64,000 bases of DNA, from positions 186,001 through 250,000 of IMG/VR virus record IMGVR_UViG_3300049215_000771. The stretch is one strand, 5' to 3'. This document shows, in pieces, positions 1 to 64,000 of the stretch (positions are counted from its first letter, which is position 1; each line of letters begins with the position of its first letter). The position numbers and the translations under genes were made by a program. The notes beneath the pieces were generated by a model. That model saw nothing but the letters and a program-made list of their open reading frames with translations, was not told where the DNA came from and ran no database searches.

Positions 1-212
1 AGTTCACGGTTGTCCTGGAAGGCGTGCCTGACGCTACGAAGAAGCTGGGCGTGGTCAAGCTGTGGCGGGAAGTCACGTCCCAGGGCTTGAAGGAATCGAA
101 GGATTCGGTCGATCAAGCGCCCAAGGTGTTGAAGGAAAACATCCCGCTCGCCGAGGCCAATGCCTTGAAGGAAAAATTCGAGGCGGCTGGGGCGAAGATC
201 ACGATCAAGTGA
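1..212 (+). CDS. rplL: ribosomal protein bL12 (L7/L12) C-terminal domain, 5' partial
   Basis: FTVVLEG...KLGVVKLWREVTSQGLKESKDSVDQAPKVLKENIPLAEANALKEKFEAAGAKITIK matches the bL12 CTD pattern (GLKEAKDLVE.AP..LKE...K.EAE..K..LE.AGA.V..K). Confidence 0.92.
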   Translation, partial: FTVVLEGVPDATKKLGVVKLWREVTSQGLKESKDSVDQAPKVLKENIPLAEANALKEKFEAAGAKITIK

Positions 213-797
213 AGCCATTGATGGGGGCGGCGACTGCCTGTTGGCAACGAAAGTCGTTGGTTTGGTATGCACCACTTAGGAAGTTACACGGATAGCAACC
301 GAGTAACGACTGATAGACGCATAACCCGTTCTGACATGCAGGGCAAGTATGTCCGGGTAAGGCTGGCCCGTTAGACCCGCAAGGTCGGCCCGCACCAACA
401 GCGCAAAATGGCCCGTCCTTTGTAGGGAATACGAGGGCGACTAGCACAGGTCGAAAACGCCGTCCGTAGTTGACGCTAAACGACTCTTCTTGATACCGAA
501 GTAAAACCCTATCGGCCTGGATACCGGCCTTAAACCGTATCGGTCCTGGTTTGACCTTAAACTAACCCTGTTTTAACCAAGTTTGTCGGTACAAACTGTA
601 TCTTTCAGCAGGTTGAGGTTTCAACCGCCGTTTCTTGCCGAAGTCCCCGTGAAGGGAATCGGTCGTCTGGTAGAAGGCCGTGAAGCCGGGTTGCTAACCA
701 CTCGTCCTGCGTGTGGTTCGCCATTGCAGGGAGATGCAACCCCTTGATATTGATCGGTCCATATCAGTCGCAATCATTCGTGGAGGGGAGGATAGCT
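213..797 (+). ncRNA. candidate large structured ncRNA (unassigned)
   Basis: 585-nt gap with no credible ORF in a gene-dense region; many hairpins, a UUCG loop, GNRA-like loops; long-range TAGCAACC/GGTTGCTA pairing (293-300 with ~689-696). Confidence 0.5.
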
Positions 798-1085
798 GTG
801 ACCGAGTTTCGCAAAGATGATGAAGGCTATCCTCCCCTTCCACGTTCCTGGATTCACCCTTTGGACGCCGCCCGCTATCACCGGGCCGCAAGAATGATCG
901 AGGATGATGCCGAGCAAGCCTACTTCACGGTTAGAAGGTTGTTCGGCCCCGACGTGGCTGGCGTATTGTTGGTTATGTACATGCGGCAAAAACTCAACAA
1001 GCATCCCGACCAGTGGCCCCCGCCCGAAGACTTGATTGAAGAAGTCAACAACTTCCTTCGAGAGAAAGGACTGATGGAATCATGA
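798..1085 (+). CDS. hypothetical protein
   Basis: GTG start after GGAGG SD; coupled to next gene. Confidence 0.7.
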   Translation: MTEFRKDDEGYPPLPRSWIHPLDAARYHRAARMIEDDAEQAYFTVRRLFGPDVAGVLLVMYMRQKLNKHPDQWPPPEDLIEEVNNFLREKGLMES

Positions 1086-1522
1086 TTAACCAAGCACCCG
1101 AAGTGACTTCTTTCGTAATTTGCGACAACGCCTTCCGTTGTTGCACGAGTGGTAAGTACATGCTCCAGGGCATCTACAACGGATTCATGCTCCCCTGCAT
1201 TCCGTTCACCATCCCCGTTCCCGTCGTCATGTACATCGCCGTGACCGATGGACGGGGACAGATGACCTTCACCGTCAAGATCGTCGATGATGATGAGGAA
1301 ACCACACTCGTCGAATCCAACTGCCCCGCCGAGTTCGATAACCCCATGAACGTCGGCGAAATGATTTGTGCCATCGGCCCTATTACTTTTCAGCACGAAG
1401 GCGTCTACCGCTTCGAGTTGTGGGCCGGCGACGAACTGCTGAAGGTGCGGCGCATCCAGGCCAGTTTCTACAAACAGCCCAAGAACATCAACGACGAAGG
1501 CGAGGAGTGGAAGAAGAAATGA
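1082..1522 (+). CDS. DUF6941-like protein
   Basis: ICD...GKY.L.GIY N-terminus and G.YRFELW...L..R C-terminus. Confidence 0.6.
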   Translation: MINQAPEVTSFVICDNAFRCCTSGKYMLQGIYNGFMLPCIPFTIPVPVVMYIAVTDGRGQMTFTVKIVDDDEETTLVESNCPAEFDNPMNVGEMICAIGPITFQHEGVYRFELWAGDELLKVRRIQASFYKQPKNINDEGEEWKKK

Positions 1523-1980
1523 GCATCTTCGGCGAACAACAACCTGAAAAAACCGACTTCGAGAAGCTGGGCGTGAACGTGGTCCGGCCCTACAAGAAGG
1601 ACGGCAAGTGGTTGTTCAACAAGAACGGTGCTGCCTGGCCGATGGCCCCGGCTGGCATCACCGATGTTGCCCTCTCGCCCGTTGTTGTTGGTGCTGACCG
1701 TGCTATCAACATCGCCTGCCAGATGAAAGGAATCAGCAACCCGGAAGATGGTTTTTGTTTGTTGTTTTCCGAAACCTACTTCCCGACCTGCGACGTGAAA
1801 TTCACCTACCGGGAAAACAAATTCGATGGTTGGGTGTACGACGTGCATGAGGAAAACCTCAAGGGTTTGATGACCGACCAGCAGGCGTGGGTTTGTCCTT
1901 ACTTGGGGTTTTATTTCGACAAGCCGCCTCAGACACTCTATCTAAAGGTGGAACCCCATGACGGAAGAAGTGATTCCTGA
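1519..1980 (+). CDS. DUF6717-like protein
   Basis: V.RPYK..G.W.F ... GF.LLFSE..FP ... W.CP.L..YFD.PP..LY; paralogue of 10639-11067. Confidence 0.7.
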   Translation: MSIFGEQQPEKTDFEKLGVNVVRPYKKDGKWLFNKNGAAWPMAPAGITDVALSPVVVGADRAINIACQMKGISNPEDGFCLLFSETYFPTCDVKFTYRENKFDGWVYDVHEENLKGLMTDQQAWVCPYLGFYFDKPPQTLYLKVEPHDGRSDS

Positions 1981-2260
1981 TGGACAAACCCGGCACGAGC
2001 CGGTCGTCAACGTGATGAACTGCTTCTTCTGCATGAAGGACAAGAAGAACTGCGGCGCTTACCTCGTCCAGTTCAGGGAGAATTGTGATCCGATCCTTCG
2101 ACCGTATCGAGGGCAACGATTCGCAATGTGCCCTGAATGCCAGGAGCGGGCCAGAAAAGAAGAACAATACCCCGCTCATTGTATCCTCAGTTGGATTCTT
2201 TCGGAGAAGAAACTGAAGGAGTTGGAGGGCCGCAAACGCAAACGCAAAGGAAAAAAATGA
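1958..2260 (+). CDS. hypothetical zinc-finger protein
   Basis: CxxC...CxxC, basic tail. Confidence 0.65.
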   Translation: MTEEVIPDGQTRHEPVVNVMNCFFCMKDKKNCGAYLVQFRENCDPILRPYRGQRFAMCPECQERARKEEQYPAHCILSWILSEKKLKELEGRKRKRKGKK

Positions 2261-2688
2261 AGGCTGTTTTACATCTCGACATGGAGTTGATGCCCAGGAC
2301 GTTCGATACGCCCGATGAGGCAATCACGTTCGTCGAGAGAAAGTTCCAAGACCCGGAACTGAAAATCAAATGGAGGCGAGACGACAACTACCCCAACAAC
2401 TACACAGACTACACCAGGCAACAGTTGTTGGAAGAATACAACAGAACCGGCGAAATCTGCCTGCAACTCGTCGGCGGCGAAGGTGAAGACATTATCATTG
2501 GCGAAATCGCCAACATCATCACCGAGGAGAAGGAAAACCAGGACGTTGCCGAAGCTGAGGCGGAACTGACCAAAGTTGGGCAAGAACTGGCCGACACCTA
2601 CCAGACCAAGATCAGTCTCGGCTGGCAAGGCTACAACCAGAAAACTTTCAAGCCCAAGAAAGCCAGGATCAAAAGAAAGAAGAAATGA
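2257..2688 (+). CDS. hypothetical protein
   Basis: ATGA overlap with upstream stop. Confidence 0.7.
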   Translation: MKAVLHLDMELMPRTFDTPDEAITFVERKFQDPELKIKWRRDDNYPNNYTDYTRQQLLEEYNRTGEICLQLVGGEGEDIIIGEIANIITEEKENQDVAEAEAELTKVGQELADTYQTKISLGWQGYNQKTFKPKKARIKRKKK

Positions 2689-2948
2689 AACAACAACGAC
2701 CCAAGGGTGTTCCCGACACTGCCAGGTTGTCTATGTTGTACAACGCCCTGGACTTCATCAAGACCGCCAACGCCTTGCTCAAGCCCCACGGCCTTCGCCT
2801 CCGCACCAAAGCCTCCCAGCGGGGCGGCGGCGTGCCTTCCTGGGTGTGGATTGAAGAAACCGGCACACCACCCGTCGTGCCCATCAAACCAGTGGATTGG
2901 GAAGGATTGAACAAACACCTGGCAAGCATGGGCCTCCCTAGCAAGTAG
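2685..2948 (+). CDS. hypothetical protein
   Basis: ATGA overlap. Confidence 0.65.
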   Translation: MKQQRPKGVPDTARLSMLYNALDFIKTANALLKPHGLRLRTKASQRGGGVPSWVWIEETGTPPVVPIKPVDWEGLNKHLASMGLPSK

Positions 2949-2955
2949 GTTTGAC

Positions 2956-3282
2956 ATGGCCTGGTTCGGTGCCAAAATCCTGATGCGTAGCTTCATTCCC
3001 AAGACAGGTGAAGAACTGCTTGGCGAAGAAACCGTCCGTCTCGTGTCGGCTAAAAACCTGGAGGATGCTGAGAAGAAAGCCATCAAGCTGGGCAAGACCC
3101 TGCAACACAAGTACAAAAGCGCCGATGGAGCGATGATTCATGTCAGGTTCCAGGAAGTCCTCGATGTCTATGACATTCAAGAACGGATTCATGATGGTGT
3201 GGAAATTTACTCTTTACTCATCACGCCAAAAGAGGTAGCCTACTACATGAAGATGTATCGCCCCAAGGGTTTCAGGAAATGA
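2956..3282 (+). CDS. DUF4288-like protein
   Basis: W..A..L...EE...L.SA...EDA..KA..LG ... DG.E.YS pattern. Confidence 0.65.
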   Translation: MAWFGAKILMRSFIPKTGEELLGEETVRLVSAKNLEDAEKKAIKLGKTLQHKYKSADGAMIHVRFQEVLDVYDIQERIHDGVEIYSLLITPKEVAYYMKMYRPKGFRK

Positions 3283-3465
3283 ACTTCCTCAAATGGCTGG
3301 TGCGTAGGGAACTTGACAGGATGATTGGCAACTTGCGAAAGGCTGGGATTCACTGTGAGTTCCAAGAAGAAGACGACCGAGAAGAAATTGAAGTCCTCGA
3401 AAGACTACCGGGCGGCATCCGAGGCATCCTTCGCCCAGGCGCAAACGCTCGCCGGCACGAAAATA

Positions 3466-3759
3466 ATGAGCGACGAAGCCTTTATCGAAAGTATGTCAAG
3501 AAGCGACGACTTGGCAGACCACCCCGATGCGTGGACGGAAGCAGGAACGTGCGGACATTGCGGCATGATGATTTGCATGGCGCAAACTGCCCGTGACATG
3601 CTCGCCGCTGGTGACACTGGCCCCGGAGCTATTGGCCGCTGGAGCGATGAAAGCCACAAACGCTGGCAGGCTGGCAAATACTTTCAGTTTTACCAAAGCG
3701 AGAAAGCCGCTGGGCGTGATCCCAACAAATCCTTCGAGGAGCGGGGATGGGAAATGTGA
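3466..3759 (+). CDS. hypothetical protein
   Basis: ORF in gene-dense run; start uncertain. Confidence 0.55.
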   Translation: MSDEAFIESMSRSDDLADHPDAWTEAGTCGHCGMMICMAQTARDMLAAGDTGPGAIGRWSDESHKRWQAGKYFQFYQSEKAAGRDPNKSFEERGWEM

Positions 3760-3959
3760 CGCCAGAACGTGAGTTCTCCAACTTCGTCCTCGAAGAAGCC
3801 AAACGCCGTGGCCTGGGCGTTTTCGTCTGCGTCGTCAATGAGCAAACCGAACAAATTGCCTACGACATGCGGATCGAAACTGGCAACAAAATGGCCGCTG
3901 CCTTCTTTCAATGGCTTCAGGACAACTTGTCGAAAGTTACAAGGAAACCCAATGGCTAA
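3747..3959 (+). CDS. hypothetical protein
   Basis: ORF in coupled run. Confidence 0.6.
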   Translation: MGNVTPEREFSNFVLEEAKRRGLGVFVCVVNEQTEQIAYDMRIETGNKMAAAFFQWLQDNLSKVTRKPNG

Positions 3960-4179
3960 AGTTACCATCACCCTCGTCGATGAAAACGACAAGGGAACAA
4001 TTACTGTCAAGATTGAGTCTGACCCTGGTTTCCCTGGACCTGCTGCCCCGCCCGAAGAACAAAGCGTGACCGTGGCCCAAAGCCTGGGTTTGCAACTCAT
4101 GGAACACCTGAACAATATCATCAAAGGTCAAGGTGACAACCATGACAACGAACCAGAACCCGCCATCGTCGAAAGATGA
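3952..4179 (+). CDS. hypothetical protein
   Basis: AGGA SD, coupled. Confidence 0.65.
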   Translation: MAKVTITLVDENDKGTITVKIESDPGFPGPAAPPEEQSVTVAQSLGLQLMEHLNNIIKGQGDNHDNEPEPAIVER

Positions 4180-4552
4180 TGACGACAGCATTTGGGACGT
4201 GTTCAAAGTCCTCAAGCACGAGCGCCAAGTGCAAGGCCGGAAGCGCCGCAGCCAAGCGTGGGAAGATTTCAAGCCCGCTGCTCAGGCTGCCTCGCAGTTT
4301 GGTATGGTGCTGATCCAACATACGGAGACGCATTACTCGCTCCGTCATCAGCGTGGATGGATTCTCAACATCTATCCAGGCAACCGCCGCCTGTATCGTG
4401 ACCCAAACACCAAGGTTCGCAGCCCCTACCTCCAACTGCCCGAAGAATGGAATCTGATCGACGTTGTTGAAGCGTGTGCCAGGCATGAAGAAAAAGAACA
4501 ACTCAAAGCATCTGAAGTTGTTCGAGGCGAATTGCAAGACGGAGACAAATGA
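4133..4552 (+). CDS. hypothetical protein
   Basis: ORF in coupled run. Confidence 0.6.
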   Translation: MTTMTTNQNPPSSKDDDDSIWDVFKVLKHERQVQGRKRRSQAWEDFKPAAQAASQFGMVLIQHTETHYSLRHQRGWILNIYPGNRRLYRDPNTKVRSPYLQLPEEWNLIDVVEACARHEEKEQLKASEVVRGELQDGDK

Positions 4553-5118
4553 TGGATGCTTTGTTCTGTTCGCTCACGCCTGATATGACCGATGATGAGT
4601 TGAAAGAGTGCATCCACAGAATGTACCCTAAAGCCGTGAACTCGGAACAGGGCTTCCTGCTCACCATCAGCGGTTACGACCAAGACCCTCGTGAACTTTG
4701 GGAAATTCCTGAAGTCATCACGTTTTTCAACAGGCTCATCGACATTGGCTTCCTGGGCCTGCTCGCCCTCAATGCCCAAACCGTCATGCCCGGCACGCCT
4801 GGGTTCGGCGCAGCAGAAGTCTGGATGGTCGCTACGGGCAAGATCACCCGTAGGGCCAAGTTCCCCATTCTCCCCGAATACCTCAAGGAAGTCATGAGGA
4901 TCGTACTGGAAAGCAATGAGAAGATCGCCCAAGTCCTCAAGGAGCCATGCCCCAACACCGGCATCAAGGAACATGAGGAACGCTTGGGTCGCAACAGCCT
5001 CCAGGAAATCGGCAAGCGACTCAGGACTGTTGAAACCCTCGACAAGTTGAAAGGCCAAGTGCCTGACGCCCCACAACGTCATGGCGACCGCTGGTGGAAT
5101 CATCGCAAGAAGAAATAA
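4549..5118 (+). CDS. hypothetical protein
   Basis: ATGA overlap, GGAG SD. Confidence 0.7.
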   Translation: MMDALFCSLTPDMTDDELKECIHRMYPKAVNSEQGFLLTISGYDQDPRELWEIPEVITFFNRLIDIGFLGLLALNAQTVMPGTPGFGAAEVWMVATGKITRRAKFPILPEYLKEVMRIVLESNEKIAQVLKEPCPNTGIKEHEERLGRNSLQEIGKRLRTVETLDKLKGQVPDAPQRHGDRWWNHRKKK

Positions 5119-5127
5119 GGAGACGCT

Positions 5128-5520
5128 ATGTTCTGGAAAGGCAAAGAACTCAAAACCATCGAAGACCTAATGCTTCGTGGTATTGACCAGTGCAACAACA
5201 AGGAAGAAGCACAACAGTTCATCCTCCAGTATGTCGAGGAAAATATCCATGCCAGGGAGAACATTGGCTATCTGGCTGGTTACTATGACCGAGATGACCA
5301 GGCTCGCATCTTCGACTGGTTTGATGTCTGTCACCCCATCTACGGCAGGAATCCACTCCCTACCAAAATCATGATGGAGATGGGGATGCGCATGGGCGAA
5401 CGGATGAGGAACCCCGAAAAGTTCAAAACCGATGATCTCAACGTCGCTGACTTCATCCGGGCCAACATCGACATCGCCGCCAAGGAGGGGAAACTTCCAA
5501 ACTTCCGATGGCATACATGA
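5128..5520 (+). CDS. hypothetical protein
   Basis: AAGGAG SD. Confidence 0.7.
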   Translation: MFWKGKELKTIEDLMLRGIDQCNNKEEAQQFILQYVEENIHARENIGYLAGYYDRDDQARIFDWFDVCHPIYGRNPLPTKIMMEMGMRMGERMRNPEKFKTDDLNVADFIRANIDIAAKEGKLPNFRWHT

Positions 5521-5897
5521 AAATTACACCCTGGCTGTTCCTCAAATGCTGGCTTCAGGTCAGCTTTTGTAAGGATATGTGGGGCAGTTGGTACTTCCTT
5601 CTGCTTTACTTGGTGATTATCATCTCCAATGCCAGCGAACCATCTACGATCCATAAGTGGCCGGGCCAGATTGTTGTACTGGTCGTGATTGCCCTGTTTT
5701 TCGGCATGATGGGTACGGTCATGGGTTTGATGAAACATCGCCAGCAACAAAGGGTACAACGAGAAATAGAACAACGCATGGGCCGTGCCAAAGCAACATC
5801 GCAGTTTGACAACCTGGAGGTTGAGGCTGTTGGTAATGCCGACAATGCCGACATCAACCTGATAAAATCCTACTGGCTGAGAAAGAAAAATGGCTGA
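5508..5897 (+). CDS. hypothetical membrane protein
   Basis: two hydrophobic segments. Confidence 0.6.
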   Translation: MAYMKITPWLFLKCWLQVSFCKDMWGSWYFLLLYLVIIISNASEPSTIHKWPGQIVVLVVIALFFGMMGTVMGLMKHRQQQRVQREIEQRMGRAKATSQFDNLEVEAVGNADNADINLIKSYWLRKKNG

Positions 5898-6225
5898 CCC
5901 TATTCCTGGCACTGTTCGCCCTATCGACCTTACTGGTTGTTTCTTCCCTGCCCGGCCCAGCGGTCGCATCGGCATCCCCGATCAACCATGCTATTTTGAG
6001 ATGCCGGATACGCCCAACACATTGTTCTTGCCCGTTTTCTCGGACGTGGATGATCTGAAGAAGGCGATGGAGTTGGTCGGGATCGAAGAATACAAAATCA
6101 AACACATCGACGACGGAAAACAATTTACGGAGTCCGTGTTGGAAACCGGCATCTGTCGTGTGATGCTCAACCCCCGTCGTACTGAAAGAGGTACAACCCG
6201 ATGGACGGAAGTGATCTTGGACTGA
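5890..6225 (+). CDS. SseB N-terminal-like protein
   Basis: LPVFSD.DDL ... V.LNP motif. Confidence 0.45.
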   Translation: MADPIPGTVRPIDLTGCFFPARPSGRIGIPDQPCYFEMPDTPNTLFLPVFSDVDDLKKAMELVGIEEYKIKHIDDGKQFTESVLETGICRVMLNPRRTERGTTRWTEVILD

Positions 6226-6614
6226 AAGGGAAACCCTTGTCCTTCCAGAAATGCTACCTGGGCGACGTTCAACCGCCTCCTGGTGGCATTACGCCCATTA
6301 CCGAGCCTATCCTGGCCGAGAATCCCAGCATCATCCTCGAAGCCCAGGACATTGAAGCTGCTATCCGTGAAGGCGCTGCTGCCAACCCTGCCAACATTCA
6401 CAGCCGAGAAGTGATGGCTACCTATGCCGCCAATCCCGAATATGGGAAGTTGCGGTACTACATGCACCCCAAAGATGCCCGCCAGCTTACTTGTGGCTTG
6501 ATCTACGCCCTCGCCGACATGGACGACAGGGTTGCCAAACGCCTCGCTGAAGTTCTGGATGAAATGTACGCACAAGGCCCAACGATGGGCTTCGAGGAGG
6601 AGGAAAATGGCTGA
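6201..6614 (+). CDS. hypothetical protein
   Basis: ORF in coupled run. Confidence 0.65.
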   Translation: MDGSDLGLKGKPLSFQKCYLGDVQPPPGGITPITEPILAENPSIILEAQDIEAAIREGAAANPANIHSREVMATYAANPEYGKLRYYMHPKDARQLTCGLIYALADMDDRVAKRLAEVLDEMYAQGPTMGFEEEENG

Positions 6615-6867
6615 TGCTTTCACCTACGATGTCATCATAACTGGCATGGAAAACATTCCATTGCGCACTACCAAGGAAGGTGCTAAAGCCTTGATGACGG
6701 CTTTTGACAACGGCGACAAAGCCTGTGAGGTTCTTGTCAACGCAATGGCTGAAGGGATTGAATTCAACAACAATCTCGTCACCATCAGGAAAGGGGCAAC
6801 AAATGAGCCAGGAACCGGAGACAAGCCTGCTCGTGTGCAAAAATCTCGAACAACTAAGCGAAGCTGA
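6607..6867 (+). CDS. hypothetical protein
   Basis: GGAGG SD. Confidence 0.6.
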   Translation: MADAFTYDVIITGMENIPLRTTKEGAKALMTAFDNGDKACEVLVNAMAEGIEFNNNLVTIRKGATNEPGTGDKPARVQKSRTTKRS

Positions 6868-7099
6868 TGCCGCTAGAACAAACTCCATCAAGATAGCCTG
6901 CGAATACTGCGCCAGCGTCGTGTGGGTCGTACCTCGCAATCTCATCATCAAGGAAAAGAAAAATGCCAAGATTGCTTGTACGAAATGCGCCCGCAGGCTG
7001 GTGAAGGAAGAAATCGACAAGGGTGAGGAAGTGTTTGAAATTCCTGCCGCCCCTGTTGCCGAGAAACTGCTGAAGGAAGAAAAACTGTCGAATGGCTAA
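6803..7099 (+). CDS. hypothetical zinc-finger protein
   Basis: CEYC...W..P...CTKC; same spacing as 61426-61713. Confidence 0.6.
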   Translation: MSQEPETSLLVCKNLEQLSEADAARTNSIKIACEYCASVVWVVPRNLIIKEKKNAKIACTKCARRLVKEEIDKGEEVFEIPAAPVAEKLLKEEKLSNG

Positions 7100-7107
7100 A
7101 TAATGCC

Positions 7108-7860
7108 ATGAGAACTTTCAGGCAGTATCATCAGTGGCGGGAAGCCTTCCTTGGCGCAGGTAATTCATACCATCCTGACGGAAACAGTGGTGGACAACCA
7201 CCACCAGACCGAACCTCCGAGTACATCCCGCCCCTGCCGCCTGGAGGCCCACCCCGCCCAGGACCGCATGGCACGATACAAGATGGCGATTTCCTCCGCA
7301 AGCTGTTGGCGATATTGACCAAAATAGATGCCTTCCGGGACGACAGAATTACTCCCAGCGGAGCCAGTGTGCGAGGCATGGCCGGCACACCTGATTATAT
7401 GTCCCCGGAGATGGGACAACGGACACAATCGCCCGGAGGTTTTGAAGAAGAAAACGAACACGATGACCTGGAATCTTTCCTGGTCAACGGGGCACGCATT
7501 TTCCCCGAAGTTGCAGCCGAGGCCCAGCAAGTCATGCGAGCCTGGTTGCAGTTTCGGAATTTGTTCCTTCCTGCCCTGCATAGTCGTTACACCCAACAGG
7601 AACAACAACAAAACTATCTCTACTACAAGGTCACACTCAGAAACTACAACAATGTGACCCCGTTATTGAAGGAATTGGATAAACTCATCATGGGCGAGAG
7701 CGGCCAGCACAACCCCGCTATCTCGACCAACTGGACCGCATTTATCCAGCAATGGCGGCGACTCGCCCCAAAACTGGCCGGGATGCTCAACCAGGCAATG
7801 GCAGAACACCCGAATCCATACCAGGCCGAGCCTATACAAATGACGCAAGACGTGGTATAA
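7108..7860 (+). CDS. putative virion/internal head protein
   Basis: CTAAATA-N5-ATG upstream; N-terminus MRTFRQYHQWRE. Confidence 0.6.
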   Translation: MRTFRQYHQWREAFLGAGNSYHPDGNSGGQPPPDRTSEYIPPLPPGGPPRPGPHGTIQDGDFLRKLLAILTKIDAFRDDRITPSGASVRGMAGTPDYMSPEMGQRTQSPGGFEEENEHDDLESFLVNGARIFPEVAAEAQQVMRAWLQFRNLFLPALHSRYTQQEQQQNYLYYKVTLRNYNNVTPLLKELDKLIMGESGQHNPAISTNWTAFIQQWRRLAPKLAGMLNQAMAEHPNPYQAEPIQMTQDVV

Positions 7861-7880
7861 TCCCCATCATCGGAGTGATT

Positions 7881-8273
7881 ATGGAAACGGTCAGCGATTT
7901 TCTCAGTGCCCATCGGGATGAAGTCAGCACCGCTTTGAATGAAGTGGGCGGCTGGCGTGGCTTGTTTGACCCTTACTGTGCCGAATGGCAGGAGGCTGAC
8001 CTTCGCCAGAAAGCCGGCGTGCTGCGTTTGCTGATGCAGCATCGCACATTCCCTCAACTTGTTGCTATCTTTCTCAACTCCGAGAGAAGGGAATACATCC
8101 GACAAGATGTGCCATGCGCTATCTTCAAGTTGATGGATCACCTGCCCGAAGCCAAGGAATTTTTCCTCAACGACCCGATTTGCGTCAACAGTGTGTACCA
8201 CGAGTGCCTGACGAGAAAACTCGATGCTGAAAGATGGACAGCACCAGCACGGCCATCAGATAACCACACTTGA
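7881..8273 (+). CDS. hypothetical protein
   Basis: GGAG SD. Confidence 0.65.
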   Translation: METVSDFLSAHRDEVSTALNEVGGWRGLFDPYCAEWQEADLRQKAGVLRLLMQHRTFPQLVAIFLNSERREYIRQDVPCAIFKLMDHLPEAKEFFLNDPICVNSVYHECLTRKLDAERWTAPARPSDNHT

Positions 8274-8511
8274 AGTTGAGAATGATGGGCTGATTCTCGT
8301 AGCCCTCCACTTCAGAACTGGTTGTTCTGTCCTTGGCAAAATGCTTCGCCCTGAAGATTCCGTGCCCGTAGAATTAGTCTTGGAGGATGCAGACCCCAAT
8401 CTTGCAACCGTTGTTTGCGGCGCTTGCAAGCAGAAATTGGGAAAATGCAAAGTAAAACAACAAAATGTTCAAATCGGTAGGAAGACTTCGGTACAGCCCG
8501 AAGCTGAATAA
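8224..8511 (+). CDS. hypothetical protein
   Basis: ORF, Cys-rich; start uncertain. Confidence 0.5.
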   Translation: MLKDGQHQHGHQITTLEVENDGLILVALHFRTGCSVLGKMLRPEDSVPVELVLEDADPNLATVVCGACKQKLGKCKVKQQNVQIGRKTSVQPEAE

Positions 8512-8911
8512 GGGCACCACGGATCGCCGGGATGGAGGTTCTACGAAGTGGTGGCTTGTTATCGACGTTAGCCCCGGCATCGGTCGCTATTACCGTGACT
8601 TGTATGCCATGTCCCGCTGGAACGTCGATACCCTCCAGCGACCCCTGTGGGAAGCGCACATCTCGGTCATTCGAGATGAGAAGCCAAAACCTGGATTCGA
8701 GCCATTGTGGAACAAATACAACGGCAAGAAGATCGAATTCCTTTATGATGGCTACAACGCAACAGGTGACGGCGTTTACGTTTGGCTGCCCGTCGTCTGC
8801 GAGGAAGCATTGAGGATTCGGGAAGAACTCGGCCTGCCCAAGCATCCGTACTTCCCCTTGCACCTGACATTCGGCAATGCTAAAGGACAAACGCAATCGC
8901 TGCCTGAATGA
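8465..8911 (+). CDS. 2H phosphoesterase superfamily protein
   Basis: two Hx(S/T)x motifs: AHISV and LHLTF. Confidence 0.7.
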   Translation: MFKSVGRLRYSPKLNKGTTDRRDGGSTKWWLVIDVSPGIGRYYRDLYAMSRWNVDTLQRPLWEAHISVIRDEKPKPGFEPLWNKYNGKKIEFLYDGYNATGDGVYVWLPVVCEEALRIREELGLPKHPYFPLHLTFGNAKGQTQSLPE

Positions 8912-9302
8912 ACATTGCAACAAACAGCGCAGATCAAACCATATGGTTTGTGCTTTCTGTTGGAATTTGTTGCCAAGAAGCTGGAGGGTTGCAGTACCAA
9001 ACCAATGCACCAGTTTTACCAGAAAGGAATGGGAAGATCGTATCATCCGATTCTTCCGACTGACTAGCTTCCCAATGCCCAAGGTGAAATGTTGGCCGGA
9101 CGCCGATCTCGACAACTACGACCTGGTTAAGTTCGAGATTAAGCTGATGCAACATTTGTACCCCGAACTTGAAGATGACGGCCCACCGTGGGACGGCATC
9201 GAACGCTGCGAATGGTTGAAGCAGCAAATCACTGAAAGGTTTCAGGCCGAGGCCGCTGAAGTCGTGCGAGTGGAGTTAAAACGTGGAACCACCCCTCAGT
9301 AA
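8877..9302 (+). CDS. hypothetical protein
   Basis: ORF, N-terminal Cys cluster. Confidence 0.55.
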   Translation: MLKDKRNRCLNEHCNKQRRSNHMVCAFCWNLLPRSWRVAVPNQCTSFTRKEWEDRIIRFFRLTSFPMPKVKCWPDADLDNYDLVKFEIKLMQHLYPELEDDGPPWDGIERCEWLKQQITERFQAEAAEVVRVELKRGTTPQ

Positions 9303-9474
9303 AGAAGAATTGTACCGTCAACACGCCGATGATCTGGAAAAGTTCAGGAAAATGACCGAGGCTGCTGTGAGGGGTTGGGTTCTACTTCGACGACGTTGGA
9401 CTTGAAGAAGGGAAGGAAATCCTTGAACATTATCGTTGGATAGACTCCGAGAGAGTCCGAGAGGAATTAACATC

Positions 9475-9879
9475 ATGAGTAACACCGTGACGGTTGGGAA
9501 GATTAAACTACAAGATCATCCCACCAACCCTGACTTGCAAATCGGCACCATCAACGGACATCAAGTCGTTGTCGGTCGCCACTACGATCCAGACACCTTG
9601 GGATTTTTTATCCCCGAAGGTGCTATCGTGCCTGACAAACTGGCCGACGAGATGTGGGTCCGTGGACGACTCGCCGGCAAACAACGCAACCGTGTCAAAA
9701 CCAGGGAACTCCACGGCGTTCACTCGGAAGGACTGTTCTACGGCTCATGCTACTGGACCAAACAAGGCAACCAGTGGATCGAAGTCAGCAGCCCTTCTTG
9801 GAACAACAACTGGAAGGAAGGGGATGATGTCGCCAAAGAAGTCGGCATCACCTTCGCTGAAGAATTGGTCGAAGCATGA
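9475..9879 (+). CDS. stand-alone OB-fold like the N-terminal domain of DRB0094-family RNA ligases
   Basis: HP.NPDL ... VVVG......GFFIPEGAIVP ... RVKT..L.GV.SEGL. Confidence 0.6.
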   Translation: MSNTVTVGKIKLQDHPTNPDLQIGTINGHQVVVGRHYDPDTLGFFIPEGAIVPDKLADEMWVRGRLAGKQRNRVKTRELHGVHSEGLFYGSCYWTKQGNQWIEVSSPSWNNNWKEGDDVAKEVGITFAEELVEA

Positions 9880-10070
9880 TCCAAGAACCCCAACTTCATT
9901 GGTGGGAGAAATTGTTTTATTTTACGCTATGGTGTTTCATCATTGCCATGATTATCCCCATAGCTTCCCTGGTGTTCTTTCTCACCGGCACCTGGTACGG
10001 CAGCGGTGTTTATGGGGCACTATACCATCGCAGCGAACTTGGTAAATGGCCACCGAAGGAGAAGAAATGA
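9876..10070 (+). CDS. small membrane protein
   Basis: hydrophobic, ATGA overlap. Confidence 0.55.
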   Translation: MIQEPQLHWWEKLFYFTLWCFIIAMIIPIASLVFFLTGTWYGSGVYGALYHRSELGKWPPKEKK

Positions 10071-10288
10071 ACTGTGCTTGCGGTCGCCCACTTCACTACA
10101 ACGATCCCAATGCCCAGGCTCAGGTCCAACGCCTCGTGGATCAACTTGGTGAATATACCACCATTACCGTCCCTGGCATCGGTAGCTACAAGGTCCAGCG
10201 CCACTATATCGGGCTGCATGGCGTTGTCGCTGCCGAACTCCCTAAACTCGCCCGCAAAGGTATTGTTGAGGAAATCCACAATGGATGA
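10067..10288 (+). CDS. hypothetical protein
   Basis: ATGA overlap. Confidence 0.6.
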   Translation: MNCACGRPLHYNDPNAQAQVQRLVDQLGEYTTITVPGIGSYKVQRHYIGLHGVVAAELPKLARKGIVEEIHNG

Positions 10289-10649
10289 CCCGAAAGCGTT
10301 TGTTGAAGATTTCATCAAGGCCAACTTCGACCTGACACCTGGCATGATCCTCGAAGTCCATGACACTGAGGAAATCAACAGCCTCGCCGCCACGGTCAAG
10401 AACCTCGACTACGACTACCAGGCCGAACAGTGGGTCCAGGACATCATGACCGATGAAGTCAATGGTGGGCCACGCAAATTCGCCCTCGCCAAGTTCATCC
10501 TGAAAGACGACCAAGGCATCCGGGCCGTCTGGAAGGTTCTGCCCAACATGGATGTCGCAATTGTCGAAAAATCACCCCGCTTTACCGGCGAGTGGGTGTT
10601 GAATTTACCATTCACGCCGAGACGGAAGGAACAGTACGATGGCGAATAG
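10281..10649 (+). CDS. hypothetical protein
   Basis: GAGG SD. Confidence 0.65.
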   Translation: MDDPKAFVEDFIKANFDLTPGMILEVHDTEEINSLAATVKNLDYDYQAEQWVQDIMTDEVNGGPRKFALAKFILKDDQGIRAVWKVLPNMDVAIVEKSPRFTGEWVLNLPFTPRRKEQYDGE

Positions 10650-11067
10650 CCTCATGGTCATCAAACCCTACCAGTGGGAAGGCATTTGGGTGTTTGATGA
10701 CGAAACCACCGGCCTCGTCAAAGAAGCCTTGGTCGCAGGGACCGACAAAATCCTTGAAGGACTTTGTAACTTCAACAACATCCCGATGGAGTCCGCCAAG
10801 AAGGGCTTCCGGCTCATCTTCTCCGAGACGCCGTTCCCCGGCTGGCAACTCCACGCCAAACACGACAAGTCCGACGTGGGCGATGGCGACCTGGGCAGCG
10901 ACCAGGTGTTTGGCAACTGGTACGAAGTCGTTGACATGCTCGACCACACCGGCAAGTCCCAGCAATACGTCAAGGGCATGAAGGGATGGCTGTGCCCCGC
11001 CCTGTTCAAATACTTCGACCACACGCCCAAAAACCTCTACGCCAAGGCCGAGGAAATCAAGGACTGA
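10639..11067 (+). CDS. DUF6717-like protein
   Basis: IKPY..EG.WVFDD...GL..E.LV.G.D ... WLCPAL.KYF...P.N.Y. Confidence 0.75.
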   Translation: MANSLMVIKPYQWEGIWVFDDETTGLVKEALVAGTDKILEGLCNFNNIPMESAKKGFRLIFSETPFPGWQLHAKHDKSDVGDGDLGSDQVFGNWYEVVDMLDHTGKSQQYVKGMKGWLCPALFKYFDHTPKNLYAKAEEIKD

Positions 11068-11080
11068 TAACACCAACAAA

Positions 11081-11117
11081 ACAACGCCTACAGCCGGCAT
11101 TCCTGCCGGCTGTTGTC
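11081..11117 (+). terminator. intrinsic terminator-like hairpin
   Basis: CAGCCGGCA-TTCC-TGCCGGCTG followed by T-rich bases. Confidence 0.55.
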
Positions 11118-11128
11118 ATTTATACGGT

Positions 11129-11344
11129 ATGAACAACCTCAAATATCGTGAGTGGGAAAATAAGAGATTCCGTTTCAACGACGGCACGTTCTACCACGAC
11201 CGCTTCAAGGATAACACAGGCACTATCCTCAAGATCGGACCAATACTTGCGCATTACCAGATGGATGACGATAAAACTGTGTACACCATGCCGCTGCAAA
11301 ACCTCGACAAAAAAATGGATGTGGTCACTTTAGTTCAGGATTGA
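11129..11344 (+). CDS. hypothetical protein
   Basis: ORF. Confidence 0.55.
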   Translation: MNNLKYREWENKRFRFNDGTFYHDRFKDNTGTILKIGPILAHYQMDDDKTVYTMPLQNLDKKMDVVTLVQD

Positions 11345-11373
11345 TTTACAAGCTAATCGCTCCGTGGTATAAT
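11345..11373 (+). promoter_or_regulatory. sigma70-type promoter, leaderless
   Basis: TTTACA-N17-TATAAT, ATG 5 nt downstream. Confidence 0.75.
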
Positions 11374-11378
11374 CCGGC

Positions 11379-11585
11379 ATGAAGTACATCATCACCGTGG
11401 AAATCACAAAGGACGACCGGCCTGTTAAACCCAAAGACCTGCGTGGGCAAATGGTCGCCAAGTTCCCCAGGGTCGCCCCAAAATTGTTCAAGAAAGCCAT
11501 TCGCCTTCTGTGCTGGCCGTTCGGAGCCAACATCAAAGTGGAATTCGTCGAAGAAGACGAAAAACCCAGGAAGAACAACAAGTGA
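11379..11585 (+). CDS. hypothetical protein
   Basis: directly after promoter. Confidence 0.65.
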   Translation: MKYIITVEITKDDRPVKPKDLRGQMVAKFPRVAPKLFKKAIRLLCWPFGANIKVEFVEEDEKPRKNNK

Positions 11586-11959
11586 CCATCGACGTGGATG
11601 CTCCTGAATACCAACTCGACCCTCCTCCACCACGATATTCCAAGTGGAAGGTCGGCTTGTTCTGTTGGTTTACGTTCTTGCTGTTGATTTGTTTCTTCTA
11701 TCCCTACGAGGATGGACAAATCAACTGGCTCGGCGTGGGGATCAATTCGTTGTTCATGCTGGTGTACGGACTGGAAATCTACAGAAGGCGAAAACAGGTC
11801 ATGCTCCTGGAACGCCTCCATCGACACTTTGAGGCGCTGAAACGCATTGTCAAAACACCTACAATGCGTTATGATGAGGAAACCAAGACATACTTCCTGA
11901 CCTGGCTGTTCAGCCTCACGCCGGAAGATGTTGACAAAATGATGATGAGGAAACAATGA
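11582..11959 (+). CDS. hypothetical membrane protein
   Basis: two TM-like segments. Confidence 0.6.
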   Translation: MTIDVDAPEYQLDPPPPRYSKWKVGLFCWFTFLLLICFFYPYEDGQINWLGVGINSLFMLVYGLEIYRRRKQVMLLERLHRHFEALKRIVKTPTMRYDEETKTYFLTWLFSLTPEDVDKMMMRKQ

Positions 11960-12381
11960 AAGAAACCATCGAACGCATTATGGATATTGTCTACCAGGAC
12001 AAGGCCCGCATTACTGGTCATATGGCCCAGGCACTTGCACTTACCATCAAGCCTATCCTGGAAGCACTCGGTAAACCCGAAGACGCCCCAGCAGTCTGCG
12101 AACAACTCGCCGAACAACTCACACCACTCGGCGAAGAAATCGGGCGGGAAGCATACGCCAAGTTCTACACGGATGAGCAACTGAATCGCCTTGCCGACTT
12201 CCACGAAGCAAACCCGTGGTATACCGGCACCCAAGGCGATGCCCAGGTGTGGATCACTGAACAGGTCGCTCAACGAAGCCGCCCGTTCGTCGAAGCGATC
12301 CTCAACAAATACATCGAGGACGACGATGAGCCTGCAACAGCAATCACCGACAACTCTCAAATTCCCGAAGCCCTTCAGTGA
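11956..12381 (+). CDS. DUF2059-like helical protein
   Basis: YAKFYTDEQL..LA.F pattern. Confidence 0.5.
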   Translation: MKETIERIMDIVYQDKARITGHMAQALALTIKPILEALGKPEDAPAVCEQLAEQLTPLGEEIGREAYAKFYTDEQLNRLADFHEANPWYTGTQGDAQVWITEQVAQRSRPFVEAILNKYIEDDDEPATAITDNSQIPEALQ

Positions 12382-12796
12382 TTACGCCGACGAAGTTCTC
12401 TACCTGCTTGTCAACCGTGGCCCACAAGCAGGTAGAGAACTTCGTGCTGCCCTCAATGAAGGCAAAACCTGGTTCTGGCAACGCTGGTCCACTGCCGGGT
12501 TCTACAAACTGATGTCCGACCTGGAAGATGCCGGCATCGTGCAGTTCACCGTCGATTGCCATATTGAAGGCTTCGATGACTACATGCTGCACCCACGCCA
12601 TCGCATCTATAACCCTGCCGAAATCGACAACGTGGCTGGGAAACAAGTCCTGTTCACCACGGCCTTCGGCAAGCCCCAAAAAGGAACTGTCAGCTATCAG
12701 GAAGGACACAAACTGTTCATCAACTGGTTGAATCCAAACCTCAACATCATGCAGGCTGTTCGTTTCGCCCACAAAGTTTTACTTACGGGGAAATGA
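12326..12796 (+). CDS. winged-helix (PadR-like) DNA-binding protein
   Basis: L.LL..GP..G.EL...L ... FY..M..LE..G.V. Confidence 0.5.
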   Translation: MSLQQQSPTTLKFPKPFSDYADEVLYLLVNRGPQAGRELRAALNEGKTWFWQRWSTAGFYKLMSDLEDAGIVQFTVDCHIEGFDDYMLHPRHRIYNPAEIDNVAGKQVLFTTAFGKPQKGTVSYQEGHKLFINWLNPNLNIMQAVRFAHKVLLTGK

Positions 12797-13128
12797 TGCA
12801 CGATCCAACCCACGAATACTCGGATGATTGTGAGGGCTGCCGCCCCTGTATGCAAGACCGTAATACCGGCGAAGTCCTGCCGGATGACCACCCCGACGTG
12901 ATCGCCATGCGCAAGGTCTTCTATGAAGACTTCACCCTGGCCGAACGCCGGGCCTACCATCGTGCTATTTTCCAAAACAGCAAAAATGCCTTCGACCACG
13001 CCTGCGCCAACCGGATCATGGAGGCAATGGTGAAGGCAATCGGCGGCACAATCGAACGCTGGGCCAAACCCGGCGAGATCGAGGCGATGCAGGAAGAGTT
13101 TCAAAGGAGAAAGAACAATGCCGGATGA
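12793..13128 (+). CDS. hypothetical protein
   Basis: ATGA overlap. Confidence 0.65.
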   Translation: MMHDPTHEYSDDCEGCRPCMQDRNTGEVLPDDHPDVIAMRKVFYEDFTLAERRAYHRAIFQNSKNAFDHACANRIMEAMVKAIGGTIERWAKPGEIEAMQEEFQRRKNNAG

Positions 13129-13801
13129 TTTCCAATACTTCAAGGGTCTGAACCCCAAGAAGAAACAACCCGAAGGTTTCGCCGAGATTCCTCCTCAGCC
13201 GCCCGAAGTTCGACAACCTGCCAACCCGCAAGGTTATGTTGAATTCGCCCAGGCATGGAACCCCGCTGCCCAGGCAGAAATCGACGAGATGTTCCGGGCC
13301 TTCAACGAGTCCGGGCAAGACTCCCAGCGTGTTTTCTCCAGCGCCCTCGTCGGCAACATCAACGGCCCCCACGGAATGCACACCCTGCATATCCAACGTG
13401 GTAAACCAGAAGGTACAATCTGGCCCAACGGCAGCACGGCGGGTGATAGCCTCGAAGATGAATACAACAGCTTGCGACAGGTCATGCTCGAAGCCCAACC
13501 GCCAAACCCGCCTTACCACAACGGCATCCCGGCTGAAGACATCGGCCCCATCGACCAGGCATGGTTCGTGCTGTTTGATGACTGCACCAGGCTCGATCCG
13601 CCCCTCATGGATGAGTACAACAGGCCATTTCACGATGAGTGGAATGCCTTGATGAATTGCTGGCCCAACAACGCCCTCATCGCCGACATCTGGAATCGCC
13701 GCCGCATGACCTTCGCCCAACTCGTCGAGCGTGTGCGCAATATGGTTGTCGCCCCCGAAGACCCCAACCTCAAATATCACTGGTATGACAGGACGGAGTA
13801 A
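13118..13801 (+). CDS. hypothetical protein
   Basis: AGGAG SD. Confidence 0.7.
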   Translation: MPDDFQYFKGLNPKKKQPEGFAEIPPQPPEVRQPANPQGYVEFAQAWNPAAQAEIDEMFRAFNESGQDSQRVFSSALVGNINGPHGMHTLHIQRGKPEGTIWPNGSTAGDSLEDEYNSLRQVMLEAQPPNPPYHNGIPAEDIGPIDQAWFVLFDDCTRLDPPLMDEYNRPFHDEWNALMNCWPNNALIADIWNRRRMTFAQLVERVRNMVVAPEDPNLKYHWYDRTE

Positions 13802-13804
13802 ACC

Positions 13805-14119
13805 ATGCGCAGACTCATCCAACGGATCAGAAACTTCATCAGCCCGCCCGAACCACCGAAACCGCATCTGCCTGTCCTCTACACCAAGGAGCAGGCGGAA
13901 CAAATCCTGCAACTTGTCATCGACGGATGCTGGCAACAACGAAACTTCTGCATCCGTGAAGGACATCAGGGCATGGCCGGATTGTTCGGCGAAGAAGCAC
14001 AACGAGTCCAACGTGCCAAAGATGAACTCCAGGATTTCAACGATTCGGATGTCATTCTCGCCAATACCCGCCCTTACTTCAGCCTGCTACAGACCAGGTA
14101 TCCAACAAGGGCCAACTAA
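13805..14119 (+). CDS. hypothetical protein
   Basis: GGAG SD. Confidence 0.65.
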   Translation: MRRLIQRIRNFISPPEPPKPHLPVLYTKEQAEQILQLVIDGCWQQRNFCIREGHQGMAGLFGEEAQRVQRAKDELQDFNDSDVILANTRPYFSLLQTRYPTRAN

Positions 14120-14293
14120 ATGTACGAAATAAGGAAAGAAAGCGCCGTCCTCTCCCAAGGACAAACTCCCGAAGAAGCCATCAGCAAACTCACTGGCCGG
14201 CACGAGAAAACTGAATTGTGGTTCCGGGGCCAATTCGTCGCTGAACTCGAACATACGGAAGAAAAAATCCACACGCATTGGGTGGGAGACTGA
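14120..14293 (+). CDS. small hypothetical protein (57 aa)
   Basis: fills gap; stop overlaps next ATG. Confidence 0.5.
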   Translation: MYEIRKESAVLSQGQTPEEAISKLTGRHEKTELWFRGQFVAELEHTEEKIHTHWVGD

Positions 14294-14847
14294 TGGCAAT
14301 ACTCAAAGGCTTCCCTCCAAGCAGTAGCATCAGTCCTGGCCCACGCATCAGGACTGCTACCCGTTGGGAACAAACACAAGAAATCATCGACATGGCCGAA
14401 CCACTGACAATGCTCGACATGATGGGAAAAGTTCTCAACAATCCCACCATGTACCTCGCCGAAGCCAATATCTTCAAGTTTGAAGATTTCTGGCATGGGT
14501 GGACGCTGGGCAGGGTCCGGCCCGATGAGAATAAGTTCATGCTGGCGTTTTACGACTGGACAATAGAGAAAGTGAAAAGCAAATGCCCCCGTGAGAACGG
14601 CTGGGCCTTCATGTTTCACCAACTCGCCAAGGAGAAACAACGAGAAGAATCTGATTCCCTCAAAAACAAACCGCTCAGGAAGTCAGACGACATCTTGTTC
14701 TGCTCCAAGAGATCGGAAGAACTTGCCCTCGATTACCTTGCCACCTACTGGTTTCGCTTCATCCAAGAAACCCCAGCGGAGAATTTCCCCTATGACACCG
14801 AAAAAGCCAAACACGTCAAACCCTGGCGAACCATCGACGACCTATGA
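14293..14847 (+). CDS. hypothetical protein with C-terminal WRTIDDL motif
   Basis: TGATG coupling; C-terminal motif shared with five other ORFs. Confidence 0.7.
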   Translation: MAILKGFPPSSSISPGPRIRTATRWEQTQEIIDMAEPLTMLDMMGKVLNNPTMYLAEANIFKFEDFWHGWTLGRVRPDENKFMLAFYDWTIEKVKSKCPRENGWAFMFHQLAKEKQREESDSLKNKPLRKSDDILFCSKRSEELALDYLATYWFRFIQETPAENFPYDTEKAKHVKPWRTIDDL

Positions 14848-15058
14848 AGTGACCTTGCAACATAGCGTCAACGGCAAGGTCAAAGCTACCAAAGCCTGTG
14901 ATGTCACAGCCGACAGCGAAGATGAAGCTATCCAGTGCGCCCTCGAAGTCGCTGGAAGCTGCCAGGGCGGAATGTTCAACACATTCCTGGAAGGCAAACA
15001 TGAACTCACCGTCGTCTCCTGTACCATTGTGCCCCAACCACAACGCCCCATTCCATGA
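14792..15058 (+). CDS. hypothetical protein
   Basis: ORF; start uncertain. Confidence 0.5.
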   Translation: MTPKKPNTSNPGEPSTTYEVTLQHSVNGKVKATKACDVTADSEDEAIQCALEVAGSCQGGMFNTFLEGKHELTVVSCTIVPQPQRPIP

Positions 15059-15092
15059 CTGGCTTACATGCTACGATTGCTACATACTCTAC

Positions 15093-15458
15093 ATGAAAGC
15101 TACAAGGAACAAACGCAAGCGAGACAAACGACGGAAGTATCGTAACATCCGTATCCAAAGCCCCGCTAACAAGTGGACCCAACTTGAAGCCATCTTGGAT
15201 CATTGCAAAGAAGCCCTCGCCTATGCCTCCAAGAACAACGACTGGAATAACCTCGACTGGCCCCCAGGTTGGTCCTACGAGAAGTGGCGCTTCCTCCGAG
15301 ACTACGCCAGGGAGAAACTGGAAAACCATCACCAAGGTCGCATGAACCGTATCATGGGCGGTCCAAAACAAACCGAAGCCTTCAATGAGTGGCTGTTCGA
15401 TATGTGCGACATACTCCACCATGCTCGCCAAGAAGGAATCTTGCCCGACGAAAGGTGA
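15093..15458 (+). CDS. hypothetical protein
   Basis: CTACATA-N6-ATG upstream. Confidence 0.6.
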   Translation: MKATRNKRKRDKRRKYRNIRIQSPANKWTQLEAILDHCKEALAYASKNNDWNNLDWPPGWSYEKWRFLRDYAREKLENHHQGRMNRIMGGPKQTEAFNEWLFDMCDILHHARQEGILPDER

Positions 15459-15460
15459 AT

Positions 15461-15766
15461 ATGCTGGCCGTTCAAACCCAAAGCAAAATAGACGGACTTT
15501 GGCAAAACGTGAAGCGATTCCGTAAAAAAACCACCAAAACCGAAGTTGATCGTCAGTTTTTGTGGTGGAAGTGGAAAGGCGTTATCACAACACCCGAAGA
15601 TACGACTGCGTTCAGAAAACGAGTGGCGGAATTTGCCTCGTCAATCAACAACACTGGCGAAAACATCAGAATTCAAGAATACCTTCCAGCCTATGACGAA
15701 TATGGAATGAAATGGTATCCGAGCGACTGGTCTGAAACTGTGTGGCTTAATGGCGAATGGCTATGA
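15461..15766 (+). CDS. hypothetical protein
   Basis: AGGTG SD. Confidence 0.6.
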   Translation: MLAVQTQSKIDGLWQNVKRFRKKTTKTEVDRQFLWWKWKGVITTPEDTTAFRKRVAEFASSINNTGENIRIQEYLPAYDEYGMKWYPSDWSETVWLNGEWL

Positions 15767-15954
15767 ACGATCTCGACAAAGATTGGTCGCCCAATGACGA
15801 TTACTTCTATGAGATTCAAGATGCCAAGTTATGGACAACACCCATCAATGAAGAAGGATACCAAAAAATAATCGACCTTATCTTGGAACTGCCCAACCTG
15901 AAACCCAAGAAGAAACGCTGGCGATCTATCGACGACCCCATCGAACCGAGCTAA
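15757..15954 (+). CDS. hypothetical protein with C-terminal WRSIDDP motif
   Basis: ends KKKRWRSIDDPIEPS. Confidence 0.65.
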   Translation: MAMNDLDKDWSPNDDYFYEIQDAKLWTTPINEEGYQKIIDLILELPNLKPKKKRWRSIDDPIEPS

Positions 15955-15956
15955 TC

Positions 15957-16310
15957 ATGGAAAAAGAACTCAGCTTCCAAGTCCTCGACCTGGAAGACAT
16001 CAACGTGTGCTACTCCGAAGGCGTCCTGAAGGTCATCACCCTTCTCGACAAGCCTACCCACACCCTCAATGGCTACATCGAACTCCTCGCTCGTAAAGCC
16101 ATGCGTGACTACCCGCTCAAATTCGATCCCTCCGAGAACCCCTTCATCAATGCCGTCGCCAACGATAATGTCTTCAAAGCCCAAGTTGGCTACGTCAGTT
16201 TTATCTTCACCGCAGCTAACTACAACGGCAAGAACACCATCTTCGTGTTCCTTTGGGAAGAACTGGAGGAACAAGAAATCCAAGATGGCCAAACAAGGAG
16301 GAAAACATGA
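15957..16310 (+). CDS. hypothetical protein
   Basis: ORF in coupled run. Confidence 0.65.
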   Translation: MEKELSFQVLDLEDINVCYSEGVLKVITLLDKPTHTLNGYIELLARKAMRDYPLKFDPSENPFINAVANDNVFKAQVGYVSFIFTAANYNGKNTIFVFLWEELEEQEIQDGQTRRKT

Positions 16311-16807
16311 AGAAATGGATTATTTGCGTATTACTGCTACTGCCGGGTTGCCATCCCGATAAACCAGCCTACACCCCCGTCAATTGGGACGCTCCCACTA
16401 TCCCGCCTCAGTCCAAACCCTTCCCGCCAGCACCCCCGCCCGAACAACCCCAAACCGTCAATAGCCAACTCCTCGACCTGCATAATCACGAACGCACCAC
16501 CAAAGGTCGCCCAGCCCTGCAAATGGATGACCAACTCAACAAGTATGCCCAGGACCATGCCAACTGGATGGCCCAACATTCCAACTTGCAACACTCTAAT
16601 ATCTCCAATGTCCTCAAACTCGGCTACATGACCGCAGGGGAAAATATCGCCTGGAATCAGCAAACCCCACAAGAAGTCGTTAATGCCTGGATGCACAGTT
16701 CCGGCCACCGAGCTAATATCCTCAATAATCGCTTCACCAAAGTAGGTTTCGGTATGGCCTATAACCAACACGGAGAACCCTATTGGTGTACGGTTTTCGG
16801 TGGATGA
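16307..16807 (+). CDS. CAP (SCP-like) domain lipoprotein
   Basis: lipobox LPGC; HN.ER...G...L..D..L...AQ.HA..MA; GENIA; WM.S.GHRANIL. Confidence 0.9.
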   Translation: MKKWIICVLLLLPGCHPDKPAYTPVNWDAPTIPPQSKPFPPAPPPEQPQTVNSQLLDLHNHERTTKGRPALQMDDQLNKYAQDHANWMAQHSNLQHSNISNVLKLGYMTAGENIAWNQQTPQEVVNAWMHSSGHRANILNNRFTKVGFGMAYNQHGEPYWCTVFGG

Positions 16808-16823
16808 GAAGCTACATAAAGTC

Positions 16824-17555
16824 ATGAAGACTTTCTACGAATGGCTGCACGAAGCGAAATCAGCTAACATAGGACAAACTCCCGCCCAGCCTGCGCCCCA
16901 AGCAAAACCACCAGTAGCAAAACCATCAGTAGCAAAACCACAACCAATTAACCACGGTTATAACAAACCACAAGCCCCAGCCCCACAACCACAGCAACAA
17001 GCCCCAGCCCCAGCCCCAGCCCCACAAGCCCCAGCCCCAGCCCCAGCCCCACAACCACAGCAACAGCCCGCACAGCAGCCACAACAAGGGTCTGCGGGAA
17101 CCGCACCAGATGGCGAGCCGCTGGTGAAAACTCCCGATGGGAAAATCATCAGAAGTTCTGCTGTGTCCAATGCTATCTTCCAGCAATTTGATGAGTTGCT
17201 GAAAAAGAACGCTGATGGTTTCATCAAGAACAAAATAACCGATCCAATGCAACACCAGGGCTTCCAGAAACAAGTACAACAACTCATCAGCAAATGGAAC
17301 CTGCCGCCAGACCAGGCCAAACAAGTCCAAGATCAAATCTTCGGACCCCAAGGCTGGTACTACAAAGGACGTGGCGGACTCGGCGGAAATACCCTCGCCT
17401 TCATCCAACAATCCATCCAAGACCCTACAGCCTTCACAGGCGATAAAGGTGCAGCACAACGACAACAGCAGCAACAACAGCAAGTCCCCGTTGCCCAGGT
17501 AGCCCCACCCCAGCCTCAGAAAAAGTCCTGGATGAGTAGCTGGTTCGGCGGCTAA
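16824..17555 (+). CDS. Pro/Gln-rich putative internal head protein
   Basis: CTACATA-N5-ATG; N-terminus MKTFYEWLHE. Confidence 0.7.
   Translation: MKTFYEWLHEAKSANIGQTPAQPAPQAKPPVAKPSVAKPQPINHGYNKPQAPAPQPQQQAPAPAPAPQAPAPAPAPQPQQQPAQQPQQGSAGTAPDGEPLVKTPDGKIIRSSAVSNAIFQQFDELLKKNADGFIKNKITDPMQHQGFQKQVQQLISKWNLPPDQAKQVQDQIFGPQGWYYKGRGGLGGNTLAFIQQSIQDPTAFTGDKGAAQRQQQQQQQVPVAQVAPPQPQKKSWMSSWFGG
16973..17085 (+). repeat. coding tandem repeats (CCCCAG)n encoding AP/QP linker
   Basis: GCCCCAGCCCCA runs. Confidence 0.8.
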
Positions 17556-17561
17556 TCTGAC

Positions 17562-17590
17562 TTTACAATCCTCCAGAAACGGGGTAAAAT
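17562..17590 (+). promoter_or_regulatory. sigma70-type promoter
   Basis: TTTACA-N17-TAAAAT. Confidence 0.7.
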
Positions 17591-17611
17591 CCACCCCAAG
17601 GAGGATTGTTT

Positions 17612-18208
17612 ATGCTCCAGCAACTTCATGATGCGCTCGTCCGGCTTCCGGCCATGCTCGATGACCGTGCCCGCTGGGATAGCCTCATCATCAACCGCCG
17701 TAAGCCATTCACTTACCGGGTGTTCACCCAACTCGAAGAAGGCTTCCGGCTGTGCCTGCACAAATTCGACCCCTGCTTCACCCAGGAGGCGTTTTTCCAC
17801 CCCCACCCCTGGCCCGGTGCTTTCGTGCTGCTCCAGGGCGCTTACAAAATGAAAGTGGGATATTCCAAAGACGACACCGGCCAGCGACAGCATCGGCTCG
17901 CTAAACCCGATGAAGTCATGGAAATGGTCCTGAATCGCCACTCCATGTACGAGATCATCAACCCACTTACCTGGCATAGCGTCATTCCCCTGGAAACCAG
18001 CTACACAGTCATGCTCAACGGCTGGCCCTTCCCGCCCGAACACGCCCATGCCGAAGTCCGTACAACCAAAGGCAAAGACCTGGACAAAATGCCCGAAGAA
18101 GAACTCCTCGACCACCTGAGAACCTTCAAGAAACTCGTCCATGACTACATCACCACCTACGGCGCAACCCGCCAGTGGGCGCATCATGGGCATACCCTGG
18201 AGGAATAA
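17612..18208 (+). CDS. cupin-fold protein
   Basis: HPHPW...LL.G.Y and WHSV metal-binding motifs. Confidence 0.6.
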   Translation: MLQQLHDALVRLPAMLDDRARWDSLIINRRKPFTYRVFTQLEEGFRLCLHKFDPCFTQEAFFHPHPWPGAFVLLQGAYKMKVGYSKDDTGQRQHRLAKPDEVMEMVLNRHSMYEIINPLTWHSVIPLETSYTVMLNGWPFPPEHAHAEVRTTKGKDLDKMPEEELLDHLRTFKKLVHDYITTYGATRQWAHHGHTLEE

Positions 18209-18443
18209 CTTGAAGGCTGATACTTTCTTCGACAAGCTGACGCCCCAAGAATGCCATAAACCCATCCAGGCCGACATCGCCTGGCTACGGATGGTCTACC
18301 GACACCTGACCGACGCTTCCACCAGCTTGCACGACAAAGAAAAACCCGACGCCGAGCGTATCGACAACACCTTCTGCCCACTCGATAACGCCATCGTGTT
18401 TGTTGAAGATATGCTGTACAAGTCCCTTGAGGACAAAACTTGA
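18141..18443 (+). CDS. hypothetical protein
   Basis: ORF; start uncertain. Confidence 0.5.
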   Translation: MTTSPPTAQPASGRIMGIPWRNNLKADTFFDKLTPQECHKPIQADIAWLRMVYRHLTDASTSLHDKEKPDAERIDNTFCPLDNAIVFVEDMLYKSLEDKT

Positions 18444-18528
18444 CACGCAAAGAGAAAATCCTGTTCTGGACCGTGTTCACACTGCTTACAATTAAAGCAG
18501 CATTCTACATTTACTTCAGGATTCTCTA

Positions 18529-19140
18529 ATGGAAGTTTCAGTTGGCGATTACGGCAGAATGATGTTCGAGATGATGGTCGCAGAAAAATACTCCGATCTC
18601 CCCGAACACTGGCAATCTATCAAGAAAGAAGCCGAACCCCTCGTTCGTAAACTCCTCGCCCTCAACAACAAAATGTCCAACGGTGGCTACAAAATCCACG
18701 GCTACGTCGAGAAGAAAGGTAAGAAGAAAGTCAAAGTCCTCTCCGACCACGAGAAAATCAATATCGCCCAGGCCCAACTCGCTGTCGATGCCGGCACACT
18801 CCAGGAAGGTGATTACTTCTGGTTGTACAAACACTACGACCATGAAATGTATATCGGACAAGACGACCCACTGTCCGTCACGGAAGTCACCAAGAAAGCT
18901 GTTTACTTCGAGATGTCCCACTGCGGCGGACATCACACCGAATCCATCGCCCTTAACGACAAGGTGCTGAAAGCGCCAGATTTCTACAAGGAATACGACG
19001 AAACCTGCTCCAGACTACACAACGGGACCATCACCCACGAAGAGTTCAATAGGCTTCAGAAAGAACACTACGCCAAGGAAGATGAGTTCACGTCCGATGC
19101 CTACTGGCTCAAGAAGTACGAAGAACTGCACAAGGAGTAA
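18529..19140 (+). CDS. hypothetical protein
   Basis: ORF. Confidence 0.7.
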   Translation: MEVSVGDYGRMMFEMMVAEKYSDLPEHWQSIKKEAEPLVRKLLALNNKMSNGGYKIHGYVEKKGKKKVKVLSDHEKINIAQAQLAVDAGTLQEGDYFWLYKHYDHEMYIGQDDPLSVTEVTKKAVYFEMSHCGGHHTESIALNDKVLKAPDFYKEYDETCSRLHNGTITHEEFNRLQKEHYAKEDEFTSDAYWLKKYEELHKE

Positions 19141-19143
19141 ACC

Positions 19144-19902
19144 ATGAAGCGCACTGGCTACAGGGATTCCAACCAGCCCAAGGTTGCCCCTAAGTTCACC
19201 GCCACTCGCAACGGTAAGCCCATCACGCCCACCGTCGCCAATGTTGACGCCGCTGACGTTCTCGCCCAGCCTGATACCGTCCCCGACTTCCTCAAGTGGC
19301 TCAACAACTGGCCCAAGGAACCGCCCAAGTGGTCCGAAGTCGGCCCCAACCACTACAAACTCACCCTCGATGGCGTGAGAATGGAAGTGTTCTCCCAACA
19401 ACGGGACCACTCCAATAAACCTATCTTCGGCTTCACCCTGTTCGGCGTGTGGGGAACCCTCCATACCGTCCCCGTCCTTTCCTTCAACCTCAAGGAAACC
19501 CAACAGGCAGCTATCAACTGCATCGACTGGATCAACAACGGCCAGAAAACCACGGCCCCCTATACCATCGACCCTAGCCTCGCTCCTCAAGATCAACCAC
19601 AGCCTCGCCCCCGCCCCGTTCGACCCGTTCGCCCCCTCCTGCCCCTGCCCCCTGCCGAAGTCGTCACCCTGCCCGCTATCCGTCCCGATGGCGAAGTCGT
19701 CCCCATGCGCCCCGATGGCGCTGGCACCGCACCACAACGCCAACACCCAATGCAGTGGTTCAACGAATTCTTCCAGACCGATGTGCTGAGGCCCGAAGAT
19801 GGCGAAGGAATCGACGAAGATGGGTTCATTGAAGAATTCGAGGACGACATCCCCGATGACCAAATCGACGATGACGAAATCGACGAGGAACCCGATGCCT
19901 GA
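19144..19902 (+). CDS. hypothetical protein, Pro-rich linker and acidic tail
   Basis: AAGGAG SD. Confidence 0.7.
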   Translation: MKRTGYRDSNQPKVAPKFTATRNGKPITPTVANVDAADVLAQPDTVPDFLKWLNNWPKEPPKWSEVGPNHYKLTLDGVRMEVFSQQRDHSNKPIFGFTLFGVWGTLHTVPVLSFNLKETQQAAINCIDWINNGQKTTAPYTIDPSLAPQDQPQPRPRPVRPVRPLLPLPPAEVVTLPAIRPDGEVVPMRPDGAGTAPQRQHPMQWFNEFFQTDVLRPEDGEGIDEDGFIEEFEDDIPDDQIDDDEIDEEPDA

Positions 19903-20062
19903 CCAGGAAAATGAACTCGCCCAACTTAAAGAAGAAAATCAACGCCTCCGGGCCACTATCCGCCAACTCCGTAAACAACTTGAAGCCTATCAGCTTCAGG
20001 CCCGGAGGCGATCTGTCCATGACTACGACCATCTTGAATATGATGACGATGATAGAAGGTAA
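19895..20062 (+). CDS. small coiled-coil protein
   Basis: LAQLKEENQRLRATIRQL. Confidence 0.55.
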   Translation: MPDQENELAQLKEENQRLRATIRQLRKQLEAYQLQARRRSVHDYDHLEYDDDDRR

Positions 20063-20068
20063 TTACCC

Positions 20069-20719
20069 ATGCTCCGATTCCTCCATAAAGGACCAAAAAA
20101 TCTGCCCATCACCATCGTTGAATGCGCCCCCACTAACCGTACACTCAACATTCTCGGCACTCACCACTTCCTCCCCTTCCCCTACCAGGTGTTCGCTGTC
20201 GCCTTCCACCCTGGCGAACGAACCGAACAACGGGGCGGCTCATTGTTCCATGCCTTCGGCTCCCTTAAACCCATAATCTCACCACACGACGAAGTTTTTA
20301 TCTTCCCCTTCCCGAATTCCTACAATAATGGCTCCGTGTGTATGGGTGAGAACTACATTCACTATAACGGCGACATTCGACAATACATTGACATTTATTT
20401 CAATTCGCCCTTCTCGTCGGCGGTAAGTGCAGCCTATTGGCATGGCGGCAATAACCCCAGCAAAGGAGCTAATTCCTACTGGCGCACAGGCACCGACCCC
20501 TTCAAACTGCCCTGGCATACCCCAAAACTCAAACTAATTAACGCCTTCCCAGGCCATAGCTTCCCCGACATCTTCGACCCGACCTTCACCGAACATACAA
20601 TCCGACAACTCGCTGAACAAATCCGATCCCACGCCAATGGCTACAGCGACGAACAAGTGTGGATCGCCGCCGAAAACCATCTGCTCAAACAATGCTACAA
20701 ACGTGGTACTTCCGGGTGA
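20069..20719 (+). CDS. prokaryotic E2 family D-like protein
   Basis: LPFPY.VF ... PFPN....G.VCMG ... YFNSPFS. Confidence 0.55.
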   Translation: MLRFLHKGPKNLPITIVECAPTNRTLNILGTHHFLPFPYQVFAVAFHPGERTEQRGGSLFHAFGSLKPIISPHDEVFIFPFPNSYNNGSVCMGENYIHYNGDIRQYIDIYFNSPFSSAVSAAYWHGGNNPSKGANSYWRTGTDPFKLPWHTPKLKLINAFPGHSFPDIFDPTFTEHTIRQLAEQIRSHANGYSDEQVWIAAENHLLKQCYKRGTSG

Positions 20720-21327
20720 ACCTTCCCAGGCTGAATCAAATAGCGATGGTATTCGTGCAAAATGATCTTGTTCGCCGCCCGACCCCAGGCTGATCCCGTT
20801 CGCCTCTCCGAACCAACAACATGCAACACCGCATGAATGCAGTTGCACACGTCCGATGACCCCGACAACGCCTGATAATCTACACTTCCACTCTCCAAAC
20901 GTGCCTTCTCAGCTACAGCACGTTGCCATAACTCCTCCTGAACCTCATACGGCCCCAACTCCTCGATAATCCGACCATCAGCACGAGCCTTGTCCAACGT
21001 CGAAGCTAAATCCCAATTCTTCCCAGCCTGACGTTTCAACAAACCAAGATCAGTCCGAGCCGGATACCACGAAATCGTCACCCGCTGTATGTCCGCACCA
21101 GCCCAACGTACAAATGTCGCAAAATTGTGCGAGTTCGCCGCCCGGTTCGGCATAGACTCATAACAATACAACGATGCGTAAAACTTCGGAGGAGGCGGCG
21201 GTGGAGGAGGCGGTACTACGATTTCTTTCTTCTCAACCAACCTGCCCGACACTGGCCCCGAAATAGGTTCAGATTGACTACAACCTACTACCAATACCAA
21301 CAAAAACAACGAAAATGCCTTGAACAT
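20695..21327 (-). CDS. hypothetical lipoprotein
   Basis: signal peptide with VVGC lipobox; only credible - strand gene in the left block. Confidence 0.65.
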   Translation of the reverse strand: MFKAFSLFLLVLVVGCSQSEPISGPVSGRLVEKKEIVVPPPPPPPPPKFYASLYCYESMPNRAANSHNFATFVRWAGADIQRVTISWYPARTDLGLLKRQAGKNWDLASTLDKARADGRIIEELGPYEVQEELWQRAVAEKARLESGSVDYQALSGSSDVCNCIHAVLHVVGSERRTGSAWGRAANKIILHEYHRYLIQPGKVHPEVPRL

Positions 21328-21381
21328 ACCCACTCCTTTACAATCAAACCATCTCGTGGTACTATCCCACAAAGGAAAAAC

Positions 21382-21834
21382 ATGGGCCTCAAACAAAATA
21401 GATCGACAATGCCATCATCATCTAACCTGCCCCGACGTGCCTGGTATCCGTCCGGCCCCTGGATCAACGGTGTTCGCCCACCCGAAGTAGCTACGCCTGA
21501 ACCCAAAATTCCACCAGGCAACCCCGACCCCGATAACTACAAGATCGTTCAAGCCGAGGAAATCGGCCAATACCTCATCATCAAGCTGAACTACCCGAAT
21601 TGTACCAACTTCGAGGGTAACAAAATCCTCGTGTTCAAAGACATCACCCTCCTCAAACTCATCAACCAGAAGAAAATCGACCCCCACTTCTTCAAACACA
21701 AAAACTTCGCCTCCCCCATCGCACGCTTCACCCCTACCCCCGAAGGCTGGGAAATGGCCAAAACCTTCGTCCATGCCATGCTCAACCTCGCTCGCATCAA
21801 GTTCGAGCAGGCCGTCCAAGGCAAGAAATCTTGA
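21382..21834 (+). CDS. conserved phage hypothetical protein
   Basis: AAGGA SD; YPNC.NFEG.KI, DPHF, SP.ARF.P...GW. Confidence 0.65.
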   Translation: MGLKQNRSTMPSSSNLPRRAWYPSGPWINGVRPPEVATPEPKIPPGNPDPDNYKIVQAEEIGQYLIIKLNYPNCTNFEGNKILVFKDITLLKLINQKKIDPHFFKHKNFASPIARFTPTPEGWEMAKTFVHAMLNLARIKFEQAVQGKKS

Positions 21835-21840
21835 AAACTT

Positions 21841-21873
21841 CCCGAACCTTGTAAGGATCACCCAGGTCTTCCC
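21841..21873 (+). promoter_or_regulatory. motif B (ECF-type promoter) outlying copy
   Basis: CCGAACCT-N16-GTCTTCC as in the 27-44 kb copies. Confidence 0.7.
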
Positions 21874-21906
21874 TTCGGAGACACGAAACCCGTAGGGACC
21901 AAGACC

Positions 21907-22926
21907 ATGCTGACCAATCTGACCGTCATCGAAACCGACCGCCGCCCCAACACCACCAGCGTCAAGCCCCTGGACTGGTACGACTACATTCTTGTATCTT
22001 TCAGCGGCGGCAAGGATTCCGTCGCCCTCGTCCTGAAACTTCTCAAAGATGGCGTCCCGACCAGCAAGATCGTCCTGATGCACCAGCACATCGACGGCGA
22101 GCCGGGCGTCGATGCCCCCTTCATGGACTGGCCTTGCACCCAGGGCTACTGCCGGGCCTTCGCCAAAGCCCTCAACCTCAAGCTGCTGTTCCAGTGGCGA
22201 CACGGCGGCTTCGAGAAGGAAATGACCAAGAACAACGCCCGTACCGCCCCCGTCAGCTTCGAGTACCTGAACGGCGGACGAGGCACCGCTGGCGGCGTCA
22301 AAGGCAAGATCAGCACCCGCCGCATGTTCCCCCAGGTCACGGCAGACCTCAGCAAGCGCTGGTGTTCCTCCACCCTGAAGATCGACGTTGCTGCCATCGC
22401 CATCAACAACGACCCGGCCTTCAAGGGCAAGAAAATCCTGTTCCTGACCGGCGAACGCCGCCAGGAATCCGCCGCTCGCTCCAAGTACGCCGAAATGGAA
22501 CAACACCGCACCCACTCCAACAAGCGCCACGTTGACCACTGGCGCATGGTCATCGACTGGACCGAGGAACAGGTCTGGAACATCATGCAGGAATTCAACG
22601 TCATCCCCCACCCCGCCTACCGCCTGGGCTGGGGCCGGGTGTCCTGCATGGCCTGCATCTTCGGCCTCGCCGATCAGTGGGCCTCCGTCCGCAAAATCGC
22701 CCCGGAACTGTTCGCCAAGATCGGCCACTACGAAGCCGACTTCGGCAAAACCATCCACCAGGGCAAAACCGTCACCCAACTGGCCGACAAAGGCACGCCG
22801 TTCGCCGAAACCAACAACCAGGCGCTCGTCGCTGAAGCCATGAGCGAAGATTACCCCTACGAAGTCATCACAACCAACTGGACCCTCCCCTCCGGTGCCT
22901 ACAAGCACGGCGGCGGGCCTTCCTAA
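21907..22926 (+). CDS. PAPS reductase family protein (PP-loop, possible DNA modification)
   Basis: SFSGGKDS; G.RRQES..RS; HPAY.LG..RVSC..CIF. Confidence 0.85.
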   Translation: MLTNLTVIETDRRPNTTSVKPLDWYDYILVSFSGGKDSVALVLKLLKDGVPTSKIVLMHQHIDGEPGVDAPFMDWPCTQGYCRAFAKALNLKLLFQWRHGGFEKEMTKNNARTAPVSFEYLNGGRGTAGGVKGKISTRRMFPQVTADLSKRWCSSTLKIDVAAIAINNDPAFKGKKILFLTGERRQESAARSKYAEMEQHRTHSNKRHVDHWRMVIDWTEEQVWNIMQEFNVIPHPAYRLGWGRVSCMACIFGLADQWASVRKIAPELFAKIGHYEADFGKTIHQGKTVTQLADKGTPFAETNNQALVAEAMSEDYPYEVITTNWTLPSGAYKHGGGPS

Positions 22927-22941
22927 CCCTGAAAGGAACCC

Positions 22942-23052
22942 ATGTTCCGCAAACTCGTTCTCGCCTTCGCCCAGGCCATCGCCAGCCTGTTCCCGCCCCT
23001 CGTCGGCCAACGGCCCTACACCGGCCCGGATACGACCTACCAGCGATTGTAA
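22942..23052 (+). CDS. small peptide (36 aa)
   Basis: AAGGA SD, GC-rich codon usage like the preceding gene. Confidence 0.45.
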   Translation: MFRKLVLAFAQAIASLFPPLVGQRPYTGPDTTYQRL

Positions 23053-23099
23053 CACCAAAACGCACGGTAACACCAACCATGTTACCGTGCGTTGTTTGC

Positions 23100-23128
23100 T
23101 TTACAAACCCCCTTCTGCGTGGTATCAT
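23100..23128 (+). promoter_or_regulatory. sigma70-type promoter, near-leaderless
   Basis: TTTACA-N17-TATCAT with TGn; ATG 7 nt downstream. Confidence 0.7.
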
Positions 23129-23135
23129 CCCAAAC

Positions 23136-23675
23136 ATGAAACCACTCCATGCCGATCACTGGTTGTACAAACGCACCATCCGACTGTTCGGACGTGAACG
23201 CCTCGAACAGTGGAAAGACCAAATCGCTAAGTATTGGGAAAAACAACTCGAAAAAATTGACGAGGATCAACTCCTCCGTGCCCTCACCCGCCTCTACGGT
23301 CGCCGGGAAGGAAAAAAGTTGCTCCGACTCTCACGCTCCGAACAAACCCGCCGCATCGTCGCCCAGGAAGAAGCCTACCTCATCGGTCGCTTCGCCCATA
23401 AACTCGCCTCCATCGCCCAGGACCAGTCCGATAGGTTCTCCACCAACGGCCTCACCCTGGAGGAACACGACTACTCCACCGCTACCGTCATCCACGAAGG
23501 CCAACGCTACACAGTGGACGTTGAAGGACTCATCGTCATCACCGGCACCGTCACAGCTTCCCATGCCGATGGTTCCGAATCCGTCGTCAATGTGTTCTCC
23601 CGCTGGATCACCCACCCCTTCTGGCAGTACGCCCATCTCACCGCCCACTGCCCACCACCCAAATCCAAAACCTAA
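23136..23675 (+). CDS. hypothetical protein
   Basis: after promoter. Confidence 0.65.
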   Translation: MKPLHADHWLYKRTIRLFGRERLEQWKDQIAKYWEKQLEKIDEDQLLRALTRLYGRREGKKLLRLSRSEQTRRIVAQEEAYLIGRFAHKLASIAQDQSDRFSTNGLTLEEHDYSTATVIHEGQRYTVDVEGLIVITGTVTASHADGSESVVNVFSRWITHPFWQYAHLTAHCPPPKSKT

Positions 23676-23725
23676 TCCCCCAAGGCCAGGCCCAAATCCT
23701 GGCCCACTCCTGCGTACATATCAAC

Positions 23726-24040
23726 ATGAGCAGCTACTACCCACTCGATTCACAGAAGAAAGCCTCCTACCTCACTCCACCCGTCCAGGTTATCTACAAA
23801 TCCCCTCAACCTACCAAAAACTCCCCCAACCTCGCCCCTACCTACTCCCAACAGCCTAACAGCCCTATGATCTTCTTCCAAGGCTGCGACCCCCAATCAC
23901 GCACCGGAGCCTGGCTGCCCTTCAATACCAGTAGGTTCTTCAACCCCACACTCCAAGGCAACTGTGACCCACTCCCACCAAAATTCACTCCCTACAACAC
24001 CGTCGCCCCTATCTCCCCGCCACGCATCAATAGCTTGTAG
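23726..24040 (+). CDS. hypothetical Pro-rich protein
   Basis: GTACATA-N5-ATG. Confidence 0.5.
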   Translation: MSSYYPLDSQKKASYLTPPVQVIYKSPQPTKNSPNLAPTYSQQPNSPMIFFQGCDPQSRTGAWLPFNTSRFFNPTLQGNCDPLPPKFTPYNTVAPISPPRINSL

Positions 24041-24070
24041 AAAATTAACTCGAAGTAAATATCTACCTGC

Positions 24071-24658
24071 ATGATCCAACTGCGGTTCAAATTGTGGCTC
24101 GAATTGTTCGATAGAAGCAGTGGCAAACCCCTCACCGGCACCTGGAAACCACCCCTCCAAAGCCCTCCTATCAACAGACAATACAAATATGTCTTCAACC
24201 TCGACTCCGATCCCACCAAAGACTGCCGGGGCCAACCTTGTTTTTGGGTCAACTTCTACGAAAATTACGACGGAGTATACACCGTCACCTTCGGTCATGC
24301 CGAAACCAAATTCCAGGACCGCTCCACAATCAATAAACAAATCCATCAACAAACAGGCACCGACCCAGGTATCGAAATGATGGGAACTGTCATGAGGGTC
24401 ATGGAGGAATTCGTCAACCAAAAACAACCTGTCGGCTTCTCCTGGACAGGCGTTAAGAAATCTACCCCAGGCGCTATCAACACCGACGCCAGAGCTAAAG
24501 TCTATGACCTGTGGGCCAGAAAAACCCTCGCAGGGAAATACACCAAATACCAAGGCATCTGGCTGCGCAATGATGTCTACGAGAAAGAAAGAACTAAACC
24601 CCCTACCCCACCCGACCACCTGACCCCTCTCGAATGGCCCGATGATGAAGAAATATAG
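24071..24658 (+). CDS. putative virion protein
   Basis: TAAATA upstream; N-terminus MIQLRFKLWLE. Confidence 0.6.
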   Translation: MIQLRFKLWLELFDRSSGKPLTGTWKPPLQSPPINRQYKYVFNLDSDPTKDCRGQPCFWVNFYENYDGVYTVTFGHAETKFQDRSTINKQIHQQTGTDPGIEMMGTVMRVMEEFVNQKQPVGFSWTGVKKSTPGAINTDARAKVYDLWARKTLAGKYTKYQGIWLRNDVYEKERTKPPTPPDHLTPLEWPDDEEI

Positions 24659-24662
24659 CCCC

Positions 24663-24726
24663 AGGAGCTATATCTTCAAGGAGCTATATCTTCAAGGAGC
24701 TATATCTTCAAGGAGCTATATCTTCA
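24663..24726. repeat. 4 x 16-bp tandem repeat AGGAGCTATATCTTCA
   Basis: exact tandem copies. Confidence 0.95.
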
Positions 24727-24787
24727 ACCCCTCTAACACTACATTCACTCCCATATCGCTACAACCAAGGTAATAAACCAACCCCTT

Positions 24788-24845
24788 CTTGTGAAGCCCA
24801 CCCCAATCATCTTGTGAAGCCCCTCACTATCTCCTTGTGAAGCCC
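24788..24845. repeat. 3 x CTTGTGAAGCCC at 23-bp period (iteron-like)
   Basis: copies at 24788, 24811, 24834. Confidence 0.85.
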
Positions 24846-24942
24846 GTCCCAAAAACCACACCATTCATAACTTCGCCTCCACCACTTTGTTGTTGTTTTT
24901 CCAACAAACTAGCGATATAGTAAAACCATCAAGCAATCCACC

Positions 24943-25515
24943 ATGCCCAAAGGAAACTCAACCATGATCCCCTTCCTTGCTGAACGCTTTCGCATCTGGA
25001 AATGGGCCATCTTGCTCGCCAGCACCATCACCCTCCTGCCTGGCATCGTCGCCCCACTGTTCGCCCAAAATGGCCGAGGCAGCGAAGCCGCCCTTCGCAC
25101 CGGCTGCCCACTGCTTTGCTGCAATGACGTTCAAACACCCGACATCGGACCCGGCGGCGCTCTCACCCTCCTGGGCGTCATCGCCTTTGCCATCATTCTT
25201 CTGGCCACAGTCCAACACTTCGACGAGAAACGCATCAAGAAAGAACAACAACAAAGGGAACACGAAGAACAAGCAAAACAACAAGCCATCGCCAAGAAAC
25301 AGGCCGAAGATGCCCTCAAATACCCCCAACTCAAAGGCAAGAAAGTCCGCCTCCCTGACTTCAATAACCAACCCACCCAGGGCATCGTTGTTTCCCAATA
25401 CGAAGATCAACTCACCATCCACTTCCTGTCCGATGACGGCCAACTCGAAATGACCAAGAAGAAAATCGAAGAAGTCCAAGTCATTAACCCGGAGACAAAC
25501 ACCAATGAGAAATAA
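24943..25515 (+). CDS. hypothetical membrane protein
   Basis: two TM-like segments, coiled coil, SH3-like tail. Confidence 0.6.
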   Translation: MPKGNSTMIPFLAERFRIWKWAILLASTITLLPGIVAPLFAQNGRGSEAALRTGCPLLCCNDVQTPDIGPGGALTLLGVIAFAIILLATVQHFDEKRIKKEQQQREHEEQAKQQAIAKKQAEDALKYPQLKGKKVRLPDFNNQPTQGIVVSQYEDQLTIHFLSDDGQLEMTKKKIEEVQVINPETNTNEK

Positions 25516-25864
25516 CAACCTGCCAGCATTGCAAGAACATATCAACAATCTGCTCAAACAATACCATCTCACCGCCCGCTGGGAGAAAAAACCCCGCCCA
25601 GGCCATTACTCCAACTTCGACTACAAAGCCCATACCCTCAAACGCCGTGCCTACCTGCCACGCATTACCAGCGAAATCGCCTACTGGACCAGCCTCCATG
25701 AAATCGGCCACCTGGTCGCTGATAACGAACCTACCAGGGAACTCGGCGAAATCTCAGCCTGGCTGTGGGCTACCCAAAATTCCATCATCCAAGTCAGCAA
25801 ACAAGCCCGTAACTACATCCGTGATTGCCTCAACTCCTATAACGTCCACGTCGATGGCCTCTAA
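25505..25864 (+). CDS. HExxH (zincin-like) motif protein
   Basis: SLHEIGH. Confidence 0.55.
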   Translation: MRNNNLPALQEHINNLLKQYHLTARWEKKPRPGHYSNFDYKAHTLKRRAYLPRITSEIAYWTSLHEIGHLVADNEPTRELGEISAWLWATQNSIIQVSKQARNYIRDCLNSYNVHVDGL

Positions 25865-25928
25865 ATCACCACCAAAACACAATGCCAACATCCAACAACA
25901 AACAGAAACAAATTCACTACATAACCTC

Positions 25929-26279
25929 ATGCCCCTGCAATCGTTCACCACCTGGCTCACTGAAAACCAAAAACAACGTATCCAGTTCGCCGGCTGGTTC
26001 AAAGATGGTACTGTTATCGTCTACCTCAATGGCATCCGTCATGTCTATATCACCGACGCCATCTACCACGAACGCTGGAAAGCACTCAGTAAGCGTAATC
26101 CCATGCTCGTAATGTCCCAAATCGCTCAACTCGTCCGTGCCGGCCACGCCCAACAAACTGAACCACCATCCGTGTCCAGAAAACCTATCCAACCCCCTAA
26201 CCCAAAACCTGTCATCAAACAGCCTAGCTTGTTCGATAACGAGGACGATCAGGAAAACGACCACCAACACACCTTGTAG
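25929..26279 (+). CDS. putative virion protein
   Basis: CTACATA-N5-ATG; MPLQSFTTWLTE. Confidence 0.6.
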   Translation: MPLQSFTTWLTENQKQRIQFAGWFKDGTVIVYLNGIRHVYITDAIYHERWKALSKRNPMLVMSQIAQLVRAGHAQQTEPPSVSRKPIQPPNPKPVIKQPSLFDNEDDQENDHQHTL

Positions 26280-26403
26280 CTTCTGCGCTCGTCCTGCGCA
26301 ATCCTGGCATCATTACAAGGCCATCCCATCTGTCCCCCTTCCTTACACCCAACAGTAACCAGATGGGTATTAACACTCCAGCATCCATCATAGAAAGGAA
26401 TTT

Positions 26404-26721
26404 ATGCAACAACCTCCCATAGCCCTTTGGCAAGAATTCAATAACAACACCTTGCCGCCAACACTACGCTTCACACTCCCCATCGACTTCTGTGAAGCCT
26501 GCCATCGACCTACCTTCTTCGGCCACTGGCTCCCCCAACACTCCATCTCCCAGGAAATCCAACTCGCTCAACTCGATTGCCCCCTCGATGACCCTCCCCT
26601 CTCCCGTGTCCGCTGCAAATCATGCTTCCTCGACCTCGTGGAACCAAATCACCAACAAAGTCGTGCGCCTCGCAAGTCCAAACGGCGCAAACAGTTAAAC
26701 AAGCATTCCGAACCCAGGTAA
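26404..26721 (+). CDS. hypothetical zinc-finger protein
   Basis: CxxC...CxxC. Confidence 0.55.
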   Translation: MQQPPIALWQEFNNNTLPPTLRFTLPIDFCEACHRPTFFGHWLPQHSISQEIQLAQLDCPLDDPPLSRVRCKSCFLDLVEPNHQQSRAPRKSKRRKQLNKHSEPR

Positions 26722-26871
26722 AAATTGAATTGACGTAAGGGTGTAGCCAGCCTTCATTTACGTCGAGGCCACCCCAGGCTAGAAAATTCTGAAAGTATTT
26801 GGAGGAAATGGTGAAAAAATTGCGAGCCTGGGGCGTAGGGAGGGGCTTGTAGGAGGAGTTTGGAGAGATTT

Positions 26872-26939
26872 CCAGCCGCCCCCGCCCGCCTCAGCTAGTC
26901 GTGTGGTGGCTCAGTGCTGAGGCGGGCGGGGGCGGCTGG
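26872..26939. repeat. perfect 24-bp GC-rich inverted repeat, 20-nt loop
   Basis: CCAGCCGCCCCCGCCCGCCTCAGC / GCTGAGGCGGGCGGGGGCGGCTGG. Confidence 0.95.
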
Positions 26940-27573
26940 CGATATGGAGGAGTGGGTTGAGCGAATTGAACATAAGCGCCATTATCGGACGTTGAGAAAT
27001 GCGCAACAAAAAGCCGAGAGGCTGCCCCAACGGGTGTCGCCCAATCACCCGTTAGCTGCAAACCTCTCGGCGTGCTTGAATGATACTACGATTTACCGAG
27101 GTTGTAAAGCACACGACCAGGAAATCTGAAAGAAATCCTGGTCGTGGCCGTGCGTCGAGAACCCATCCCGGTCCCCGATCCCTCCAGCCTATCCCACCAC
27201 CTGCCCCCTGTCCAGCAAAATCATCAACAATTTGACACTGTGCGTTTGTGCAGTATCAAAAATGAGGCGTCAGGTACAAAGGTTTGAAGTGGTGGTTTTA
27301 GAGATTTGTACCCTCCGGTCATTTTCTGCGCACGGATGTACACCAGGTTATTTGGGATAATGCCAGGGGGAGATTGAGGGGTGTTGCGCCGGGCTGGGGT
27401 TGGCTGGCAAAGGCTGTTTTTAGCATTTGTACAGTATTGTTTTAGGCATTTGTACCGTAGGGGTTGGCTGCGCCGGGCGTGGCTGGGGTGGGGTTGCGCC
27501 GAATTGCGTTGGGAGATTCCGAACCTTACGAGTTTGGGGCGGTCTTCCTGGCAACCCATAGGGAGGAATTTCG

Positions 27574-28665
27574 ATGTCGGTTCAACATTTCAAGGTGTTC
27601 TTCGGGCCGGACGATCCGTGGGGAGCGGTAGCGCCCACGGCGGACGAGCGCCGGGAGTTGGTGGAGAGTGGGTTTGCCGGTTTCATCGGCAACGAGCGGG
27701 CGATCAAGAAGCTGAAGGCGTCGGCGTTCGATGCCCTGGGCAAGCCCGACCATCTTTGCCGTGACCTGGCGTTCAGCATTTTCGGCCCGGCGTCGAGTGG
27801 CAAGACGACGCTGGCCCGGCTGTACGCCAAAACCGTCGATCTGCCCTTCGTGGAGGTTTCCCCGAAGGCGGTGAAGACGATGGACGACCTGTTCCGGGAG
27901 ATCGACCGGGTGTTGACGGTCGAGGGCGTGCCGGTGGTGGAAGTGGTCCGGCGCAACTACCATGTTCTGCCGCCCTGTGTGATCTTCATTGACGAGGTTC
28001 ACGCACTGGCGAAGGCAGTCGAGCAGGGCTTGCTGAAGGCGACGGAGTACAACGACGCCACGCTGGTCACGGAGTCCGGCAAAACGATCAACTGCCACAA
28101 TGTTTGCTGGATCATTGCCACGACGGACGAGGGGCGGCTGTTCGACGCATTCCGCACCCGGTTTTCGCCGGTCAACCTTCGCTATCTGAGCAAGGCGGAC
28201 ATTGCCAAGATCGTTCGCCTGGCTCACCCGGACTTCGACGAGGCGACGGCGGCGCTGGTTGCTCACTACAACAGCCGCATTCCCCGCAAGGCGTTGGAGT
28301 TCGCCCGTTACATGAAGTTGGTTCGGCAGATGGGCGCTGACCGCACCTGGGCGGACGTGGCGCAGGAAGTTGCCACGGATGAAGGGATCGACCAGTACGG
28401 CATGAGCGAGGTTCACCTTCGCATTCTGAAGGCGCTGGGCCAGGGTCCGGTGGCGGCAAACCGGATCGTGAATGTCGCAGGAGCGAAGAAGGAGGAAGTC
28501 GAGCGGTTCATCATGCCGTGGTTGCTGACGGTCACGGAAGACACGCCGGCGCTGGTCACGGTGACGAGCAGGGGATACACCATCACCGAGGCGGGCCTGG
28601 CCGAGTTGGACAAGCGAGGGATCGCCCATCGAGGGACGTTCGCCACGCCGAACTATCGCCCGTAG
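27574..28665 (+). CDS. ruvB: RuvB-like AAA+ branch-migration ATPase
   Basis: FIG.E; Walker A GPASSGKTT; Walker B FIDEVH; ATT.....DAFRTRF; C-terminal winged helix G.D..G......L....GP......RG..T. Confidence 0.8.
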   Translation: MSVQHFKVFFGPDDPWGAVAPTADERRELVESGFAGFIGNERAIKKLKASAFDALGKPDHLCRDLAFSIFGPASSGKTTLARLYAKTVDLPFVEVSPKAVKTMDDLFREIDRVLTVEGVPVVEVVRRNYHVLPPCVIFIDEVHALAKAVEQGLLKATEYNDATLVTESGKTINCHNVCWIIATTDEGRLFDAFRTRFSPVNLRYLSKADIAKIVRLAHPDFDEATAALVAHYNSRIPRKALEFARYMKLVRQMGADRTWADVAQEVATDEGIDQYGMSEVHLRILKALGQGPVAANRIVNVAGAKKEEVERFIMPWLLTVTEDTPALVTVTSRGYTITEAGLAELDKRGIAHRGTFATPNYRP

Positions 28666-28776
28666 TTCGGCGGCTGGCCGGGGGCTGCCCACTCCTGGCC
28701 TGGGCGCAATAGCCTACTGGTACAAACCTTCAAGTTGATGTTTTAGAGATTTGTACCCTACGGGCTGGAGGGAAGC

Positions 28777-28932
28777 ATGAAATACATCGTGTGGGTACGG
28801 GAGAAGGGGCGTTGGGAGCCGAACGGCGACGGGCCTTTGACGCAGAAGCAGGCCGAGCGGATTGCCAAGGAAATCCGTCAGGAGTGCAACGTGCCGACGA
28901 AGGTGTTGCCGGTGGGACAAGAACCGAAATAG
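28777..28932 (+). CDS. small hypothetical protein
   Basis: GGAGG SD after motif A. Confidence 0.6.
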   Translation: MKYIVWVREKGRWEPNGDGPLTQKQAERIAKEIRQECNVPTKVLPVGQEPK

Positions 28933-28940
28933 GAGGGGAT

Positions 28941-29141
28941 ATGGACCCTGTTGCTTGCATCGAGGAAGCCGAGGCGCAGATCGAATCCAACAACCCGGAC
29001 GATGCTGCCTGGGCGCTTCAGGACTATCGGGAGTGGCGGCGCAAGGGTGGATTCACCGACGCCGGCCTGGACGAGCGTGCCCGGATTGTCAACAAGGAAA
29101 TCAAGCAGACCGGGCATCCTGGGGTGAACCTGGGATTTTGA
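28941..29141 (+). CDS. small hypothetical protein
   Basis: AGGAGG SD. Confidence 0.65.
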   Translation: MDPVACIEEAEAQIESNNPDDAAWALQDYREWRRKGGFTDAGLDERARIVNKEIKQTGHPGVNLGF

Positions 29142-29197
29142 TGAAAGTTTCCGAACCTTGCTGGCCCGGCAAGGTCTTCCATGCGGGAGGGGACGAC

Positions 29198-29332
29198 ATG
29201 AAGAAAACGAATCGTGTGCGTAAACATCGTAGGGACAAGAACAACGGCAAGAACGGTTGGGTGGGTGGAAATCCCCGCTACGACCGTCGCAAGGCGACCG
29301 AGGGAAAGAATCGGTCGATGGGCCGCAATTAG
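29198..29332 (+). CDS. small basic protein
   Basis: after motif B. Confidence 0.55.
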   Translation: MKKTNRVRKHRRDKNNGKNGWVGGNPRYDRRKATEGKNRSMGRN

Positions 29333-29344
29333 GGAGGGGCTGCA

Positions 29345-29590
29345 ATGCCTGTTTCGTTGAATCGTGTTCTGACCGTGGCGAAGGGCAACGGGGGCTTCCT
29401 GGACCGCCTGGGCATTGAGACGATTGCCAGGGAGGACCGGCTTCGCCTGTTGCTGGTTCGGTGTGGCAATGGTCGTTTCCTGGCCCCGGCGCAGGACGTG
29501 AACCATTTCATCGCCATCATCGAGCGAGACAACCAGGACTACATTCGGGACGTGTCGCTGCCGACTTCCGACCCGATCTGGAAAACCTGA
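29345..29590 (+). CDS. hypothetical protein
   Basis: GGAGG SD; stop abuts motif B. Confidence 0.65.
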   Translation: MPVSLNRVLTVAKGNGGFLDRLGIETIAREDRLRLLLVRCGNGRFLAPAQDVNHFIAIIERDNQDYIRDVSLPTSDPIWKT

Positions 29591-29657
29591 AAGTTTCCGA
29601 ACCTTGCTGGCCCGGCAAGGTCTTCCATGCGAGTCGAGACAACCTGGATAGGGAGAA

Positions 29658-30179
29658 ATGAACATGGTCACTTTCAGCAAGGGCGACAACATCATCGACA
29701 GCCGGGACGTGATTTCCCGCATCGAGGAGTTGGAGTCCGAGCGTGAAGCCTTGTCCGATGCCGTGGACAGCGCTCGTGAGGCGTTGGAGGAACACCAAAG
29801 CAACGAGCCGGACGAGGACGCCGACGAAGAAGTACACGAAGCGTACCAGGAGAAGCTGTCGGAGTTGAAGGAAGCGCTGGTCGAGGCGGCTTCCGACCTG
29901 GACGATTGGGACGAGGACGACGACCAGGGCGGCGAGTTGAAGGAGCTTCGGGCCTTCAGCGAGGAGGGCGAGAGCGCCACGTCGGACTGGCCGCACGGCG
30001 CAATGTGCATCCTGGAAAGCTACTTCGAGGACTACTGCCAGGAGTTGCTGGCCGACATCGGCGACTTGCCGAAGGACTTGCCGCATTACATCGTGATCGA
30101 CTGGACGGCCACGGCGAAGAACCTGGAGGCCGACTATTCGAGCATCACCTGGGGCGGCGAGACGTATCTGGTCCGCTGA
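29658..30179 (+). CDS. acidic ArdA-like antirestriction (DNA mimic) protein
   Basis: very acidic; C-terminus FEDY..ELL.D.G.LP..L..YI.ID....A..L..DY resembles ArdA. Confidence 0.6.
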   Translation: MNMVTFSKGDNIIDSRDVISRIEELESEREALSDAVDSAREALEEHQSNEPDEDADEEVHEAYQEKLSELKEALVEAASDLDDWDEDDDQGGELKELRAFSEEGESATSDWPHGAMCILESYFEDYCQELLADIGDLPKDLPHYIVIDWTATAKNLEADYSSITWGGETYLVR

Positions 30180-30252
30180 TCCCGAACCTTAGACCATTCG
30201 CCCCGGTCTAAGGTATGCGTCGAGTATCCATTACCCTGGTAGGGAGAGAGTC

Positions 30253-30429
30253 ATGCAAGCAACGGTCGAGGGCAACGAGTTGGTGGTTCGCATTCCGCTT
30301 CAGAAGCCGGCTCCGAGTTCGACGGGCCGCACCCTGATCGTGGCGAACAGTGGCGGGCCGAAGGCGACCGAGGCCGAGGTCAACGGCAAGAAGATCACGG
30401 TCAACCTGAGCGCCTGGATCAAGCCCTAA
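30253..30429 (+). CDS. small beta-rich hypothetical protein
   Basis: GGGAG SD; followed by terminator. Confidence 0.65.
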   Translation: MQATVEGNELVVRIPLQKPAPSSTGRTLIVANSGGPKATEAEVNGKKITVNLSAWIKP

Positions 30430-30555
30430 CGTGTGGGCAACCGGCCTGGGGGATGCAGCCGCCCCCAGGCCGTTTCTTTGCGATAGGGAGCAGGTACAAA
30501 CCTTCAAGTTGTAGCTTTATAGGTTTGTACCCTACCGGCCAGGAGGTAACGGACC

Positions 30556-30714
30556 ATGAAAACTGTCACGATGCCGAAGAAGCCGGACATGACGATTCGC
30601 CTGGAGCCGATCAAGATGCGGCTTCCCTTCGTGGGTCGGGGGCGCAAGACCCGGCACGAGCCTCGCAGGAGTCGGCGGGGCGACAAGCAACGGATGGCGA
30701 AGGAAAGTTTCTGA
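30556..30714 (+). CDS. small basic protein
   Basis: AGGAGG SD after motif A; stop abuts motif B. Confidence 0.6.
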   Translation: MKTVTMPKKPDMTIRLEPIKMRLPFVGRGRKTRHEPRRSRRGDKQRMAKESF

Positions 30715-30789
30715 AAAGTTTCCGAACCTTGCTGGCCCGGCGAGGTCTTCCATGCGAGAGACGAGACAACCCCCAACGGGAGATATGGA

Positions 30790-32400
30790 ATGGCTGCTTT
30801 CCTGAAGATTCAGAATCCTGGCGTTGCTGATCCCCTGGCCTTCACCCTCCTGGGTGCTTCCACGAGCCGGTCCAGCGACAACAGCGCCACCATCGGCAAG
30901 TTCGGGTCGGGCAACAAGCACGGTGTCGCCGTGTGTCTCCGTGAGGAGTTGCCGCCCGTTGTGTTCGCCGGCACGCTCCGCATGACGTTCGGCACGACCG
31001 ACGTGAAGATGGACGCCGGCACGCACAGCAAGACGTTCGCTCGTGTGCAGGTGAAGTACGGCGGCAAGGACAAGGCCGGCGTCAACCGTTCGTCCACGGA
31101 AGACCTGGGCTATGTCCTGGAGTACGGGGCTTCCGACTGGCTGGGCATCGACCTGGCGCTTCGGGAGTTCGTGTCCAACGCCATCGACCGGGCGATTGTG
31201 GAAGGCGAGATCGCTTTCATCGCCAAGTTCGCTTTCGAGTACAACGAGCGCAACCCCGGCTTCCACGCCCTCCTGGACCAGAAGGACGCCGAGGCGGTTT
31301 CCATCTGCCACAAGGCGCTGGAAACCTACCGGCTGACGGCGCAGGACTTCAAGAACGTCCGGGTCGAGGTCGTGGAGGAGAACCAGGTCCGGGCGAAGGA
31401 CGGCTACACCACGGTTTTCGTGCCGCTGAATGCCGACGTTCTGGCGTTCTACCAGTCGCTTGGCAAGTGGTTCCTGCACTTCTCGGAGCCGGAACTGCTG
31501 AACAAGACGATTCTGCCGAAGAAGAATCGCAACCTGGGCAACCGGGTCGCAGCGGTGATCTACCGTCGTGGTGTTCGTGTTCGGGAGTTCGAGAGCAGCG
31601 ACGTTCCTTCGCTGTTCGATTACAACCTGCCGAACATCGAACTGGATGAGGCACGCAAGGCCGACGACTGGCGGATTCGGACGGCGGCGGGCAAGGCCGT
31701 CCGTGATGCCGACCAGGACACGCTTCGGGTGCTGTTCCAGTCGTTCCGCAGCAGCCAGCGCTATTGGGAACACGACTTCGACACCTACGGCCTGGAAGTG
31801 TCGTCGTGGGAGACGGACAAGCCGGAAGCGGCTGCCGCCCGTCAGACCAACTGGCAGAAGGCGTTCGAGCAGGTTTTCGACGCCAACGCTGTGATCGCCA
31901 CGGCGACGGGCGGCGAGTTTGCCGAGCGGAAGGGTTACAACGTCATCACGGCCCCGGAGCCGTTCGTCAAGGCGGCTGGCAAGCATGGCGTTCGCACCCC
32001 GGAGAAGGTGTTGACGCAGGACGACCGGGAAGGGCGAGAGATCATCGACGCCACGCCGGACGCTCTTGCCGCCCTGGACTTCGTGTGGGACGTGGTTCAG
32101 CGCTCTGGCATGACCAACGGCAAGGAGCGCCCGGCCTGCAAGGTGTTCCGCAAGATCATGTCGGGAGGGTCGCAGACGTTGGGGTTCTACCGTGACGCCA
32201 CGGTGTACATCAACGAGGACATCGCCGGCTATGGTTCGCTGACGGGCGGCTGGCAGGTGTTGACGCAGCAGCTTCTCGTGACGGCGCTGGAGGAAGTGGC
32301 CCATCACGTTACGGGGGCGACCGACAACAGCCGGGACTTCCAGGACTACGTTCTGAACCTGGCGATCAAGCTGGCGAAGGTCCAGGCCGGCTTGATCTGA
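30790..32400 (+). CDS. GHKL-type ATPase with permuted motif order and degenerate zincin-like tail
   Basis: LLGAS...IGKFGSG.K precedes DW...LREFVSNAID; C-terminal EEVAHH. Confidence 0.7.
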   Translation: MAAFLKIQNPGVADPLAFTLLGASTSRSSDNSATIGKFGSGNKHGVAVCLREELPPVVFAGTLRMTFGTTDVKMDAGTHSKTFARVQVKYGGKDKAGVNRSSTEDLGYVLEYGASDWLGIDLALREFVSNAIDRAIVEGEIAFIAKFAFEYNERNPGFHALLDQKDAEAVSICHKALETYRLTAQDFKNVRVEVVEENQVRAKDGYTTVFVPLNADVLAFYQSLGKWFLHFSEPELLNKTILPKKNRNLGNRVAAVIYRRGVRVREFESSDVPSLFDYNLPNIELDEARKADDWRIRTAAGKAVRDADQDTLRVLFQSFRSSQRYWEHDFDTYGLEVSSWETDKPEAAAARQTNWQKAFEQVFDANAVIATATGGEFAERKGYNVITAPEPFVKAAGKHGVRTPEKVLTQDDREGREIIDATPDALAALDFVWDVVQRSGMTNGKERPACKVFRKIMSGGSQTLGFYRDATVYINEDIAGYGSLTGGWQVLTQQLLVTALEEVAHHVTGATDNSRDFQDYVLNLAIKLAKVQAGLI

Positions 32401-32529
32401 TCTTTCTCCCTGGGTTGGCCCGGTGGGGGAGCAATCCCCTGCCGGGCTTTTTTGTCAGCACAGGCCAGGTACAATCCTACAAGTGGATGTTTTAGAGATT
32501 TGTACCCTACCAGTCGGGAGGAAAAAACC

Positions 32530-32622
32530 ATGATTGCAGTCAAGTTGTTCATTGGGTTCTACGGCATGGCCATCGTGTCGGCCATCATCGCCTGGTTGAC
32601 CAATGGTGAACGAAAACAGTAA
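32530..32622 (+). CDS. small membrane peptide (30 aa)
   Basis: GGAGG SD, single TM, between motif A and motif B. Confidence 0.55.
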   Translation: MIAVKLFIGFYGMAIVSAIIAWLTNGERKQ

Positions 32623-32824
32623 AAGTTTCCGAACCTTGCTGGCCCGGCGAGGTCTTCTATGCGAAGGACACAACGCCGAACGAAAAGGGGGTTAGATGCA
32701 GCTTCTCACTTGTTTAGCTGAGGCTTGTAAGGAACCATGAGCCTCGAACAAGGTTCCCCCTACGCCGCCTGCGACGGCGTAGGATTGGCCTGCGATTTCA
32801 ACAACCCATACGGAGGAAAGTTTC

Positions 32825-33379
32825 ATGGTGATGCACGGTTCCGATCACGCCCTTCGCAGTCAGTTCAAGGTGGGCGACAAGGTTTATTTCGGTCGCAAAC
32901 GGGGCGAGAAAACGCTCGGCGAGATCGTCCGCTTCGGCCCGAAGAACGCCAAGGTCAAGCAGTTGGAGGATCGGGGTTCGATTCGGGATTATCCCATCGG
33001 CACGACCTGGACGGTCCCGCTCAAGCTGCTGACGCTGGCCACGGTGCAGTTTCCCGCCGACAAGCTGCCCAGCAGCGCTCCGCCCCCGCCCGTGAAGCGG
33101 GAGCCGTTGAAGTACAACCCGTTCGCCGGCATCGACAACCTGCTCCTGGAAGCCCTGGCGTCGGCCTACAGCGGCCTCAGCCCGGAGAACCTGACCTGTG
33201 ACGGCGAGGCCAGCGCCGCCCATGTCCAGGCCACCCGGACGCACCTGAATCGTGTCATTCGTGGCTGCAAGCTGGCCCTGAACCGTGATGATCTCGACGA
33301 AGGCGAGGTCTTCACCTGGCTGATGACCAAGCGGGACTATGAGCGCCAGCGGGCCGAGCGAAAATCGGCCACGGCCTAA
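32825..33379 (+). CDS. hypothetical protein (SH3/KOW-like N-terminus)
   Basis: FKVGDKV.F..G......K..KV. Confidence 0.65.
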   Translation: MVMHGSDHALRSQFKVGDKVYFGRKRGEKTLGEIVRFGPKNAKVKQLEDRGSIRDYPIGTTWTVPLKLLTLATVQFPADKLPSSAPPPPVKREPLKYNPFAGIDNLLLEALASAYSGLSPENLTCDGEASAAHVQATRTHLNRVIRGCKLALNRDDLDEGEVFTWLMTKRDYERQRAERKSATA

Positions 33380-33448
33380 GAAATTTCCGAACCTCCGCTC
33401 GCCCCGGAGGTCTTCCTTGCGGGCAACGACAACCATAGGGAGAAGGAC

Positions 33449-33895
33449 ATGAAGCATATCGACGACCTGATGAAGTCGCAACAGGGCGAGCGCAACCCAG
33501 GGCAGCACATCGGCAAGTTCCTGTTGGAACATTCCAACTCGCCGGAATACCTGGTGAGCCAACTGTCGGCCTACCTGGAAGCGGCCCAGGCCGACCTGGA
33601 AGCCGAGCGAGCGATGTTTCGGCGTCTCACGAAGCGGCCCGACCCGCCGAAGCCCACCAAGTTCGCCGTCGTGCAGGTGAAGGGCGGGGCGTCCAACGCC
33701 CTGGGGACGAGCGGGCCGGTCCAGGTCTGCCAGTACAAGCAGGACGCACAAGACCTGGCGGTGAAGATCGCCCTTGAGGGGTTGACCGAGCCTGGTGATC
33801 CGGGCGAGGCCGAGGTTCGCAAGGAAATCTTGGAAACGGGAGGCTACATCGACAACAGCGGCGAGTGGGCCGTGTGCATCGAGAGCATCGAGTAA
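33449..33895 (+). CDS. hypothetical protein
   Basis: after motif B. Confidence 0.7.
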   Translation: MKHIDDLMKSQQGERNPGQHIGKFLLEHSNSPEYLVSQLSAYLEAAQADLEAERAMFRRLTKRPDPPKPTKFAVVQVKGGASNALGTSGPVQVCQYKQDAQDLAVKIALEGLTEPGDPGEAEVRKEILETGGYIDNSGEWAVCIESIE

Positions 33896-34094
33896 CAACA
33901 ACGAAGGGAGAGGTACTGTGGGCATTCAGCAGTACAACTAACGAGGCGTTGAACCTACGCCTACAACCCAACCGGCCAGGCATCCCCTGGCCGGTTCTGC
34001 TTGCGACACCATCTTGGTACAAACCTTCAAGTTGATGTTTTAGAGGTTTGTACCCTACGAGTCGGAAGGCAAGAAACCTCATAGGGAGAACGAC

Positions 34095-34379
34095 ATGGCT
34101 GCTGCACTGTCCACCGCCGAGAACCTGAACACCGTGGCCCGCTCCTGCCTGTTGGTGGCGGCTGCCCTGACCGACCCGAAGGACGAGACGCCGTACACCT
34201 TCAGGAAGGTCACGATCAAGGGCGAGGGCCACTTCCGCTTCACCCAGCGCATCCTGGTGAACGGCGAACTGGTCGAAGTGACCGTTCGCACCCTGAAGGA
34301 TGAGAGCCGGGGCGAGGGGCTGGCATCCCCGGAGAATGTCGAGCGCTTTCTCGACAACGTGATGCCGTCGATTTCCTGA
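34095..34379 (+). CDS. hypothetical protein
   Basis: after motif A; stop abuts motif B. Confidence 0.7.
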   Translation: MAAALSTAENLNTVARSCLLVAAALTDPKDETPYTFRKVTIKGEGHFRFTQRILVNGELVEVTVRTLKDESRGEGLASPENVERFLDNVMPSIS

Positions 34380-34444
34380 AAGTTTCCGAACCTCCGCTCG
34401 CCCCGGAGGTCTTCCTTGCGAGACAACCATAGGGAGGGCGAAAG

Positions 34445-34645
34445 ATGGAAGTTGATTTCACGGTCGAGAACCACGGCTCGATCTGGATGTTCACGCCCCT
34501 GACCGAGCGGGCCAGGAACTTCACCGCCACGGACCTGAACGTGGAAGGTTGGCAGTGGATGGGCAATTCCTTCGGGGTCGATCACTCGGTCGCCCCGCAA
34601 CTGGTGTCGGCGCTGATCGACGAAGGCTTCGAGGTCCAGGAGTAA
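34445..34645 (+). CDS. hypothetical protein
   Basis: after motif B. Confidence 0.7.
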   Translation: MEVDFTVENHGSIWMFTPLTERARNFTATDLNVEGWQWMGNSFGVDHSVAPQLVSALIDEGFEVQE

Positions 34646-34680
34646 CCATGCTATTCTTCCTGTTGGTGGGCCTGTTCACG

Positions 34681-34960
34681 GCCCGCCTACAGGAGCCGGT
34701 TCTGCTGAGAGCAACCGTTGTTCTGCCAGGGGCGAATCCCCAAGCAAACAACCCTCCAGCCGTAGCTCGCTGCTACACGAGCGGCTTCCTGTAGGTCGGG
34801 CGGCGTGAGGCCGCTAAGGTTATCGGGCCGGACCTGGCGAAGTCGGCCCTATGGCGAATGGCATTCAACCTGGGGTATCCCCCGCATGTGGACCAGCGGT
34901 TTTCTCTAGCAGTAGCCACACCTACTTACATTGAGGGGCGGGGAACGCCAACCCGTCCGC
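34681..34960 (+). ncRNA. candidate structured RNA
   Basis: 18-bp long-range stem 34681-34698 with 34782-34801, plus further hairpins. Confidence 0.4.
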
Positions 34961-34991
34961 TGCGTTGCCGAGCTATATCTTCATAGGGAGA

Positions 34992-35258
34992 ATGACCATG
35001 CCAAGCGTGAAGGGGACGGGCAAGCCGAACATTCGCCAGGCCATCGAGTTGACCCGCCAGGCCGACAACTTGCTGGAAGACATTCGCAACCACTTCGATA
35101 TGGAGTGGGGCGACGGCCAGAACACCGACCTGGACCTGGCCCTGTCGAGCGCTATCCGCAACCTGGCGGAAGCCCGCAGCGAACTCGACAAGGTTCTGGA
35201 CAAGTTCCAGGGCCGGGCGCTGAAGCCCAACTACCCCCGCAAGCGGCGGGCTTCCTGA
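34992..35258 (+). CDS. hypothetical helical protein
   Basis: GGGAG SD; stop abuts motif B. Confidence 0.7.
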   Translation: MTMPSVKGTGKPNIRQAIELTRQADNLLEDIRNHFDMEWGDGQNTDLDLALSSAIRNLAEARSELDKVLDKFQGRALKPNYPRKRRAS

Positions 35259-35328
35259 AAGTTTCCGAACCTCGCTGGCCCGGCGAGGTCTTCCTTGCGA
35301 GCAACGACAACCATAGGGAGGACTGAAC

Positions 35329-35583
35329 ATGGCCCAGGCCGATCTCGTGCCCGATCAGAACGTGAACTTTCCCGCCGACCGCAAGCTGGACCATCACGAC
35401 GGCAAGCGGTACAGCAAAGCCTGTGGGTTCAGTGCTAACCCGGCGACTTCCGAGCAGGACAACAAGCCCATCATCCAACTGTGGCAGATCAACAGCAAGG
35501 GCAACCTGTCCCGCTGCTACCTGTCCATTCCCATCGAGAGCGTGGACGACGTGATCGCCCTGCTGCAACGGACAAAATCTTGA
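35329..35583 (+). CDS. hypothetical protein
   Basis: flanked by motif B copies. Confidence 0.7.
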   Translation: MAQADLVPDQNVNFPADRKLDHHDGKRYSKACGFSANPATSEQDNKPIIQLWQINSKGNLSRCYLSIPIESVDDVIALLQRTKS

Positions 35584-35651
35584 AAGTTTCCGAACCTCCG
35601 CTCGCCCCGGAGGTCTTCCTTGCGGGTAACGACAACCATAGGGAGAACGAG

Positions 35652-35870
35652 ATGAGCAAGTATCTGACGGTCGTTCCGGCCTACGGGCGTGACTACAAGA
35701 GCCAGAAGGAAGTCAAGGAGGCGTGGGCGGCGGGCCATGACTTTCTGATCGCCGACGCCTCCAGCCCCGACAACGGGCGTTACGTCAACAAGGACGACGC
35801 CGTGAAGGGCATCACCTTCAACATCCGGTACAAGGGCAACACTGAGGTCTGTGTCATCAAGGCCAAGTGA
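35652..35870 (+). CDS. hypothetical protein
   Basis: after motif B; TVVPAYGRDYKS. Confidence 0.7.
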   Translation: MSKYLTVVPAYGRDYKSQKEVKEAWAAGHDFLIADASSPDNGRYVNKDDAVKGITFNIRYKGNTEVCVIKAK

Positions 35871-35970
35871 GTGCTGGACTGCTAGTGGTGCTAGTCCCTA
35901 ACTCGCAAACCACCAAGGGGGTGCAAAGCCCCCGCTGCGAAACCATCAACCCCATACGGAGAATCGACTC

Positions 35971-36363
35971 ATGGCGAAAACGATCAAGCGAAAGCCGGCC
36001 AAGAAGGTGAAGGGGCCGGATTGGGCGGCGCTCAAGGCGACGGTGCTGGCGACTCCCATCGACGTGCTGAAGAAGGCGATCCAGGTGGACGGCTGGACGA
36101 TCTACGAGCCGAGCAAGTTCACGGACGCCGGCCTGGATGCTTCGGTCGTGGCGGCGTTCTCCCGCAACATCAAAAGCGACACCCGTGACCCCAAGTCCAC
36201 GATCTTCGGGAGCCAGGGCCAGGTCATCAAGGAGTTGCAGGGCGTGTACGGCCTCGAACTGCTGGAGTTCATCGCCCGCTGCTTCGACGTGCATTCCGAC
36301 AAGTCCGGGCGTGGCTTCCGCCAGGGCCACTTGACCGAGCAGCTTTACGCCATCTGGAAGTAA
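35971..36363 (+). CDS. hypothetical protein
   Basis: stop abuts motif B. Confidence 0.7.
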   Translation: MAKTIKRKPAKKVKGPDWAALKATVLATPIDVLKKAIQVDGWTIYEPSKFTDAGLDASVVAAFSRNIKSDTRDPKSTIFGSQGQVIKELQGVYGLELLEFIARCFDVHSDKSGRGFRQGHLTEQLYAIWK

Positions 36364-36440
36364 TTTCCGAACCTCCGCTCGCCCCGGAGGTCTTCCTTGC
36401 GAGTGACGAAACCATCAACTTGATAGGGAGGGATTGAACC

Positions 36441-36647
36441 ATGTGGAGTCCTGAATCGCTTTCCACGCTGAACGCCTTGGCCTCGAAGGTCGGCAGCCGT
36501 GAGGCACACCGGCTGTTTACCAGCCGCCTCCGGTCGGATACCGACAAGGCCAACGCCATCCTCGCCGGCCAGTCGAAGGTCTGTGACTCGTGTGGCGACG
36601 GCTGCCCGGTCGCCAGTCTCGCCGAGGCCGATTCCGAGGCAGCGTGA
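36441..36647 (+). CDS. hypothetical protein
   Basis: flanked by motif B copies. Confidence 0.65.
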   Translation: MWSPESLSTLNALASKVGSREAHRLFTSRLRSDTDKANAILAGQSKVCDSCGDGCPVASLAEADSEAA

Positions 36648-36720
36648 GAAATTTCCGAACCTCCGCTCGCCCCGGAGGTCTTCCTTGCGAGTGATGACAA
36701 CCATAGGGAGGATTGAAATC

Positions 36721-37068
36721 GTGACGAGCCAAACCTTCAAGCTGCCTTCGTTCCGTTCCTACGGCAACTACAGCAGCGAGAACTACGGGGCGCATTGCCT
36801 CGTGATCGACTTCGGGCCGGTGACGGTCTGGTTCAGCTACAAAACGCCCATCGCCTTTCACGTCGAGGGGCATAGCCGGGTCGTGCTGAAGAACTACTGG
36901 TCCACCACGACCGGCAAGCACCTGAACGCCATCGACGGCGGCAACAAGAAGGGCCGGGTCGATCAGGAGACGTTCGACCGGCTGTGGGCCGAGCAGGTGG
37001 AGGCAGTGTTCAACCCGCAGCCCAAGTCCGACCCGGACAGCCCCTTCAACGTGGGGGCGCTGAACTAA
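36721..37068 (+). CDS. conserved phage hypothetical protein
   Basis: FSY.TPIA ... WS.TTGKHLN. Confidence 0.7.
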   Translation: MTSQTFKLPSFRSYGNYSSENYGAHCLVIDFGPVTVWFSYKTPIAFHVEGHSRVVLKNYWSTTTGKHLNAIDGGNKKGRVDQETFDRLWAEQVEAVFNPQPKSDPDSPFNVGALN

Positions 37069-37135
37069 CGAGTACGGCATGGAGCCGGGCAACTTCGCCC
37101 GGCTCTTTTTTGTGAAGCATCATAGGAGAGAAACC

Positions 37136-37453
37136 GTGTTCCCGACCCCGACCGACCGCCGAGGCGTGCATGGCGCTGCCCGGCCTGCCTTCACCGTCCA
37201 TCGCTTCAAGCGGACCATTTGCCTTCTGCTGAATGAGGAGATGGCCGAGGAGATCAACACCTTGCTGGTGGCGAACGAGCAACGGCTGGAGAACGCCCCC
37301 GGCCTGAAGCGTGTGCCTCCGTTCCTGTACGAGTTCACCACGCAGCTTCAGGAGGCGCTCGACCAGCCGCCCCCGGCCAAGGGTGAGAAGCCCGAAACGC
37401 TCGCTCCGGGCCGTCCCCGGCCTCGCCAAAACCCCGCTGTGAAGGCTGTCTGA
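37136..37453 (+). CDS. hypothetical protein
   Basis: AGGAG SD, GTG start. Confidence 0.6.
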   Translation: MFPTPTDRRGVHGAARPAFTVHRFKRTICLLLNEEMAEEINTLLVANEQRLENAPGLKRVPPFLYEFTTQLQEALDQPPPAKGEKPETLAPGRPRPRQNPAVKAV

Positions 37454-37510
37454 AGTTCGGTGTGCCATGCCCAGGCACACCCTTGCGACATCCAACATAG
37501 GGGGCTTACC

Positions 37511-37705
37511 ATGACGATGAAGTACATACTCCTGAAGGTCGAGATCGAACACGAGCCGGACGCCGAACCTGATGACATTGCCGCCGAGGTCGAGGTTCAC
37601 TATGATGACACGGATGGAAGCATCACCAAGTCCGAGGTCGTTGCTGTGGGGAATTCCCCTGGCCTGCTTCGCTACATCAGCGACAAGCCGAAGCCGAAAA
37701 GTTAG
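37511..37705 (+). CDS. small acidic protein
   Basis: ORF with SD. Confidence 0.6.
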   Translation: MTMKYILLKVEIEHEPDAEPDDIAAEVEVHYDDTDGSITKSEVVAVGNSPGLLRYISDKPKPKS

Positions 37706-37878
37706 AGGATTGTACCTGCACTGTCGGCTAAAGGTTGAGTGGCCCAGCCCGGCGCAAGCTGAAGCTGGGCCTCCCATATTCTCCCAAGCAGGCCAGGTCA
37801 GCCCTGGCCTGCTTCTCCCTGCGCCCAGCCTGTACAAATCTCAAAATATCACCATTAGACCATTGTACCCTAGCGGTT

Positions 37879-38051
37879 GCCTCCGCAACGCTCTAAGCCG
37901 AGAGGCGGGTAAACCTTGAAACCTGGATGCCAGTCCTGGCGGTAGGGGTGAGCGTGATTAGGCCAATTACACCCGACTGGCTTCAATGCCTGCATCGGTC
38001 CTGGCAGACTGGTGTGCCGTGGTGGTGTGGGTTCGAGTCCCACCGGAGGCT
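37879..38051 (+). ncRNA. tRNA-like RNA (acceptor stem and T arm with ~140-nt insert)
   Basis: GCCTCCG (37879-85) pairs with CGGAGGC (38044-50); T arm GTGGG-TTCGAGT-CCCAC; 5' end 7-8 nt after TACCCT of motif A. Confidence 0.7.
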
Positions 38052-38145
38052 GCAATTTTCTTTGGGATTTTGCGAACCTTGAAGACTTGCCAGCGTCTTC
38101 TATGCGTAACGAGTCGAAACCATCAACCTGTAGGGAGAATCGAAC

Positions 38146-38403
38146 ATGGCGAAGTGTATCGTGACCGTGAACCCGAAGCGTGGTCGTCCGGCGATCTTCG
38201 TTGGCGTCCTGAAGACCAACATCGTCCGTCTGCTCCGGGCGCACGGCCTGGTGAAGACCCAGCGCATCCTGGCATCCGAGGGCGTCAGCGCCAAGGTCGG
38301 GGCGAAGAAGTCCCCGGTCAAGATCAGCCTGCCGACCCTGAGCAAGCTGGCGACCGAGGCCGGCATCGAGTTCAAGCGTGGTCGCCCGGCACTGGCGGCG
38401 TGA
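38146..38403 (+). CDS. basic DNA-binding protein with two AT-hooks
   Basis: KRGRP near both termini. Confidence 0.65.
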   Translation: MAKCIVTVNPKRGRPAIFVGVLKTNIVRLLRAHGLVKTQRILASEGVSAKVGAKKSPVKISLPTLSKLATEAGIEFKRGRPALAA

Positions 38404-38490
38404 GCCACTAAGGGCGAGGGGTAGCGGTGTGGAACGCAATGACCCCCTCGCCCCCAAACTTGCGAGCTATATCTTCATAGGGAGAATGCC

Positions 38491-38796
38491 GTGGCTGCCG
38501 CTTTGGACAAAGAAATCAGCTTCCACCTTGACCGGGCCGCAACGCTGGCCCGTGCTGAGGTCGAGCGCCTGGCCCGCAAGCTGCTCCGGGAACACCCCAA
38601 CCTTGAAGCCTTCATCATGGCGATGGGGTTGGCGACGTTCAGCGTCAAAGGCCAGGCCGACAGCCTGGCCCTGTACGAACGGAAGTATTTCAAGCCCCTG
38701 GAAGACTTCATTGTGAAGTGGGACAGCGCCCTGGGGCTGACGGGTGATCCCATGTGGATTGAAGGGCCGGACGGCGAGATCAAAACGGAGTGGTAG
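38491..38796 (+). CDS. hypothetical protein
   Basis: ORF with SD. Confidence 0.65.
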   Translation: MAAALDKEISFHLDRAATLARAEVERLARKLLREHPNLEAFIMAMGLATFSVKGQADSLALYERKYFKPLEDFIVKWDSALGLTGDPMWIEGPDGEIKTEW

Positions 38797-38848
38797 TTAG
38801 AGGTTTGTACCCTACAACCTGGGCAACGAACCATAGGGAGACAAGACC

Positions 38849-39091
38849 ATGAAGTTTCTGCCGACCATCACCCTGACCGATGCCGTGTATGCGGCTCTCC
38901 GCAACGGCCAGCTTCGCCTCCAGTGTGGGCAGTGGATTCGTATTCCTGGCGACCCGCCTGGCGTGACCAGCAAGCCCAGCCGCTTCGTCAAGGCGAGCCG
39001 GGTTCACCTGGACATCGTACACCCTGACGGGCCGTTCGCCACGGGCCGGGTGAGCAACGAGCGTTTCAAGACCAGGGCGAAAAATCGTTGA
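38849..39091 (+). CDS. hypothetical protein
   Basis: after motif A half; stop abuts motif B. Confidence 0.7.
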   Translation: MKFLPTITLTDAVYAALRNGQLRLQCGQWIRIPGDPPGVTSKPSRFVKASRVHLDIVHPDGPFATGRVSNERFKTRAKNR

Positions 39092-39160
39092 AAGTTTCCG
39101 AACCTCCGCTCGCCCCGGAGGTCTTCCTTGCGAGCAACGACAACCATAGGGAGACAAGTC

Positions 39161-39640
39161 ATGCTGCATGATTGTTCGCACGATGGGTGCAAGGTCGGCG
39201 GCTGCATCAAGCTGGAAGTCCTGGTCGCCCCCGACTACGAGAAAGACCCGCAACGCTTCAAGTGGTTCTGTGAAGCCCACGCCGAGGCGTTCGAGGCCGA
39301 CCTGGAGAAGCGCCACGACTACGCCAAACGGGTCGAGGTCATCCCGGTCGTGGGCATGGGAGCGACGGCGGGCTATGGCAGCGACCGTTACCCGTACACG
39401 GTCATCAAGGTCAGCACCAACGGCAAGACCATCACCGTGCAGGCCGACGACTACAAGCCGGCCCCTGGCCATCACTACATCAACAACCAGGTGTATACCT
39501 ATACTCCGAACCCGCAGGGCGAGACGAAGGTTTTCACCCTCCGGGACAACGGGCGCTGGGTGTTGAGGGGCGAGAGCAAGCAGGGCGGGCTGTGCCTGGG
39601 CCTGGGCGTTCGCCGCCACTACCATGACCCGTCGTTCTGA
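39161..39640 (+). CDS. conserved phage hypothetical protein
   Basis: VGMGAT..YGSDRYPYTVI ... G.R..Y.DPSF. Confidence 0.75.
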   Translation: MLHDCSHDGCKVGGCIKLEVLVAPDYEKDPQRFKWFCEAHAEAFEADLEKRHDYAKRVEVIPVVGMGATAGYGSDRYPYTVIKVSTNGKTITVQADDYKPAPGHHYINNQVYTYTPNPQGETKVFTLRDNGRWVLRGESKQGGLCLGLGVRRHYHDPSF

Positions 39641-39774
39641 CGTACACTAAGACTTGGGGGTGGGTGGATAGTTTGCAAAAGCCCTGGGCGCAAGTCCAGG
39701 GCGAACCCCCACTGCGTTAAGCCTTTGTACCCTCCAGGATGGGACGAAGGGCATCACAAAGGGAGGATGAGGAA

Positions 39775-40041
39775 ATGACGCTGAGACGGAAACTCTTCAA
39801 CGGCATTACGCTGTGGCTGGGGATGTACGCCATCACGGTGTTCATCTACTGGTTGAAGGTGGGCCACTTCTACGACGGCCTGCTGTTCGCCCTGATGACG
39901 GCGAGCGCCAAAACGGTCTGGAGCCTGGTCCACAAGGCCATCACCCACCGGGAGCCGAGCAAGGTCATCATCACCGAAGAAGCGCTGCCCACGTCGGCCC
40001 AGCTTGAGGCCGAGGTCTGTGATTGCAAAGAAGCTGCTTGA
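39775..40041 (+). CDS. small membrane protein (DUF2061-like topology)
   Basis: two TM segments. Confidence 0.5.
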   Translation: MTLRRKLFNGITLWLGMYAITVFIYWLKVGHFYDGLLFALMTASAKTVWSLVHKAITHREPSKVIITEEALPTSAQLEAEVCDCKEAA

Positions 40042-40045
40042 ACGA

Positions 40046-40130
40046 CGGCACGGCCAGGCCAAGAGGTAGGCCATTCCGACAACTGGTTGCCTACGCTAGT
40101 TGTCGAAATGCTCTTGGCCCGGCACGGCCA
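40046..40130. mobile_element. miniature inverted-repeat element flanked by 11-bp direct repeats
   Basis: CGGCACGGCCA direct repeats abut a 63-bp unit with 9-bp terminal inverted repeats GGCCAAGAG/CTCTTGGCC. Confidence 0.45.
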
Positions 40131-40265
40131 AAACTGGTCCTGCAAACAGGGTAAGTGGGGCGGCAGCGGGCCGTTCCCCACCAGTTTTTTGCGACTATAG
40201 CCCGGTACAAAGGTCAAGAGCTATATCTTTGACCTTTGTACCCTATGGGGCAAAGGAGGGCTGCG

Positions 40266-40562
40266 ATGGAAACTTTCGATAAGGCCGAATGGCGGCGACA
40301 AGGGGGCATGACCCCGCACGGTCGCTACGTTCCGACAACCAGCACAGGGCGCAAGGTTGTGGCGAAAGCACACCGGCCACCCCTGAAGGGTGAGGTTTAC
40401 CTGAAGCCTTCGGGTCGGCGTGGCATCTACCTGGTGTTGACTGCTCAGAACGACTTCGCCCGGCGTTCGTACACCATCGTTCGTGTGGTCAAGGGCGAGA
40501 GCGAGGCAAGGGCGCATTGGGAACAGGCCCGGCGTGACTACCTCCGAATTACTGGAAGATAA
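40266..40562 (+). CDS. hypothetical basic protein
   Basis: after motif A; stop abuts motif B. Confidence 0.65.
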   Translation: METFDKAEWRRQGGMTPHGRYVPTTSTGRKVVAKAHRPPLKGEVYLKPSGRRGIYLVLTAQNDFARRSYTIVRVVKGESEARAHWEQARRDYLRITGR

Positions 40563-40613
40563 TTCCGAACCTTGCACGCCCAGCGAGGTCTTCCTTGCGA
40601 GGAGGGCAGAACG

Positions 40614-40844
40614 ATGAAACAAATGGACCATGCGGCTTATCAACGCAAGTGCCGTGGTCTGCCAGAAGCGTCCCTTCGCTACATCTTGAAGGATGCGAAG
40701 GAAGCTATCGACGCCCAACCGTTCGGCGAGAACGCTGGTTACTACGCCGATGAAATCCACTACGCTGCAATGGAGTTGCGACGGCGAGGCCAGGAGGCCA
40801 GCGACCTTCCCCCACTTGTGAAGGACATAGGGATCAAATCATGA
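40614..40844 (+). CDS. conserved phage hypothetical protein
   Basis: L.YI..DA.EA ... G.Y.DE.HY...EL.RR. Confidence 0.7.
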   Translation: MKQMDHAAYQRKCRGLPEASLRYILKDAKEAIDAQPFGENAGYYADEIHYAAMELRRRGQEASDLPPLVKDIGIKS

Positions 40845-41344
40845 ACGTGGAACTTGTGAAGCGTCTGTTCGCCCACTTCGCCCCCGCCCCCGAAGTCAAG
40901 ATCGACAAGTACAGCGAGGATGGCTGTTGCCCTGCCATCATCATCGGCCCCTTCACCATCAGTCAGTCGCTTACCGTCGTCAAGGGGCTGAAGGGCGACC
41001 ACGAGGTTCCCAACTACAGCCTGGACGTTCACGTTGGCGACGGCGACATTATCGACCTGGCGACTGCCACGAACTTCGCCGACGTGGTTGTGGCTGCCGT
41101 CGAGAACTACGCCGGCTGGCTGGCACGGGCTGAACTGGACCGCATCGCTGACGACGCCTATGCCGCTGACCTGGAGAGCGAGCGTCTGGCCTTGCAAGCC
41201 GCCTTCAACGAGGGGCTGGAATACTACAGGACGACTGCCCCCGGCGAGCGTAGCAAGGACGCCAACCCCTACCCCCACGGCATCGAGCATTACTACAAGT
41301 GGGCGTCCGGCTACAGCCAGGGCGAGGCGGAAGCGGTGTTTTGA
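40841..41344 (+). CDS. hypothetical protein
   Basis: ATGA overlap. Confidence 0.7.
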   Translation: MNVELVKRLFAHFAPAPEVKIDKYSEDGCCPAIIIGPFTISQSLTVVKGLKGDHEVPNYSLDVHVGDGDIIDLATATNFADVVVAAVENYAGWLARAELDRIADDAYAADLESERLALQAAFNEGLEYYRTTAPGERSKDANPYPHGIEHYYKWASGYSQGEAEAVF

Positions 41345-41460
41345 CCTTTGTACCCTGTCGGTTGTCGAGGCCGGGCCGGACGAAAAAAGTTTCCGAACCT
41401 TCAACGTCCGGCCCGGTCTTCCTGGTGGGCAACGAACTCTTCAACGAAAGGCAGGTTGCG

Positions 41461-42117
41461 ATGAACACTTTCCGAGCCGGCAGCGACCAGTCCCAGCGTT
41501 TCATCAACGAGGGGCGGCGTCGTGAGAAGCAGATTGCGGACGCCTTGAAGAAACAGCACGGCCTGAACCTGGTCGAGCCGACTGACGCCGAAGACCGTTA
41601 CCAGAAGATCGACCGCTGGCTGGTCGAGGGCGACAAGCGGACGGCGGTTCAGATCAAGTACAGGGAGAGCGGCGACGACTTGCTGGTGGAAGTGTTCGAC
41701 CGTTGGCACGGTTGGGACCATCCCCGCAACAAAACGGGCCGGGACGTGGTTGGCGATAGCAAGCTGTACGCTGTGCTTCGCCTGGACCGGGAAACCGTCG
41801 TTCTCACCAGCGCCGCCATCCTCAAGGGGATTGTGCAGGAGATGGTGACGGCAGCGCAGGCGACGGGCTGGACCGTGGACCGTGGCACGCACAGCAAAGT
41901 CCTCCGCTACTTCAAGGCGGGTGGGTGCTGTGAGTTGAAGGTCCAGTCCGACCCCAACGACGGCAGGCCGAAGATGGTTGCATACATCCCGGCCAACGTC
42001 CTGATCTTCGAGCAGCAGGCCGAGGTCTACAAGGTCCGCCTGCCTGCCGACTGGTCAGGAGAGGGCAAGAAGAAGGAACGGCCACGCCGCACCGACCTTC
42101 GGGGCGGCACGAACTAG
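41461..42117 (+). CDS. PD-(D/E)XK nuclease-like protein
   Basis: G..RE ... D....ID ... VQIKYR. Confidence 0.6.
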   Translation: MNTFRAGSDQSQRFINEGRRREKQIADALKKQHGLNLVEPTDAEDRYQKIDRWLVEGDKRTAVQIKYRESGDDLLVEVFDRWHGWDHPRNKTGRDVVGDSKLYAVLRLDRETVVLTSAAILKGIVQEMVTAAQATGWTVDRGTHSKVLRYFKAGGCCELKVQSDPNDGRPKMVAYIPANVLIFEQQAEVYKVRLPADWSGEGKKKERPRRTDLRGGTN

Positions 42118-42239
42118 GCTAGTAGCAGGGACAACCAGGAGCAGCGACGGCTGACTCCTGGCCCCTGCGAACGCTGCGTTAGACCATTGTACCCTAGTTC
42201 GATGTGAGCTATATCTTCAACCTGGATATGGAGAAAGTC

Positions 42240-42887
42240 ATGGGTCGCAAACTGGTGGTGCGAATCGAACACGATTCCGACGTTGAAGTGCCGGACAGCG
42301 GGTATGACGGCTGGAAGCTGGTGTCCTTCGGACGCCGGCACAGCAACTACGAAGACCCCGACAACTACATCAAGGGCGTGAACGAGTTCCGGGAAATCAC
42401 CCCGGCCAACATCGGCCTTCGCCGCAAGCTGAACGTCGGCCTGGCCTTCTGGCTGTCCTACTACGAACACAGCCTTGGTTGCTGGTCCCTCAAGGGCGAA
42501 GGTCCGCAATGCCAGTGGGACACGGCGCAACTGGCCGGCATCCTGCTGTGGACCGGCAAGCCCGGCGACATTGGAGCGAAGACCCTGGAGGATCGGGCGA
42601 AAGATGCTCGCTGCTTCCTGGAGAGCTACAACGATTGGGCTAACGGCAACTGCTACTGGTACAGCGTCGAGAAAACGGACGGCACGGACGTTGAGAGCGT
42701 CGGCGGGTTCATCGGCGAAGAAGCTGTGAACGAGGCGCTGGCCGAAGTCCTTGAGGCCGGCGACGTTGTGACCGTCGAAGGTGACGCCGCCTGGACCTTC
42801 GACGCACCGGAAGGCGTCGAAGTGGTGGACGAACACGAGGAGGACGAGGAGGAGGAAGCGACGGTCAGCGACGGTGCAGGCATCTGA
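42240..42887 (+). CDS. acidic hypothetical protein
   Basis: GGAG SD; acidic tail. Confidence 0.7.
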   Translation: MGRKLVVRIEHDSDVEVPDSGYDGWKLVSFGRRHSNYEDPDNYIKGVNEFREITPANIGLRRKLNVGLAFWLSYYEHSLGCWSLKGEGPQCQWDTAQLAGILLWTGKPGDIGAKTLEDRAKDARCFLESYNDWANGNCYWYSVEKTDGTDVESVGGFIGEEAVNEALAEVLEAGDVVTVEGDAAWTFDAPEGVEVVDEHEEDEEEEATVSDGAGI

Positions 42888-43209
42888 CACGACAAGCCCC
42901 AGGCTGGCCCGGCCTGGGGCATTTTGGGAAATCCCCATCAGGTACAAACTTTCAAGTTGATGTTTTAGGCCATTGTACCCTAGCGGTTGGCCCGATGGCT
43001 GCCGGTGGCACGGTGGCATCGGACAACCTTCTGACGGCTCTAGGGGTAAGGGGCCGTATGGGGTTGCTGTGCTTGTGCGTTCGTCGCCACAACGACGCAT
43101 CGGCCTGCAATCTTTGCAACCATCCGTCAGAATTCTTGAAAGTTTCCGAACCTTGTTGGTTCGGCGCAGTCTTCCTTGCGGGTAGGACAGTCATACGGAG
43201 AATCGAGTC

Positions 43210-43575
43210 ATGTTGAAGCATCGTGTTGCGGTTATCATCCCCTCCACCGTCAAGGGCAACGAGCCGGCTCCTGCCGACCTGGTTGCCAAGTGGGTCAAGG
43301 CGGCGAAGATCAAGCTGGGAACCCTGTTCGGTGGCTTCACTGCCACGAAGGGCGAAGGCGGCTGGGTTTCCCCCGTCCACGGCTTGATTGAAGAGCCGGT
43401 CACTGTTGTCGCCGCCCACTGTGACGAAGAGGCTTTCAACCGTCACGCCCAGGACGTTCGTGAATTCGCCTTGACCGTCGCCGTGGCGCTGGAGCAGGAA
43501 GCCGTTTCCGTCCAGTTCGACAACACGCTGGAATTCGTCAGCGTGCCGCCCGCCGTCGCCGTCAACGTGGTCTGA
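43210..43575 (+). CDS. DUF3574/SAM-lyase-like protein
   Basis: FGG.T...G.GGW ... IEE...V ... EQEAV. Confidence 0.5.
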   Translation: MLKHRVAVIIPSTVKGNEPAPADLVAKWVKAAKIKLGTLFGGFTATKGEGGWVSPVHGLIEEPVTVVAAHCDEEAFNRHAQDVREFALTVAVALEQEAVSVQFDNTLEFVSVPPAVAVNVV

Positions 43576-43788
43576 TCGGAAGGCCAGGGTCGCCCACCCT
43601 GGCCTTTGTTGGTAATACCCTACAGGTACAAAGGCTGAAGCGTTGCTTTAGAGGTTTGTACCCTAGTGGTCGGGTGAAAACCCTCGCAACAACAATCCTG
43701 GGCGGCGAGCGCCGGCCCTTGTAAGTTTCCGAACCTTGTGGTCTTGTGAAGCGTCTTCCCTGCGAAGCATACGGAAAGGACAATAACC

Positions 43789-44532
43789 ATGCTGACCTAC
43801 ACGCAAGCCGTCGCCAAGCTGGGCAATCGGGAGCGTAAGAAGCTCGCCAGCAACACCTACCTGGAGCGCAACGGCGAGCATACCATCAACGTCGTGCTGC
43901 ACCGCACCGCCATCGTCCAGATTCACGACAACGGCACTTACACGCTCAACAGCGGGGGCTGGCGCACCGTCACGACGAAAGCCCGCATCAACGACTATAG
44001 CCCCGCCAGGCTACACCAGAGCAACAACATCTGGTATGTCGGCAATGCCATTTTCCATGATGGCATCGTCGTGGACGGCAACGGCACGCCGACTGTCGAA
44101 ACGGCCAACGTCGCCGAGACTGTGAAGGCCAAGCGAGCGCTGGATCGCAAGGTCAACGCCTACATCAAGGCTTTCGCTGCCGATGCCGTGGCGAATGGGG
44201 GCTTGACCGCTCCCAGCAATGGCGACTGCTGGGGCTGCCTGTTCAAGCGGGACAGCGCCAATGGCGAGCAGGGCCGGCTGTTCAGCAAGGGCGTGGACGT
44301 TCACGCCGACAACCCGATGGGATTCGACCATTTGCTACAGCACATGGAGGAGAATTACTTCGTGCCGTCCTTGCTCCACAAGGCGATTGTGGCGCACGGC
44401 TACGTCAACCCTGGCATCATCTGGGCGCATATCGACAGCGACATCAAGGCGGGTCGCACCGATAGCCTGATCCGAGAACTACGCTTCTACTTCACCCGCC
44501 TGAAGCCCGAACTGCTGAAGCTGGCTGCCTGA
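43789..44532 (+). CDS. conserved phage hypothetical protein
   Basis: LH.TAIV ... LNSGGW.T.TTK.RIN. Confidence 0.7.
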   Translation: MLTYTQAVAKLGNRERKKLASNTYLERNGEHTINVVLHRTAIVQIHDNGTYTLNSGGWRTVTTKARINDYSPARLHQSNNIWYVGNAIFHDGIVVDGNGTPTVETANVAETVKAKRALDRKVNAYIKAFAADAVANGGLTAPSNGDCWGCLFKRDSANGEQGRLFSKGVDVHADNPMGFDHLLQHMEENYFVPSLLHKAIVAHGYVNPGIIWAHIDSDIKAGRTDSLIRELRFYFTRLKPELLKLAA

Positions 44533-44601
44533 AATTTGTGAAGGGCGATCTTTAGGGCTTTGTACCCTAGAGGTCGCCCTACTTTCACCAACGAGGTCAA
44601 C

Positions 44602-44922
44602 ATGACGAATCAAGAAGTCCTGGAACTGGCAACCTTGCGTCAACGTGGTCAAGCCGACAGCGATGAAGTGGGCGTTGACATTCGCACGCATCATCCGACG
44701 CTAGGGCATCAGGGCGGGTATCTGACCGTCGATGAAGCCGGCGAGAGTGTCAGCTTCCACTATGACGATCTATGGTTCACTGGCACGGGTTGGGAGTCGG
44801 AAGATAATCTCGGCCTCTACAACGAAGACGGCGACCGCAATGAAGATGCCGAAGTGCCCGAAGTGAGCGCAGCCGAATTCTCCGCTTGGTTCACGGGCGC
44901 TGACTGGAAGCTGCTCAACTAG
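44602..44922 (+). CDS. acidic hypothetical protein
   Basis: GAGG SD after motif A half. Confidence 0.65.
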   Translation: MTNQEVLELATLRQRGQADSDEVGVDIRTHHPTLGHQGGYLTVDEAGESVSFHYDDLWFTGTGWESEDNLGLYNEDGDRNEDAEVPEVSAAEFSAWFTGADWKLLN

Positions 44923-45015
44923 CTGGACAGGCCAGGGCTGACCCGCCCTGGCCCTTGTTGGCGGACAGCACCAGGTACAAACTTTCAAGTTGTAGCTTTA
45001 GACCATTGTACCTTA

Positions 45016-45315
45016 GTGGTCGTCCGACAAACAACTCCCCCTGACGGGGGAAACGCCGAGAGTCAAGAGGGAGGGATCGAAAGTGCCCCCGCAAGGGGCC
45101 GACCCGGAATAAGCGTTGCGGAGTAACCGGATGCAGTCTGCCTGGTCCTAACGGATAATGAGTAGCTACCCCAGGCCAACGCAGTCTCGACGCAAGCGAC
45201 GAAGAAGGGCAATCCTGAAGCCTTGAACGGGCGACTAAGCCGAAAGGCAGTCAGTCACCGGCTTACAACACGGTGCGACGAAGGGAGCAGGCAGGCCGCT
45301 GCTCCCTTCGTTCTT
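45016..45315 (+). ncRNA. candidate ~300-nt structured ncRNA
   Basis: between two motif A copies, no ORF, several GNRA hairpins, terminal 13-bp hairpin. Confidence 0.6.
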
Positions 45316-45409
45316 CAACCCAAGGTCCGGTACAATCCTTCAAGTTGATGATTTAAGCCTTTGTACCCTAACGGCTGTCGCCCGACACCTTCACTCAGGA
45401 GCCTTGACC

Positions 45410-45736
45410 ATGCGTTGCGAAGACTTCCCCTGCTGCGGCCACGAACCCGGTTGCTGCCCGAACTTCGACGAGGCGGGCCGGCAGACCGACATGGTTTGCA
45501 CCTGTGGCGCTCGCCTCCCCATCACGTCTCGCTACTCCATCTGTGAGGCGTGCCTCCGGGCCGGCGACGAGGACTTCGACGAGCCGCCCTTCGACGACGA
45601 GGACTTCGACGACGAGCCGGACCCGTTCCACGGCGACGACGCCGCAGCGGACGCCGATGCCCTGGCCTCCGCTGGCTGGGGCACGGATGAGGACTACGGC
45701 GGATACGAGGACTTCGGCGACTATTGGGGCGATTGA
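45410..45736 (+). CDS. Cys-rich/acidic small protein
   Basis: RCEDFPCCG..CC; DADALASAGWGTDEDYG. Confidence 0.7.
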   Translation: MRCEDFPCCGHEPGCCPNFDEAGRQTDMVCTCGARLPITSRYSICEACLRAGDEDFDEPPFDDEDFDDEPDPFHGDDAAADADALASAGWGTDEDYGGYEDFGDYWGD

Positions 45737-45871
45737 TCGCCTGGCCAGGGCAGCCCAGCCCTGGCCTTTTTTGTTCGGTATAGGCCAGGTACAAACCTTC
45801 AAGTTGATGATTTAAGCCTTTGTACCCTAGTGGGCGGAAGGTCCGAATCTCTCAACCCTGCGAGGTGCGCT

Positions 45872-46660
45872 ATGCAGTTCACGAACTCCCGTACCGGCGA
45901 AGTCATCAACACCAACCTGGACCGTGCGGGCATCCTGGCCGCTTTCGGCGAAGTCGCTCAGGCCGATAGCTGGTTGTGGTATTGGCTGGTCAAGACCATC
46001 AACGATGCGGCCAGCGCCGCCGGCAACAAGGACATGATCGCTTTCCTGGCCGATTCCTTCGTGTTCGCCGTGGGCATGGGCTTGAAAGCCCCCATGATTC
46101 GCCTGGGCTTCCAGGAGCGCCGCTACAAGATTTACCTCTCCCGTCGTGGTACACTGTGCTTCAAGTCGGGCGCTGTCCGGCCTGGCACGTCCGATCCCAT
46201 CGGCGATGAGGAATACGTCGGCTGCCTGTATCAAGGGCGCTTCCTGCCCAACAAGGAGCGCCGCCCGCTGGCCGTGGAAAACGAATTCTTCGCTCGCCTG
46301 AGCGCCGACCCGGTTGGCTTCATGGCCGCTTGCTCGAAAGACATGAATCGCTGTTGCTACTGCAACCTCCCCCTGGAGGATGAGCGTAGCAAGGAAGTCG
46401 GCTACGGCAAGATTTGTGCAGAGCGCTGGGGCTTGCCCTGGGGCAAGGGCAGCGGCTCTCACGTCGTCAGCTTCGCCCAGCTTTGGGAACGGGCTGGCAC
46501 GACGGAAGCCCGCAACATCAGGGGCTTGTGCCAGGCCATTCGCCAGCAACCCCGCCAGGAAGAACTCTGGCTTATCCTGGGCGATGCCCTGGAGGAAGCG
46601 GGCTGGACCGGCAAGAAGCCGCAAGCCCCGCAGGGCAGCGTAGTCGTGCCCGCCCTGTAA
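45872..46660 (+). CDS. DUF6011-like zinc-binding protein with C-terminal TIGR02996-like domain
   Basis: CCYC..PL.D.RS...GYG.ICA..WGLPWG; L..AIR..P..E..WL.L.D.LEE.G. Confidence 0.65.
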   Translation: MQFTNSRTGEVINTNLDRAGILAAFGEVAQADSWLWYWLVKTINDAASAAGNKDMIAFLADSFVFAVGMGLKAPMIRLGFQERRYKIYLSRRGTLCFKSGAVRPGTSDPIGDEEYVGCLYQGRFLPNKERRPLAVENEFFARLSADPVGFMAACSKDMNRCCYCNLPLEDERSKEVGYGKICAERWGLPWGKGSGSHVVSFAQLWERAGTTEARNIRGLCQAIRQQPRQEELWLILGDALEEAGWTGKKPQAPQGSVVVPAL

Positions 46661-46771
46661 CGCTGAAGGGGGCTGACTTCATGTCAGCCCCCTTTTCTTC
46701 AACCTGTTGCTTTAGGCATTTGTACCTTAGTGGTTGTCGCCCGACACACTCAACACTGCGAGGTCAGAATC

Positions 46772-47164
46772 ATGGGCATCCGTCTCTACCCGAACACGAA
46801 GAACGTCGCCTCCCTGGAAACCATCTGCGGCGTGCCCGCTGGCACGGCTGCCCGCCTGGAGGCCGTGGAAGCCCGCCACGCCGAAGAGTTGAAGCCGCTG
46901 GCCGGCAAAGCCCCCTGGGAGCGCCAGGACGTTGAATATCGCCAGTGGTGCGAAATCAACGATGATGCGGCGCTGGGCGATTACCACGCCTTCCTGTTGT
47001 ACGGTTGGGGCAAATTCAACGACCCGCACGGCGTTACGGTGCGGGACGGCGAGCGCACCTGTTCGGGAAGCGTCAGCGATCCCGTCAAGGTCGTGCTGCT
47101 GTTGCGACCGAACGGGCTGGACGAAACGCACCTGGCCCTGATGGAAGGGGTTCACTGGTGCTGA
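46772..47164 (+). CDS. hypothetical protein
   Basis: GAGG SD after motif A half. Confidence 0.7.
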   Translation: MGIRLYPNTKNVASLETICGVPAGTAARLEAVEARHAEELKPLAGKAPWERQDVEYRQWCEINDDAALGDYHAFLLYGWGKFNDPHGVTVRDGERTCSGSVSDPVKVVLLLRPNGLDETHLALMEGVHWC

Positions 47165-47273
47165 GTCACCAGGCCGCAGGGGGCTTCAACCCCCTGCGGC
47201 TTTTTTAGTCCGACTTCTTTAGACCATTGTACCCTAGTGGTTGTCGCCCGACACCTTCAACCCGGAGAGTTCG

Positions 47274-47618
47274 ATGAAGCGTTTCACCCTGTCCGCCCTC
47301 GCCCTGCTCGCCATCGCCATCGCCGCCGTCCTGTTCTTCGTCAAGCCGCTCGGCAACAACAGCGCCAGCGCTCAGTCGCCCGTCGTGGCGCAGCCGCTCG
47401 TTGCCAACACCAGCGCCACCACGAGCGCCACGCCGATCACGCCGGCGCAGTATCATGCCCAGCGGATCGCCCAGCAGCAAGCCGCCGCAGCGCAACAGCG
47501 TATCATCGGCCTGCAACGGGCGCAGATTCGCAACGCCCAGCAGCAAGAGGCGCAACAGCGCTTCTTGAACTATCGCTGGGCATTGCAACAGCAGCGCTTG
47601 CAACGTGGTCAACCATGA
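47274..47618 (+). CDS. secreted/membrane-anchored Gln-rich protein
   Basis: N-terminal signal/TM segment. Confidence 0.6.
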   Translation: MKRFTLSALALLAIAIAAVLFFVKPLGNNSASAQSPVVAQPLVANTSATTSATPITPAQYHAQRIAQQQAAAAQQRIIGLQRAQIRNAQQQEAQQRFLNYRWALQQQRLQRGQP

Positions 47619-47627
47619 TGCAATGAT

Positions 47628-47662
47628 AAGCGCTCAGCGCCATGCAAAGGCGCTGAGCGCTT
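47628..47662. terminator. 14-bp inverted repeat at convergent block boundary
   Basis: AAGCGCTCAGCGCC-N7-GGCGCTGAGCGCTT. Confidence 0.75.
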
Positions 47663-47875
47663 TAGACTTTGGCTGTTGCAAAACTAACAATCAAACAATT
47701 CCGATGCAAAAAGTTTAGACCTTAGTATCATCCCCGGCCCCCGTATACGCAATGACGGCCCATCTTCTTATTTGTTGCAAAGATTTTCCGGCCCGCCAGG
47801 GAAAATGATTGCCAAGGGGCCAAAATTCTCGATTTTGCGGCTTTGCAAAAATACAGCCGGCGATATTTTTCTGGC

Positions 47876-48637
47876 CTACAGGGATTCGAGGTAGTCGGCG
47901 AAGGTCCGCAATCGAGGCCACAAGAAAGGATTGAACAACATGCTCCCCACCGCCACATGATCGGCCCCGGCCCGAACATAATCCTTCACGTCCTGCAAAC
48001 ACGTCACCCCGCCACCCCCGATCAACGTCACTCGCCTGCCAAACTTGGCCCGGAAATTCTCGACAGCTACCAACGAAATTTTCTTCAGGGGCTTGCCGGA
48101 CTTCCCGCCCGCCTCACAAGGGATCGTGTTGCACAGATGGAAATAGCGAATGCCCTGGTCGAATAATGCCACCCCATCTTCCACAGGGCTGACCGGCGAC
48201 AACTTGGCAATGATCGTCTGCTTGAATCCATTGATGGTTCGGATGGGTAGATGATGAACTTTCTCGACAGCAGTGATGTTGGGACAAGAAAGATTCAACT
48301 CCACAGGCACATCCAACAACTTCGCCGTTTCCAACAAGTGAACCCACTCGTTGATGTTGAACCCGTGAATGCTCAAAATGCAGTCTTCAGGAACTCGATG
48401 CGTCCACAGGCCATAGTACCAGTGCTTCTTCCACAGGGAATGGATGCCGGGATTGGGCAGGCCCAGCTTGTTGACCCAGGACTGTTCCTGGAAGTTATAA
48501 CGAACGGTCGTGAGAATTTTCCAGACCCGCCACCAGAACCCACCACGATTCTGAACGGTATAAGTTCCCAGCGTTGGCGTGGCGTGACGGAAATGCAAGT
48601 AGTTGCCGAAGGGCGCAGACACGATCAGTTTCTTCAT
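47876..48637 (-). CDS. pyrD: dihydroorotate dehydrogenase-like FMN oxidoreductase
   Basis: N..GL.NPG; LN.SCPN; KLSP; NT...GG.SG.PL; IG.GGV......GAD.V.VGS. Confidence 0.8.
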   Translation of the reverse strand: MKKLIVSAPFGNYLHFRHATPTLGTYTVQNRGGFWWRVWKILTTVRYNFQEQSWVNKLGLPNPGIHSLWKKHWYYGLWTHRVPEDCILSIHGFNINEWVHLLETAKLLDVPVELNLSCPNITAVEKVHHLPIRTINGFKQTIIAKLSPVSPVEDGVALFDQGIRYFHLCNTIPCEAGGKSGKPLKKISLVAVENFRAKFGRRVTLIGGGGVTCLQDVKDYVRAGADHVAVGSMLFNPFLWPRLRTFADYLESL

Positions 48638-48721
48638 GGCATCCTCCTTACCCAAGGATACCAAAACCAAGACTAAATACAAGCAGTTCTAACACTGCTT
48701 TCAGCAGAAAGGAGTCTGCGC

Positions 48722-49129
48722 ATGAGATGTTTTGCGTTTGCCCTTGCGCTTCTCGTGGCTTTATGTCATGGATGCGCCAACGAAACCCCAACGCCCGTCA
48801 TGGCTCCAGAAGCCGTTGAATCTTTGGATGAGGTTAATGCGGTGCGTGCCAAGCGAGGGCTTCCTCCCTTCATCAAAGATGAAGGTTTGACGGAAGGCGC
48901 TTTGAAAATTGCTCCCTACCGAGCCGAGCGTTTGATCGCCGGCCACACCAGCAATGACTTCGCTTTCTTGCCCAAGGGCGTTGAAGCGTCAGCAGCAGGG
49001 TGTGCCGCCTGGACACCGGATTGGGGTTGGGGTGCTTGTTGTACCTATGATCGCTACAAGTACGCTGGTGCGGCCTGGGCGATGGGCCGGGATGGAAGGC
49101 GCTACATGCACCTATTTGTCAGGCGTTGA
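48722..49129 (+). CDS. planctomycete-type CAP-like lipoprotein
   Basis: lipobox CHGC; L.EVN..RA.RGL.PF..D..L...A. Confidence 0.65.
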   Translation: MRCFAFALALLVALCHGCANETPTPVMAPEAVESLDEVNAVRAKRGLPPFIKDEGLTEGALKIAPYRAERLIAGHTSNDFAFLPKGVEASAAGCAAWTPDWGWGACCTYDRYKYAGAAWAMGRDGRRYMHLFVRR

Positions 49130-49648
49130 TTCGTTGAGATAATGGTCAACCCTTGTCTCGGCGATGGGAAGATACTCGATGTCTTCCCTCCAGTCGTAAT
49201 CGCAGCCCTCGTATTTGAGGGGAATCTCCTCCGAGGGCTGCCCTTCCATATACACTGCCTCGTGCATGAAAGCCATCTCCCGGTCAATCCCCACGGTTTG
49301 CCAATTGTACAAATCCAATGCCGACACCTGGTCCCCCGGCTTGTATCTCACTCCCCTTGTCGCCCGGAGGAAGTCGTGCATTCCAGCTTTTTCTTCTGCT
49401 TCATTCATCCACATGGCACCATGCTCCGTGTCCGGCCAGCCCGTGTCCGATGAGTCATCTCGACGTTCGTACTCCTCATACAACTCACGGTAGTAAATTG
49501 TGCTGTAGGGGCGTCCGGCACTATCACGAAAATTGGTTTTGTTCGGCCCACAATAGTTGTAGGCGTTACGCTTGTCCTTGTCCCGTAGCTTCCACAACGC
49601 AGCTTGTTCCGGCTGCTGGAGCCATTCCTGGTAATCGTTCCAATTCAT
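49112..49648 (-). CDS. hypothetical protein (F(M/A)H paralogue family)
   Basis: EMAFMHEAVY ... RVDHYL. Confidence 0.65.
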   Translation of the reverse strand: MNWNDYQEWLQQPEQAALWKLRDKDKRNAYNYCGPNKTNFRDSAGRPYSTIYYRELYEEYERRDDSSDTGWPDTEHGAMWMNEAEEKAGMHDFLRATRGVRYKPGDQVSALDLYNWQTVGIDREMAFMHEAVYMEGQPSEEIPLKYEGCDYDWREDIEYLPIAETRVDHYLNESTPDK

Positions 49649-49976
49649 CTTGCTTTGCCTCCAAAGTTTTAACTCTGGCTTGCAGGTCTTTCACAATCTC
49701 CCATACCCTTTCAAGTTCGGGCACCACTTCCTTCTTCATCTGATCCCAAACATCCACATTCTCGATCTTCTCATTATCCGAGTAGATAACATCGTGCATG
49801 AACATCATCTCAGGCGGCAGTTCGCACACTTCTGAGTTGTAGGGAAATGGCTGCCCGACAATCGGAATGCGTTCGATGAAACGCCTGACCCGTTCTTCCG
49901 GCGAAACTTCATAGAAGAATTCCTCGCCAACGTCCTCATCTTCGCTCTCAACCCTTAGTTTTTCTGTTGTGTCCAT
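49566..49976 (-). CDS. hypothetical protein (F(M/A)H paralogue family)
   Basis: CELPPEMMFMHDVIY. Confidence 0.6.
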   Translation of the reverse strand: MDTTEKLRVESEDEDVGEEFFYEVSPEERVRRFIERIPIVGQPFPYNSEVCELPPEMMFMHDVIYSDNEKIENVDVWDQMKKEVVPELERVWEIVKDLQARVKTLEAKQDELERLPGMAPAAGTSCVVEATGQGQA

Positions 49977-49981
49977 GAAAA

Positions 49982-51232
49982 TCACCAACCCCGCCCGCCT
50001 CTCGATACTAAGTTAGAAACGTAGACCGAAACTTTCGATAGGTCAACACTAGGCTCGAACTTGATCGACGTACCGTAATGATTGCCCCCAGGAACCATGT
50101 AAGTAAGCGATACATAAGTTTTTGTTTTCTTCACGTCAATCTTCGCCCCACTTTGCGCCGCCAACTTGCCCACCCCAGGTGCCTCCGATGTACCAAAATC
50201 TTTCCCAATGGCACCACTCCAGCCGGGTTCCCCAATGTTCCTAACTAACATCCGATAGGCTGGCAAAGTTTCAGCCCCACCCGTAACCAACAATTCCAAC
50301 AATTTTGCGAAACGACGTGGGCCGGCATTTCTACGGGCAGCTTTCTCGAACATAGAGAGGACGAGTTCAGGTCTTTCCGAATCTTCGTAGAGAGGGTTAG
50401 TGAGAATGTCCTTGAGTGCCTTGATGTTTTTACCTCCCAACAGGGCGTAGGATTTGCCGAGGCCGAAGCTGCGCACTTCGATCTGTGTCTCGGTGACGGC
50501 CTTGAGAGAGAAGCCCAGGGAGGAGCGGTCGGCCCCTGCTGCGGAGGAGCAAATGAGGCGCAGGTCGGCGGTGTCGGATTTGAGTTTACCGGCTCCAGCG
50601 CCCCAGCCTGCCCCACCCAGGAACTCGATGGAGTCGATGATGCAGGCCCGAATCAAGGCCGAAGATTTCTGGAAGATCAACTCGCCCATACCTCCACTGC
50701 CACCGCCCGCATGAATCCTGATGAATTCACAAACCAACTTGCCGAGATTGGGGTCTTTCAACTTGGTGGCAATCTCCCCTTCCAGGCGAGTTTTTTCCGC
50801 CGTGGCCGAGGCCAGATTCATGGTGCCGACAGGACTCAATTTGTGGGTGTTCAGAAGATACAAAAACACTTCAATCTCGAACAGGAGGCCCATCTCCTTG
50901 CCCACGACGGAAGGCAGAGATTTCTTGCCTGCATCCATCGCCTTCTCAAACGACGCCTTCTCCGCAGGCTTCCAGTGTCCGATCTGGCCAGCAATGGCTC
51001 CCGTCGCTGCCGGTCCCTTCCAACCCTTCTGTGTGATTTCTACCAAATCTCCGGGATGGACGACGCTGGCCGCAAGACGCATGGGAGTAGGCGCTGCCAT
51101 CTCGTCGGCGATCTTGGGGAAGGTAATACTCACATACCCCTCTCCTGTCGAGAAACGTACCCCTTGTTTGAGCCGGGTCACAAATGGCATTAGCTCCGCA
51201 TCAACACCAACAAATTCTTTGAATTGAAACAT
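49982..51232 (-). CDS. putative virion protein
   Basis: CTAAATA-N5-ATG; MFQFKEFV. Confidence 0.65.
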   Translation of the reverse strand: MFQFKEFVGVDAELMPFVTRLKQGVRFSTGEGYVSITFPKIADEMAAPTPMRLAASVVHPGDLVEITQKGWKGPAATGAIAGQIGHWKPAEKASFEKAMDAGKKSLPSVVGKEMGLLFEIEVFLYLLNTHKLSPVGTMNLASATAEKTRLEGEIATKLKDPNLGKLVCEFIRIHAGGGSGGMGELIFQKSSALIRACIIDSIEFLGGAGWGAGAGKLKSDTADLRLICSSAAGADRSSLGFSLKAVTETQIEVRSFGLGKSYALLGGKNIKALKDILTNPLYEDSERPELVLSMFEKAARRNAGPRRFAKLLELLVTGGAETLPAYRMLVRNIGEPGWSGAIGKDFGTSEAPGVGKLAAQSGAKIDVKKTKTYVSLTYMVPGGNHYGTSIKFEPSVDLSKVSVYVSNLVSRGGRGW

Positions 51233-51240
51233 GCAGATAT

Positions 51241-51690
51241 TTAGCACAAGCACGAAATCTTCTTGGAGTTCTTCAGGTAATCATCCACCCGGTTATCCAT
51301 GTTGCCACGGGCCACAATGTTCCGGTCGGCCTCAACCTCGTCCCACCAGTTCTCCCGATACTCCGGGAACGATAAATCAACATCTTCTACGGGTTCATCC
51401 TCCGGGAAGATCGCCTCGTGCGCAAACATCAAGTCGGGAGGCAACTCGCAATACTTTGGATCGTATGCCAACGACTTGCGGATCGGTTCTTCATTTTTTA
51501 CGTCCGGCCCCACAATCCCAAAGTAAGAAGGACAATCTTTCCATAACTTCTTCTGCTCAGGTTCGTTCAACCAGCGAGCAAACTCCTCGTCACTCATTAC
51601 TTCAAGCCAGTGACGAAACTCCGCTATGTTCTCAGGATTCAATGACTGCGTGACACACATATTGAACATGCCAGGAACACAAAATGCCAT
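51241..51690 (-). CDS. hypothetical protein (F(M/A)H paralogue family)
   Basis: CELPPDLMFAHEAIF ... RVDDYL. Confidence 0.65.
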   Translation of the reverse strand: MAFCVPGMFNMCVTQSLNPENIAEFRHWLEVMSDEEFARWLNEPEQKKLWKDCPSYFGIVGPDVKNEEPIRKSLAYDPKYCELPPDLMFAHEAIFPEDEPVEDVDLSFPEYRENWWDEVEADRNIVARGNMDNRVDDYLKNSKKISCLC

Positions 51691-51711
51691 AACTACCTCC
51701 TACATAATCAC

Positions 51712-52167
51712 ATGAACTTCAAACATTGGCTACACACCGAAGAAGCCCAACCTATCCAGCCCGCACAAGTTCAACAAATTCTTTCTGCGCATCGTGGACC
51801 CCTCAATACAGGGAATATCAGAACCGACCTCCTGGTAAGTGCCGCCAACCGAGGCGAACACATTATGTTCGATCAAGACTTCCCAATCACAAACATCGGA
51901 CGGCGCATCCAAGGGTATGATATGAATCATGTCATGACAATGATAAACACCATCTTCAAAACCATCGGCCTGCCCGCCATCCAAGATCGTACCCAAATCC
52001 AACCCCAAACAATCCAACCTCATATCGAACAAATCAAAGAAGCCCTGCCGCCCCTCATCGTGTCCCTCATGCCCGATGAATCGTACCACCTGGATGATGG
52101 CAACCATCGCCTGGGTGTCGCTAGAACTCTTGGCCTCCAAACCGTCAAAGCCTTCATCATTCAATAA
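51712..52167 (+). CDS. ParB/sulfiredoxin-like domain protein, putative virion protein
   Basis: PP.IV......Y...DGNHR..A...G...V.A; CTACATA-N5-ATG; MNFKHWLHTEE. Confidence 0.7.
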   Translation: MNFKHWLHTEEAQPIQPAQVQQILSAHRGPLNTGNIRTDLLVSAANRGEHIMFDQDFPITNIGRRIQGYDMNHVMTMINTIFKTIGLPAIQDRTQIQPQTIQPHIEQIKEALPPLIVSLMPDESYHLDDGNHRLGVARTLGLQTVKAFIIQ

Positions 52168-52621
52168 GATCAATCAACCACGGATCGTCAATACTACGGT
52201 ATTTATGCTGTTTGGAAAGATTTTTACCAGGTTCCAGTACAGCTTCGATTTGAACGAGTTTGTAGGAGGAGCCGACCTGGAGGATGCCCTGGTCGTCCAC
52301 TCGTCCGTTGCCGACGCCGACCATTTTGAAGCCAACGCCGTTGGGGTTATAGTTGAGGACGGACTGAAGGGTTTGGCCTGCGGGGGTGGAGAGGATTTTA
52401 ACTTCGGCCATGAGTTTATCGTCATCCATCCACAATTTTTCGATGGAGTGGGAGACATTGGTGAAGTGGATGATGGAATCCGTAACGGGGCCGAGTTCGC
52501 ACAACATGCCCCGGCCATCAATGATAGGTTTGAGCCGATCCACCTGTGCCTGGAGAAGTTCCTTGCTATAAACACGATTGGTCGGCGTTACCTTATCAGC
52601 GACACAAACAGTAACGATCAT
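52157..52621 (-). CDS. T4 gp21-like prohead protease paralogue, probably inactive
   Basis: N.RVY....L ... EL ... VSH.I..L ... KIL.TP.G; catalytic SSRG replaced by KMVG; ends YRSIDDPW. Confidence 0.7.
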   Translation of the reverse strand: MIVTVCVADKVTPTNRVYSKELLQAQVDRLKPIIDGRGMLCELGPVTDSIIHFTNVSHSIEKLWMDDDKLMAEVKILSTPAGQTLQSVLNYNPNGVGFKMVGVGNGRVDDQGILQVGSSYKLVQIEAVLEPGKNLSKQHKYRSIDDPWLIDLIE

Positions 52622-52630
52622 ACGCACTCC

Positions 52631-53038
52631 TTATGTACTGTCACGCAGATAGCGTTTTACTTTCTCCGTGGCGGGCAATCTATCATCGTACTGGCGAAGG
52701 TAATCGTTGTCATCCAGGACCGGGATGTAATACTCATCATTTTTGCCCCAACGTGCCCCTTCTTCCTTGGCAGAAAATGTCGTGTCCCACGAGGAATTGT
52801 CCCCGGAATCGAACACGGCATTGTGCATGAACAAGGTTTCGGCGGCGAAGGGCAACTCACCTGTTTGCAGGGACTTCAGCAGCGCCTCCTTCACTTCCAG
52901 ACAGTACGCATCCGTGTCGAACATCCGTTGGTCCTCCCGAATCCAGGTTTTGGGTCGGCCCGGCTTGTTGTCCATCTGGTATGGAGGTTTGCTGTAGTCC
53001 GACTCCTTCACTTCCTGGATGTATTTCTCTTCCGCCAT
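52631..53038 (-). CDS. hypothetical protein (F(M/A)H paralogue family)
   Basis: ELPFAAETLFMHNAVF ... KVKRYL. Confidence 0.6.
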   Translation of the reverse strand: MAEEKYIQEVKESDYSKPPYQMDNKPGRPKTWIREDQRMFDTDAYCLEVKEALLKSLQTGELPFAAETLFMHNAVFDSGDNSSWDTTFSAKEEGARWGKNDEYYIPVLDDNDYLRQYDDRLPATEKVKRYLRDST

Positions 53039-53669
53039 CTTCCCCTCCTAACATCACCCCAATTTCTTCTGGCGGCAACATGGTAACAATGGTAGCAATC
53101 TGGCCCAAGTCCAATGGCTCGCCCGGCTCTTCTTCCGTCCCCAAACTGTCGTAGTAGGCACGAGCCGCCGCACACGAAGCATACAACTCCGGTTCGTTCA
53201 AACCTACACAAGCACAAGCCGCATGACCCGGCCCGACATAATCCAAAAACATCTGCTCCAACAACTCCTCCGCTAACTGCTGCGCCCGCTCCTGACTCCG
53301 ATCCCGGCCCCGCAACCACCCCAATCCCCACTCGGAGAACATCTGGTTGGTCACAGTGTTCAAGGCGCAAACAATTCCAAAGGCTTGTCGCTGTGCCAAG
53401 GTCGGAACAACAACTTCTACCTCCTGAAGCAACTTCATCTCCTTGGAAACAAACCGATAATCGTATTTCAACTTGTCGGCCCCAAGTTCGGCCAGCCAAA
53501 CACGGGGATTCTTGTACTGGTCCGTGCCCGGATTCATCAGCAGGGCAACCAAAGGGTGGTCATAACAAAGAAACCAGTAGTTTGGATTCTCCTCCGTGAA
53601 AGAAGTCCCCACCGCCCACTGGCGACCGAGCCAGTCCTTGCCGTCGCTATTCGTTGTGAAGTAGTACAT
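52857..53669 (-). CDS. conserved phage hypothetical protein
   Basis: HPL.A...NP ... Q...F.I.CA ... W...WL.G.DRS; 3' end overlaps next gene. Confidence 0.6.
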   Translation of the reverse strand: MYYFTTNSDGKDWLGRQWAVGTSFTEENPNYWFLCYDHPLVALLMNPGTDQYKNPRVWLAELGADKLKYDYRFVSKEMKLLQEVEVVVPTLAQRQAFGIVCALNTVTNQMFSEWGLGWLRGRDRSQERAQQLAEELLEQMFLDYVGPGHAACACVGLNEPELYASCAAARAYYDSLGTEEEPGEPLDLGQIATIVTMLPPEEIGVMLGGEDGGREIHPGSEGVGLQQTSIPDGQQAGPTQNLDSGGPTDVRHGCVLSGSEGGAAEVPANR

Positions 53670-53689
53670 ATCGCATTATACATACCTGC

Positions 53690-54337
53690 ATGAAAAAATA
53701 TCTTGCCTCCATCTTGTTTGTCGCCGCTCTCCTGGCCCTTATCATCGGTCGTGCCTTCATCGACACCACCCACCCCGACGCCTACGAAAATCAAGGCTTT
53801 GAATTCATCGCCCAACCCGACAACATCACCTGCGGCCCCACCAGCACCACCATGCTGCTCAAATACTACGGCAAAGATGTTACCATCGCCCAGGTCGAGA
53901 AAGAAACCCGCACCAAATGGTTTCACTGGAAAGGAGAAGACATCGGTATGACCGCCCCGGAATATGTAGAAATCGCCCTCCGTCGCTTTGGCGTCCCCGC
54001 CAAAATGCAACGAGGTAGTTTCAACAACCTCAAACATTATGTTTCCCAGGGCCGTCCCGTCATCGTCAACGTCCGCTCCGGGCAAACTACCTGGCATTAC
54101 GTCGTTGTCATCGGCTACACTAACGATCAAGTTATCTTGGCTGATCCCGGCGATGGCGCTCGGATCACCATCTCCGCTGAGAATTTCCTTGGTTGTTGGT
54201 CGTTCCAGACAGATATGGATGGAACTGTTTGCGGGCATTCTGATCCGCTGTGGGGGCGAGTCGATCCACTCAAAGATTTGCTGTGGGCTGGTGAAGTGTA
54301 CCCCTACACCATGATCGTACCGGAAAGGAAGAAATGA
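53690..54337 (+). CDS. C39-like cysteine peptidase, membrane anchored
   Basis: Q.....CGPTS..MLL.YYG; HYVVV.GY; L.DP. Confidence 0.8.
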   Translation: MKKYLASILFVAALLALIIGRAFIDTTHPDAYENQGFEFIAQPDNITCGPTSTTMLLKYYGKDVTIAQVEKETRTKWFHWKGEDIGMTAPEYVEIALRRFGVPAKMQRGSFNNLKHYVSQGRPVIVNVRSGQTTWHYVVVIGYTNDQVILADPGDGARITISAENFLGCWSFQTDMDGTVCGHSDPLWGRVDPLKDLLWAGEVYPYTMIVPERKK

Positions 54338-54352
54338 CCACTATATACCAGC

Positions 54353-55228
54353 ATGAGGAAAGAATGGATTCTTATCCTGGTTCTGGTTCTCGGTATTGGA
54401 TTCGCCTACCAGCACAAGATGAAGCAAAGGCAAACCCAAGTACCGCCCGCCCAGGTTCCGCCTGTACCGACACTGCCAGTCCAGCCCCCAACAAACCCTA
54501 CACCCCCACAACCACCCAGCCGCCCGCCTGTCGTTGTAGACATCATCAACTGGCCCGCCGTGCGCCAGGTCAGTCCTGATGGTATTGGCAGCGTCCTGGC
54601 CGATATAGACAGCCATATGCCTGCGGGCCATCAATATCGGGCTGCCAACAAGATTACCTGGGCACACGAAACCACGCACGGTATCAACGCCAATATCCGA
54701 AACAAACACTTCCAAAGTGGCCGGAAAGTCAACGCTTTCTACGTCCTCCAGAACCGAGCCATCGTGGTGGAGGAACCCAAAACCACCATCGCTGCCGTTG
54801 CCAACAATGTGCCGCAGTCCTGGAAGGGAACTTGCTACCAACTCTACTTGGTTCAGCAAAGGAGTGGCTGGAACAATGAACCTCTCTACCTGTGTGATGA
54901 ATGGGTTGCGTACACAAATGGGGCCGCTTGTAGGAAAGATTTGAACATGGAGGACGGGGCCAGTGAGATGGAATTTACTTGCGAGTTCACGGGCTATGTG
55001 CTGTCCCTGACTTATACCATCAAGCAAAATTGTCCGAATTACGACGACAAGCAGTTCAAGGCGTTCGTGATGTGGAGTGTAGAAAGGACAATGCAGATAT
55101 ACAACAACGAAAGTGGGGCTAATACCCGCCTGACAGCTATCCGTACAGCCCCGGATGGCGAGACTATTAGACAATTCGCCCGTTCCTATTTCGGTACGGA
55201 TTGGTGTAAGGAAGTATTGGGATTCTAG
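54353..55228 (+). CDS. membrane-anchored HExxH metalloprotein
   Basis: TM segment, Pro linker, WAHETTHG. Confidence 0.65.
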   Translation: MRKEWILILVLVLGIGFAYQHKMKQRQTQVPPAQVPPVPTLPVQPPTNPTPPQPPSRPPVVVDIINWPAVRQVSPDGIGSVLADIDSHMPAGHQYRAANKITWAHETTHGINANIRNKHFQSGRKVNAFYVLQNRAIVVEEPKTTIAAVANNVPQSWKGTCYQLYLVQQRSGWNNEPLYLCDEWVAYTNGAACRKDLNMEDGASEMEFTCEFTGYVLSLTYTIKQNCPNYDDKQFKAFVMWSVERTMQIYNNESGANTRLTAIRTAPDGETIRQFARSYFGTDWCKEVLGF

Positions 55229-55938
55229 GCAGTACGGCGTAGAAGTCGATTGGCGTAACTGTCCATATCTTCCGAGCTACGCTGGCGTGGTGTGGAAGCG
55301 TAGTTGAACACATCATCAGCGTCGTTCCAGCGGCTTAACTGATCTTGCCGGTCCTTGGTGACGCTGGCCCGCTTGTTGTTCATAGCTCGTTGATGATCGT
55401 CTACTTGTCCCCGCATCATATTGGCGTGGCTTTGTCCGAAGCGTTGAACGTCTTTACGGAACGAATCTTTACGGACCAGCTTGCTACCCATTTGGGCGTA
55501 GGGTTGTTTCGATTGGCGGTTGACTACGGATACGACAAGTCGCATTAGCGAGTCTGAGGTAAGCTGACCCCTGCTGGCGGTATTGCCTTGCATAATCACT
55601 GCGAATTCATCCCAAACCTGAAAGAGTCTTTGGCAATCCAGGTGTCCGGGGTTGCGTTCGAGGATGAATTTACCGATGGCCCCGGCAACCAGTTTCATAA
55701 GTTGGGGGATGTTGTCCTTGATTTGGCTCCAGAACTCGTTGTCTCCACGGTTGCTGATGAAGGATCGGTCGCCGGGGAGGGATACGGATGCGCCGTCGCC
55801 TTCAGGATGGAAGACGAGGAAGTAGCCGAATTTGGTTTTGAATTGGGGGCTGTGGGCTGTGATAGCTCCACCCTGATCTTGGAGGGTGATGGAGTTGTCA
55901 GTCATTCTCTCAGCGATTTCGAGCCATAAACTAAACAT
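55225..55938 (-). CDS. putative virion protein
   Basis: CTAAATA-N4-ATG; MFSLWLEIAE. Confidence 0.6.
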   Translation of the reverse strand: MFSLWLEIAERMTDNSITLQDQGGAITAHSPQFKTKFGYFLVFHPEGDGASVSLPGDRSFISNRGDNEFWSQIKDNIPQLMKLVAGAIGKFILERNPGHLDCQRLFQVWDEFAVIMQGNTASRGQLTSDSLMRLVVSVVNRQSKQPYAQMGSKLVRKDSFRKDVQRFGQSHANMMRGQVDDHQRAMNNKRASVTKDRQDQLSRWNDADDVFNYASTPRQRSSEDMDSYANRLLRRTA

Positions 55939-56009
55939 GCCATATTTAGCCCTCCCTGGAAGATTTTCTGACCAGGGTGAATTTAATACCGTGGGGCATG
56001 TAGGAACAA

Positions 56010-56270
56010 CTAAGACAATGGCTCGAACTCGACTGCCACAACCTTTCCCTTGTTATGGGAGATGTTGAAGCGGTAGTCGAGCGAGCCATGTTCTACAAAC
56101 AGCTTCAGATCGTCTGAATGCGCTTTGAAGTAGCGTAAAACTTCCTTTCTCATTTCCGCTACAAGTTGTTCCATCGGGTCGATAGAATAACCAACAAATC
56201 GTTTCAGACAACGATTGAGTTCATCAACAACCCGTCTGCGTCCACGTCGTTTGAGCCATACGTTCTTCAT
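56010..56270 (-). CDS. hypothetical protein
   Basis: ORF in - strand run. Confidence 0.55.
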   Translation of the reverse strand: MKNVWLKRRGRRRVVDELNRCLKRFVGYSIDPMEQLVAEMRKEVLRYFKAHSDDLKLFVEHGSLDYRFNISHNKGKVVAVEFEPLS

Positions 56271-56278
56271 GAACGTAT

Positions 56279-56704
56279 CTAGTCATCTTCTTCTGCGCTT
56301 TTTCCAGGCATGGTTTTGCGCTGTTGGGCAATCAATTCGTCAAGCCGCCGTTCTTCTTCCTCGTCGGCGGACTTGTCACGCTTGGGAAGTTTCGGGGGCG
56401 GGGGTTCGACGACTTTGACGGCAGGTGGAGGCGGCGGGGCGGGAGGGTCGAACTTGCGGTCTGCGTAGTGTTGGGCCTTCTCGAAGTTGTGATGGTCCAG
56501 GGCTTTCCGCATCTTCTTCTTGTCGAGAATATGGGCGACGGCTTGTAGCTCGTCAAAGGTGATGGCTCGTGGGAACCACACCTGATCGTGTTCTCCGATG
56601 ATGCAAACTGTTGAGCCATAGGCATTGGAAAGTCTCACCACGTTCTTTCCGAAGCCAGCGTAAGTGTTGTCATGCGACTCCGTTAGATGGGCCAGTTCCC
56701 CCAT
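56279..56704 (-). CDS. hypothetical protein
   Basis: AAGGA SD. Confidence 0.65.
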   Translation of the reverse strand: MGELAHLTESHDNTYAGFGKNVVRLSNAYGSTVCIIGEHDQVWFPRAITFDELQAVAHILDKKKMRKALDHHNFEKAQHYADRKFDPPAPPPPPAVKVVEPPPPKLPKRDKSADEEEERRLDELIAQQRKTMPGKSAEEDD

Positions 56705-56882
56705 TGTGGTCGTTTCCTTTCAGGATGATGAATGCACGAATATCCTTCTTCATGACCCGGCCTGTGTCGAGTTCAACCCAGCGACTCGTCCGGTCCATGA
56801 ACTTCCCCTCCAGCTTCGTCCCGTTCCGAAGGATGATACGGACCTTCTTCCCCCGGTTCGTCCCCGTGTGCGGCACCCTCAT
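56670..56882 (-). CDS. small Sm/SH3-like beta-barrel protein
   Basis: GKKVRI.L.NG....G. Confidence 0.5.
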   Translation of the reverse strand: MRVPHTGTNRGKKVRIILRNGTKLEGKFMDRTSRWVELDTGRVMKKDIRAFIILKGNDHNGGTGPSNGVA

Positions 56883-57090
56883 TGTGGCCCCGCTTCCGGC
56901 GCTTCCGGTTCTTGCCATCCCGCCCATTGAGGGCAGATGACTGATCGTGTCCGTAGTCGTACTCGTCCCATTGTGCTTCTTCCGGGTGGTCGTCAAGTGC
57001 TTTTTTGAAGAACAGGCGGGCTTTCTTGTTACCCGTCTTCTTGACGTGACGCTTCAACTCCCTGTAAAATCGTTTGTCGTCGTTACTCAT
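56773..57090 (-). CDS. hypothetical basic protein
   Basis: AGGA SD; overlaps next gene. Confidence 0.5.
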   Translation of the reverse strand: MSNDDKRFYRELKRHVKKTGNKKARLFFKKALDDHPEEAQWDEYDYGHDQSSALNGRDGKNRKRRKRGHNEGAAHGDEPGEEGPYHPSERDEAGGEVHGPDESLG

Positions 57091-57122
57091 GGTAATGTTC
57101 CTGTCGGTATGTACCCTCCTGA

Positions 57123-57488
57123 CTAAGAAACCTCCATCACTTCGCCCTGGAGAACCAGTTCCTCCACCGGAACCCATTCCTCCAAGTTGTTACTCATGAC
57201 CGGCTTGCCACCCTTCATCCGATTCACGGCCAGCGTGACATGCTTGCGAGCGTTGGTTGAAGGAACTACACATTCGACTCCCGCCGCCAGCACTAAAGGA
57301 TTGATGGCCAAGGACTTAACGATCACGTCCACGGTCTGGCCGAGGAACGGCTGAACAGTTTCGGGGGCCGAACCCATGTTGCAAGTCATGTGGTGGGCGA
57401 TAACTTCCCAGCCTTCCGGCAAGTCCTTCTTGAAGGCGACGAGCAGTTTGGCCTGGGATTCCAGCGTCAAAACAACAGCGGTGTACAT
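57123..57488 (-). CDS. 2H phosphoesterase (tRNA-ligase CPDase-like)
   Basis: HHMT and HVTL motifs, GKP..SN. Confidence 0.7.
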   Translation of the reverse strand: MYTAVVLTLESQAKLLVAFKKDLPEGWEVIAHHMTCNMGSAPETVQPFLGQTVDVIVKSLAINPLVLAAGVECVVPSTNARKHVTLAVNRMKGGKPVMSNNLEEWVPVEELVLQGEVMEVS

Positions 57489-57490
57489 TT

Positions 57491-57715
57491 CTACGATCCT
57501 CCTTGGTAGTATAGACCGCAGATGTCCATCTTAGGTTCGGAAAGTTCTTCTCGAACGCTTTCTTCAGCTTCCAGGGCGTTGAACAAGGCATCGAGTTGGG
57601 AAGCCTCACGAGCAAACTTGGGTTGATTGCTCAACGCTTCAATCGCCAGCTTCCAGACACGAAGGGTTTCCAGCCCTTTGGGTTCGGCGTCAGCGAGTTC
57701 CATCAGGTCGAACAT
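57491..57715 (-). CDS. hypothetical protein
   Basis: ORF in run. Confidence 0.55.
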   Translation of the reverse strand: MFDLMELADAEPKGLETLRVWKLAIEALSNQPKFAREASQLDALFNALEAEESVREELSEPKMDICGLYYQGGS

Positions 57716-58094
57716 CTTTTCGATCCTTGACGGTTTGCGGCCTTGAGTCGAACGGGCTGCCGGCGAACTTCTTGATGTCGCCGCTTTCGTAGCCCGGCCT
57801 GAGAATGCCTTCGATTTCATCGAAGTAGGCGATGAAGTTTCGCCTGATCCCTTCCATGTCCTCGATGAAAACAACAGAAATCTTGCGGTCGGAGGGCGGA
57901 TACATCAACCGGATCATGTACATTTTTTCAACAGAAATGTCCACGCCCCGGTTGATGCGGGCTTGCTCCGCTGTCGCAACCATGCCGTCAAGAACGTCTC
58001 GTGGGATGGCATCCATGATGGAACCAGTCACCCTGTACTCCAGGATACCAATTACCAGTGTCGGACCCATGCTGTCCCAATTGAACCCGTTCAT
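57690..58094 (-). CDS. hypothetical protein
   Basis: ATGA coupling. Confidence 0.65.
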   Translation of the reverse strand: MNGFNWDSMGPTLVIGILEYRVTGSIMDAIPRDVLDGMVATAEQARINRGVDISVEKMYMIRLMYPPSDRKISVVFIEDMEGIRRNFIAYFDEIEGILRPGYESGDIKKFAGSPFDSRPQTVKDRKDVRPDGTR

Positions 58095-58852
58095 TGCTCG
58101 TCATCCCCCACTTCCTCATTTTCCCATTTCTCGATTTCTTCCTCCTCCTTGGGACGAGCCGCCGCCATTTCTTCCTTCGTGGACAGGTGATAGATGCGCC
58201 GGTAGAGTTCGGACTGGACGAAATCGAGGGCGTTCAACTCCTGAAGGTCCAGCTTCCTCTCCCGACTGAGTTTGCAGAACTGTGCCTGGGCAGCTTGCAA
58301 ATCTTCATCCGTGAGTTCGGGCTGGCGTTTGTCCATCGCCGGGCTGCGGCTTTCCAGGGTGGTCGGTTCACAGCGGCCTCGCTTGATGATCGGTTTCGCC
58401 TTGCCCGACTTGTTACCGATCATGACGGTTTCGCCGTTCTCGTCCTCATCCATCGTGTAGTAGGAATCACCATCTTCCCCGAACGGGCAGTAGTCGGAAA
58501 GCAAGATGATTTGTTCCGGGTGGTGTTGGAAATCGAGCGCCGAGTGAGTGGACTGGACATTCTCGCCCTTGTCGTCGCTACACATCTCCTGCACGGAGCC
58601 AATGGCGAAGGCAGGTTCCAGCATGATAGAATCGCTGATGCTGCCGCCTGGACTCAGGATTTGAACCTGTTGGGCCAGTTGTTCGGGCGTCATTTTGTCC
58701 AGGTATGCCTTCAGATCGGCGTAGGTGAAGTCAGGCTTGCGCTCGTATTTCAGGTTGTCCTTATTGCACCGTTTTTGCAGCATCAGGCGTTCCTTCTTCT
58801 GCTTGTGGTGCCGGTCGAACGCTTTGTTGGTTTGTTCCTTGCGTGTTGCCAT
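58091..58852 (-). CDS. hypothetical protein
   Basis: AAGGGA SD. Confidence 0.7.
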   Translation of the reverse strand: MATRKEQTNKAFDRHHKQKKERLMLQKRCNKDNLKYERKPDFTYADLKAYLDKMTPEQLAQQVQILSPGGSISDSIMLEPAFAIGSVQEMCSDDKGENVQSTHSALDFQHHPEQIILLSDYCPFGEDGDSYYTMDEDENGETVMIGNKSGKAKPIIKRGRCEPTTLESRSPAMDKRQPELTDEDLQAAQAQFCKLSRERKLDLQELNALDFVQSELYRRIYHLSTKEEMAAARPKEEEEIEKWENEEVGDDEQ

Positions 58853-58911
58853 ATGTCGATCCCTTTCTCGAACGGGTCCGGGGGCGATTCTTACGCCTAC
58901 GATGGCCTCGT

Positions 58912-59268
58912 TTACCCCTGCTCACCGTAGTCTCCTTCATCGTCAATGGATCGGTATTGGGTTTTGTTTTTTCCTTTCTTCTTGGCGGCTTCAGCCTTCT
59001 TCTTGCGGATTGTCTCCCAGGCTTTCTTGGCAGCAGCAGATCGCTTGGCGTGCAAAGCAGCTTTTTTGGCCTGTTCCTCCAGGGCTTTCTTATCCTGGGC
59101 AGTACCGTTGACCACGGTGGTCGGGATGTAGACAGGCTGTGCGGCCTGGTGCCCTCCGCTGCGTGGCTTGCGAAAGTGCCCTGCCCTAACGTGTTTCGTC
59201 TTCGTGTTGAACAGTTTGTTGTTCATTGCCGCCAATCGCTCAATAAAAAAATCTGCTACCGTAGGCAT
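58912..59268 (-). CDS. Lys/Ala-rich basic protein with C-terminal YRSIDD motif
   Basis: AAKKAWET.R motif; leaderless sigma70 promoter. Confidence 0.65.
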   Translation of the reverse strand: MPTVADFFIERLAAMNNKLFNTKTKHVRAGHFRKPRSGGHQAAQPVYIPTTVVNGTAQDKKALEEQAKKAALHAKRSAAAKKAWETIRKKKAEAAKKKGKNKTQYRSIDDEGDYGEQG

Positions 59269-59274
59269 TCAGGG

Positions 59275-59303
59275 ATGATACCACGAAAAAAGCCGAGTGT
59301 AAA
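59275..59303 (-). promoter_or_regulatory. sigma70-type promoter, leaderless
   Basis: TTTACA-N17-TATCAT on - strand, ATG 6 nt downstream. Confidence 0.7.
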
Positions 59304-59363
59304 CCACTCGGCTTCTTCCGGCCCAAGGCCAGCCCCCTTATGGCCCTGGGACTTCTCTCTGGA

Positions 59364-60536
59364 TCAAAGTATATCGGACACTGGCGGGGTCCGCAAGATC
59401 ACCCTGCCAAAATTCCGGGGACCAACTTTGACCACTTGGCCCGGACATACAGAACCATCTTGGTCTACTTTCTGTCCATCAACACTCACGCCGCCCTGCG
59501 CCAGCAAACGCTTGGCTTCTGTTTTACTGCATTTGCGAATGGCGATAATCGCCTGCATAAGTGTATCCACTTGCACAAAGGGAATATCTTTCGGGACTTC
59601 CTTCTGCACAATGGTCTTGGTGAAATGCTCCCAGGCGGCATTGGCTTCTGCTTGGCCGTATAGCTGCTTTGTAATATCCCAGGCCAGTTGCATTTTTTCT
59701 TCCATCGGACCAAGCACAGCGGCCTCGTTCGGCTCCGAGGACAACAAGGGAATCCACTCCCTCATTACGTCGTCGGAAATACTCATCACCTTGCCGAAAA
59801 CATCCACCGGATCGTCGTCCAGCCAGATGCAGTTGTTGTAAGATTTACTCATCTTCCTGCCATCCGTGCCGTTGATGATCGGCGTCAGCACGGACAACTG
59901 CGGCTTCTGGCCCCATTGTTCCTGAAGGAACCGGGCGATCTGGAAGTTGAAGAGTTGATCTTGACCGCCGATCTCAATTTCTGTTTTCAGGGCGACTGAA
60001 TCCCAGCCCTGGAGAATGGGCACCAGAAGTTCGTGGAGGCCGAGCGGGTTGTTGTTTTGCATCCTGGTCTGGAAAGAAGCACGAGCCAGCATTTGCTGGA
60101 CGGTGAACTTGCTCGCCAGAAGCATCATATCCGGCACTTTCATTTGATTGAAAGATGCCTCCCCGTTGTTGAAGATCGGGATGTCATGTCCCAAAATACG
60201 CCGGACCATGACCGTGATATGGCTGGCGTTATTCAGGACTTCTTCTTCGGTAAGAATAGGCCGTGTGGTATCCCGGCCAGAAGGGTCGCCCATTTGCGCC
60301 GTGAAGGTGCCGATGACAATGGTGACATCGTGGCCATTGTCCTGAAATTTCTTGACGACTCGGAGCGGTACAAGATGTCCCAGGTGCAAGCGGGGGAAGG
60401 TCGGATCAATACCGAACTTGACCCTGGCTTTTGTGGGAATGGTGTTGTGTGTTGGGCAGCCGTAGGGGGCAAACGAAGCATCAATGGGGAACTTCGTACA
60501 ATTGAGCGTCAGTCCGTGTTCTGTCCATTTCTTCAT
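59364..60536 (-). CDS. tyrS: tyrosine--tRNA ligase
   Basis: G.DPT...LHLGH (HIGH), GG.DQ.FN, KMSKS, C-terminal S4 domain. Confidence 0.95.
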   Translation of the reverse strand: MKKWTEHGLTLNCTKFPIDASFAPYGCPTHNTIPTKARVKFGIDPTFPRLHLGHLVPLRVVKKFQDNGHDVTIVIGTFTAQMGDPSGRDTTRPILTEEEVLNNASHITVMVRRILGHDIPIFNNGEASFNQMKVPDMMLLASKFTVQQMLARASFQTRMQNNNPLGLHELLVPILQGWDSVALKTEIEIGGQDQLFNFQIARFLQEQWGQKPQLSVLTPIINGTDGRKMSKSYNNCIWLDDDPVDVFGKVMSISDDVMREWIPLLSSEPNEAAVLGPMEEKMQLAWDITKQLYGQAEANAAWEHFTKTIVQKEVPKDIPFVQVDTLMQAIIAIRKCSKTEAKRLLAQGGVSVDGQKVDQDGSVCPGQVVKVGPRNFGRVILRTPPVSDIL

Positions 60537-60694
60537 CAGTCACCGACCTTTGCGAGAAAATAGCCAATGGCGACCCCGATCAGCAGCACAACGACCGTGC
60601 GAGACAAATGAATGAGGCTCCAGTAGGTGTACGGGTTCAGGGTACTGACCAGAAAAAGCACCACCAGAATGATGAGTATCCATTTGCCTTTCAT
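60536..60694 (-). CDS. small two-TM membrane protein
   Basis: MKGKWILIILVVLFL...VVVLLIGVAIGYFL; coupled on both sides. Confidence 0.55.
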   Translation of the reverse strand: MKGKWILIILVVLFLVSTLNPYTYWSLIHLSRTVVVLLIGVAIGYFLAKVGD

Positions 60695-61074
60695 TTTGGC
60701 TCCCAGGGATCGTCAATGGAACGATGATGCTTCAGGCCCATAGCAACCAGATAATCATCAAGGTTCATCTTCATGTGTTTCAAAATAGCGTCCCGTATTT
60801 GGGGGTGGCTATCCCAGCGGGCGGTCCCACGTCCGTACCCCACACCTGTTTGCCTTTCAACCTCGAAGTAGAACTCAGCAAGTTTCTTCCTGAAGTTGTC
60901 GATTTGGATAGGGTTAGCCCCTACCAGTTCATCAATCATACATTCCACCTGGAACATTATGATGGAGTCCCCGGTGGAATACTGTGTGCCCTGATGGTAG
61001 GCTAGGATGGCCTCCAGGAACAAGGCGAACACTTTGTTCGCTTCCTCATCCAGTTTCTTCTGCTTGCCAGTCAT
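60691..61074 (-). CDS. stand-alone PrkA C-terminal domain-like protein, ends HRSIDDPW
   Basis: A.K.F..FL..I.AY ... DNFR.....F ... WDSH..IR.AI. Confidence 0.55.
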   Translation of the reverse strand: MTGKQKKLDEEANKVFALFLEAILAYHQGTQYSTGDSIIMFQVECMIDELVGANPIQIDNFRKKLAEFYFEVERQTGVGYGRGTARWDSHPQIRDAILKHMKMNLDDYLVAMGLKHHRSIDDPWEPK

Positions 61075-61429
61075 CGTCGATGCTTCTGTATTTGCCTGTG
61101 ATTCCCTCCCATTTCGGGATAGGCTGGCCCTGTTTCAAATATAACTGAATAGCATGAGCCAGCGTGGGATTGCAATCCCAGGTTATCTTCTTCCCATTGT
61201 AGTTGAGATGGCCGAAGAAAGCGAAAACCATCCGGCGAAAGTCATCAGCCCCTTGTTCCGGGATGTCGGCACACTCCTCAACGGCTCGCATGAATTGATG
61301 TTCTTCATCCGAGAGTCTGCGAGTTTTCTCGTACAACGGATAGCCTTGACGGTCGCTCATGCCAACAGTGAGGTAGTGATCTACACACGAGGCATAATAC
61401 CCGAATAGCCTCTCCCGGTCATCCATCAT
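61046..61429 (-). CDS. stand-alone PrkA C-terminal domain-like protein, ends YRSIDDDW
   Basis: FMR.VEE...IPE...DDFRR.V..F.G.L...GK...WD.N..L..AI...L. Confidence 0.65.
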   Translation of the reverse strand: MMDDRERLFGYYASCVDHYLTVGMSDRQGYPLYEKTRRLSDEEHQFMRAVEECADIPEQGADDFRRMVFAFFGHLNYNGKKITWDCNPTLAHAIQLYLKQGQPIPKWEGITGKYRSIDDDWQAEETG

Positions 61430-61713
61430 TTACCCTCGAAAATTTCTCGAATGGATTTTGGCTCACTGACACCTTCATCGGTAAGGTGGTGCATCTTCAT
61501 GTTGTCGAGAGTTTCCTTGTCGGAAAGTATGATGATACACTTCATGCAAGCGACCCCAGCTTCTTGCAACTTGATTTTCTCAAGTTGTTTCGGGCCGAGC
61601 CACATGCTGTTTTTGCAGACTGGACAGTGGACGAGTTTGAACCCATCTTGGGTTGTCCAGTTGGGTGCCCCGAAAGGCATCCCGGCGATGATGGGAATGA
61701 TTTCGTCGCTCAT
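61426..61713 (-). CDS. hypothetical zinc-finger protein
   Basis: CPVC...W..P...CMKC. Confidence 0.6.
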   Translation of the reverse strand: MSDEIIPIIAGMPFGAPNWTTQDGFKLVHCPVCKNSMWLGPKQLEKIKLQEAGVACMKCIIILSDKETLDNMKMHHLTDEGVSEPKSIREIFEGK

Positions 61714-62123
61714 TGTGGGTCCACCTTCTCCATCAGCGTTTCCTGCGATGAGTTGTTGCGATCAGCCCATAGCATCTGAACAGGATCGGCTGTAGTGACG
61801 GTAATGATAACCTCACCTGCCAATTTTTCATTAGCATCGGTTTTGGTGTACAGTTTGACTGCCGATTTGTCGGCATTGAACTCCAGGCGAAGCTGTTGTG
61901 TTTGGCCCTGCTGATCCTTGCCGGCCACGAACTGAGTGGCAACACCATCTTTGATGTCGATATAGACATCGTTGCACTCGTAACCCTTGCCATCAGGCCC
62001 GACGATCTGAAGGATATACCACCGACCCTCGATTTCCTTCAGGTCAGTGATACCCTTCGTCACGGGCTTGTTGCTGGAGCAGCCAACCAGGGCGAACAAG
62101 ATGATGGGAAGTAACTTTCTCAC
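61710..62123 (-). CDS. lipoprotein, lipocalin/TIGR03067-like
   Basis: LVGC lipobox; DLK.IEG.W. Confidence 0.55.
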   Translation of the reverse strand: MRKLLPIILFALVGCSSNKPVTKGITDLKEIEGRWYILQIVGPDGKGYECNDVYIDIKDGVATQFVAGKDQQGQTQQLRLEFNADKSAVKLYTKTDANEKLAGEVIITVTTADPVQMLWADRNNSSQETLMEKVDPQ

Positions 62124-63673
62124 TTTGGCCTCTGATGAGGGAAGGTGATGACATCCCTGATGGCGTCCGTCTCGGCGTAGAGCATGGCGAGGCGGTCGAT
62201 GCCAATGCCCAACCCTCCTGCGGGCGGCATCCCGACAATCAAGGCGTCAAGGAAGTCGTAGTCGATCCTTGGATCGTGTTGTCCCGGCTGGAGGCCCAAC
62301 TGCTTCTCGAAGTTGGCCTGTTGCACGTCGGGGTTGTTGAGTTCAGTGTAAGCGTTGGCGATCTCCATACCGTTGACGAACAACTCCCAGCGGTCACAAA
62401 TCCAGCCCTGCCACTGTTCGTCGTCACGAGGCTTCGCCAGTGGACAAAGGACGGATGGGTAGCCGAACACGAAGGTTGGCTCGGTCAACTGCGGCTGGAT
62501 GATCTTGTCGAACACAGCCTCCAGACGATCAACCAGCGGCGTCAACAGGGGCAGACCGGACTTGTGCGCCAGTTCTGCGTCCAGGTCGTGGTGCCACTGA
62601 ATGACGTACCTTGGGTCGCCCTGCATCAAACTAGGGCTGTTTGGATCGTACTGCCATTCCGGGGCAAGGACGTGTTCCAACAAGGTGATGTTGCAATACT
62701 CCTGAAAAAGATCGCCGTAGGTCGTCGTCCTGGCATTGGCGATGTTGTTTAGGCCGAGAGCGCCGGCGATCTGGCGAGTGATGTAGGCCATCGACTCGAC
62801 ATCACCGTAGGCTTCGTACAATTCGAGCATCGTAAACTCAGGATTGTGGGTCCGATCCACGCCCTCGTTCCTGAAGTTCTTGCCGATCTCGTAAATCTTC
62901 TCCATACCGCCAACGAGCAACTTCTTCAGGTACAACTCCGGGGCAATGCGAAGGTACAAGTTGGCGTTGTAGGCGTTGTGATGGGTTTGGAACGGACGAG
63001 CAGCGGCCCCACCTGCAATGGGTTGTAGGATTGGGGTTTCTACTTCCGTGAAGCCGTGCTTGTTGAGACACTGCCTGATCTTCCAGACCATCTCGCTCCG
63101 CTTCTGGAGAGTTTTCACCGCCCCTTCCCGGTAGATCAGTTCCAGGTGTCGGTTGCGGGAAAAGACTTCAGGATCGGTAATTCCGTGGAACTTGTCGGGA
63201 GGCGTAGCCAGGCTTTTGCAAAGCATGGTGATCTCGTTAATGCGAAGGCTGATCTCGCCGGTCCTGGTGGCCGTGAGGTAGCCTTGAACGCCAACGATGT
63301 CGCCCGGCAAGAGATTCTGGACGATGTACCAGGGCATCGGGTAATCGGTGCCATTGATGCTGCAAGAACTTACGCCGTCCCACAGGTCGCCCTTGGAAGC
63401 CCAAATCTGAATGGTTTCCGTGGAGTCCCGGAGATGGAAAAATACCAGCTTGCCGAAGTCATTCTTGGACATGACCCGGCCAGCAGCCTTGAATGTGACT
63501 TCCTTGTTGTCCTTGTGCGTCTCGAATTGCCGGCGAATGGTGTCGATGGGCGTGATGCCCTCGAACTTCTGGCCGTAGGGGTCCAGATCGCCGTGCATGA
63601 TGCCGGTCGAGAGTTGTGACAGGATTTCCCGCCTGCGGAGGCGGTCTTGGTAGAGTTGATCTGCGGTGTGCAT
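62120..63673 (-). CDS. lysS: lysine--tRNA ligase (class II)
   Basis: OB anticodon domain AGR.M....FGK..F; F.EVETP.LQ...GGA.ARPF.THHN; YLRIAPELYLK; FRNEG.D.THNPEFT.LE.Y; GMPP.GG.G.GIDRL. Confidence 0.97.
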   Translation of the reverse strand: MHTADQLYQDRLRRREILSQLSTGIMHGDLDPYGQKFEGITPIDTIRRQFETHKDNKEVTFKAAGRVMSKNDFGKLVFFHLRDSTETIQIWASKGDLWDGVSSCSINGTDYPMPWYIVQNLLPGDIVGVQGYLTATRTGEISLRINEITMLCKSLATPPDKFHGITDPEVFSRNRHLELIYREGAVKTLQKRSEMVWKIRQCLNKHGFTEVETPILQPIAGGAAARPFQTHHNAYNANLYLRIAPELYLKKLLVGGMEKIYEIGKNFRNEGVDRTHNPEFTMLELYEAYGDVESMAYITRQIAGALGLNNIANARTTTYGDLFQEYCNITLLEHVLAPEWQYDPNSPSLMQGDPRYVIQWHHDLDAELAHKSGLPLLTPLVDRLEAVFDKIIQPQLTEPTFVFGYPSVLCPLAKPRDDEQWQGWICDRWELFVNGMEIANAYTELNNPDVQQANFEKQLGLQPGQHDPRIDYDFLDALIVGMPPAGGLGIGIDRLAMLYAETDAIRDVITFPHQRPK

Positions 63674-63676
63674 TGA

Positions 63677-63738
63677 TTGATCCTTTACAAACAGCCTTGG
63701 AGATGATACCCCGTTTCCGGCTGTTTGTAAAGGATCAA
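63677..63738 (-). promoter_or_regulatory. 20-bp hairpin occluding the lysS SD, with an embedded sigma70 promoter
   Basis: perfect IR 63677-96/63719-38; TTTACA(63731-26)-N17-TATCAT(63708-03) on - strand. Confidence 0.8.
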
Positions 63739-63744
63739 CGGGGA

Positions 63745-64000
63745 TTACTCGAACGTGTATGTCACGCCAACGTCGTACTTGAGTTCAGGGATGCCGATGT
63801 GGGTGCAAAGGTTATGTTTTTTCGCCTCCTTCGCCGTCAGATACCACTCGGCGTGGCCCTTGTCATGGATGATCTCGGTGAAATAGTTGTCGGGTTTGCC
63901 AACATTCTTCGAGATGATGGAGAAGATCAATTTATGCAATCTTTCCGTCTCCTTGGTGTCGGCTTTAACTTCTTCGACCTTTCCCCAGGAGGCGCTGGAA
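63745..64000 (-). CDS. clpP: ClpP-like protease C-terminus (5' partial)
   Basis: WG...E...D..E.ERL ... G ... EWYLTA.EA..H.L...IG. Confidence 0.7.
   Translation of the reverse strand, partial: SSASWGKVEEVKADTKETERLHKLIFSIISKNVGKPDNYFTEIIHDKGHAEWYLTAKEAKKHNLCTHIGIPELKYDVGVTYTFE

What the first reader, a model, noticed from the sequence alone, without database searches (positions are those of the whole stretch)
7096..55949. Leaderless late-gene signal: TA(A/C/T)ATA exactly 5 nt before ATG
A T4-late-promoter-like box (T4 gp55 reads TATAAATA) sits 5 nt upstream of ATG with no SD at 7096, 16812, 23714, 25917, 51244(-), 51700, 53678 and 54341. Variants occur at 55949(-) (4 nt), 15080 (6 nt) and 24055. 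The fixed spacing puts the expected start site at or next to the ATG, implying a late regulon translated from leaderless mRNAs. These genes are scattered singly among unrelated genes on both strands.
Basis: partly seen in the sequence, partly recalled or inferred. Interest (0 to 1): 0.7.

Follow-up and report, generated by a model that had tools for sequence, protein, structure and literature searches.

The report
Leaderless promoter box, capsid-tagged phage genes
In a 533-kb phage genome, a short box resembling the phage T4 late promoter sits exactly five bases before the start codon of dozens of genes. About half of these genes encode unrelated proteins that share a T4-like "pack me into the capsid" N-terminal tag, so they look like a set of packaged proteins made from leaderless mRNAs. 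Transcript starts and timing have not been measured.

Summary
TANATA-N5-ATG occurs 9 times in the window, against 0.28 expected. It occurs 37 times in the 532,729-bp phage genome, against about 5 for any other spacing. The same spike at N5 appears in two related huge-phage contigs and, 3-fold over control, in GenBank LR756511.

The box behaves like a promoter, not a ribosome site:
- It is concentrated in non-coding DNA.
- It also occurs 15-40 nt upstream of genes that carry a normal Shine-Dalgarno (SD) sequence.
- Its core and geometry match published T4-type late promoters (TATAAATA at -13 to -6; CTAAATA from -12 in phage Aeh1). This puts +1 on the A of ATG.
- N5 sites have no SD, a pyrimidine at -1, and essentially only ATG starts.
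- Some sites follow an intrinsic terminator directly.
- The genome encodes a 179-aa sigma with region 2 only, whose best family is that of T4 gp55.

New here: about half of the N4-6 genes encode non-homologous proteins with an N-terminal tag, M-x(1-4)-F-(R/K)-(E/Q)-W-L-x3-E. This resembles the T4 capsid-targeting sequence MKTYQEFIAE. The phage has a gp21-type prohead protease and a gp23-type capsid protein.

Start sites, late timing and packaging remain unproven. Verdict: new variant of a known kind.

The parts
7097..7110 (+). TAAATA box, 5-nt spacer, ATG of a 250-aa ORF (7108-7860) with a CTS-like N-terminus (MRTFRQYHQWRE)
   Evidence: no Pfam or PHROG family
16813..16826 (+). TACATA box, N5, ATG of a 243-aa ORF (16824-17555) with a CTS-like N-terminus (MKTFYEWLHEAK)
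23715..23728 (+). TACATA box, N5, ATG of a 104-aa P/Q/S-rich ORF (23726-24040) with no tag. A GC-rich inverted repeat (no T-run) lies just upstream.
25918..25931 (+). TACATA box, N5, ATG of a 116-aa ORF (25929-26279) with a CTS-like N-terminus (MPLQSFTTWLTE)
51230..51243 (-). TAAATA box, N5, ATG of a 416-aa ORF (49982-51232, minus) with a CTS-like N-terminus (MFQFKEFVGVDAE). The G001 ortholog keeps box and tag.
51701..51714 (+). TACATA box, N5, ATG of a 151-aa ORF (51712-52167) with a CTS-like N-terminus (MNFKHWLHTEE)
53679..53692 (+). TACATA box, N5, ATG of a 215-aa Peptidase_C39-like protein with a hydrophobic N-terminus (53690-54337). A second TACATA lies 14 nt upstream, at 53665.
54342..54355 (+). 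TATATA box, N5, ATG of a 291-aa protein with an N-terminal membrane helix (54353-55228). RNA contigs of three samples start 23-39 nt inside the ORF and none lies upstream.
56268..56281 (-). TAGATA box, N5, ATG of an 86-aa basic ORF (56010-56270, minus).
55936..55948 (-). TAAATA box, 4-nt spacer, ATG of a 237-aa ORF (55225-55938, minus) with a CTS-like N-terminus (MFSLWLEIAE)
15081..15095 (+). TACATA box, 6-nt spacer, ATG of a 121-aa basic ORF (15093-15458)
24056..24073 (+). TAAATA box, 9-nt spacer, ATG of a 195-aa ORF (24071-24658) with a CTS-like N-terminus (MIQLRFKLWLELFD)
52628..52637 (-). Leadered version: TACATA followed by AGGAG and, 10 nt after the box, the ATG of ORF 52157-52627 (minus)

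Best explanation
The window is part of a 533-kb phage genome with a T4-type head module.

Inferred: (c)TANATA is the -10-type element of a phage-specific promoter class. Host core RNA polymerase most likely reads it with the phage's 179-aa sigma, which has region 2 only and resembles T4 gp55, without a -35 element.

Inferred from published T4/Aeh1 geometry: the last A of the box lies at -6. Where the box is followed by 5 nt (sometimes 4) and ATG, transcription then starts on the A of the start codon, and the mRNA is translated without a leader or SD sequence. Where the box lies 15-40 nt upstream, a normal SD-bearing leader is made.

Shown: the class is strongly enriched for otherwise unrelated, mostly orphan proteins that begin with a conserved tag, M-x(1-4)-F-(R/K)-(E/Q)-W-L-x3-E. 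This tag resembles the T4 capsid-targeting sequence MKTYQEFIAE.

Inferred: the tag directs these proteins into the prohead core, the gp21-type protease removes it after the Glu, and the mature proteins travel with the DNA into the next host. This would make the set a late, virion-directed regulon.
For: Statistics:
- 9 sites in the window against 0.28 expected.
- Genome spacing histogram: 37 at N5 and 15 at N4, against about 5 elsewhere.
- The same spike appears in relatives: G001, 28 at N5 and 21 at N4; G002, 20 at N5. Pattern against reversed control: 28 vs 2, 20 vs 2, and 50 vs 15 in LR756511.

Promoter rather than ribosome site:
- 56% of boxes lie in the 23% of the genome that is non-coding.
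- A second class has the box 12-60 nt upstream of ATG with a canonical SD in between. In that class, 70% of sites have a purine 6 nt after the box.
- Ten sites across three genomes follow an intrinsic terminator by 4-19 nt.
- Orthologs switch between the N5/ATG form and an SD-led form that uses GTG or TTG.

Geometry: the T4 late promoter TATAAATA lies at -13 to -6, and the Aeh1 box CTAAATA begins at -12 (PMC1524935). Here C precedes the box in 68% of N5 sites, and N5 places +1 on the A of ATG.

Leaderless signature:
- No SD.
- At -1, 76% C and 20% T, followed by A.
- 31 ATG, 3 TTG and 0 GTG starts, against 76% ATG in SD genes.
- In 31 of 35 sites no upstream in-frame start has an SD, and in 18 of 35 the ATG is the first start after a stop.
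- A TA-like box about 10 bp before the start codon is the accepted signature of leaderless genes (PMC3160421).

Sigma factor: a 179-aa protein whose best PHROG is phrog_234, 'late sigma transcription factor' (E 6e-8). Pfam finds Sigma70_r2 only. The fold matches sigma domain 2. There are 265 relatives in IMG/VR. No Rpb2-type RNA polymerase subunit was found.

Tag:
- 25 of 52 N4-6 ORFs carry it, against 38 of 6,844 other ORFs (p = 2e-39).
- G001 gives 18 of 47 (p = 9e-24) and G002 gives 14 of 33 (p = 2e-19).
- The tagged proteins are not homologous to each other.
- The position of F varies from residue 2 to 7, so this is a peptide signal and not a DNA signal.
- Tagged genes without the N4-6 form are still 14-fold enriched for a box 7-60 nt upstream (p = 7e-7).
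- The T4 ipII and ipIII N-termini were read from NC_000866.
- A Peptidase_S77 prohead protease (99.6 bits) and a Gp23 capsid protein (289 bits) are present.

RNA: the phage is transcribed in moss metatranscriptomes. The MCP gene is 62-86% covered, against 5-9% for the window stretch 50000-56500. At two N5 genes the contigs begin 17-39 nt after the ATG and nothing lies upstream.
Against: - No start site is mapped. Logan contigs carry no strand and are only one or two reads deep at the N5 genes. One contig (window 55924-56074) crosses the ATG of the N4 gene at 55938, which could be read-through from the boxed gene upstream.
- The most abundant late RNA, that of the capsid gene, has a reproducible 5' boundary at genome position 338743 with no TANATA box before it. 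The box is therefore not the only route to late expression.
- The match of the sigma to gp55 itself is weak. BLASTP gives E 5e-4, hhalign gives probability 0.7%, and phrog_234 also matches ordinary sigma factors in 8 of 14 control genomes.
- No T4-type sliding clamp was detected, although that search rang nowhere and is uninformative.
- Boxes also precede a DnaB-like helicase (N4) and both ribonucleotide reductase subunits (leadered), which are early or middle genes in T4. Part of the leadered class must be chance, given background rates of 2-6% for similar AT-rich hexamers.
- Packaging and cleavage of the tagged proteins are inferred only. Structure prediction of tag with protease and scaffold gave no verdict.
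Confidence: 0.55

Rival explanations
1. The box is a -10 element read by the host's housekeeping sigma, or by the phage's 322-aa sigma with regions 2 and 4. The genes would still be leaderless, but not a gp55-type or late class.
For: Leaderless genes in many bacteria carry TANNNT about 12 nt before the start codon (PMC3160421). A second phage sigma with regions 2 and 4 exists. Boxes also precede helicase and ribonucleotide reductase genes.
Against: The sixth base is A, not the near-invariant T of sigma-70 -10 elements. TANAAT shows no peak at this spacing: 1 site at spacings 4-6. No -35-like element is seen; there is only a weak purine-rich patch. The core and the preceding C match T4 and Aeh1 late boxes.
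Confidence: 0.17
2. The box is an RNA-level signal: a cleavage or processing site for a phage or host endoribonuclease. Cutting longer transcripts there would produce leaderless or short-leader mRNAs.
For: The fixed distance to AUG would also fit a processing site. The capsid mRNA shows a sharp 5' boundary without any box, so RNA processing may occur in this phage. Contigs cannot distinguish primary from processed ends.
Against: The box also lies directly after intrinsic terminators, where little precursor RNA would exist. It matches a known DNA promoter family and a cognate type of sigma is encoded. The pyrimidine(-1)/A(+1) pair is typical of transcription initiation.
Confidence: 0.1
3. The box is a non-SD translation-initiation element that the ribosome or a phage-encoded factor recognises on a longer mRNA. 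It would take the place of the SD at its usual distance.
For: It occupies the position where an SD would lie. The phage invests heavily in translation, with 56 tRNAs and at least two aminoacyl-tRNA synthetases.
Against: The same box occurs 12-60 nt upstream of genes that have their own SD. The spacing is sharper than that of SD sites. Orthologs that lose the N5 form gain an SD. Boxes are enriched in non-coding DNA generally.
Confidence: 0.07
4. It is a chance or compositional pattern, or a by-product of paralogous gene duplication that carried the 5' end along.
For: AT-rich hexamers are generally concentrated between genes.
Against: 9 sites against 0.28 expected. There is a single-spacing spike in three genomes. 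The proteins are not paralogs. Spacer bases and position 3 of the box vary freely between sites and between orthologs.
Confidence: 0.01

Closest known systems
T4-type late promoters read by gp55: TATAAATA at -13 to -6, CTAAATA from -12 in Aeromonas phage Aeh1, ATAAATA in jumbo phages CBB and GAP32
   Same: An AT-rich box ending in ATA with no -35 element. C precedes TA, as in Aeh1. The phage encodes a small sigma with region 2 only. The head genes are of the T4 type.
   Different: Position 3 of the core is free (A, C, T or G) and the two upstream T4 positions are not conserved. Dozens of boxes are placed so that +1 falls on the start codon, whereas the reports of T4-type late promoters read here do not mention such placement. 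gp33 and gp45 partners were not found or not tested.
T4 capsid-targeting sequence (CTS) of internal proteins IPI-III and Alt
   Same: A 10-15-residue N-terminal peptide shared by otherwise unrelated proteins. The pattern (S/T)-aromatic-x-(E/Q)-aromatic-aliphatic is followed by a Glu, often in an L-x-E context. A gp21-family protease (Peptidase_S77) is encoded (PMC3012670, PMC5694885).
   Different: There are about 30-40 tagged genes per genome rather than a handful. The Glu lies 8 residues after the first aromatic residue, not 6. Neither packaging nor cleavage is shown.
Leaderless genes of Actinobacteria and Deinococcus, with TANNNT about 10-12 nt before the start codon
   Same: A -10-type box at a fixed short distance from the start codon, no SD, and a preference for AUG (PMC3160421).
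   Different: The box is not TANNNT. It belongs to a phage whose other genes are about 70% SD-led, and it marks a specific functional set rather than a genome-wide habit.
Ejection or inner-body proteins of giant phages (phiKZ, SPN3US), processed by a gp21-like protease
   Same: Many head-internal proteins with propeptides cut after Glu by a T4-gp21 homolog (PMC5694885).
   Different: Those propeptides are mostly longer than 100 residues and are not a short shared tag. No promoter link has been described for them.

Membership tests
T4-type (gp55-dependent) late promoter | Conserved AT-rich -10-region box (TATAAATA or variants such as CTAAATA) with no -35 element | tested here: met
   The core TANATA is invariant by definition of the search. 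C at the preceding base is found in 68% of N5 sites. No conserved -35 is seen. The box matches the last 6-7 bases of the T4 and Aeh1 boxes. The first two T4 positions are not conserved.
T4-type (gp55-dependent) late promoter | Box ends at -6 relative to the mapped transcription start | tested here: inconclusive
   No start site map exists. RNA contigs at two N5 genes begin 17-39 nt after the ATG with nothing upstream, but they are one or two reads deep and unstranded.
T4-type (gp55-dependent) late promoter | Phage encodes a gp55-family sigma (sigma region 2 only, about 180 aa) | tested here: met
   179-aa ORF at genome 413435-413974(-). Best PHROG is phrog_234 (E 6e-8). Pfam finds Sigma70_r2 only. 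The fold equals sigma domain 2. Direct similarity to T4 gp55 is weak.
T4-type (gp55-dependent) late promoter | Co-activator gp33 and sliding clamp gp45 are required for activation | tested here: inconclusive
   phrog_223 (gp45) gave no hit, but the search rang in no control genome either. gp33 was not searched.
T4-type (gp55-dependent) late promoter | Active late in infection, upstream of virion and lysis genes | not testable with these tools
   Some boxed genes are a head-tail adaptor, a tail-protein-like gene and a C39 peptidase. Others are a DnaB-like helicase and ribonucleotide reductase. There are no time-course data.
Leaderless mRNA | The primary 5' end coincides with the A of the start codon | tested here: inconclusive
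   See the start-site row above. The claim rests on published promoter geometry and on the pyrimidine(-1)/A(+1) pair.
Leaderless mRNA | No SD sequence, and an AUG start codon | tested here: met
   No SD in the 11 nt available. Starts are 31 ATG, 3 TTG and 0 GTG. In 31 of 35 sites no upstream in-frame start has an SD.
T4 capsid-targeting sequence (CTS) | A short conserved N-terminal peptide on otherwise unrelated proteins | tested here: met
   58 N-termini from three genomes align on F-(R/K)-(E/Q)-W-L-x3-E. The bearers share no other similarity.
T4 capsid-targeting sequence (CTS) | A gp21-family prohead protease is present and cuts after the Glu that ends the tag | tested here: inconclusive
   The protease gene is present (PF03420, 99.6 bits). 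Glu is found at +8 in 27 of 58 tags and an L-x-E context in about 10 of 58. Cleavage itself is not testable here.
T4 capsid-targeting sequence (CTS) | The tagged protein is found inside the virion | not testable with these tools
   This needs virion mass spectrometry. The complex prediction gave no verdict.

The most novel reading that the evidence does not exclude
A widespread clade of huge T4-superfamily phages keeps a large, fast-evolving set of 30-40 orphan proteins per genome. Each carries a T4-like capsid-targeting tag, so that it is packed into the head and injected into the next host. The phage expresses this set from gp55-type promoters that abut the start codon. The mRNAs are therefore leaderless and do not depend on SD/anti-SD pairing. 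That would keep their translation going late in infection, when the phage (with 56 tRNAs and its own synthetases) or the host has altered the translation apparatus.
Probability: 0.3. Interest if true: 0.75.

Novelty: new variant of a known kind. Interest (0 to 1): 0.6.

Why it matters
If the boxes are leaderless gp55-type promoters, they give a simple sequence rule for finding one temporal and functional gene class in uncultured huge phages. At least 265 IMG/VR loci share the sigma. The linked N-terminal tag would then mark dozens of orphan genes per genome as candidate packaged and injected proteins. In T4 that class holds anti-restriction effectors, so this would turn 'hypothetical proteins' into a testable list of host-takeover or counter-defence factors. 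It would also be a case of a phage using leaderless translation for a defined regulon in a genome that otherwise uses SD. That bears on how large phages with their own translation genes steer the ribosome.

Tried and rejected
- Alternative genetic code: suppressor-type tRNAs exist (anticodons CTA x3 and TCA), but opening TAG or TGA gave no clear gain and the capsid gene is open in the standard code. The standard code was kept.
- Paralogy of the boxed genes: rejected, with only one weak BLASTP pair among 52.
- Depletion of the box as a word: not seen beyond the general rarity of TA-rich words.
- TSS mapping from public RNA: both read-laying runs returned only Logan contigs. These gave presence and rough 5' limits but no start sites.
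- hhalign of the sigma family against the single T4 gp55 sequence: probability 0.7%, uninformative.
- PDB sequence search with the sigma profile: nothing below E 0.09.
- Foldseek: sigma domain 2 only, and T4 gp55 was not among the top 50.
- Phage RNA polymerase (PF00562) and the T4 clamp (phrog_223): no hits, and the clamp search had no positive control.
- Complex prediction of protease, scaffold and the first 40 residues of a tagged protein: no verdict (score 0.03), so it counts neither for nor against binding.
- Box counts in four shorter relatives (74-89 kb contigs): not distinguishable from the reversed-pattern control.
- Terminator directly upstream: 10 of 132 sites. This is informative as individual cases, but the rate is not significantly above that of SD genes, 24 of 517.

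Full report
**What the window is.** The window is bases 186001-250000 of a single 532,729-bp virus record with 52.7% G+C. The record carries 56 tRNA genes. It has a T4-type head module: a gp21-family prohead protease (PF03420, 99.6 bits), a Glu/Ala/Lys-rich scaffold-like protein, and a gp23-family major capsid protein (PF07068, 289 bits). A portal gene lies nearby. The nearest GenBank record is the uncultured 595-kb phage LR756511, whose capsid protein is 81.5% identical. Cultured relatives (a 319-kb Stenotrophomonas phage CM1, T4-like cyanophages, Microcystis and Flavobacterium phages) are about 29-44% identical. The DNA comes from moss metagenomes. In a crude gene call, about 70% of genes have a Shine-Dalgarno (SD) sequence (GGAG) 8-11 nt before the start, so the host uses SD.

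**The observation.**
- The window holds 9 exact TANATA-N5-ATG matches, against 0.28 expected from shuffles.
- Genome-wide, the number of TANATA boxes followed by ATG is 37 at spacing 5 and 15 at spacing 4. Every other spacing gives about 3-10.
- 35 N5 and 13 N4 sites open frames of at least 50 codons.
- An unbiased tally of all hexamers at all offsets before ATG finds only the SD sequence and this box. The other top entries come from a 33-bp tandem repeat.

**Promoter or ribosome signal?** Several results point to a DNA promoter.
- 56% of all boxes lie in the 23% of the genome outside my gene calls.
- A second class has the box 12-60 nt upstream of an ATG, GTG or TTG start with a canonical SD in between. 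TANATA is 3-8 times more frequent at 20-39 nt than close variants such as TANATT, TANATC or CANATA. The box is therefore separable from the start codon.
- In that leadered class, the sixth base after the box is a purine in 70% of sites.
- Ten N4-6 sites in three genomes lie 4-19 nt after a GC-rich hairpin plus T-run. This leaves no room for another promoter.
- Among orthologs at 35-67% identity, about half keep the N4-6 form, with a different spacer and a different position 3. Others have an SD-led form, sometimes with a GTG or TTG start.

**Geometry.** The literature puts the T4 late box TATAAATA at -13 to -6. It puts the divergent Aeh1 box CTAAATA from -12 (PMC1524935). Here the consensus is c-TANATA. 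With five spacer bases, +1 falls on the A of ATG. At N5 sites, position -1 is C in 76% and T in 20%. Starts are ATG in 31 of 34 cases, against 76% in SD genes. In 31 of 35 sites, no upstream in-frame start has an SD. A TA-like box about 10 bp before the start codon is the accepted computational signature of leaderless genes (PMC3160421).

**The sigma factor.** A 179-aa ORF at genome 413435-413974(-) has phrog_234, 'late sigma transcription factor', as its best PHROG. That is the family T4 gp55 itself hits at 2.9e-69. The ORF contains only Sigma70 region 2. A model with pLDDT 85 matches sigma domain 2 in solved holoenzymes. The ORF has 265 relatives in IMG/VR. The link to gp55 itself is weak, and phrog_234 also matches ordinary sigma factors in control genomes. 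A second phage sigma of 322 aa has regions 2 and 4. No Rpb2-type polymerase subunit was found.

**What the genes are.** The boxed ORFs are not paralogs, and most have no Pfam or PHROG family. Yet 25 of the 52 N4-6 ORFs begin with M-x(0-5)-F-x2-[WFY]-[LIVMFH] followed by an acidic residue. Only 38 of 6,844 other open ATG frames do so (p = 2e-39). The two large relatives give 18 of 47 (p = 9e-24) and 14 of 33 (p = 2e-19).

Aligned on the Phe, 58 N-termini give (S/T/N)-F-(R/K)-(E/Q)-W-L-x3-E, and about 10 show an L-x-E context. The Phe sits at residue 2 to 7, so the conservation is in the peptide and not in the DNA register. T4 ipII and ipIII, read from NC_000866, begin MKTYQEFIAE. This is the capsid-targeting sequence that loads diverse internal proteins into the prohead core and is removed by gp21 after Glu (PMC3012670, PMC5694885).

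Tagged genes that lack the N4-6 form are still 14-fold enriched for a box 7-60 nt upstream (p = 7e-7). In the window, 7 of the 12 boxed genes carry the tag. The others include a Peptidase_C39-like protein with a hydrophobic N-terminus and a neighbouring membrane protein, which may form a lysis pair.

**RNA.** Moss metatranscriptomes hold the capsid gene almost completely (62-86% of sampled words). They hold only 5-9% of the window stretch 50000-56500. This argues for true transcription and against DNA carry-over.
- At the N5 gene 54353-55228, the left-most contigs of three samples start 23, 32 and 39 nt after the ATG. No run covers the 1.7 kb upstream.
- At the N5 site at genome position 342045, one contig starts 17 nt after the A of the ATG, following 1.9 kb of silence.
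- These data are thin and unstranded. One contig crosses the ATG of the N4 gene at 55938.
- The abundant capsid RNA begins reproducibly at 338743, 100 nt before its ATG, with no box in front. Either another promoter type or RNA processing also operates.

**Timing.** 'Late' rests on analogy. The supporting facts are the T4-like box, the gp55-like sigma, the capsid-directed tag, a head-tail adaptor gene (N5) and the putative lysis genes. Against a strict late class, boxes also precede a DnaB-like helicase (N4) and the ribonucleotide reductase genes (leadered). Given background rates, part of the N4 and leadered sets must be chance.

**Conclusion.** The signal is real and conserved in a clade of huge phages. 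It is best read as a gp55-type promoter placed so that many transcripts are leaderless. It marks a regulon enriched for proteins with a T4-like capsid-targeting tag. The promoter family, leaderless translation and the CTS are each known. Their combination, and the scale of 30-40 tagged orphan genes per genome, is a new variant. Start sites, sigma dependence, timing and packaging all remain to be shown.

Noticed in passing
window 52157-52627 (-); genome 58132-58437, 453363-453812, 517793-518062, 351351-617, 518004, 518192, 351043, 122231 (+): Nine small ORFs (88-157 aa) end in a shared C-terminal tag, K-K-Y-R-S-I-D-D-P-W-(E/Q/S/L). At least four (58132, 453363, 517793, 351351) carry, before the tag, a 40-60-aa fragment of the phage's own major capsid protein, 59-78% identical to it; a fifth tagged ORF (518192) overlaps another such fragment, and a sixth fragment (475757-475584, -) was not checked for the tag. 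The one in the window carries a fragment of the gp21-like prohead protease. Their function is unknown. They could be decoys for capsid-sensing host defences or dominant-negative assembly inhibitors.
   Followed up: partly
whole genome (G000): Several hexamers are almost absent from 533 kb: ACTGGG/CCCAGT (1 occurrence), GGGGGG/CCCCCC (1), TCTGGG/CCCAGA (2) and GAGGTG/CACCTC (3). This looks like avoidance of restriction sites.
   Followed up: no
genome 338743 (outside the window): Abundant capsid-gene RNA in three metatranscriptomes has the same 5' boundary, 100 nt before the ATG and inside the 3' end of the scaffold gene. No TANATA box precedes it. This is either a processing site or another promoter type.
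   Followed up: partly
genome 80837, 121393-121540, 491736: There are three tRNAs with anticodon CTA and one with TCA (suppressor type) among 56 tRNAs. Even so, the capsid gene and the other genes examined are open in the standard code.
   Followed up: partly
window 28000-48000: A 20-kb island of about 60% G+C sits in a genome of about 52%. It is filled with small plus-strand ORFs of good coding score. It includes a RuvB-like AAA ATPase (27574-28665), a DUF6011 protein and a Kyanoviridae Gp96-like protein. It holds no TANATA-N5-ATG site.
   Followed up: partly
window 59364-60536 (-) and 62120-63673 (-): The phage encodes a class I (Trp/Tyr-type) and a class II (Asp/Lys/Asn-type) aminoacyl-tRNA synthetase.
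   Followed up: no
genome 293649-299792 (+): A 2,048-aa ORF behind a TAGATA-N4-ATG box contains dozens of copies (about 50 carry the 9-mer searched) of a 33-bp (11-residue) tandem repeat. It has no PHROG family and may be a fibre-like virion protein.
   Followed up: no
window 53665-53692 (+); genome 337818-337832 and 414021-414025: Boxes sometimes come in tandem or overlapping pairs. Two TACATA boxes lie 14 nt apart before the C39 peptidase gene. TACATAAGGTAAATA lies before the scaffold gene. TATATAGATA lies 50 nt before the gp55-like sigma gene itself.
   Followed up: no
17-20 nt upstream of the box at N5 sites, e.g. window 54320-54330 and 7070-7082: A weak purine-rich patch (GAAGAA/AGAT, 0.4-0.5 bit per position) lies 28-31 nt before the ATG. 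It is too far for an SD sequence. It could be the end of upstream coding sequence or an upstream promoter element.
   Followed up: no
window 53690-55228 (+): A Peptidase_C39-like protein with a hydrophobic N-terminus and an adjacent protein with an N-terminal membrane helix each have their own N5 box. They may form a lysis cassette.
   Followed up: no

What the first reader, a model, noticed from the sequence alone, without database searches (positions are those of the whole stretch)
7108..55938. T4 capsid-targeting-sequence-like N-termini on the late leaderless genes
Seven of the genes with the late box begin with a motif like the T4 internal-protein CTS (IPII/IPIII MKTYQEFIAE, cleaved after E by gp21): MKTFYEWLHE (16824), MRTFRQYHQWRE (7108), MNFKHWLHTEE (51712), MPLQSFTTWLTE (25929), MFSLWLEIAE (55938-), MIQLRFKLWLE (24071), MFQFKEFV (51232-). 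Their bodies are unrelated (ParB-like, Pro/Gln-rich, unknown). They are candidate packaged and injected effectors.
Basis: partly seen in the sequence, partly recalled or inferred. Interest (0 to 1): 0.7.

Follow-up and report, generated by a model that had tools for sequence, protein, structure and literature searches.

The report
Capsid-targeting tags on megaphage late genes
A 533-kb uncultured phage with a T4-type head puts a T4-like "pack me into the capsid" peptide on about 40 unrelated proteins, mostly on genes whose late promoter touches the start codon, so it probably injects a large protein kit with its DNA; packaging itself is untested.

Summary
All seven N-termini are at the stated coordinates. 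Genome-wide (532,729 bp; window = 186,001-250,000) about 40 proteins begin M-x(0-7)-F-x-x-[W/F/Y]-[L/V/M]-x(1-3)-E. The motif sits on 23 of 52 ORFs whose ATG lies 5 nt after a TAnATA box, against 44 of 7,366 other ORFs (p 4e-35). The same holds in a 595-kb sister phage and in 80 related contigs.

The conserved positions are those that mutagenesis showed to matter in the T4 IPIII capsid targeting sequence: residues 4 and 7 for targeting, 8 and 10 for cleavage.

The genome encodes:
- a T4 gp21-type prohead protease with an intact catalytic triad
- a gp23-type capsid protein and a gp20-type portal
- a scaffold candidate rich in [L/I]xE
- a gp55-like late sigma factor

The box has the geometry of a T4-family late promoter, which puts +1 on the A of ATG.

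The protein bodies are unrelated, basic, and joined to the tag by flexible linkers. Orthologues occur with and without the tag. Bodies include NUDIX, dTMP kinase, C39-like peptidase, Acb1-like, and ParB/Srx-like proteins.

Packaging, cleavage, injection and late timing remain inferred. Verdict: a new variant of the T4 CTS system, confidence about 0.6.

The parts
7096..7860 (+). Box CTAAATAA (7096-7103), 4 nt, then a 250-aa gene beginning MRTFRQYHQWRE. Pro/Gly-rich linker; body unknown.
16812..17555 (+). Box CTACATAA, 4 nt, then a 243-aa gene beginning MKTFYEWLHE. This is the closest match to T4 IPII/IPIII (MKTYQEFIAE). Gln/Pro/Ala-rich, mature pI 9.8.
24056..24658 (+). TAAATAT with an 8-nt spacer, then a 195-aa gene beginning MIQLRFKLWLE. 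Weaker box geometry.
25917..26279 (+). Box CTACATAA, 4 nt, then a 116-aa gene beginning MPLQSFTTWLTE. The start is supported by coding potential.
49982..51244 (-). Box CTAAATAT (51237-51244), 4 nt, then a 416-aa gene beginning MFQFKEFVGVDAE. About 21 of 25 homologues from huge-phage contigs keep F.EW[LV]...E.
51700..52167 (+). Box CTACATAA, 4 nt, then a 151-aa gene beginning MNFKHWLHTEE. ParB/sulfiredoxin-fold body with a DGNHR motif. Residues 1-10 are outside the fold (pLDDT below 50). F3 and W6 are invariant in 7 homologues.
55225..55949 (-). Box CTAAATAT (55942-55949), 3 nt, then a 237-aa gene beginning MFSLWLEIAE. Body unknown, mature pI 9.6.
52157..52639 (-). A 154-aa truncated paralogue of the prohead protease. 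It lacks the catalytic His and Ser. It has its own box 10 nt upstream plus a Shine-Dalgarno site. Possibly a non-cleaving member of the head-core machinery.
53678..55228 (+). Two box-leaderless genes without the tag (53690-54337 and 54353-55228). Both have N-terminal membrane or signal segments. The first has weak endolysin-family hits. They show that the box and leaderless layout do not require the tag.

Best explanation
The N-terminal peptide is a capsid targeting sequence of the T4 kind.

Proposed steps:
1. A gp55-like late sigma factor reads the -10-only box gCTAnATA. On most of these genes the box sits so that transcription starts on the A of the ATG, giving a leaderless mRNA.
2. The protein emerges with a short amphipathic tag, F-x-x-[W/F/Y]-[L/V] followed by Glu, usually tethered to its body by a flexible linker.
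3. The two aromatic residues dock the protein onto the scaffolding core while the prohead assembles.
4. The gp21-type protease then cuts after the Glu and frees the mature, mostly basic protein inside the head.
5. The protein leaves with the DNA at the next infection.

Box plus tag is a small portable cassette, so very different genes have become cargo, and the cargo set turns over quickly between sister phages.

Shown here: the motif, its statistics, its modularity, the head-gene context and the promoter geometry. Inferred: docking, cleavage, packaging, injection and timing.
For: Match to the T4 tag:
- T4 IPII and IPIII begin MKTYQEFIAE, and IPI begins MKTFKEFTS...ITE.
- In IPIII, residues 4 and 7 carry targeting and residues 8 and 10 carry processing (PMC9026906).
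- In 37 members aligned on the first aromatic: F 36/37; W/F/Y at +3 in 37/37; L/V/M/F at +4 in 36/37; Glu is the commonest residue at +5 and +8 and second commonest at +6.

Statistics:
- Focal genome 23/52 against 44/7,366, p 4e-35. Sister phage LR756511 26/90 against 49/5,417, p 4e-29.
- 80 related IMG/VR loci: 34/109 against 101/9,134.

Head machinery in the same genome:
- Peptidase_S77 at 99.6 bits with the His/Ser/Asp triad aligned to T4 gp21 (triad per PMC5694885).
- Gp23 at 289 bits. Portal, protease and capsid PHROG families.
- The 299-aa protein between protease and capsid gene is Glu/Ala/Lys/Leu-rich. Its [LI]xE density is 4.0 per 100 aa, rank 7 of 574. T4 gp22 has 5.95.

Protein-level selection: all five Leu codons seen are used at the conserved Leu. 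The tag starts at residues 2-8, so it is not fixed in the mRNA.

Modularity:
- Orthologues of three families occur with or without the tag, and the tag ends where the conserved body begins.
- A small protein next to the head operon keeps MKTF..[FY][LIV]..E at 29% body identity.
- Residues 1-10 of the 51712 protein are unstructured while the rest has pLDDT 86-95.

Cargo properties:
- Mature parts are basic: median pI 8.6 against 6.0, p 6e-6.
- The next 30 residues are enriched in P/Q/A/G/S/T, p 9e-6.

Promoter:
- The box occupies the -13 to -6 frame of the T4 late box, as in the Aeh1 variant with (a/g)C at -13/-12 (PMC2988020).
- A 179-aa region-2-only sigma factor matches the PHROG 'late sigma transcription factor'.

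Outside support:
- A 187-aa family starting MKTFKEYLxE matches the 'virion structural' and 'internal head protein' PHROGs.
- Its homologue in the cultured phage PA5oct is a virion protein confirmed by mass spectrometry (MS), and PA5oct also has an S77 protease.
Against: - There is no virion, proteomic or transcription-start data for this phage. RNA runs were too sparse to use.
- 12 of 37 members lack a [LIVMF]xE site near the tag. One conserved family has ..QSE instead.
- Some cargo are ordinary nucleotide-metabolism enzymes, such as dTMP kinase and a HAD phosphatase. Packaging these is not obviously useful.
- The box also precedes RNR genes, a gp46-like gene and a gp41-like helicase gene, so it may not be strictly late.
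- T4 gp61.1, a small ORF in an early region, also begins MKTFKEFIKE. I know of no evidence that it is a head protein (my own knowledge, not checked here).
- No gp22, gp33 or gp45 homologue was detected by phmmer.
- The cultured 469-kb phage Phosso, a distant relative, has no such expansion.
Confidence: 0.6

Rival explanations
1. The tag is a docking or regulatory peptide for some partner other than the prohead core, such as a chaperone, a timed-degradation signal or another phage assembly. The likeness to the T4 CTS is then convergence of short amphipathic helices.
For: No direct link to the capsid was shown. Several cargo are metabolic enzymes. T4 gp61.1 carries the same N-terminus and lies in an early region. 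The cleavage-type [LIVMF]xE site is missing in a third of members.
Against: The identity with T4 covers exactly the four functionally mapped positions. The genome has the matching protease family and head genes. Homologous tagged proteins are 'internal head' or MS-verified virion proteins elsewhere. The basic mature parts fit DNA-associated internal proteins.
Confidence: 0.2
2. The conserved N-terminus has no function of its own. It hitch-hikes because a short promoter-plus-start cassette spreads by recombination in front of new genes.
For: Box and tag travel together. Orthologues gain and lose the tag. The cargo set turns over quickly: only 10 of 37 are shared with a sister phage at 81.5% capsid-protein identity.
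Against: The DNA of the tag is not conserved, since synonymous Leu codons are all used and the tag offset varies. The peptide is kept in orthologues at 29-57% identity and in a phage with 42% G+C against 53% here. Members with a leader and Shine-Dalgarno site keep the tag without the abutting box.
Confidence: 0.1
3. The motif is a requirement of leaderless translation, or an initial-transcribed-sequence signal read at the RNA or DNA level.
For: There is a strong association with promoters that abut the ATG.
Against: About half of the box-leaderless genes lack it, including membrane or lysis-type proteins and a 2,048-aa protein. Leadered genes have it. Codons vary synonymously, and the distance of the motif from the ATG varies by 18 nt.
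Confidence: 0.04
4. It is a chance or compositional artefact of short N-terminal patterns.
For: The pattern is short and degenerate. About 0.6% of arbitrary ATG-ORFs match it.
Against: P-values of 1e-25 to 1e-35 in the focal genome, replicated in a sister genome of different G+C and in 1 Mb of related contigs.
Confidence: 0.01

Closest known systems
Capsid targeting sequence of T4 internal proteins IPI, IPII, IPIII (Mullaney & Black 1996, as reviewed in PMC9026906 and PMC3012670)
   Same: An N-terminal 10-19-residue tag. Aromatic residues at positions 4 and 7, an aliphatic residue at 8, Glu at 10. Unrelated, mostly basic cargo bodies. A gp21-family protease in the same genome. The cargo set varies between relatives.
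   Different: About 40 tagged genes here instead of a handful. Many have Glu two residues further on (F..WL.L.E). Cargo include recognisable enzymes. Most genes are predicted to be leaderless, whereas the T4 ip genes have Shine-Dalgarno leaders. The phage is only distantly T4-like: capsid protein 28% identical, and no detectable gp22, gp33 or gp45.
T4 Alt and other gp21-processed head proteins
   Same: An enzyme cargo that is packaged, trimmed by gp21 after Glu, and injected to act at once on the host.
   Different: The Alt N-terminus (MELITELFDE) does not carry the F..[WFY][LV] pattern. Here one uniform tag serves many cargo.
Long propeptides of ejection proteins in phiKZ, 201phi2-1 and SPN3US (PMC5694885)
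   Same: Giant phages with a gp21-related protease, many inner-head proteins, cleavage after Glu, and an inactive protease paralogue.
   Different: Those propeptides are about 100 residues long, with S/A/G-x-E sites and paralogous bodies. Here the tag has the short T4 format and the bodies are unrelated.
T4-family late promoter, Aeh1-type variant (PMC2988020)
   Same: An 8-bp box alone with no -35 element. (g)C at -13/-12 followed by TAnATA. A gp55-like region-2-only sigma factor is encoded.
   Different: Position -9 is free (A, C, T or G). On about 45 genes the box is placed so that +1 falls on the start codon. gp33 and gp45 homologues were not found.
PA5oct EST35_0202 / marine 187-aa family (phrog_14802, phrog_2667)
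   Same: An N-terminus of MK[TS]F..Y[LY]..[ED] on a virion protein in phages with an S77 protease. In metagenomic members the CTAAATA box lies 5 nt before the ATG.
   Different: It is a single conserved structural family, not an expanded set of diverse cargo. No homologue was detected in this genome.

Membership tests
T4-type capsid targeting sequence (CTS) | Short peptide at the extreme N-terminus (10-19 residues in T4) | tested here: met
   The first aromatic residue is at residues 2-8 and the Glu follows 5-9 residues later, in 37 proteins.
T4-type capsid targeting sequence (CTS) | Targeting determinants: aromatic residues at the positions of IPIII Tyr4 and Phe7 | tested here: met
   F in 36/37 and W/F/Y three residues later in 37/37. 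Roles of the positions are taken from PMC9026906.
T4-type capsid targeting sequence (CTS) | Processing determinants: aliphatic residue at position 8 and Glu at position 10 ([L/I]-x-E) | tested here: inconclusive
   L/V/M/F at +4 in 36/37. Glu at +6 in 8 members and at +8 in 17. [LIVMF]xE lies nearby in 25/37 and is absent in 12.
T4-type capsid targeting sequence (CTS) | gp21-family prohead protease in the same genome | tested here: met
   PF03420 at 99.6 bits; phrog_207 at E 9e-49; 35% identity to T4 gp21 with His, Ser and Asp aligned.
T4-type capsid targeting sequence (CTS) | Scaffolding core to dock on (gp22-type) | tested here: inconclusive
   No sequence match to gp22. The 299-aa gene between the protease and capsid genes is coiled-coil-like in composition and ranks 7/574 in [LI]xE density.
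T4-type capsid targeting sequence (CTS) | One tag on unrelated cargo bodies | tested here: met
   No blastp similarity among the 37 bodies. Eight different Pfam families were found.
T4-type capsid targeting sequence (CTS) | Made late, while proheads assemble | tested here: inconclusive
   T4-late-like box and a gp55-like sigma factor. The box precedes sheath, head-operon and endolysin-like genes, but also RNR and gp46-like genes. RNA data were too thin.
T4-type capsid targeting sequence (CTS) | Protein found inside virions, N-terminus removed after Glu, delivered to the host | not testable with these tools
   The phage is uncultured. The only proxy is that PA5oct proteins with similar N-termini are virion proteins confirmed by mass spectrometry.
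T4-family late promoter | -10-only box at -13 to -6, read by a gp55-type sigma factor with gp33 and the sliding clamp | tested here: inconclusive
   Box consensus, geometry and absence of a -35 element fit. A gp55-like sigma factor is present. gp33 and gp45 were not detected. No start sites were mapped.

The most novel reading that the evidence does not exclude
A clade of 0.5-0.6-Mb phages uses a minimal cassette of late box, ATG and a 10-residue tag to turn almost any gene into capsid cargo. It loads roughly 40 different proteins, about ten times the T4 repertoire. These include enzyme classes known from counter-defence: an Acb1-like 2H phosphodiesterase, SAM-lyase-like proteins, NUDIX, a CCA-adding-type nucleotidyltransferase, a papain-like peptidase and a ParB/Srx-like protein. 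On this reading a ready-made enzyme kit enters the cell with the DNA before any phage gene is expressed.
Probability: 0.35. Interest if true: 0.8.

Novelty: new variant of a known kind. Interest (0 to 1): 0.66.

Why it matters
- Function prediction. If the tag works as in T4, it is a sequence-only marker for injected proteins in uncultured huge phages, a class that at present can be found only by virion proteomics. That would assign a place of action (inside the capsid, then the first seconds of infection) to dozens of unknown proteins per genome.
- Counter-defence. It would point to pre-packaged counter-defence enzymes, and would help explain what huge capsids carry besides DNA.
- Evolution. 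It would show that the T4 CTS logic is ancient and portable across gp21-protease phages.
- Engineering. It would offer new tag and protease pairs for loading foreign proteins into phage heads.
- Transcription. The coupling to promoters that abut the start codon is also a clean case of systematic leaderless late genes in a T4-related lineage.

Tried and rejected
- **Complex prediction.** Prohead protease with residues 1-30 of the 16824 protein gave no verdict (score 0.00, partner pLDDT below 40). It counts neither for nor against.
- **Transcript ends.** Moss metatranscriptome runs hold the phage only as isolated contigs of about 150 nt at depth 2-4. One contig crosses the 55938 start and another ends 21 nt inside the gene. 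Nothing can be read from this.
- **ESM Atlas.** Look-ups for the 7108 and 55938 proteins gave no usable lead.
- **Pfam and PHROG scans.** Six of the seven window proteins gave nothing above threshold. The 51712 protein gave only ParB_N at E 0.013, which the fold search then supported. A relaxed PHROG scan of all 37 members did not bring up a shared 'internal head protein' family. The tag is too short for HMMER's filters.
- **T4 homologue search.** phmmer with T4 gp55, gp33-region genes, gp45, gp22, gp67, gp68, Alt and Inh found nothing. gp55-likeness came only from Pfam region 2 and a PHROG profile.
- **Cultured models.**
  - Phosso (469 kb, capsid protein about 40% identical in the matched parts) has 0 box-plus-tag genes.
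  - PA5oct has only 2 clear tagged genes. Both are MS-verified virion proteins, but that is too few for statistics.
- **Paralogy.** Rejected as the cause of the shared N-terminus.
- **Nearby motifs left out.** Window 49112-49648 (-) and 51241-51690 (-) contain ..EWLQQPEQ.. and ..RWLNEPEQ... These look like a separate paralogous motif that is not at a boxed start, so I did not include them. The ORF at 3279 (MNFLKWLVRRE) has negative coding potential and was dropped.


Full report
**Context.** The window is bases 186,001-250,000 of a 532,729-bp virus record. The source is a moss metagenome. The nearest GenBank record is an unannotated 595-kb 'uncultured phage', LR756511.1, with 81.5% capsid-protein identity. 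IMG/VR holds at least 353 contigs that encode a related capsid protein.

**The observation.**
- Six are preceded by [C]TA[A/C]ATA[A/T], then 3-4 nt, then ATG.
- The seventh (24071) has TAAATAT with an 8-nt spacer.
- The start at 25929 lies inside a longer open frame, but coding potential changes sign exactly there.

**Size of the phenomenon.**
- CTAnATA occurs only 85 times on both strands. By my arithmetic, base composition predicts about 200.
- Of those 85, 21 end exactly 5 nt before a called start, and most of the rest lie within 100 nt upstream of a gene.
- With my own rough gene calls (787 genes), the pattern M-x(0-6)-F-x-x-[WFY]-[LIVMF]-x(0-5)-E is found in 21 of 43 genes whose ATG follows the box. 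It is found in 5 of 743 other genes (p 6e-25) and after 0.4% of internal Met residues.
- Without gene calls the table is 23/52 against 44/7,366 (p 4e-35).
- I list 37 members and saw a few more afterwards. At least eight have a leader with a Shine-Dalgarno site instead of an abutting box.

**Replication in relatives.**
- In LR756511.1 (42% G+C against 53% here) the table is 26/90 against 49/5,417 (p 4e-29).
- In 1 Mb flanking the capsid gene of 80 related contigs it is 34/109 against 101/9,134.
- Only 10 of the 37 focal proteins have a homologue in the sister phage, and none of the window's seven do. The tag and promoter are conserved while the cargo set turns over.

**What the tag looks like.**
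- Aligned on the first aromatic residue: F 36/37; R/K next; E/Q next; W/F/Y 37/37; L/V/M/F 36/37. Glu is then the commonest residue at +5 and +8 and the second commonest at +6.
- T4 IPII and IPIII begin MKTYQEFIAE, and IPI begins MKTFKEFTS...ITE (read from the T4 record).
- According to the review of the Mullaney and Black experiments, IPIII residues 4 and 7 carry capsid targeting, and residues 8 and 10 carry processing (PMC9026906). Those are the four conserved positions here.
- Conservation is at the protein level. The conserved Leu uses CTG, CTT, TTG, CTC and CTA. The tag begins anywhere from residue 2 to 8.

**Head machinery.**
- The genome has a Peptidase_S77 (gp21-family) protease at 337220-337906, scoring 99.6 bits. 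It is 35% identical to T4 gp21, with the His, Ser and Asp of the triad aligned (triad per PMC5694885).
- It has a Gp23-type capsid protein at 338843-340279 and a gp20-type portal at 330903-333470.
- gp17, gp18, gp25, gp15, gp41, gp46 and gp47 homologues are also present.
- The 299-aa protein between the protease and capsid genes has no family match. It is Glu/Ala/Lys/Leu-rich and ranks 7 of 574 for [L/I]xE density (4.0 per 100 aa; T4 gp22 has 5.95). This fits a scaffold that the same protease degrades.

**Modularity.**
- The bodies after residue 18 share no blastp similarity.
- Three families show members with and without the tag: the one containing genome 359046, the 2H/Acb1-like family, and the C39-like peptidase family. 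In each, the tag ends exactly where the conserved body starts.
- A 114-aa protein transcribed divergently from the head operon (335083) keeps MKTF..[FY][LIV]..E in 14 relatives, although the body falls to 29% identity.
- Homologues of the window's 416-aa and 151-aa proteins keep the tag. F3 and W6 are invariant in the latter.
- An AlphaFold model of the 151-aa protein is confident from residue 11 on (mean pLDDT 86.8). Residues 1-10 are unstructured. The fold matches sulfiredoxin and ParB N-domains.
- Mature parts are basic: median pI 8.6 against 6.0, p 6e-6. The 30 residues after the tag are enriched in P/Q/A/G/S/T, p 9e-6.

**Cargo.** These Pfam matches are all above the curated cut-offs:

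| Family | Genome start |
|---|---|
| NUDIX | 157757 |
| NIF/HAD phosphatase | 347012 |
| thymidylate kinase | 347048 |
| Peptidase_C39-like | 352827 |
| DUF3293 (SAM-lyase-like just under cut-off) | 459469 |
| PolyA_pol/CCA-type nucleotidyltransferase | 258047 |
| 2',5'-RNA-ligase/Acb1-like | 315569 |

The window's seven proteins are unknown, apart from the ParB/Srx-like one.

**Promoter.**
- The box consensus is g-C-T-A-n-A-T-A. There is an A-rich patch 15-20 nt upstream and usually a C just before the ATG.
- T4 late promoters are an 8-bp box at -13 to -6 with no -35 element. Phage Aeh1 has (a/g)C at -13/-12 (PMC2988020).
- In that frame, five nucleotides after the final A put +1 on the A of the ATG.
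- A 179-aa sigma factor with region 2 only (413426-413965) matches the PHROG 'late sigma transcription factor'.
- The box precedes the sheath gene, the head operon, a 2,048-aa protein and an endolysin-like gene. It also precedes the RNR genes, a gp46-like gene and a gp41-like gene. 'Late' is therefore likely but not shown.

**Wider distribution.**
- I scanned IMG/VR for the box, 5 nt and ATG-AAR-ACN-TTY. They fall into at least 14 families at 33-60% G+C.
- The largest family, starting MKTFKEYLxESKK, matches the 'virion structural protein' and 'internal head protein' PHROGs.
- That family has a homologue in the cultured jumbo phage PA5oct, EST35_0202 (MKSFRDYYD...), annotated as a structural protein by ESI-MS/MS.
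- PA5oct has an S77 protease. Its other clearly tagged gene, EST35_0227, is also an MS-verified virion protein.

**Weighing.**
- The CTS reading explains the conserved positions, the modular gain and loss, the linkers, the basic bodies, the head-gene context and the promoter class.
- An RNA-level signal is excluded by codon and offset variation, and by tag-less leaderless genes.
- Paralogy and chance are excluded.
- A different docking function or a hitch-hiking cassette cannot be excluded without experiments.
- Points against: irregular cleavage sites, housekeeping-type cargo, a not strictly late box, and T4 gp61.1, which carries the same N-terminus in an early region.
- I put the CTS mechanism at about 0.6.

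**Novelty.** The T4 CTS and the variable internal-protein sets of T-even phages are known (PMC3012670, PMC9026906). Giant phiKZ-like phages use long propeptides (PMC5694885). I found no paper in the library that describes a T4-format tag expanded to about 40 diverse cargo in huge phages, or its coupling to promoters that abut the start codon. I rate it a new variant of a known kind.

Noticed in passing
window 52157-52621 (-): A 154-aa truncated paralogue of the prohead protease (phrog_207 at E 2e-15). The catalytic His is replaced by Pro and Ser-Ser by Lys-Met, so it is presumably inactive, like the 'cryptic protease' gp117 of SPN3US. It lies among tagged genes.
   Followed up: partly
window about 26,800-47,300 (+): An island of 60% G+C containing small same-strand genes. 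Nearly every gene is preceded by cATAGGGAGa 6-9 nt before the ATG. At least 8 copies share a roughly 50-nt unit of a hairpin plus cttccttgcgag..aacgacaaccaTAGGGAGa. There are no box or tag genes inside. It may be a separate module with its own T7-like promoter and Shine-Dalgarno cassettes.
   Followed up: partly
genome 58177-58380, 453543-453695, 517826-517984, 351378-351485 (outside the window): Four short ORFs (88-149 aa) each match a different piece of Pfam Gp23 above cut-off, far from the full capsid gene. They look like scattered capsid-gene fragments of unknown meaning.
   Followed up: no
T4 record NC_000866, 18966-19130 (-), gene 61.1: The 54-aa T4 gp61.1 begins MKTFKEFIKEDMVAGDSGGNPE. 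This resembles the small tagged megaphage proteins, for example genome 352580 (MKTFLEWLKLREEGGLFGNPGTP). It may be an unrecognised small CTS-bearing family shared with T4.
   Followed up: no
genome 352580, 329185, 368915, 404558, 62474 and related contigs: A family of 56-126-aa proteins that are little more than the tag plus ..RE.GG..G.P. There are several copies per genome. They could be internal peptides.
   Followed up: no
genome 335258-337207 (+), just upstream of the protease: A 649-aa protein with no family match begins MKRKLISFDVFKKIEE, a near-tag (F..F, then I-E-E). It is a candidate large prohead-core protein.
   Followed up: no
genome 443069 (-), 515740 (+), 439975 (-), 440949 (-): The gp46-like and gp41-like genes have the box abutting the ATG, and both RNR subunit genes have it 32-42 nt upstream. 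The box is therefore not restricted to virion genes.
   Followed up: partly
window 53690-54337 (+): A box-leaderless 215-aa gene with an N-terminal membrane or signal segment and weak endolysin-family hits. It is followed by a second leaderless membrane-protein gene (54353-55228). This may be a lysis cassette.
   Followed up: no
whole record: The identical 416-aa and 151-aa proteins are on record from a 673,178-bp contig, while the IMG/VR record is 532,729 bp and labelled 'provirus'. The phage may be larger than the record, or the trimming may be an artefact.
   Followed up: no

Follow-up and report, generated by a model that had tools for sequence, protein, structure and literature searches.

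A 673-kb soil phage and its relatives carry the same short peptide, lysines followed by Y-R-S-I-D-D-P-W, at the end of a flexible tail on at least 19 unrelated small protein families, several of which are copies of pieces of the phage's own capsid, portal and head protease. The peptide looks like an undescribed address label for one common receptor. No paper or solved structure was found to hold the motif, and a profile search of the PDB returned no hit. The analysis started from a window of 64,000 nucleotides (the whole stretch of DNA examined) belonging to the 673-kb phage contig, which carries a T4-type head module. A preliminary description of this window had reported six ORFs, from five unrelated families, ending in a shared RSIDD-type tag with differing codons. 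This observation proved to be correct and is stronger than first reported. The features of the window are as follows.

14293..14847 (+): tagged ORF 1, an orphan of 184 aa as called on the source contig; tail KAKHVKP-WRTIDDL-stop, motif at 14824-14844 (with the stop, 14824-14847).
15757..15954 (+): tagged ORF 2, an orphan of 63-65 aa; tail KPKKKR-WRSIDDPIEPS-stop, motif at 15919-15942 (to the stop, 15919-15954).
52157..52627 (-): tagged ORF 3, a catalytically dead paralogue of the T4 gp21-type (S77) prohead protease; end YRSIDDPWLIDLIE-stop at 52201-52157, tag YRSIDDPW at 52201-52178.
58912..59268 (-): tagged ORF 4, 104-118 aa, rich in lysine and alanine; tail KKKGKNKTQ-YRSIDDEGDYGEQG-stop at 58956-58912, motif at 58956-58939.
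60691..61074 (-): tagged ORF 5, 127 aa, a possible distant paralogue of ORF 6; tail GLKH-HRSIDDPWEPK-stop at 60726-60691, motif at 60726-60703.
61046..61429 (-): tagged ORF 6, 126-127 aa, matching part of the PrkA C-terminal domain, its end overlapping the start of ORF 5; tail GITGK-YRSIDDDWQAEETG-stop at 61090-61046, motif at 61090-61067.
53690..54337 (+): a C39-like cysteine peptidase with an N-terminal hydrophobic segment (precomputed Pfam hits PF13529 and PF03412), 1 kb from tagged ORF 3; given as context only and not shown to be part of the system.

To determine whether the six copies could have arisen by chance, the window was translated in six frames. R[ST]IDD occurs exactly six times, and every copy lies 1-8 residues before a stop in an ORF picked by a codon-usage gene caller, whereas shuffling each of 115 predicted proteins gives 0.013 proteins with the motif. 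The codons differ between copies: Arg is CGA, CGT or AGA, Ser is TCT, AGT, TCC or AGC, and Ile is ATC or ATT. As both serine codon families are used, selection acts on the protein. Public gene calls on the source contig agree with the ORF ends described previously and with most of the starts, but give shorter starts for three of them (15763-15954, 58912-59226 and 61046-61426). The claim of five unrelated families is roughly right: ORFs 5 and 6 are at most distant paralogues (25% identity over 67 aa, E 2e-4 in a single comparison that includes the tag), and the others share nothing once the tails are removed.

We next searched each carrier of the window against protein families. ORFs 1 and 2 had no Pfam or PHROG hit and ORF 4 had no significant one; ESM Atlas searches gave no useful lead for ORF 1 and were uninformative for ORF 5. 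ORF 3 matched PHROG 207 (1.5e-15) and is 38.7% identical to residues 44-166 of the genome's own active protease. It lacks the N-terminal ~45 residues, and the tag replaces the C-terminal tail of the active enzyme. The catalytic residues of the T4 protease are His85 and Ser140; in the alignment the column of T4 His85 holds Pro and the T4 Ser140/Ser141 columns hold Lys/Met, so that ORF 3 has homology to the S77 core but is a dead paralogue and not an enzyme. Its orthologue, protein P0156 (80% identity), keeps both the tag and the dead site. ORF 6 matched PF06798 above the curated cut-off (3.6e-10, 40.4 bits against 25), but only over profile positions 142-206 of 255 and without an AAA+ part. Its only distant homologue, protein P0002 from a 640-kb contig, lacks the tag and ends in a DUF2934 domain instead.

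The search was then extended beyond the window. In 138.5 kb of the same genome we found 18 copies, 16 of them within 12 aa of a stop, whilst scrambled motifs gave 0-1. The tag also occurs in other huge-phage contigs (32 kb to 933 kb) and in genomes ranging from 33% to 61% GC. In whole-collection DNA scans, the in-frame hits on phage-like contigs are nearly all terminal, the one exception following a stop at an A-run. By contrast, hits in unrelated contigs lie 10-376 aa from a stop; most of these are internal and two are short chance ORFs. From 45 distinct tails the consensus is KKKK-[YWHF]-R-S-I-D-D-P-W-E followed by 1-12 variable residues, with an invariant Arg and near-invariant Ile, Asp, Asp and Trp. 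These tails sit on 19 sequence families once the tails are removed. Orthologues keep the tag while the linker diverges, as seen for the tagged proteins T19/T22, T20/T21/T23, T05/T15/T33 and T04/T11/P0154, and for P0156. The tag usually follows a proline- and lysine-rich linker, which is richer in proline (0.11 against 0.06) and in disorder-promoting residues (0.59 against 0.50) than the rest of the proteins. The motif is not strictly C-terminal, however, as four proteins carry it near the N-terminus or internally, 30-143 residues before the stop (at L046:16512-16994 and L015:2644-3009, L denoting the sequences compared, and in proteins P0019 and P0051). This rules out recognition of a free carboxylate of the SSB-Ct kind.

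The main clue could not be seen from the window alone: many carriers are mini-proteins that copy segments of the phage's own head proteins. Pfam Gp23 (PF07068) hits were obtained on tagged mini-ORFs outside the window, but these match only 26-62-residue segments and are not full-length HK97-fold capsid proteins; the full-length gene is at L103:6001-7437. Five different segments of the major capsid protein, including the Gol region, are represented. Identity to the genome's own capsid protein is 88%, 80% and 69% at the amino-acid level over 48, 51 and 26 residues, and as third codon positions are only 23-46% identical, these are old copies under purifying selection. The portal tail repeat WPxLxNPYVP appears in T04, T11 and P0154. 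The T04/T05 gene pair lies a few kb to roughly 10 kb from the capsid gene in two contigs, and the same local gene block recurs in a third. The canonical portal, protease, scaffold and capsid proteins of the genome carry no tag.

The interpretation offered in the preliminary description, an undescribed docking or sorting signal analogous to SSB-Ct or clamp-binding motifs and recruiting diverse phage proteins to one hub, is partly supported. The checks it had named, enrichment at C-termini and conservation in orthologues and related phages, came out in favour of a functional, protein-level terminal motif, and this fits a docking or sorting signal. None of the hubs it suggested (a compartment, a ClpP adaptor, the membrane or a host complex) has direct support, and the copies of capsid, portal and prohead protease point to head assembly, or to mimicry of head proteins, more than to a general hub.

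We therefore favour, with no more than even confidence, a portable short linear docking motif consisting of a lysine-rich patch, then [Y/W/H/F]-R-[S/T]-I-D-D-[P/D/E]-W-[E], then 1-12 variable residues. In this view each carrier is built as module, linker and dock, and the motif, at the end of a flexible, proline-rich tail and occasionally at the N-terminus, would tether many unrelated small proteins of this huge-phage lineage to one common receptor. The receptor would most likely be a component of prohead assembly or maturation, the tag acting like a capsid- or core-targeting peptide that collects these proteins at or inside the assembling head. C-terminal peptides on flexible linkers are how the HK97 protease, the P22 scaffold and encapsulin cargo dock to HK97-fold shells. 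The analysis establishes the motif and the protein-level selection on it, its spread over 19 families and several phages, its conservation in orthologues and the mimicry of head proteins; that the tag (in a form such as KKKYRSIDDPWE) binds a receptor, that this receptor belongs to the head pathway, and any binding to the shell or packaging in the prohead core of these uncultured phages are inferred from sequence alone.

Several results do not sit easily with this view. No receptor was found, and the absence of the tag from the canonical head proteins is not in its favour. Many tagged genes lie in non-structural neighbourhoods, next to DnaB and PolA or next to PTH2 and aminoacyl-tRNA synthetase genes. 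One tagged family and several capsid-like mini-proteins start with a hydrophobic segment that looks like a membrane anchor, which is awkward for packaged cargo. LR756511.1, a 595-kb relative whose capsid protein is 81.5% identical, has no tag in its first 197 kb, and the tag is therefore not needed for this type of head. AlphaFold on a single sequence was uninformative (mean pLDDT 32). A more far-reaching reading, possible but less likely than not, is that these phages would run a modular self-mimicry system in which dozens of mini-proteins each present a peptide copied from the phage's own capsid, portal or maturation protease, on a flexible tether that plugs into a single receptor through the RSIDDPW tag. 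Such a system would either build and load the internal core of an exceptionally large capsid or act as a decoy-and-capture device against host factors that recognise head proteins; neither arrangement has been described for any virus.

Among the alternatives, a processing signal or degron is unlikely but survives best. The motif would be recognised as a cleavage site or degradation tag by a phage or host protease, such as the S77 prohead protease (L103:4378-5064), a C39-like cysteine peptidase or ClpP, which would trim or destroy the carriers at a set time. The core [I/L/V]-x-[D/E] resembles the T4 gp21 site L/I-x-E, present in the T4 gp23 sequence around L-T-E/A, and N-terminal copies in front of a capsid-like domain look like propeptides. 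C39-like peptidase genes lie within 1-1.5 kb of tagged genes in three contigs including that of the window, although this may be plain synteny, and ClpP genes lie about 2.3 kb (L001) and 1.75 kb (L047) from tagged genes. However, P1 would be Asp in 40 of 45 tails and Ala in one, where S77 enzymes take Glu, and P1' is Pro in 32 of 45 tails, which usually blocks serine proteases. Cutting 1-12 residues off a C-terminus has no obvious use, and the motif does not resemble the known terminal degrons (ssrA-type LAA-COOH, MuA-type) and is not at the extreme end; the tails end in unrelated residues.

Anti-defence decoy adaptors are slightly less likely. Here the head-protein copies would be baits for host immune sensors, or other host factors, that recognise conserved capsid, portal or protease epitopes, and the tag, still a docking tag, would deliver whatever they catch to a neutralising hub. 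The copied segments are the most conserved parts of a capsid protein that is over 80% identical across the clade, they are kept under purifying selection, and the commonest bait equals the T4 Gol region, which binds EF-Tu and triggers the Lit abortive-infection protease (PMC3014915). Capsid proteins are immune triggers (PMC9712102), and tagged genes lie among small early-looking genes and translation genes. On the other hand, a Gol-like peptide would be expected to trigger a Lit-type system and not to block it, immune sensors mostly read folded proteins that linear fragments would not mimic, no defence or anti-defence family was matched, and many carriers are not copies of head proteins.

A cis-acting nascent-peptide signal, controlling the next gene through stalling, termination-reinitiation coupling or bypass, is very unlikely. 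The tags lie just before stops, most tagged genes overlap or abut the next start with ATGA-type overlaps, one tagged gene is syntenic with a PTH2 peptidyl-tRNA hydrolase gene in two phages, and Asp-Pro and lysine runs are hard to translate. However, the distance from motif to stop varies from 1 to 12 residues, four proteins carry the motif elsewhere, tight overlaps are the rule for all genes here, and two tagged window genes have no co-directional downstream gene nearby. Lastly, a DNA or RNA element or mobile 3' cassette with incidental peptide conservation is close to refuted: some cassette-like recombination must have moved the tag to so many unrelated genes and lysine runs give A-rich tracts with occasional frame problems in assemblies (L016 and L018), but codons vary freely at synonymous sites, including between TCN and AGY serine codons, the tag spans genomes of widely differing GC content, there are no hits in other frames or on the opposite strand, and nothing is conserved downstream of the stops.

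The tag was compared with the closest described systems. Like encapsulin cargo-loading peptides, it is a short conserved peptide on a flexible linker, usually C-terminal and sometimes N-terminal, shared by unrelated families, in a genome whose capsid protein has the HK97 fold of an encapsulin shell. It differs in having no GSL-type motif, in being encoded by a tailed phage with portal, S77 protease, scaffold and gp23-type capsid genes and not by an encapsulin operon, and in that many carriers are copies of the shell protein itself. The T4 capsid-targeting sequence of internal proteins and the C-terminal docking tails of the HK97 protease and P22 scaffold are also terminal peptides that load diverse proteins into a T4- or HK97-type prohead, and I-D-D loosely resembles the L/I-x-E site that ends the T4 sequence; the T4 signal is, however, an N-terminal peptide of 10-19 residues cleaved after Glu, whereas this tag is mostly C-terminal with Asp-Pro. 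Hub-binding tails (SSB-Ct, DDDIPF-COOH; the FtsZ C-terminal peptide; clamp-binding motifs) have the same layout of folded part, disordered linker, conserved acidic-aromatic peptide and, as in FtsZ, a short variable end, with one motif serving many partners. In those systems one hub protein carries the tail and many partners read it, whilst here many proteins carry the tail; there is no sequence match, and no carrier matched an SSB family above threshold, the only hint being a weak gp32-like hit at E 0.013. The tag does not fit the type VII secretion signal, YxxxD/E after a helix-turn-helix (WXG100, PE or Esp-type) domain in a host with a type VII system: Y at position 0 with D at +4 fits 29 of 45 tails but W, H or F replace Y in the rest, the carriers, where matched, are capsid, portal or protease fragments, and no WXG100 or PE family was matched. 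Finally, the commonest tagged mini-protein family copies exactly the most conserved capsid segment, the Gol peptide of T4 gp23 (T4 residues about 98-134). In T4, Gol is part of the full capsid protein and is exploited by the Lit exclusion system, whereas here it is a stand-alone mini-gene with its own tail, alongside a full-length capsid gene.

A six-frame scan of the window identified R[ST]IDD exactly six times, and every copy lies 1-8 residues before a stop codon. The observation made in the preliminary description, including the positions of the six peptides, was therefore confirmed. A simple codon-usage gene caller picked all six ORFs among 115 genes and public gene calls on the source contig agreed with them. 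Shuffling each predicted protein gave 0.013 proteins with the motif, compared to six observed. Codons vary freely as Arg is encoded by CGA, CGT or AGA, Ser by TCT, AGT, TCC or AGC and Ile by ATC or ATT, and nothing is conserved after the stops. Selection is therefore on the peptide and not on the DNA.

The window corresponds to about 186.7-250.7 kb of a 673,178-bp metagenomic contig (ena:ERZ12294693:scaffold_68_c1) that encodes one of the tagged proteins; a 532-kb version of the same genome is present in IMG/VR. A near-identity DNA search of two window segments against 50,697 phage records returned no match. Nearly all genes of the window are small orphans. The recognisable ones are the following:
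62120-63673, a lysyl-tRNA synthetase
59364-60536, a class Ib synthetase
27574-28665, an AAA ATPase
53690-54337, a C39-like peptidase
a CAP-domain protein

Positions 21001-47200 form a compositional island with a GC content of 0.59 and a mean GC3 of 0.77, compared to 0.52-0.53 and 0.63-0.65 on either side. It holds 45 small orphan genes, 44 of them on the + strand, and the AAA ATPase is its only recognisable domain; no tagged gene lies in it. A second family with a shared tail was found in the window, interleaved with the tagged dead protease (window ORF 52157-52627). It consists of four paralogues, all on the - strand, that share an internal motif (E/D-x-x-F-M/A-H-x-x-V/I-Y/F), three of the four also sharing a C-terminal R/K-V-x-x-Y-L-x-x-S end:
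49112-49648 (-), paralogue
49566-49988 (-), paralogue
51241-51690 (-), paralogue
52631-53038 (-), paralogue

Elsewhere, the genome carries a normal T4-type head module (L103:2374-7437) with portal, S77 protease, scaffold and a 478-aa gp23-type capsid protein, none of which ends in the tag. The capsid protein is over 80% identical across at least 80 IMG/VR loci and is 81.5% identical to that of LR756511.1, a 595-kb uncultured phage genome in GenBank.

To determine how widely the tag is distributed, whole DNA collections were scanned with back-translated patterns. The pattern for K-Y-R-S-I-D-D-P-W hit nine IMG/VR stretches, which fall on the same genome and on three other contigs of 32, 146 and 343 kb. 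The pattern for Y-R-S-I-D-D-P-W hit 23 metagenome stretches and 16 stretches in a collection of one genome per GTDB species. In these scans, the in-frame hits split into two groups. Hits on phage-like contigs lie 1-12 residues before a stop and follow a lysine- or proline-rich stretch, with one exception that follows a stop at an A-run (some related contigs, represented by the stretches L016, L018 and L137, show assembly frame problems at A-runs). In contrast, hits in unrelated, mostly high-GC contigs lie 10-376 residues before a stop; most are internal and two are short chance ORFs, and this second group serves as a built-in chance control. In GTDB, the true hits are all on phage-like contigs binned into Acidobacteriota MAGs, and no host-like protein carrying the tag was found among one genome per species. 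These contigs are a 933,350-bp contig (CAVSYW010000005.1, stretches L137 and L149) deposited inside an 'Acidobacteriaceae' MAG and two contigs of a Chloracidobacterium MAG. They are possibly mis-binned huge phages, which would hint at an Acidobacteriota host, an assignment that rests only on the binning of two phage contigs into Acidobacteriota MAGs, and at a genome larger than the 735-kb record.

In 138.5 kb of the genome that contains the window, 18 copies of the motif were counted, 16 of them within 12 residues of a stop, whereas seven scrambled or neighbouring motifs gave 0-1. As some of that DNA had been selected through the tag, density was estimated from the unbiased part (the window, its 7-kb extension and the head locus), which gives 6 copies per 84 kb, or roughly 50 per genome by extrapolation. 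The strict motif undercounts carriers: degenerate variants (W-R-S-I-D-A-R-stop and H-R-R-I-D-D-D-stop), plus an internal H-R-Y-I-D-E-P-F-E about 30 residues before a cysteine-rich end, were seen at L022:10890-11159, L022:11986-12513 (L022 being an approximately 20-kb stretch of the same genome) and at about 2400-2620 in frame 3 of stretch L015.

Forty-five distinct tails gave the consensus K-K-K-K-[Y29/W9/H4/F2]-R45-S38-I42-D40-D40-P32-W34-E23-P-S (numbers are counts of tails), followed by 1-12 further residues. With the tails cut off, the carriers fall into 19 families at E below 1e-3. Orthologues keep the tag while the linker diverges. This was seen for the membrane-anchored coiled-coil pair T19/T22 from two different genomes (T numbers designate tagged proteins), for the groups T20/T21/T23, T05/T15/T33 and T04/T11/P0154, and for P0156, the 80%-identical orthologue of the dead protease of the window. 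The distribution is nevertheless limited. A distant homologue of the PrkA-like window protein, from a 640-kb contig, has no tag and ends in a DUF2934 domain, and LR756511.1, a complete relative, has no tag in the 197 kb examined. The tag therefore marks a sub-lineage and not all phages with this type of head.

The 20 residues preceding the basic patch are richer in proline (0.11 against 0.06) and in disorder-promoting residues (0.59 against 0.50) than the rest of the proteins. The layout of the carriers is module, linker, basic patch, motif and short variable end. Conserved residues alternate (R, I, D and W at positions 2, 4, 6 and 8), which would suit an extended strand adding to a partner's sheet, although this is an inference. 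The motif is not bound to the C-terminus. L046:16512-16994 begins with a short peptide plus K-Y-R-S-I-D-D-D, followed by a divergent, cysteine-rich copy of the C-terminal half of the capsid protein (33% identity over 129 aa); it lies between a Macro-domain gene and a PARG-like gene, and LR756511.1 has a similar half-capsid paralogue (stretch L136, about 49037-49390). L015:2644-3009 has the tag at residues 24-32, followed by about 90 more residues, and the proteins P0019 and P0051 start with the tag and continue into a capsid N-terminal segment. These cases exclude recognition of a free carboxylate and also argue against a role in translation termination.

Pfam and PHROG scans of tagged proteins mostly gave no hit, but several tagged mini-ORFs carry precomputed or fresh Pfam Gp23 hits. 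These were compared with the genome's own capsid protein.

Tagged mini-ORFs compared with the capsid protein of the genome (mini-ORF; identity; length in aa; capsid residues)
T20 (L022:10613-10900); 88%; 48; 55-102
T06 (L046:10001-10246); 80%; 51; 318-368
T07; 69%; 26; 438-463
T05, T15, T33 and L098:10091-10357; 57-77%; 23-62; within about 400-472

A further piece, on stretch L018, covers residues 252-307. T20 also aligns to T4 gp23 residues 98-134, which is the Gol region that binds EF-Tu and triggers the Lit protease in T4 (PMC3014915). Third codon positions in these pieces are only 23-46% identical to the capsid gene, and identical amino acids use the same codon in only 28-43% of cases; the copies are therefore old and held by purifying selection. 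They lie far from the head module: T20 sits beside PTH2 and synthetase genes, an arrangement also kept in JAANMV010000001.1, and T06 sits beside DnaB and PolA. The L022 stretch that carries T20 is a dense translation-gene cluster with several aminoacyl-tRNA synthetase genes (some unusually short, for example a 205-aa HisRS-like ORF), PTH2 and a 192-aa release-factor-like ORF, and tagged mini-genes are interspersed among them.

Copies of other head proteins were also identified. T04, T11 and P0154 contain the repeat WPxLxNPYVP, which occurs twice in the C-terminal tail of the portal. In the portal of the same genome (L103:2374-4365), the last 100 residues hold two copies of W/Y-P-x-L-x-N-P-Y-V-P-x-S-P-W-D, in which the S-P-W-D part resembles the D-P-W-E of the tag. 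This may be a natural ligand of the same putative receptor or it may be coincidence; the portal of L082, from a 343-kb phage (IMGVR_UViG_3300047160_036266), lacks the SPWD part. The window ORF 52157-52627 is a dead copy of the S77 prohead protease: the T4 His85 column holds Pro, the Ser140/141 columns hold Lys/Met, the N-terminal ~45 residues are missing, and the tag stands where the active enzyme has its conserved C-terminal tail. An AlphaFold model of this protein computed without an alignment had a mean pLDDT of 32 and was unusable, and ESM Atlas look-alikes for two window proteins gave no usable lead.

A sensitive search with T20 found 874 relatives. Most of the top 150 are mini-proteins of 60-130 aa, showing that Gol-like mini-genes are widespread in this clade. 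Their ends fall into three groups: the tag studied here, a second type ending K-V-D-W-K-K-E-G-F-COOH, or neither. The second type, more generally K-[VI]-[DN]-W-x-[KT]-E-G-F at the extreme C-terminus, occurs on capsid N-terminal (Gol-like) mini-proteins of smaller relatives (P0012, P0020, P0025-P0027, P0034, P0036, P0038 and others; L047:10001-10402; L118:12938-13300) and has so far been seen only on that one family. A phage with this second type of end (L047) also has intact protease, scaffold and capsid genes.

Several other explanations were considered. Stop-codon reassignment, or split genes read through stops, was rejected because all three stops end good ORFs and full-length capsid, portal and protease genes exist. 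A capsid gene broken into pieces by introns, inteins or bypass was rejected because the pieces are scattered, coexist with an intact gene and are old. The possibility that the tag is the general C-terminus of the scaffold protein of this clade was also rejected, as only one sub-lineage has a WSSIDAP-like end and 80 head loci do not.

Combined, the data fit a portable docking motif on a flexible tether. Because so many carriers copy capsid, portal and protease segments, the receptor is most plausibly part of prohead assembly or maturation. It also fits that the tag replaces the protease's own tail, and that the T04/T05 gene pair lies near the capsid gene in two contigs and in the same local gene block in a third. 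In this view, the tag would work like the terminal targeting peptides of the HK97 protease, the P22 scaffold, the T4 internal proteins or encapsulin cargo, by analogy only. Several observations argue against the head reading: the canonical head proteins lack the tag, many tagged genes are in replication or translation neighbourhoods, some carriers start with a hydrophobic, membrane-anchor-like segment, and a close relative does without the tag. We consider the combined statement about as likely as not; a docking motif for a common receptor is somewhat more likely than not, whereas its placement in the head pathway has about half that support and remains tentative. The interpretation of the preliminary description, a docking or sorting signal analogous to SSB-Ct or clamp-binding motifs, was supported in part. 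The motif, the selection acting on it as a peptide, its spread over families and phages, its conservation in orthologues and the copying of head proteins were demonstrated from the sequences, all of which come from uncultured phages; the existence and identity of a receptor, the cellular location of the carriers and any processing of the tag are matters of inference.

Most genes of huge phages are orphans. A shared address label sorts several dozen of them per genome into one functional group and gives a direct handle on them, as one synthetic peptide, such as KKKYRSIDDPWEPS, could fish out the receptor. If the receptor is in the prohead, this would be the first portable cargo-loading signal for a T4-type head that works from the C-terminus; it would also give a way in to how capsids for 0.6-0.9 Mb genomes are organised, and a possible tool for loading proteins into phage heads. 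The self-copied capsid, portal and protease peptides are unusual in themselves.

Among the alternatives, a processing signal or degron is unlikely but survives best. The I-D-D core resembles L/I-x-E and peptidase genes recur nearby: C39-like cysteine peptidase genes lie within 1-1.5 kb of tagged genes in three contigs (window 53690-54337; L017:1779-2399, from the same 343-kb phage as L082; L137:11773-12375), the window copy having an N-terminal hydrophobic segment that the others lack. However, Asp at P1, Pro at P1' and the futility of trimming a few terminal residues all speak against it. Decoy adaptors against host factors that read head proteins are slightly less likely still; this possibility is attractive because of the Gol link and the purifying selection, but a Gol mimic should trigger a Lit-type system rather than block it, and linear pieces do not mimic folds. 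A cis-acting nascent-peptide signal is very unlikely, as it is contradicted by the variable spacing to the stop and by the N-terminal copies. A nucleic-acid element is the least likely and is contradicted by the codon variety across genomes from 33% to 61% GC.

Searches of the literature library returned no relevant paper for RSIDD and none at all for SIDDPW, IDDPWE or RSIDDP, and general searches on huge phages and capsid targeting were also empty. A profile of 20 tails searched against all PDB chains gave only chance matches (E above 1), and a tail-restricted protein search did not collect tag-only matches. The tag differs from encapsulin targeting peptides in operon and consensus, from the T4 targeting sequence in position and cleavage residue, from SSB-type tips and terminal degrons in not being at the extreme end, and from the type VII YxxxD/E signal in the folds of its carriers. 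It would work like these systems but belongs to none of them, and the self-mimicry architecture is the part that may be new in kind.

Other features were found in related contigs. In the 343-kb phage (L017 and L082), several neighbouring genes near the tagged gene, including the C39-like peptidase, share a motif F-K/Q-E-W-L/F-x-x-E, at the N-terminus in some and internal in others, which is another possible shared linear motif. In the 933-kb contig, L137:6099-7922 is a thymidylate kinase gene with Hint and LAGLIDADG domains and is therefore probably intein-containing.
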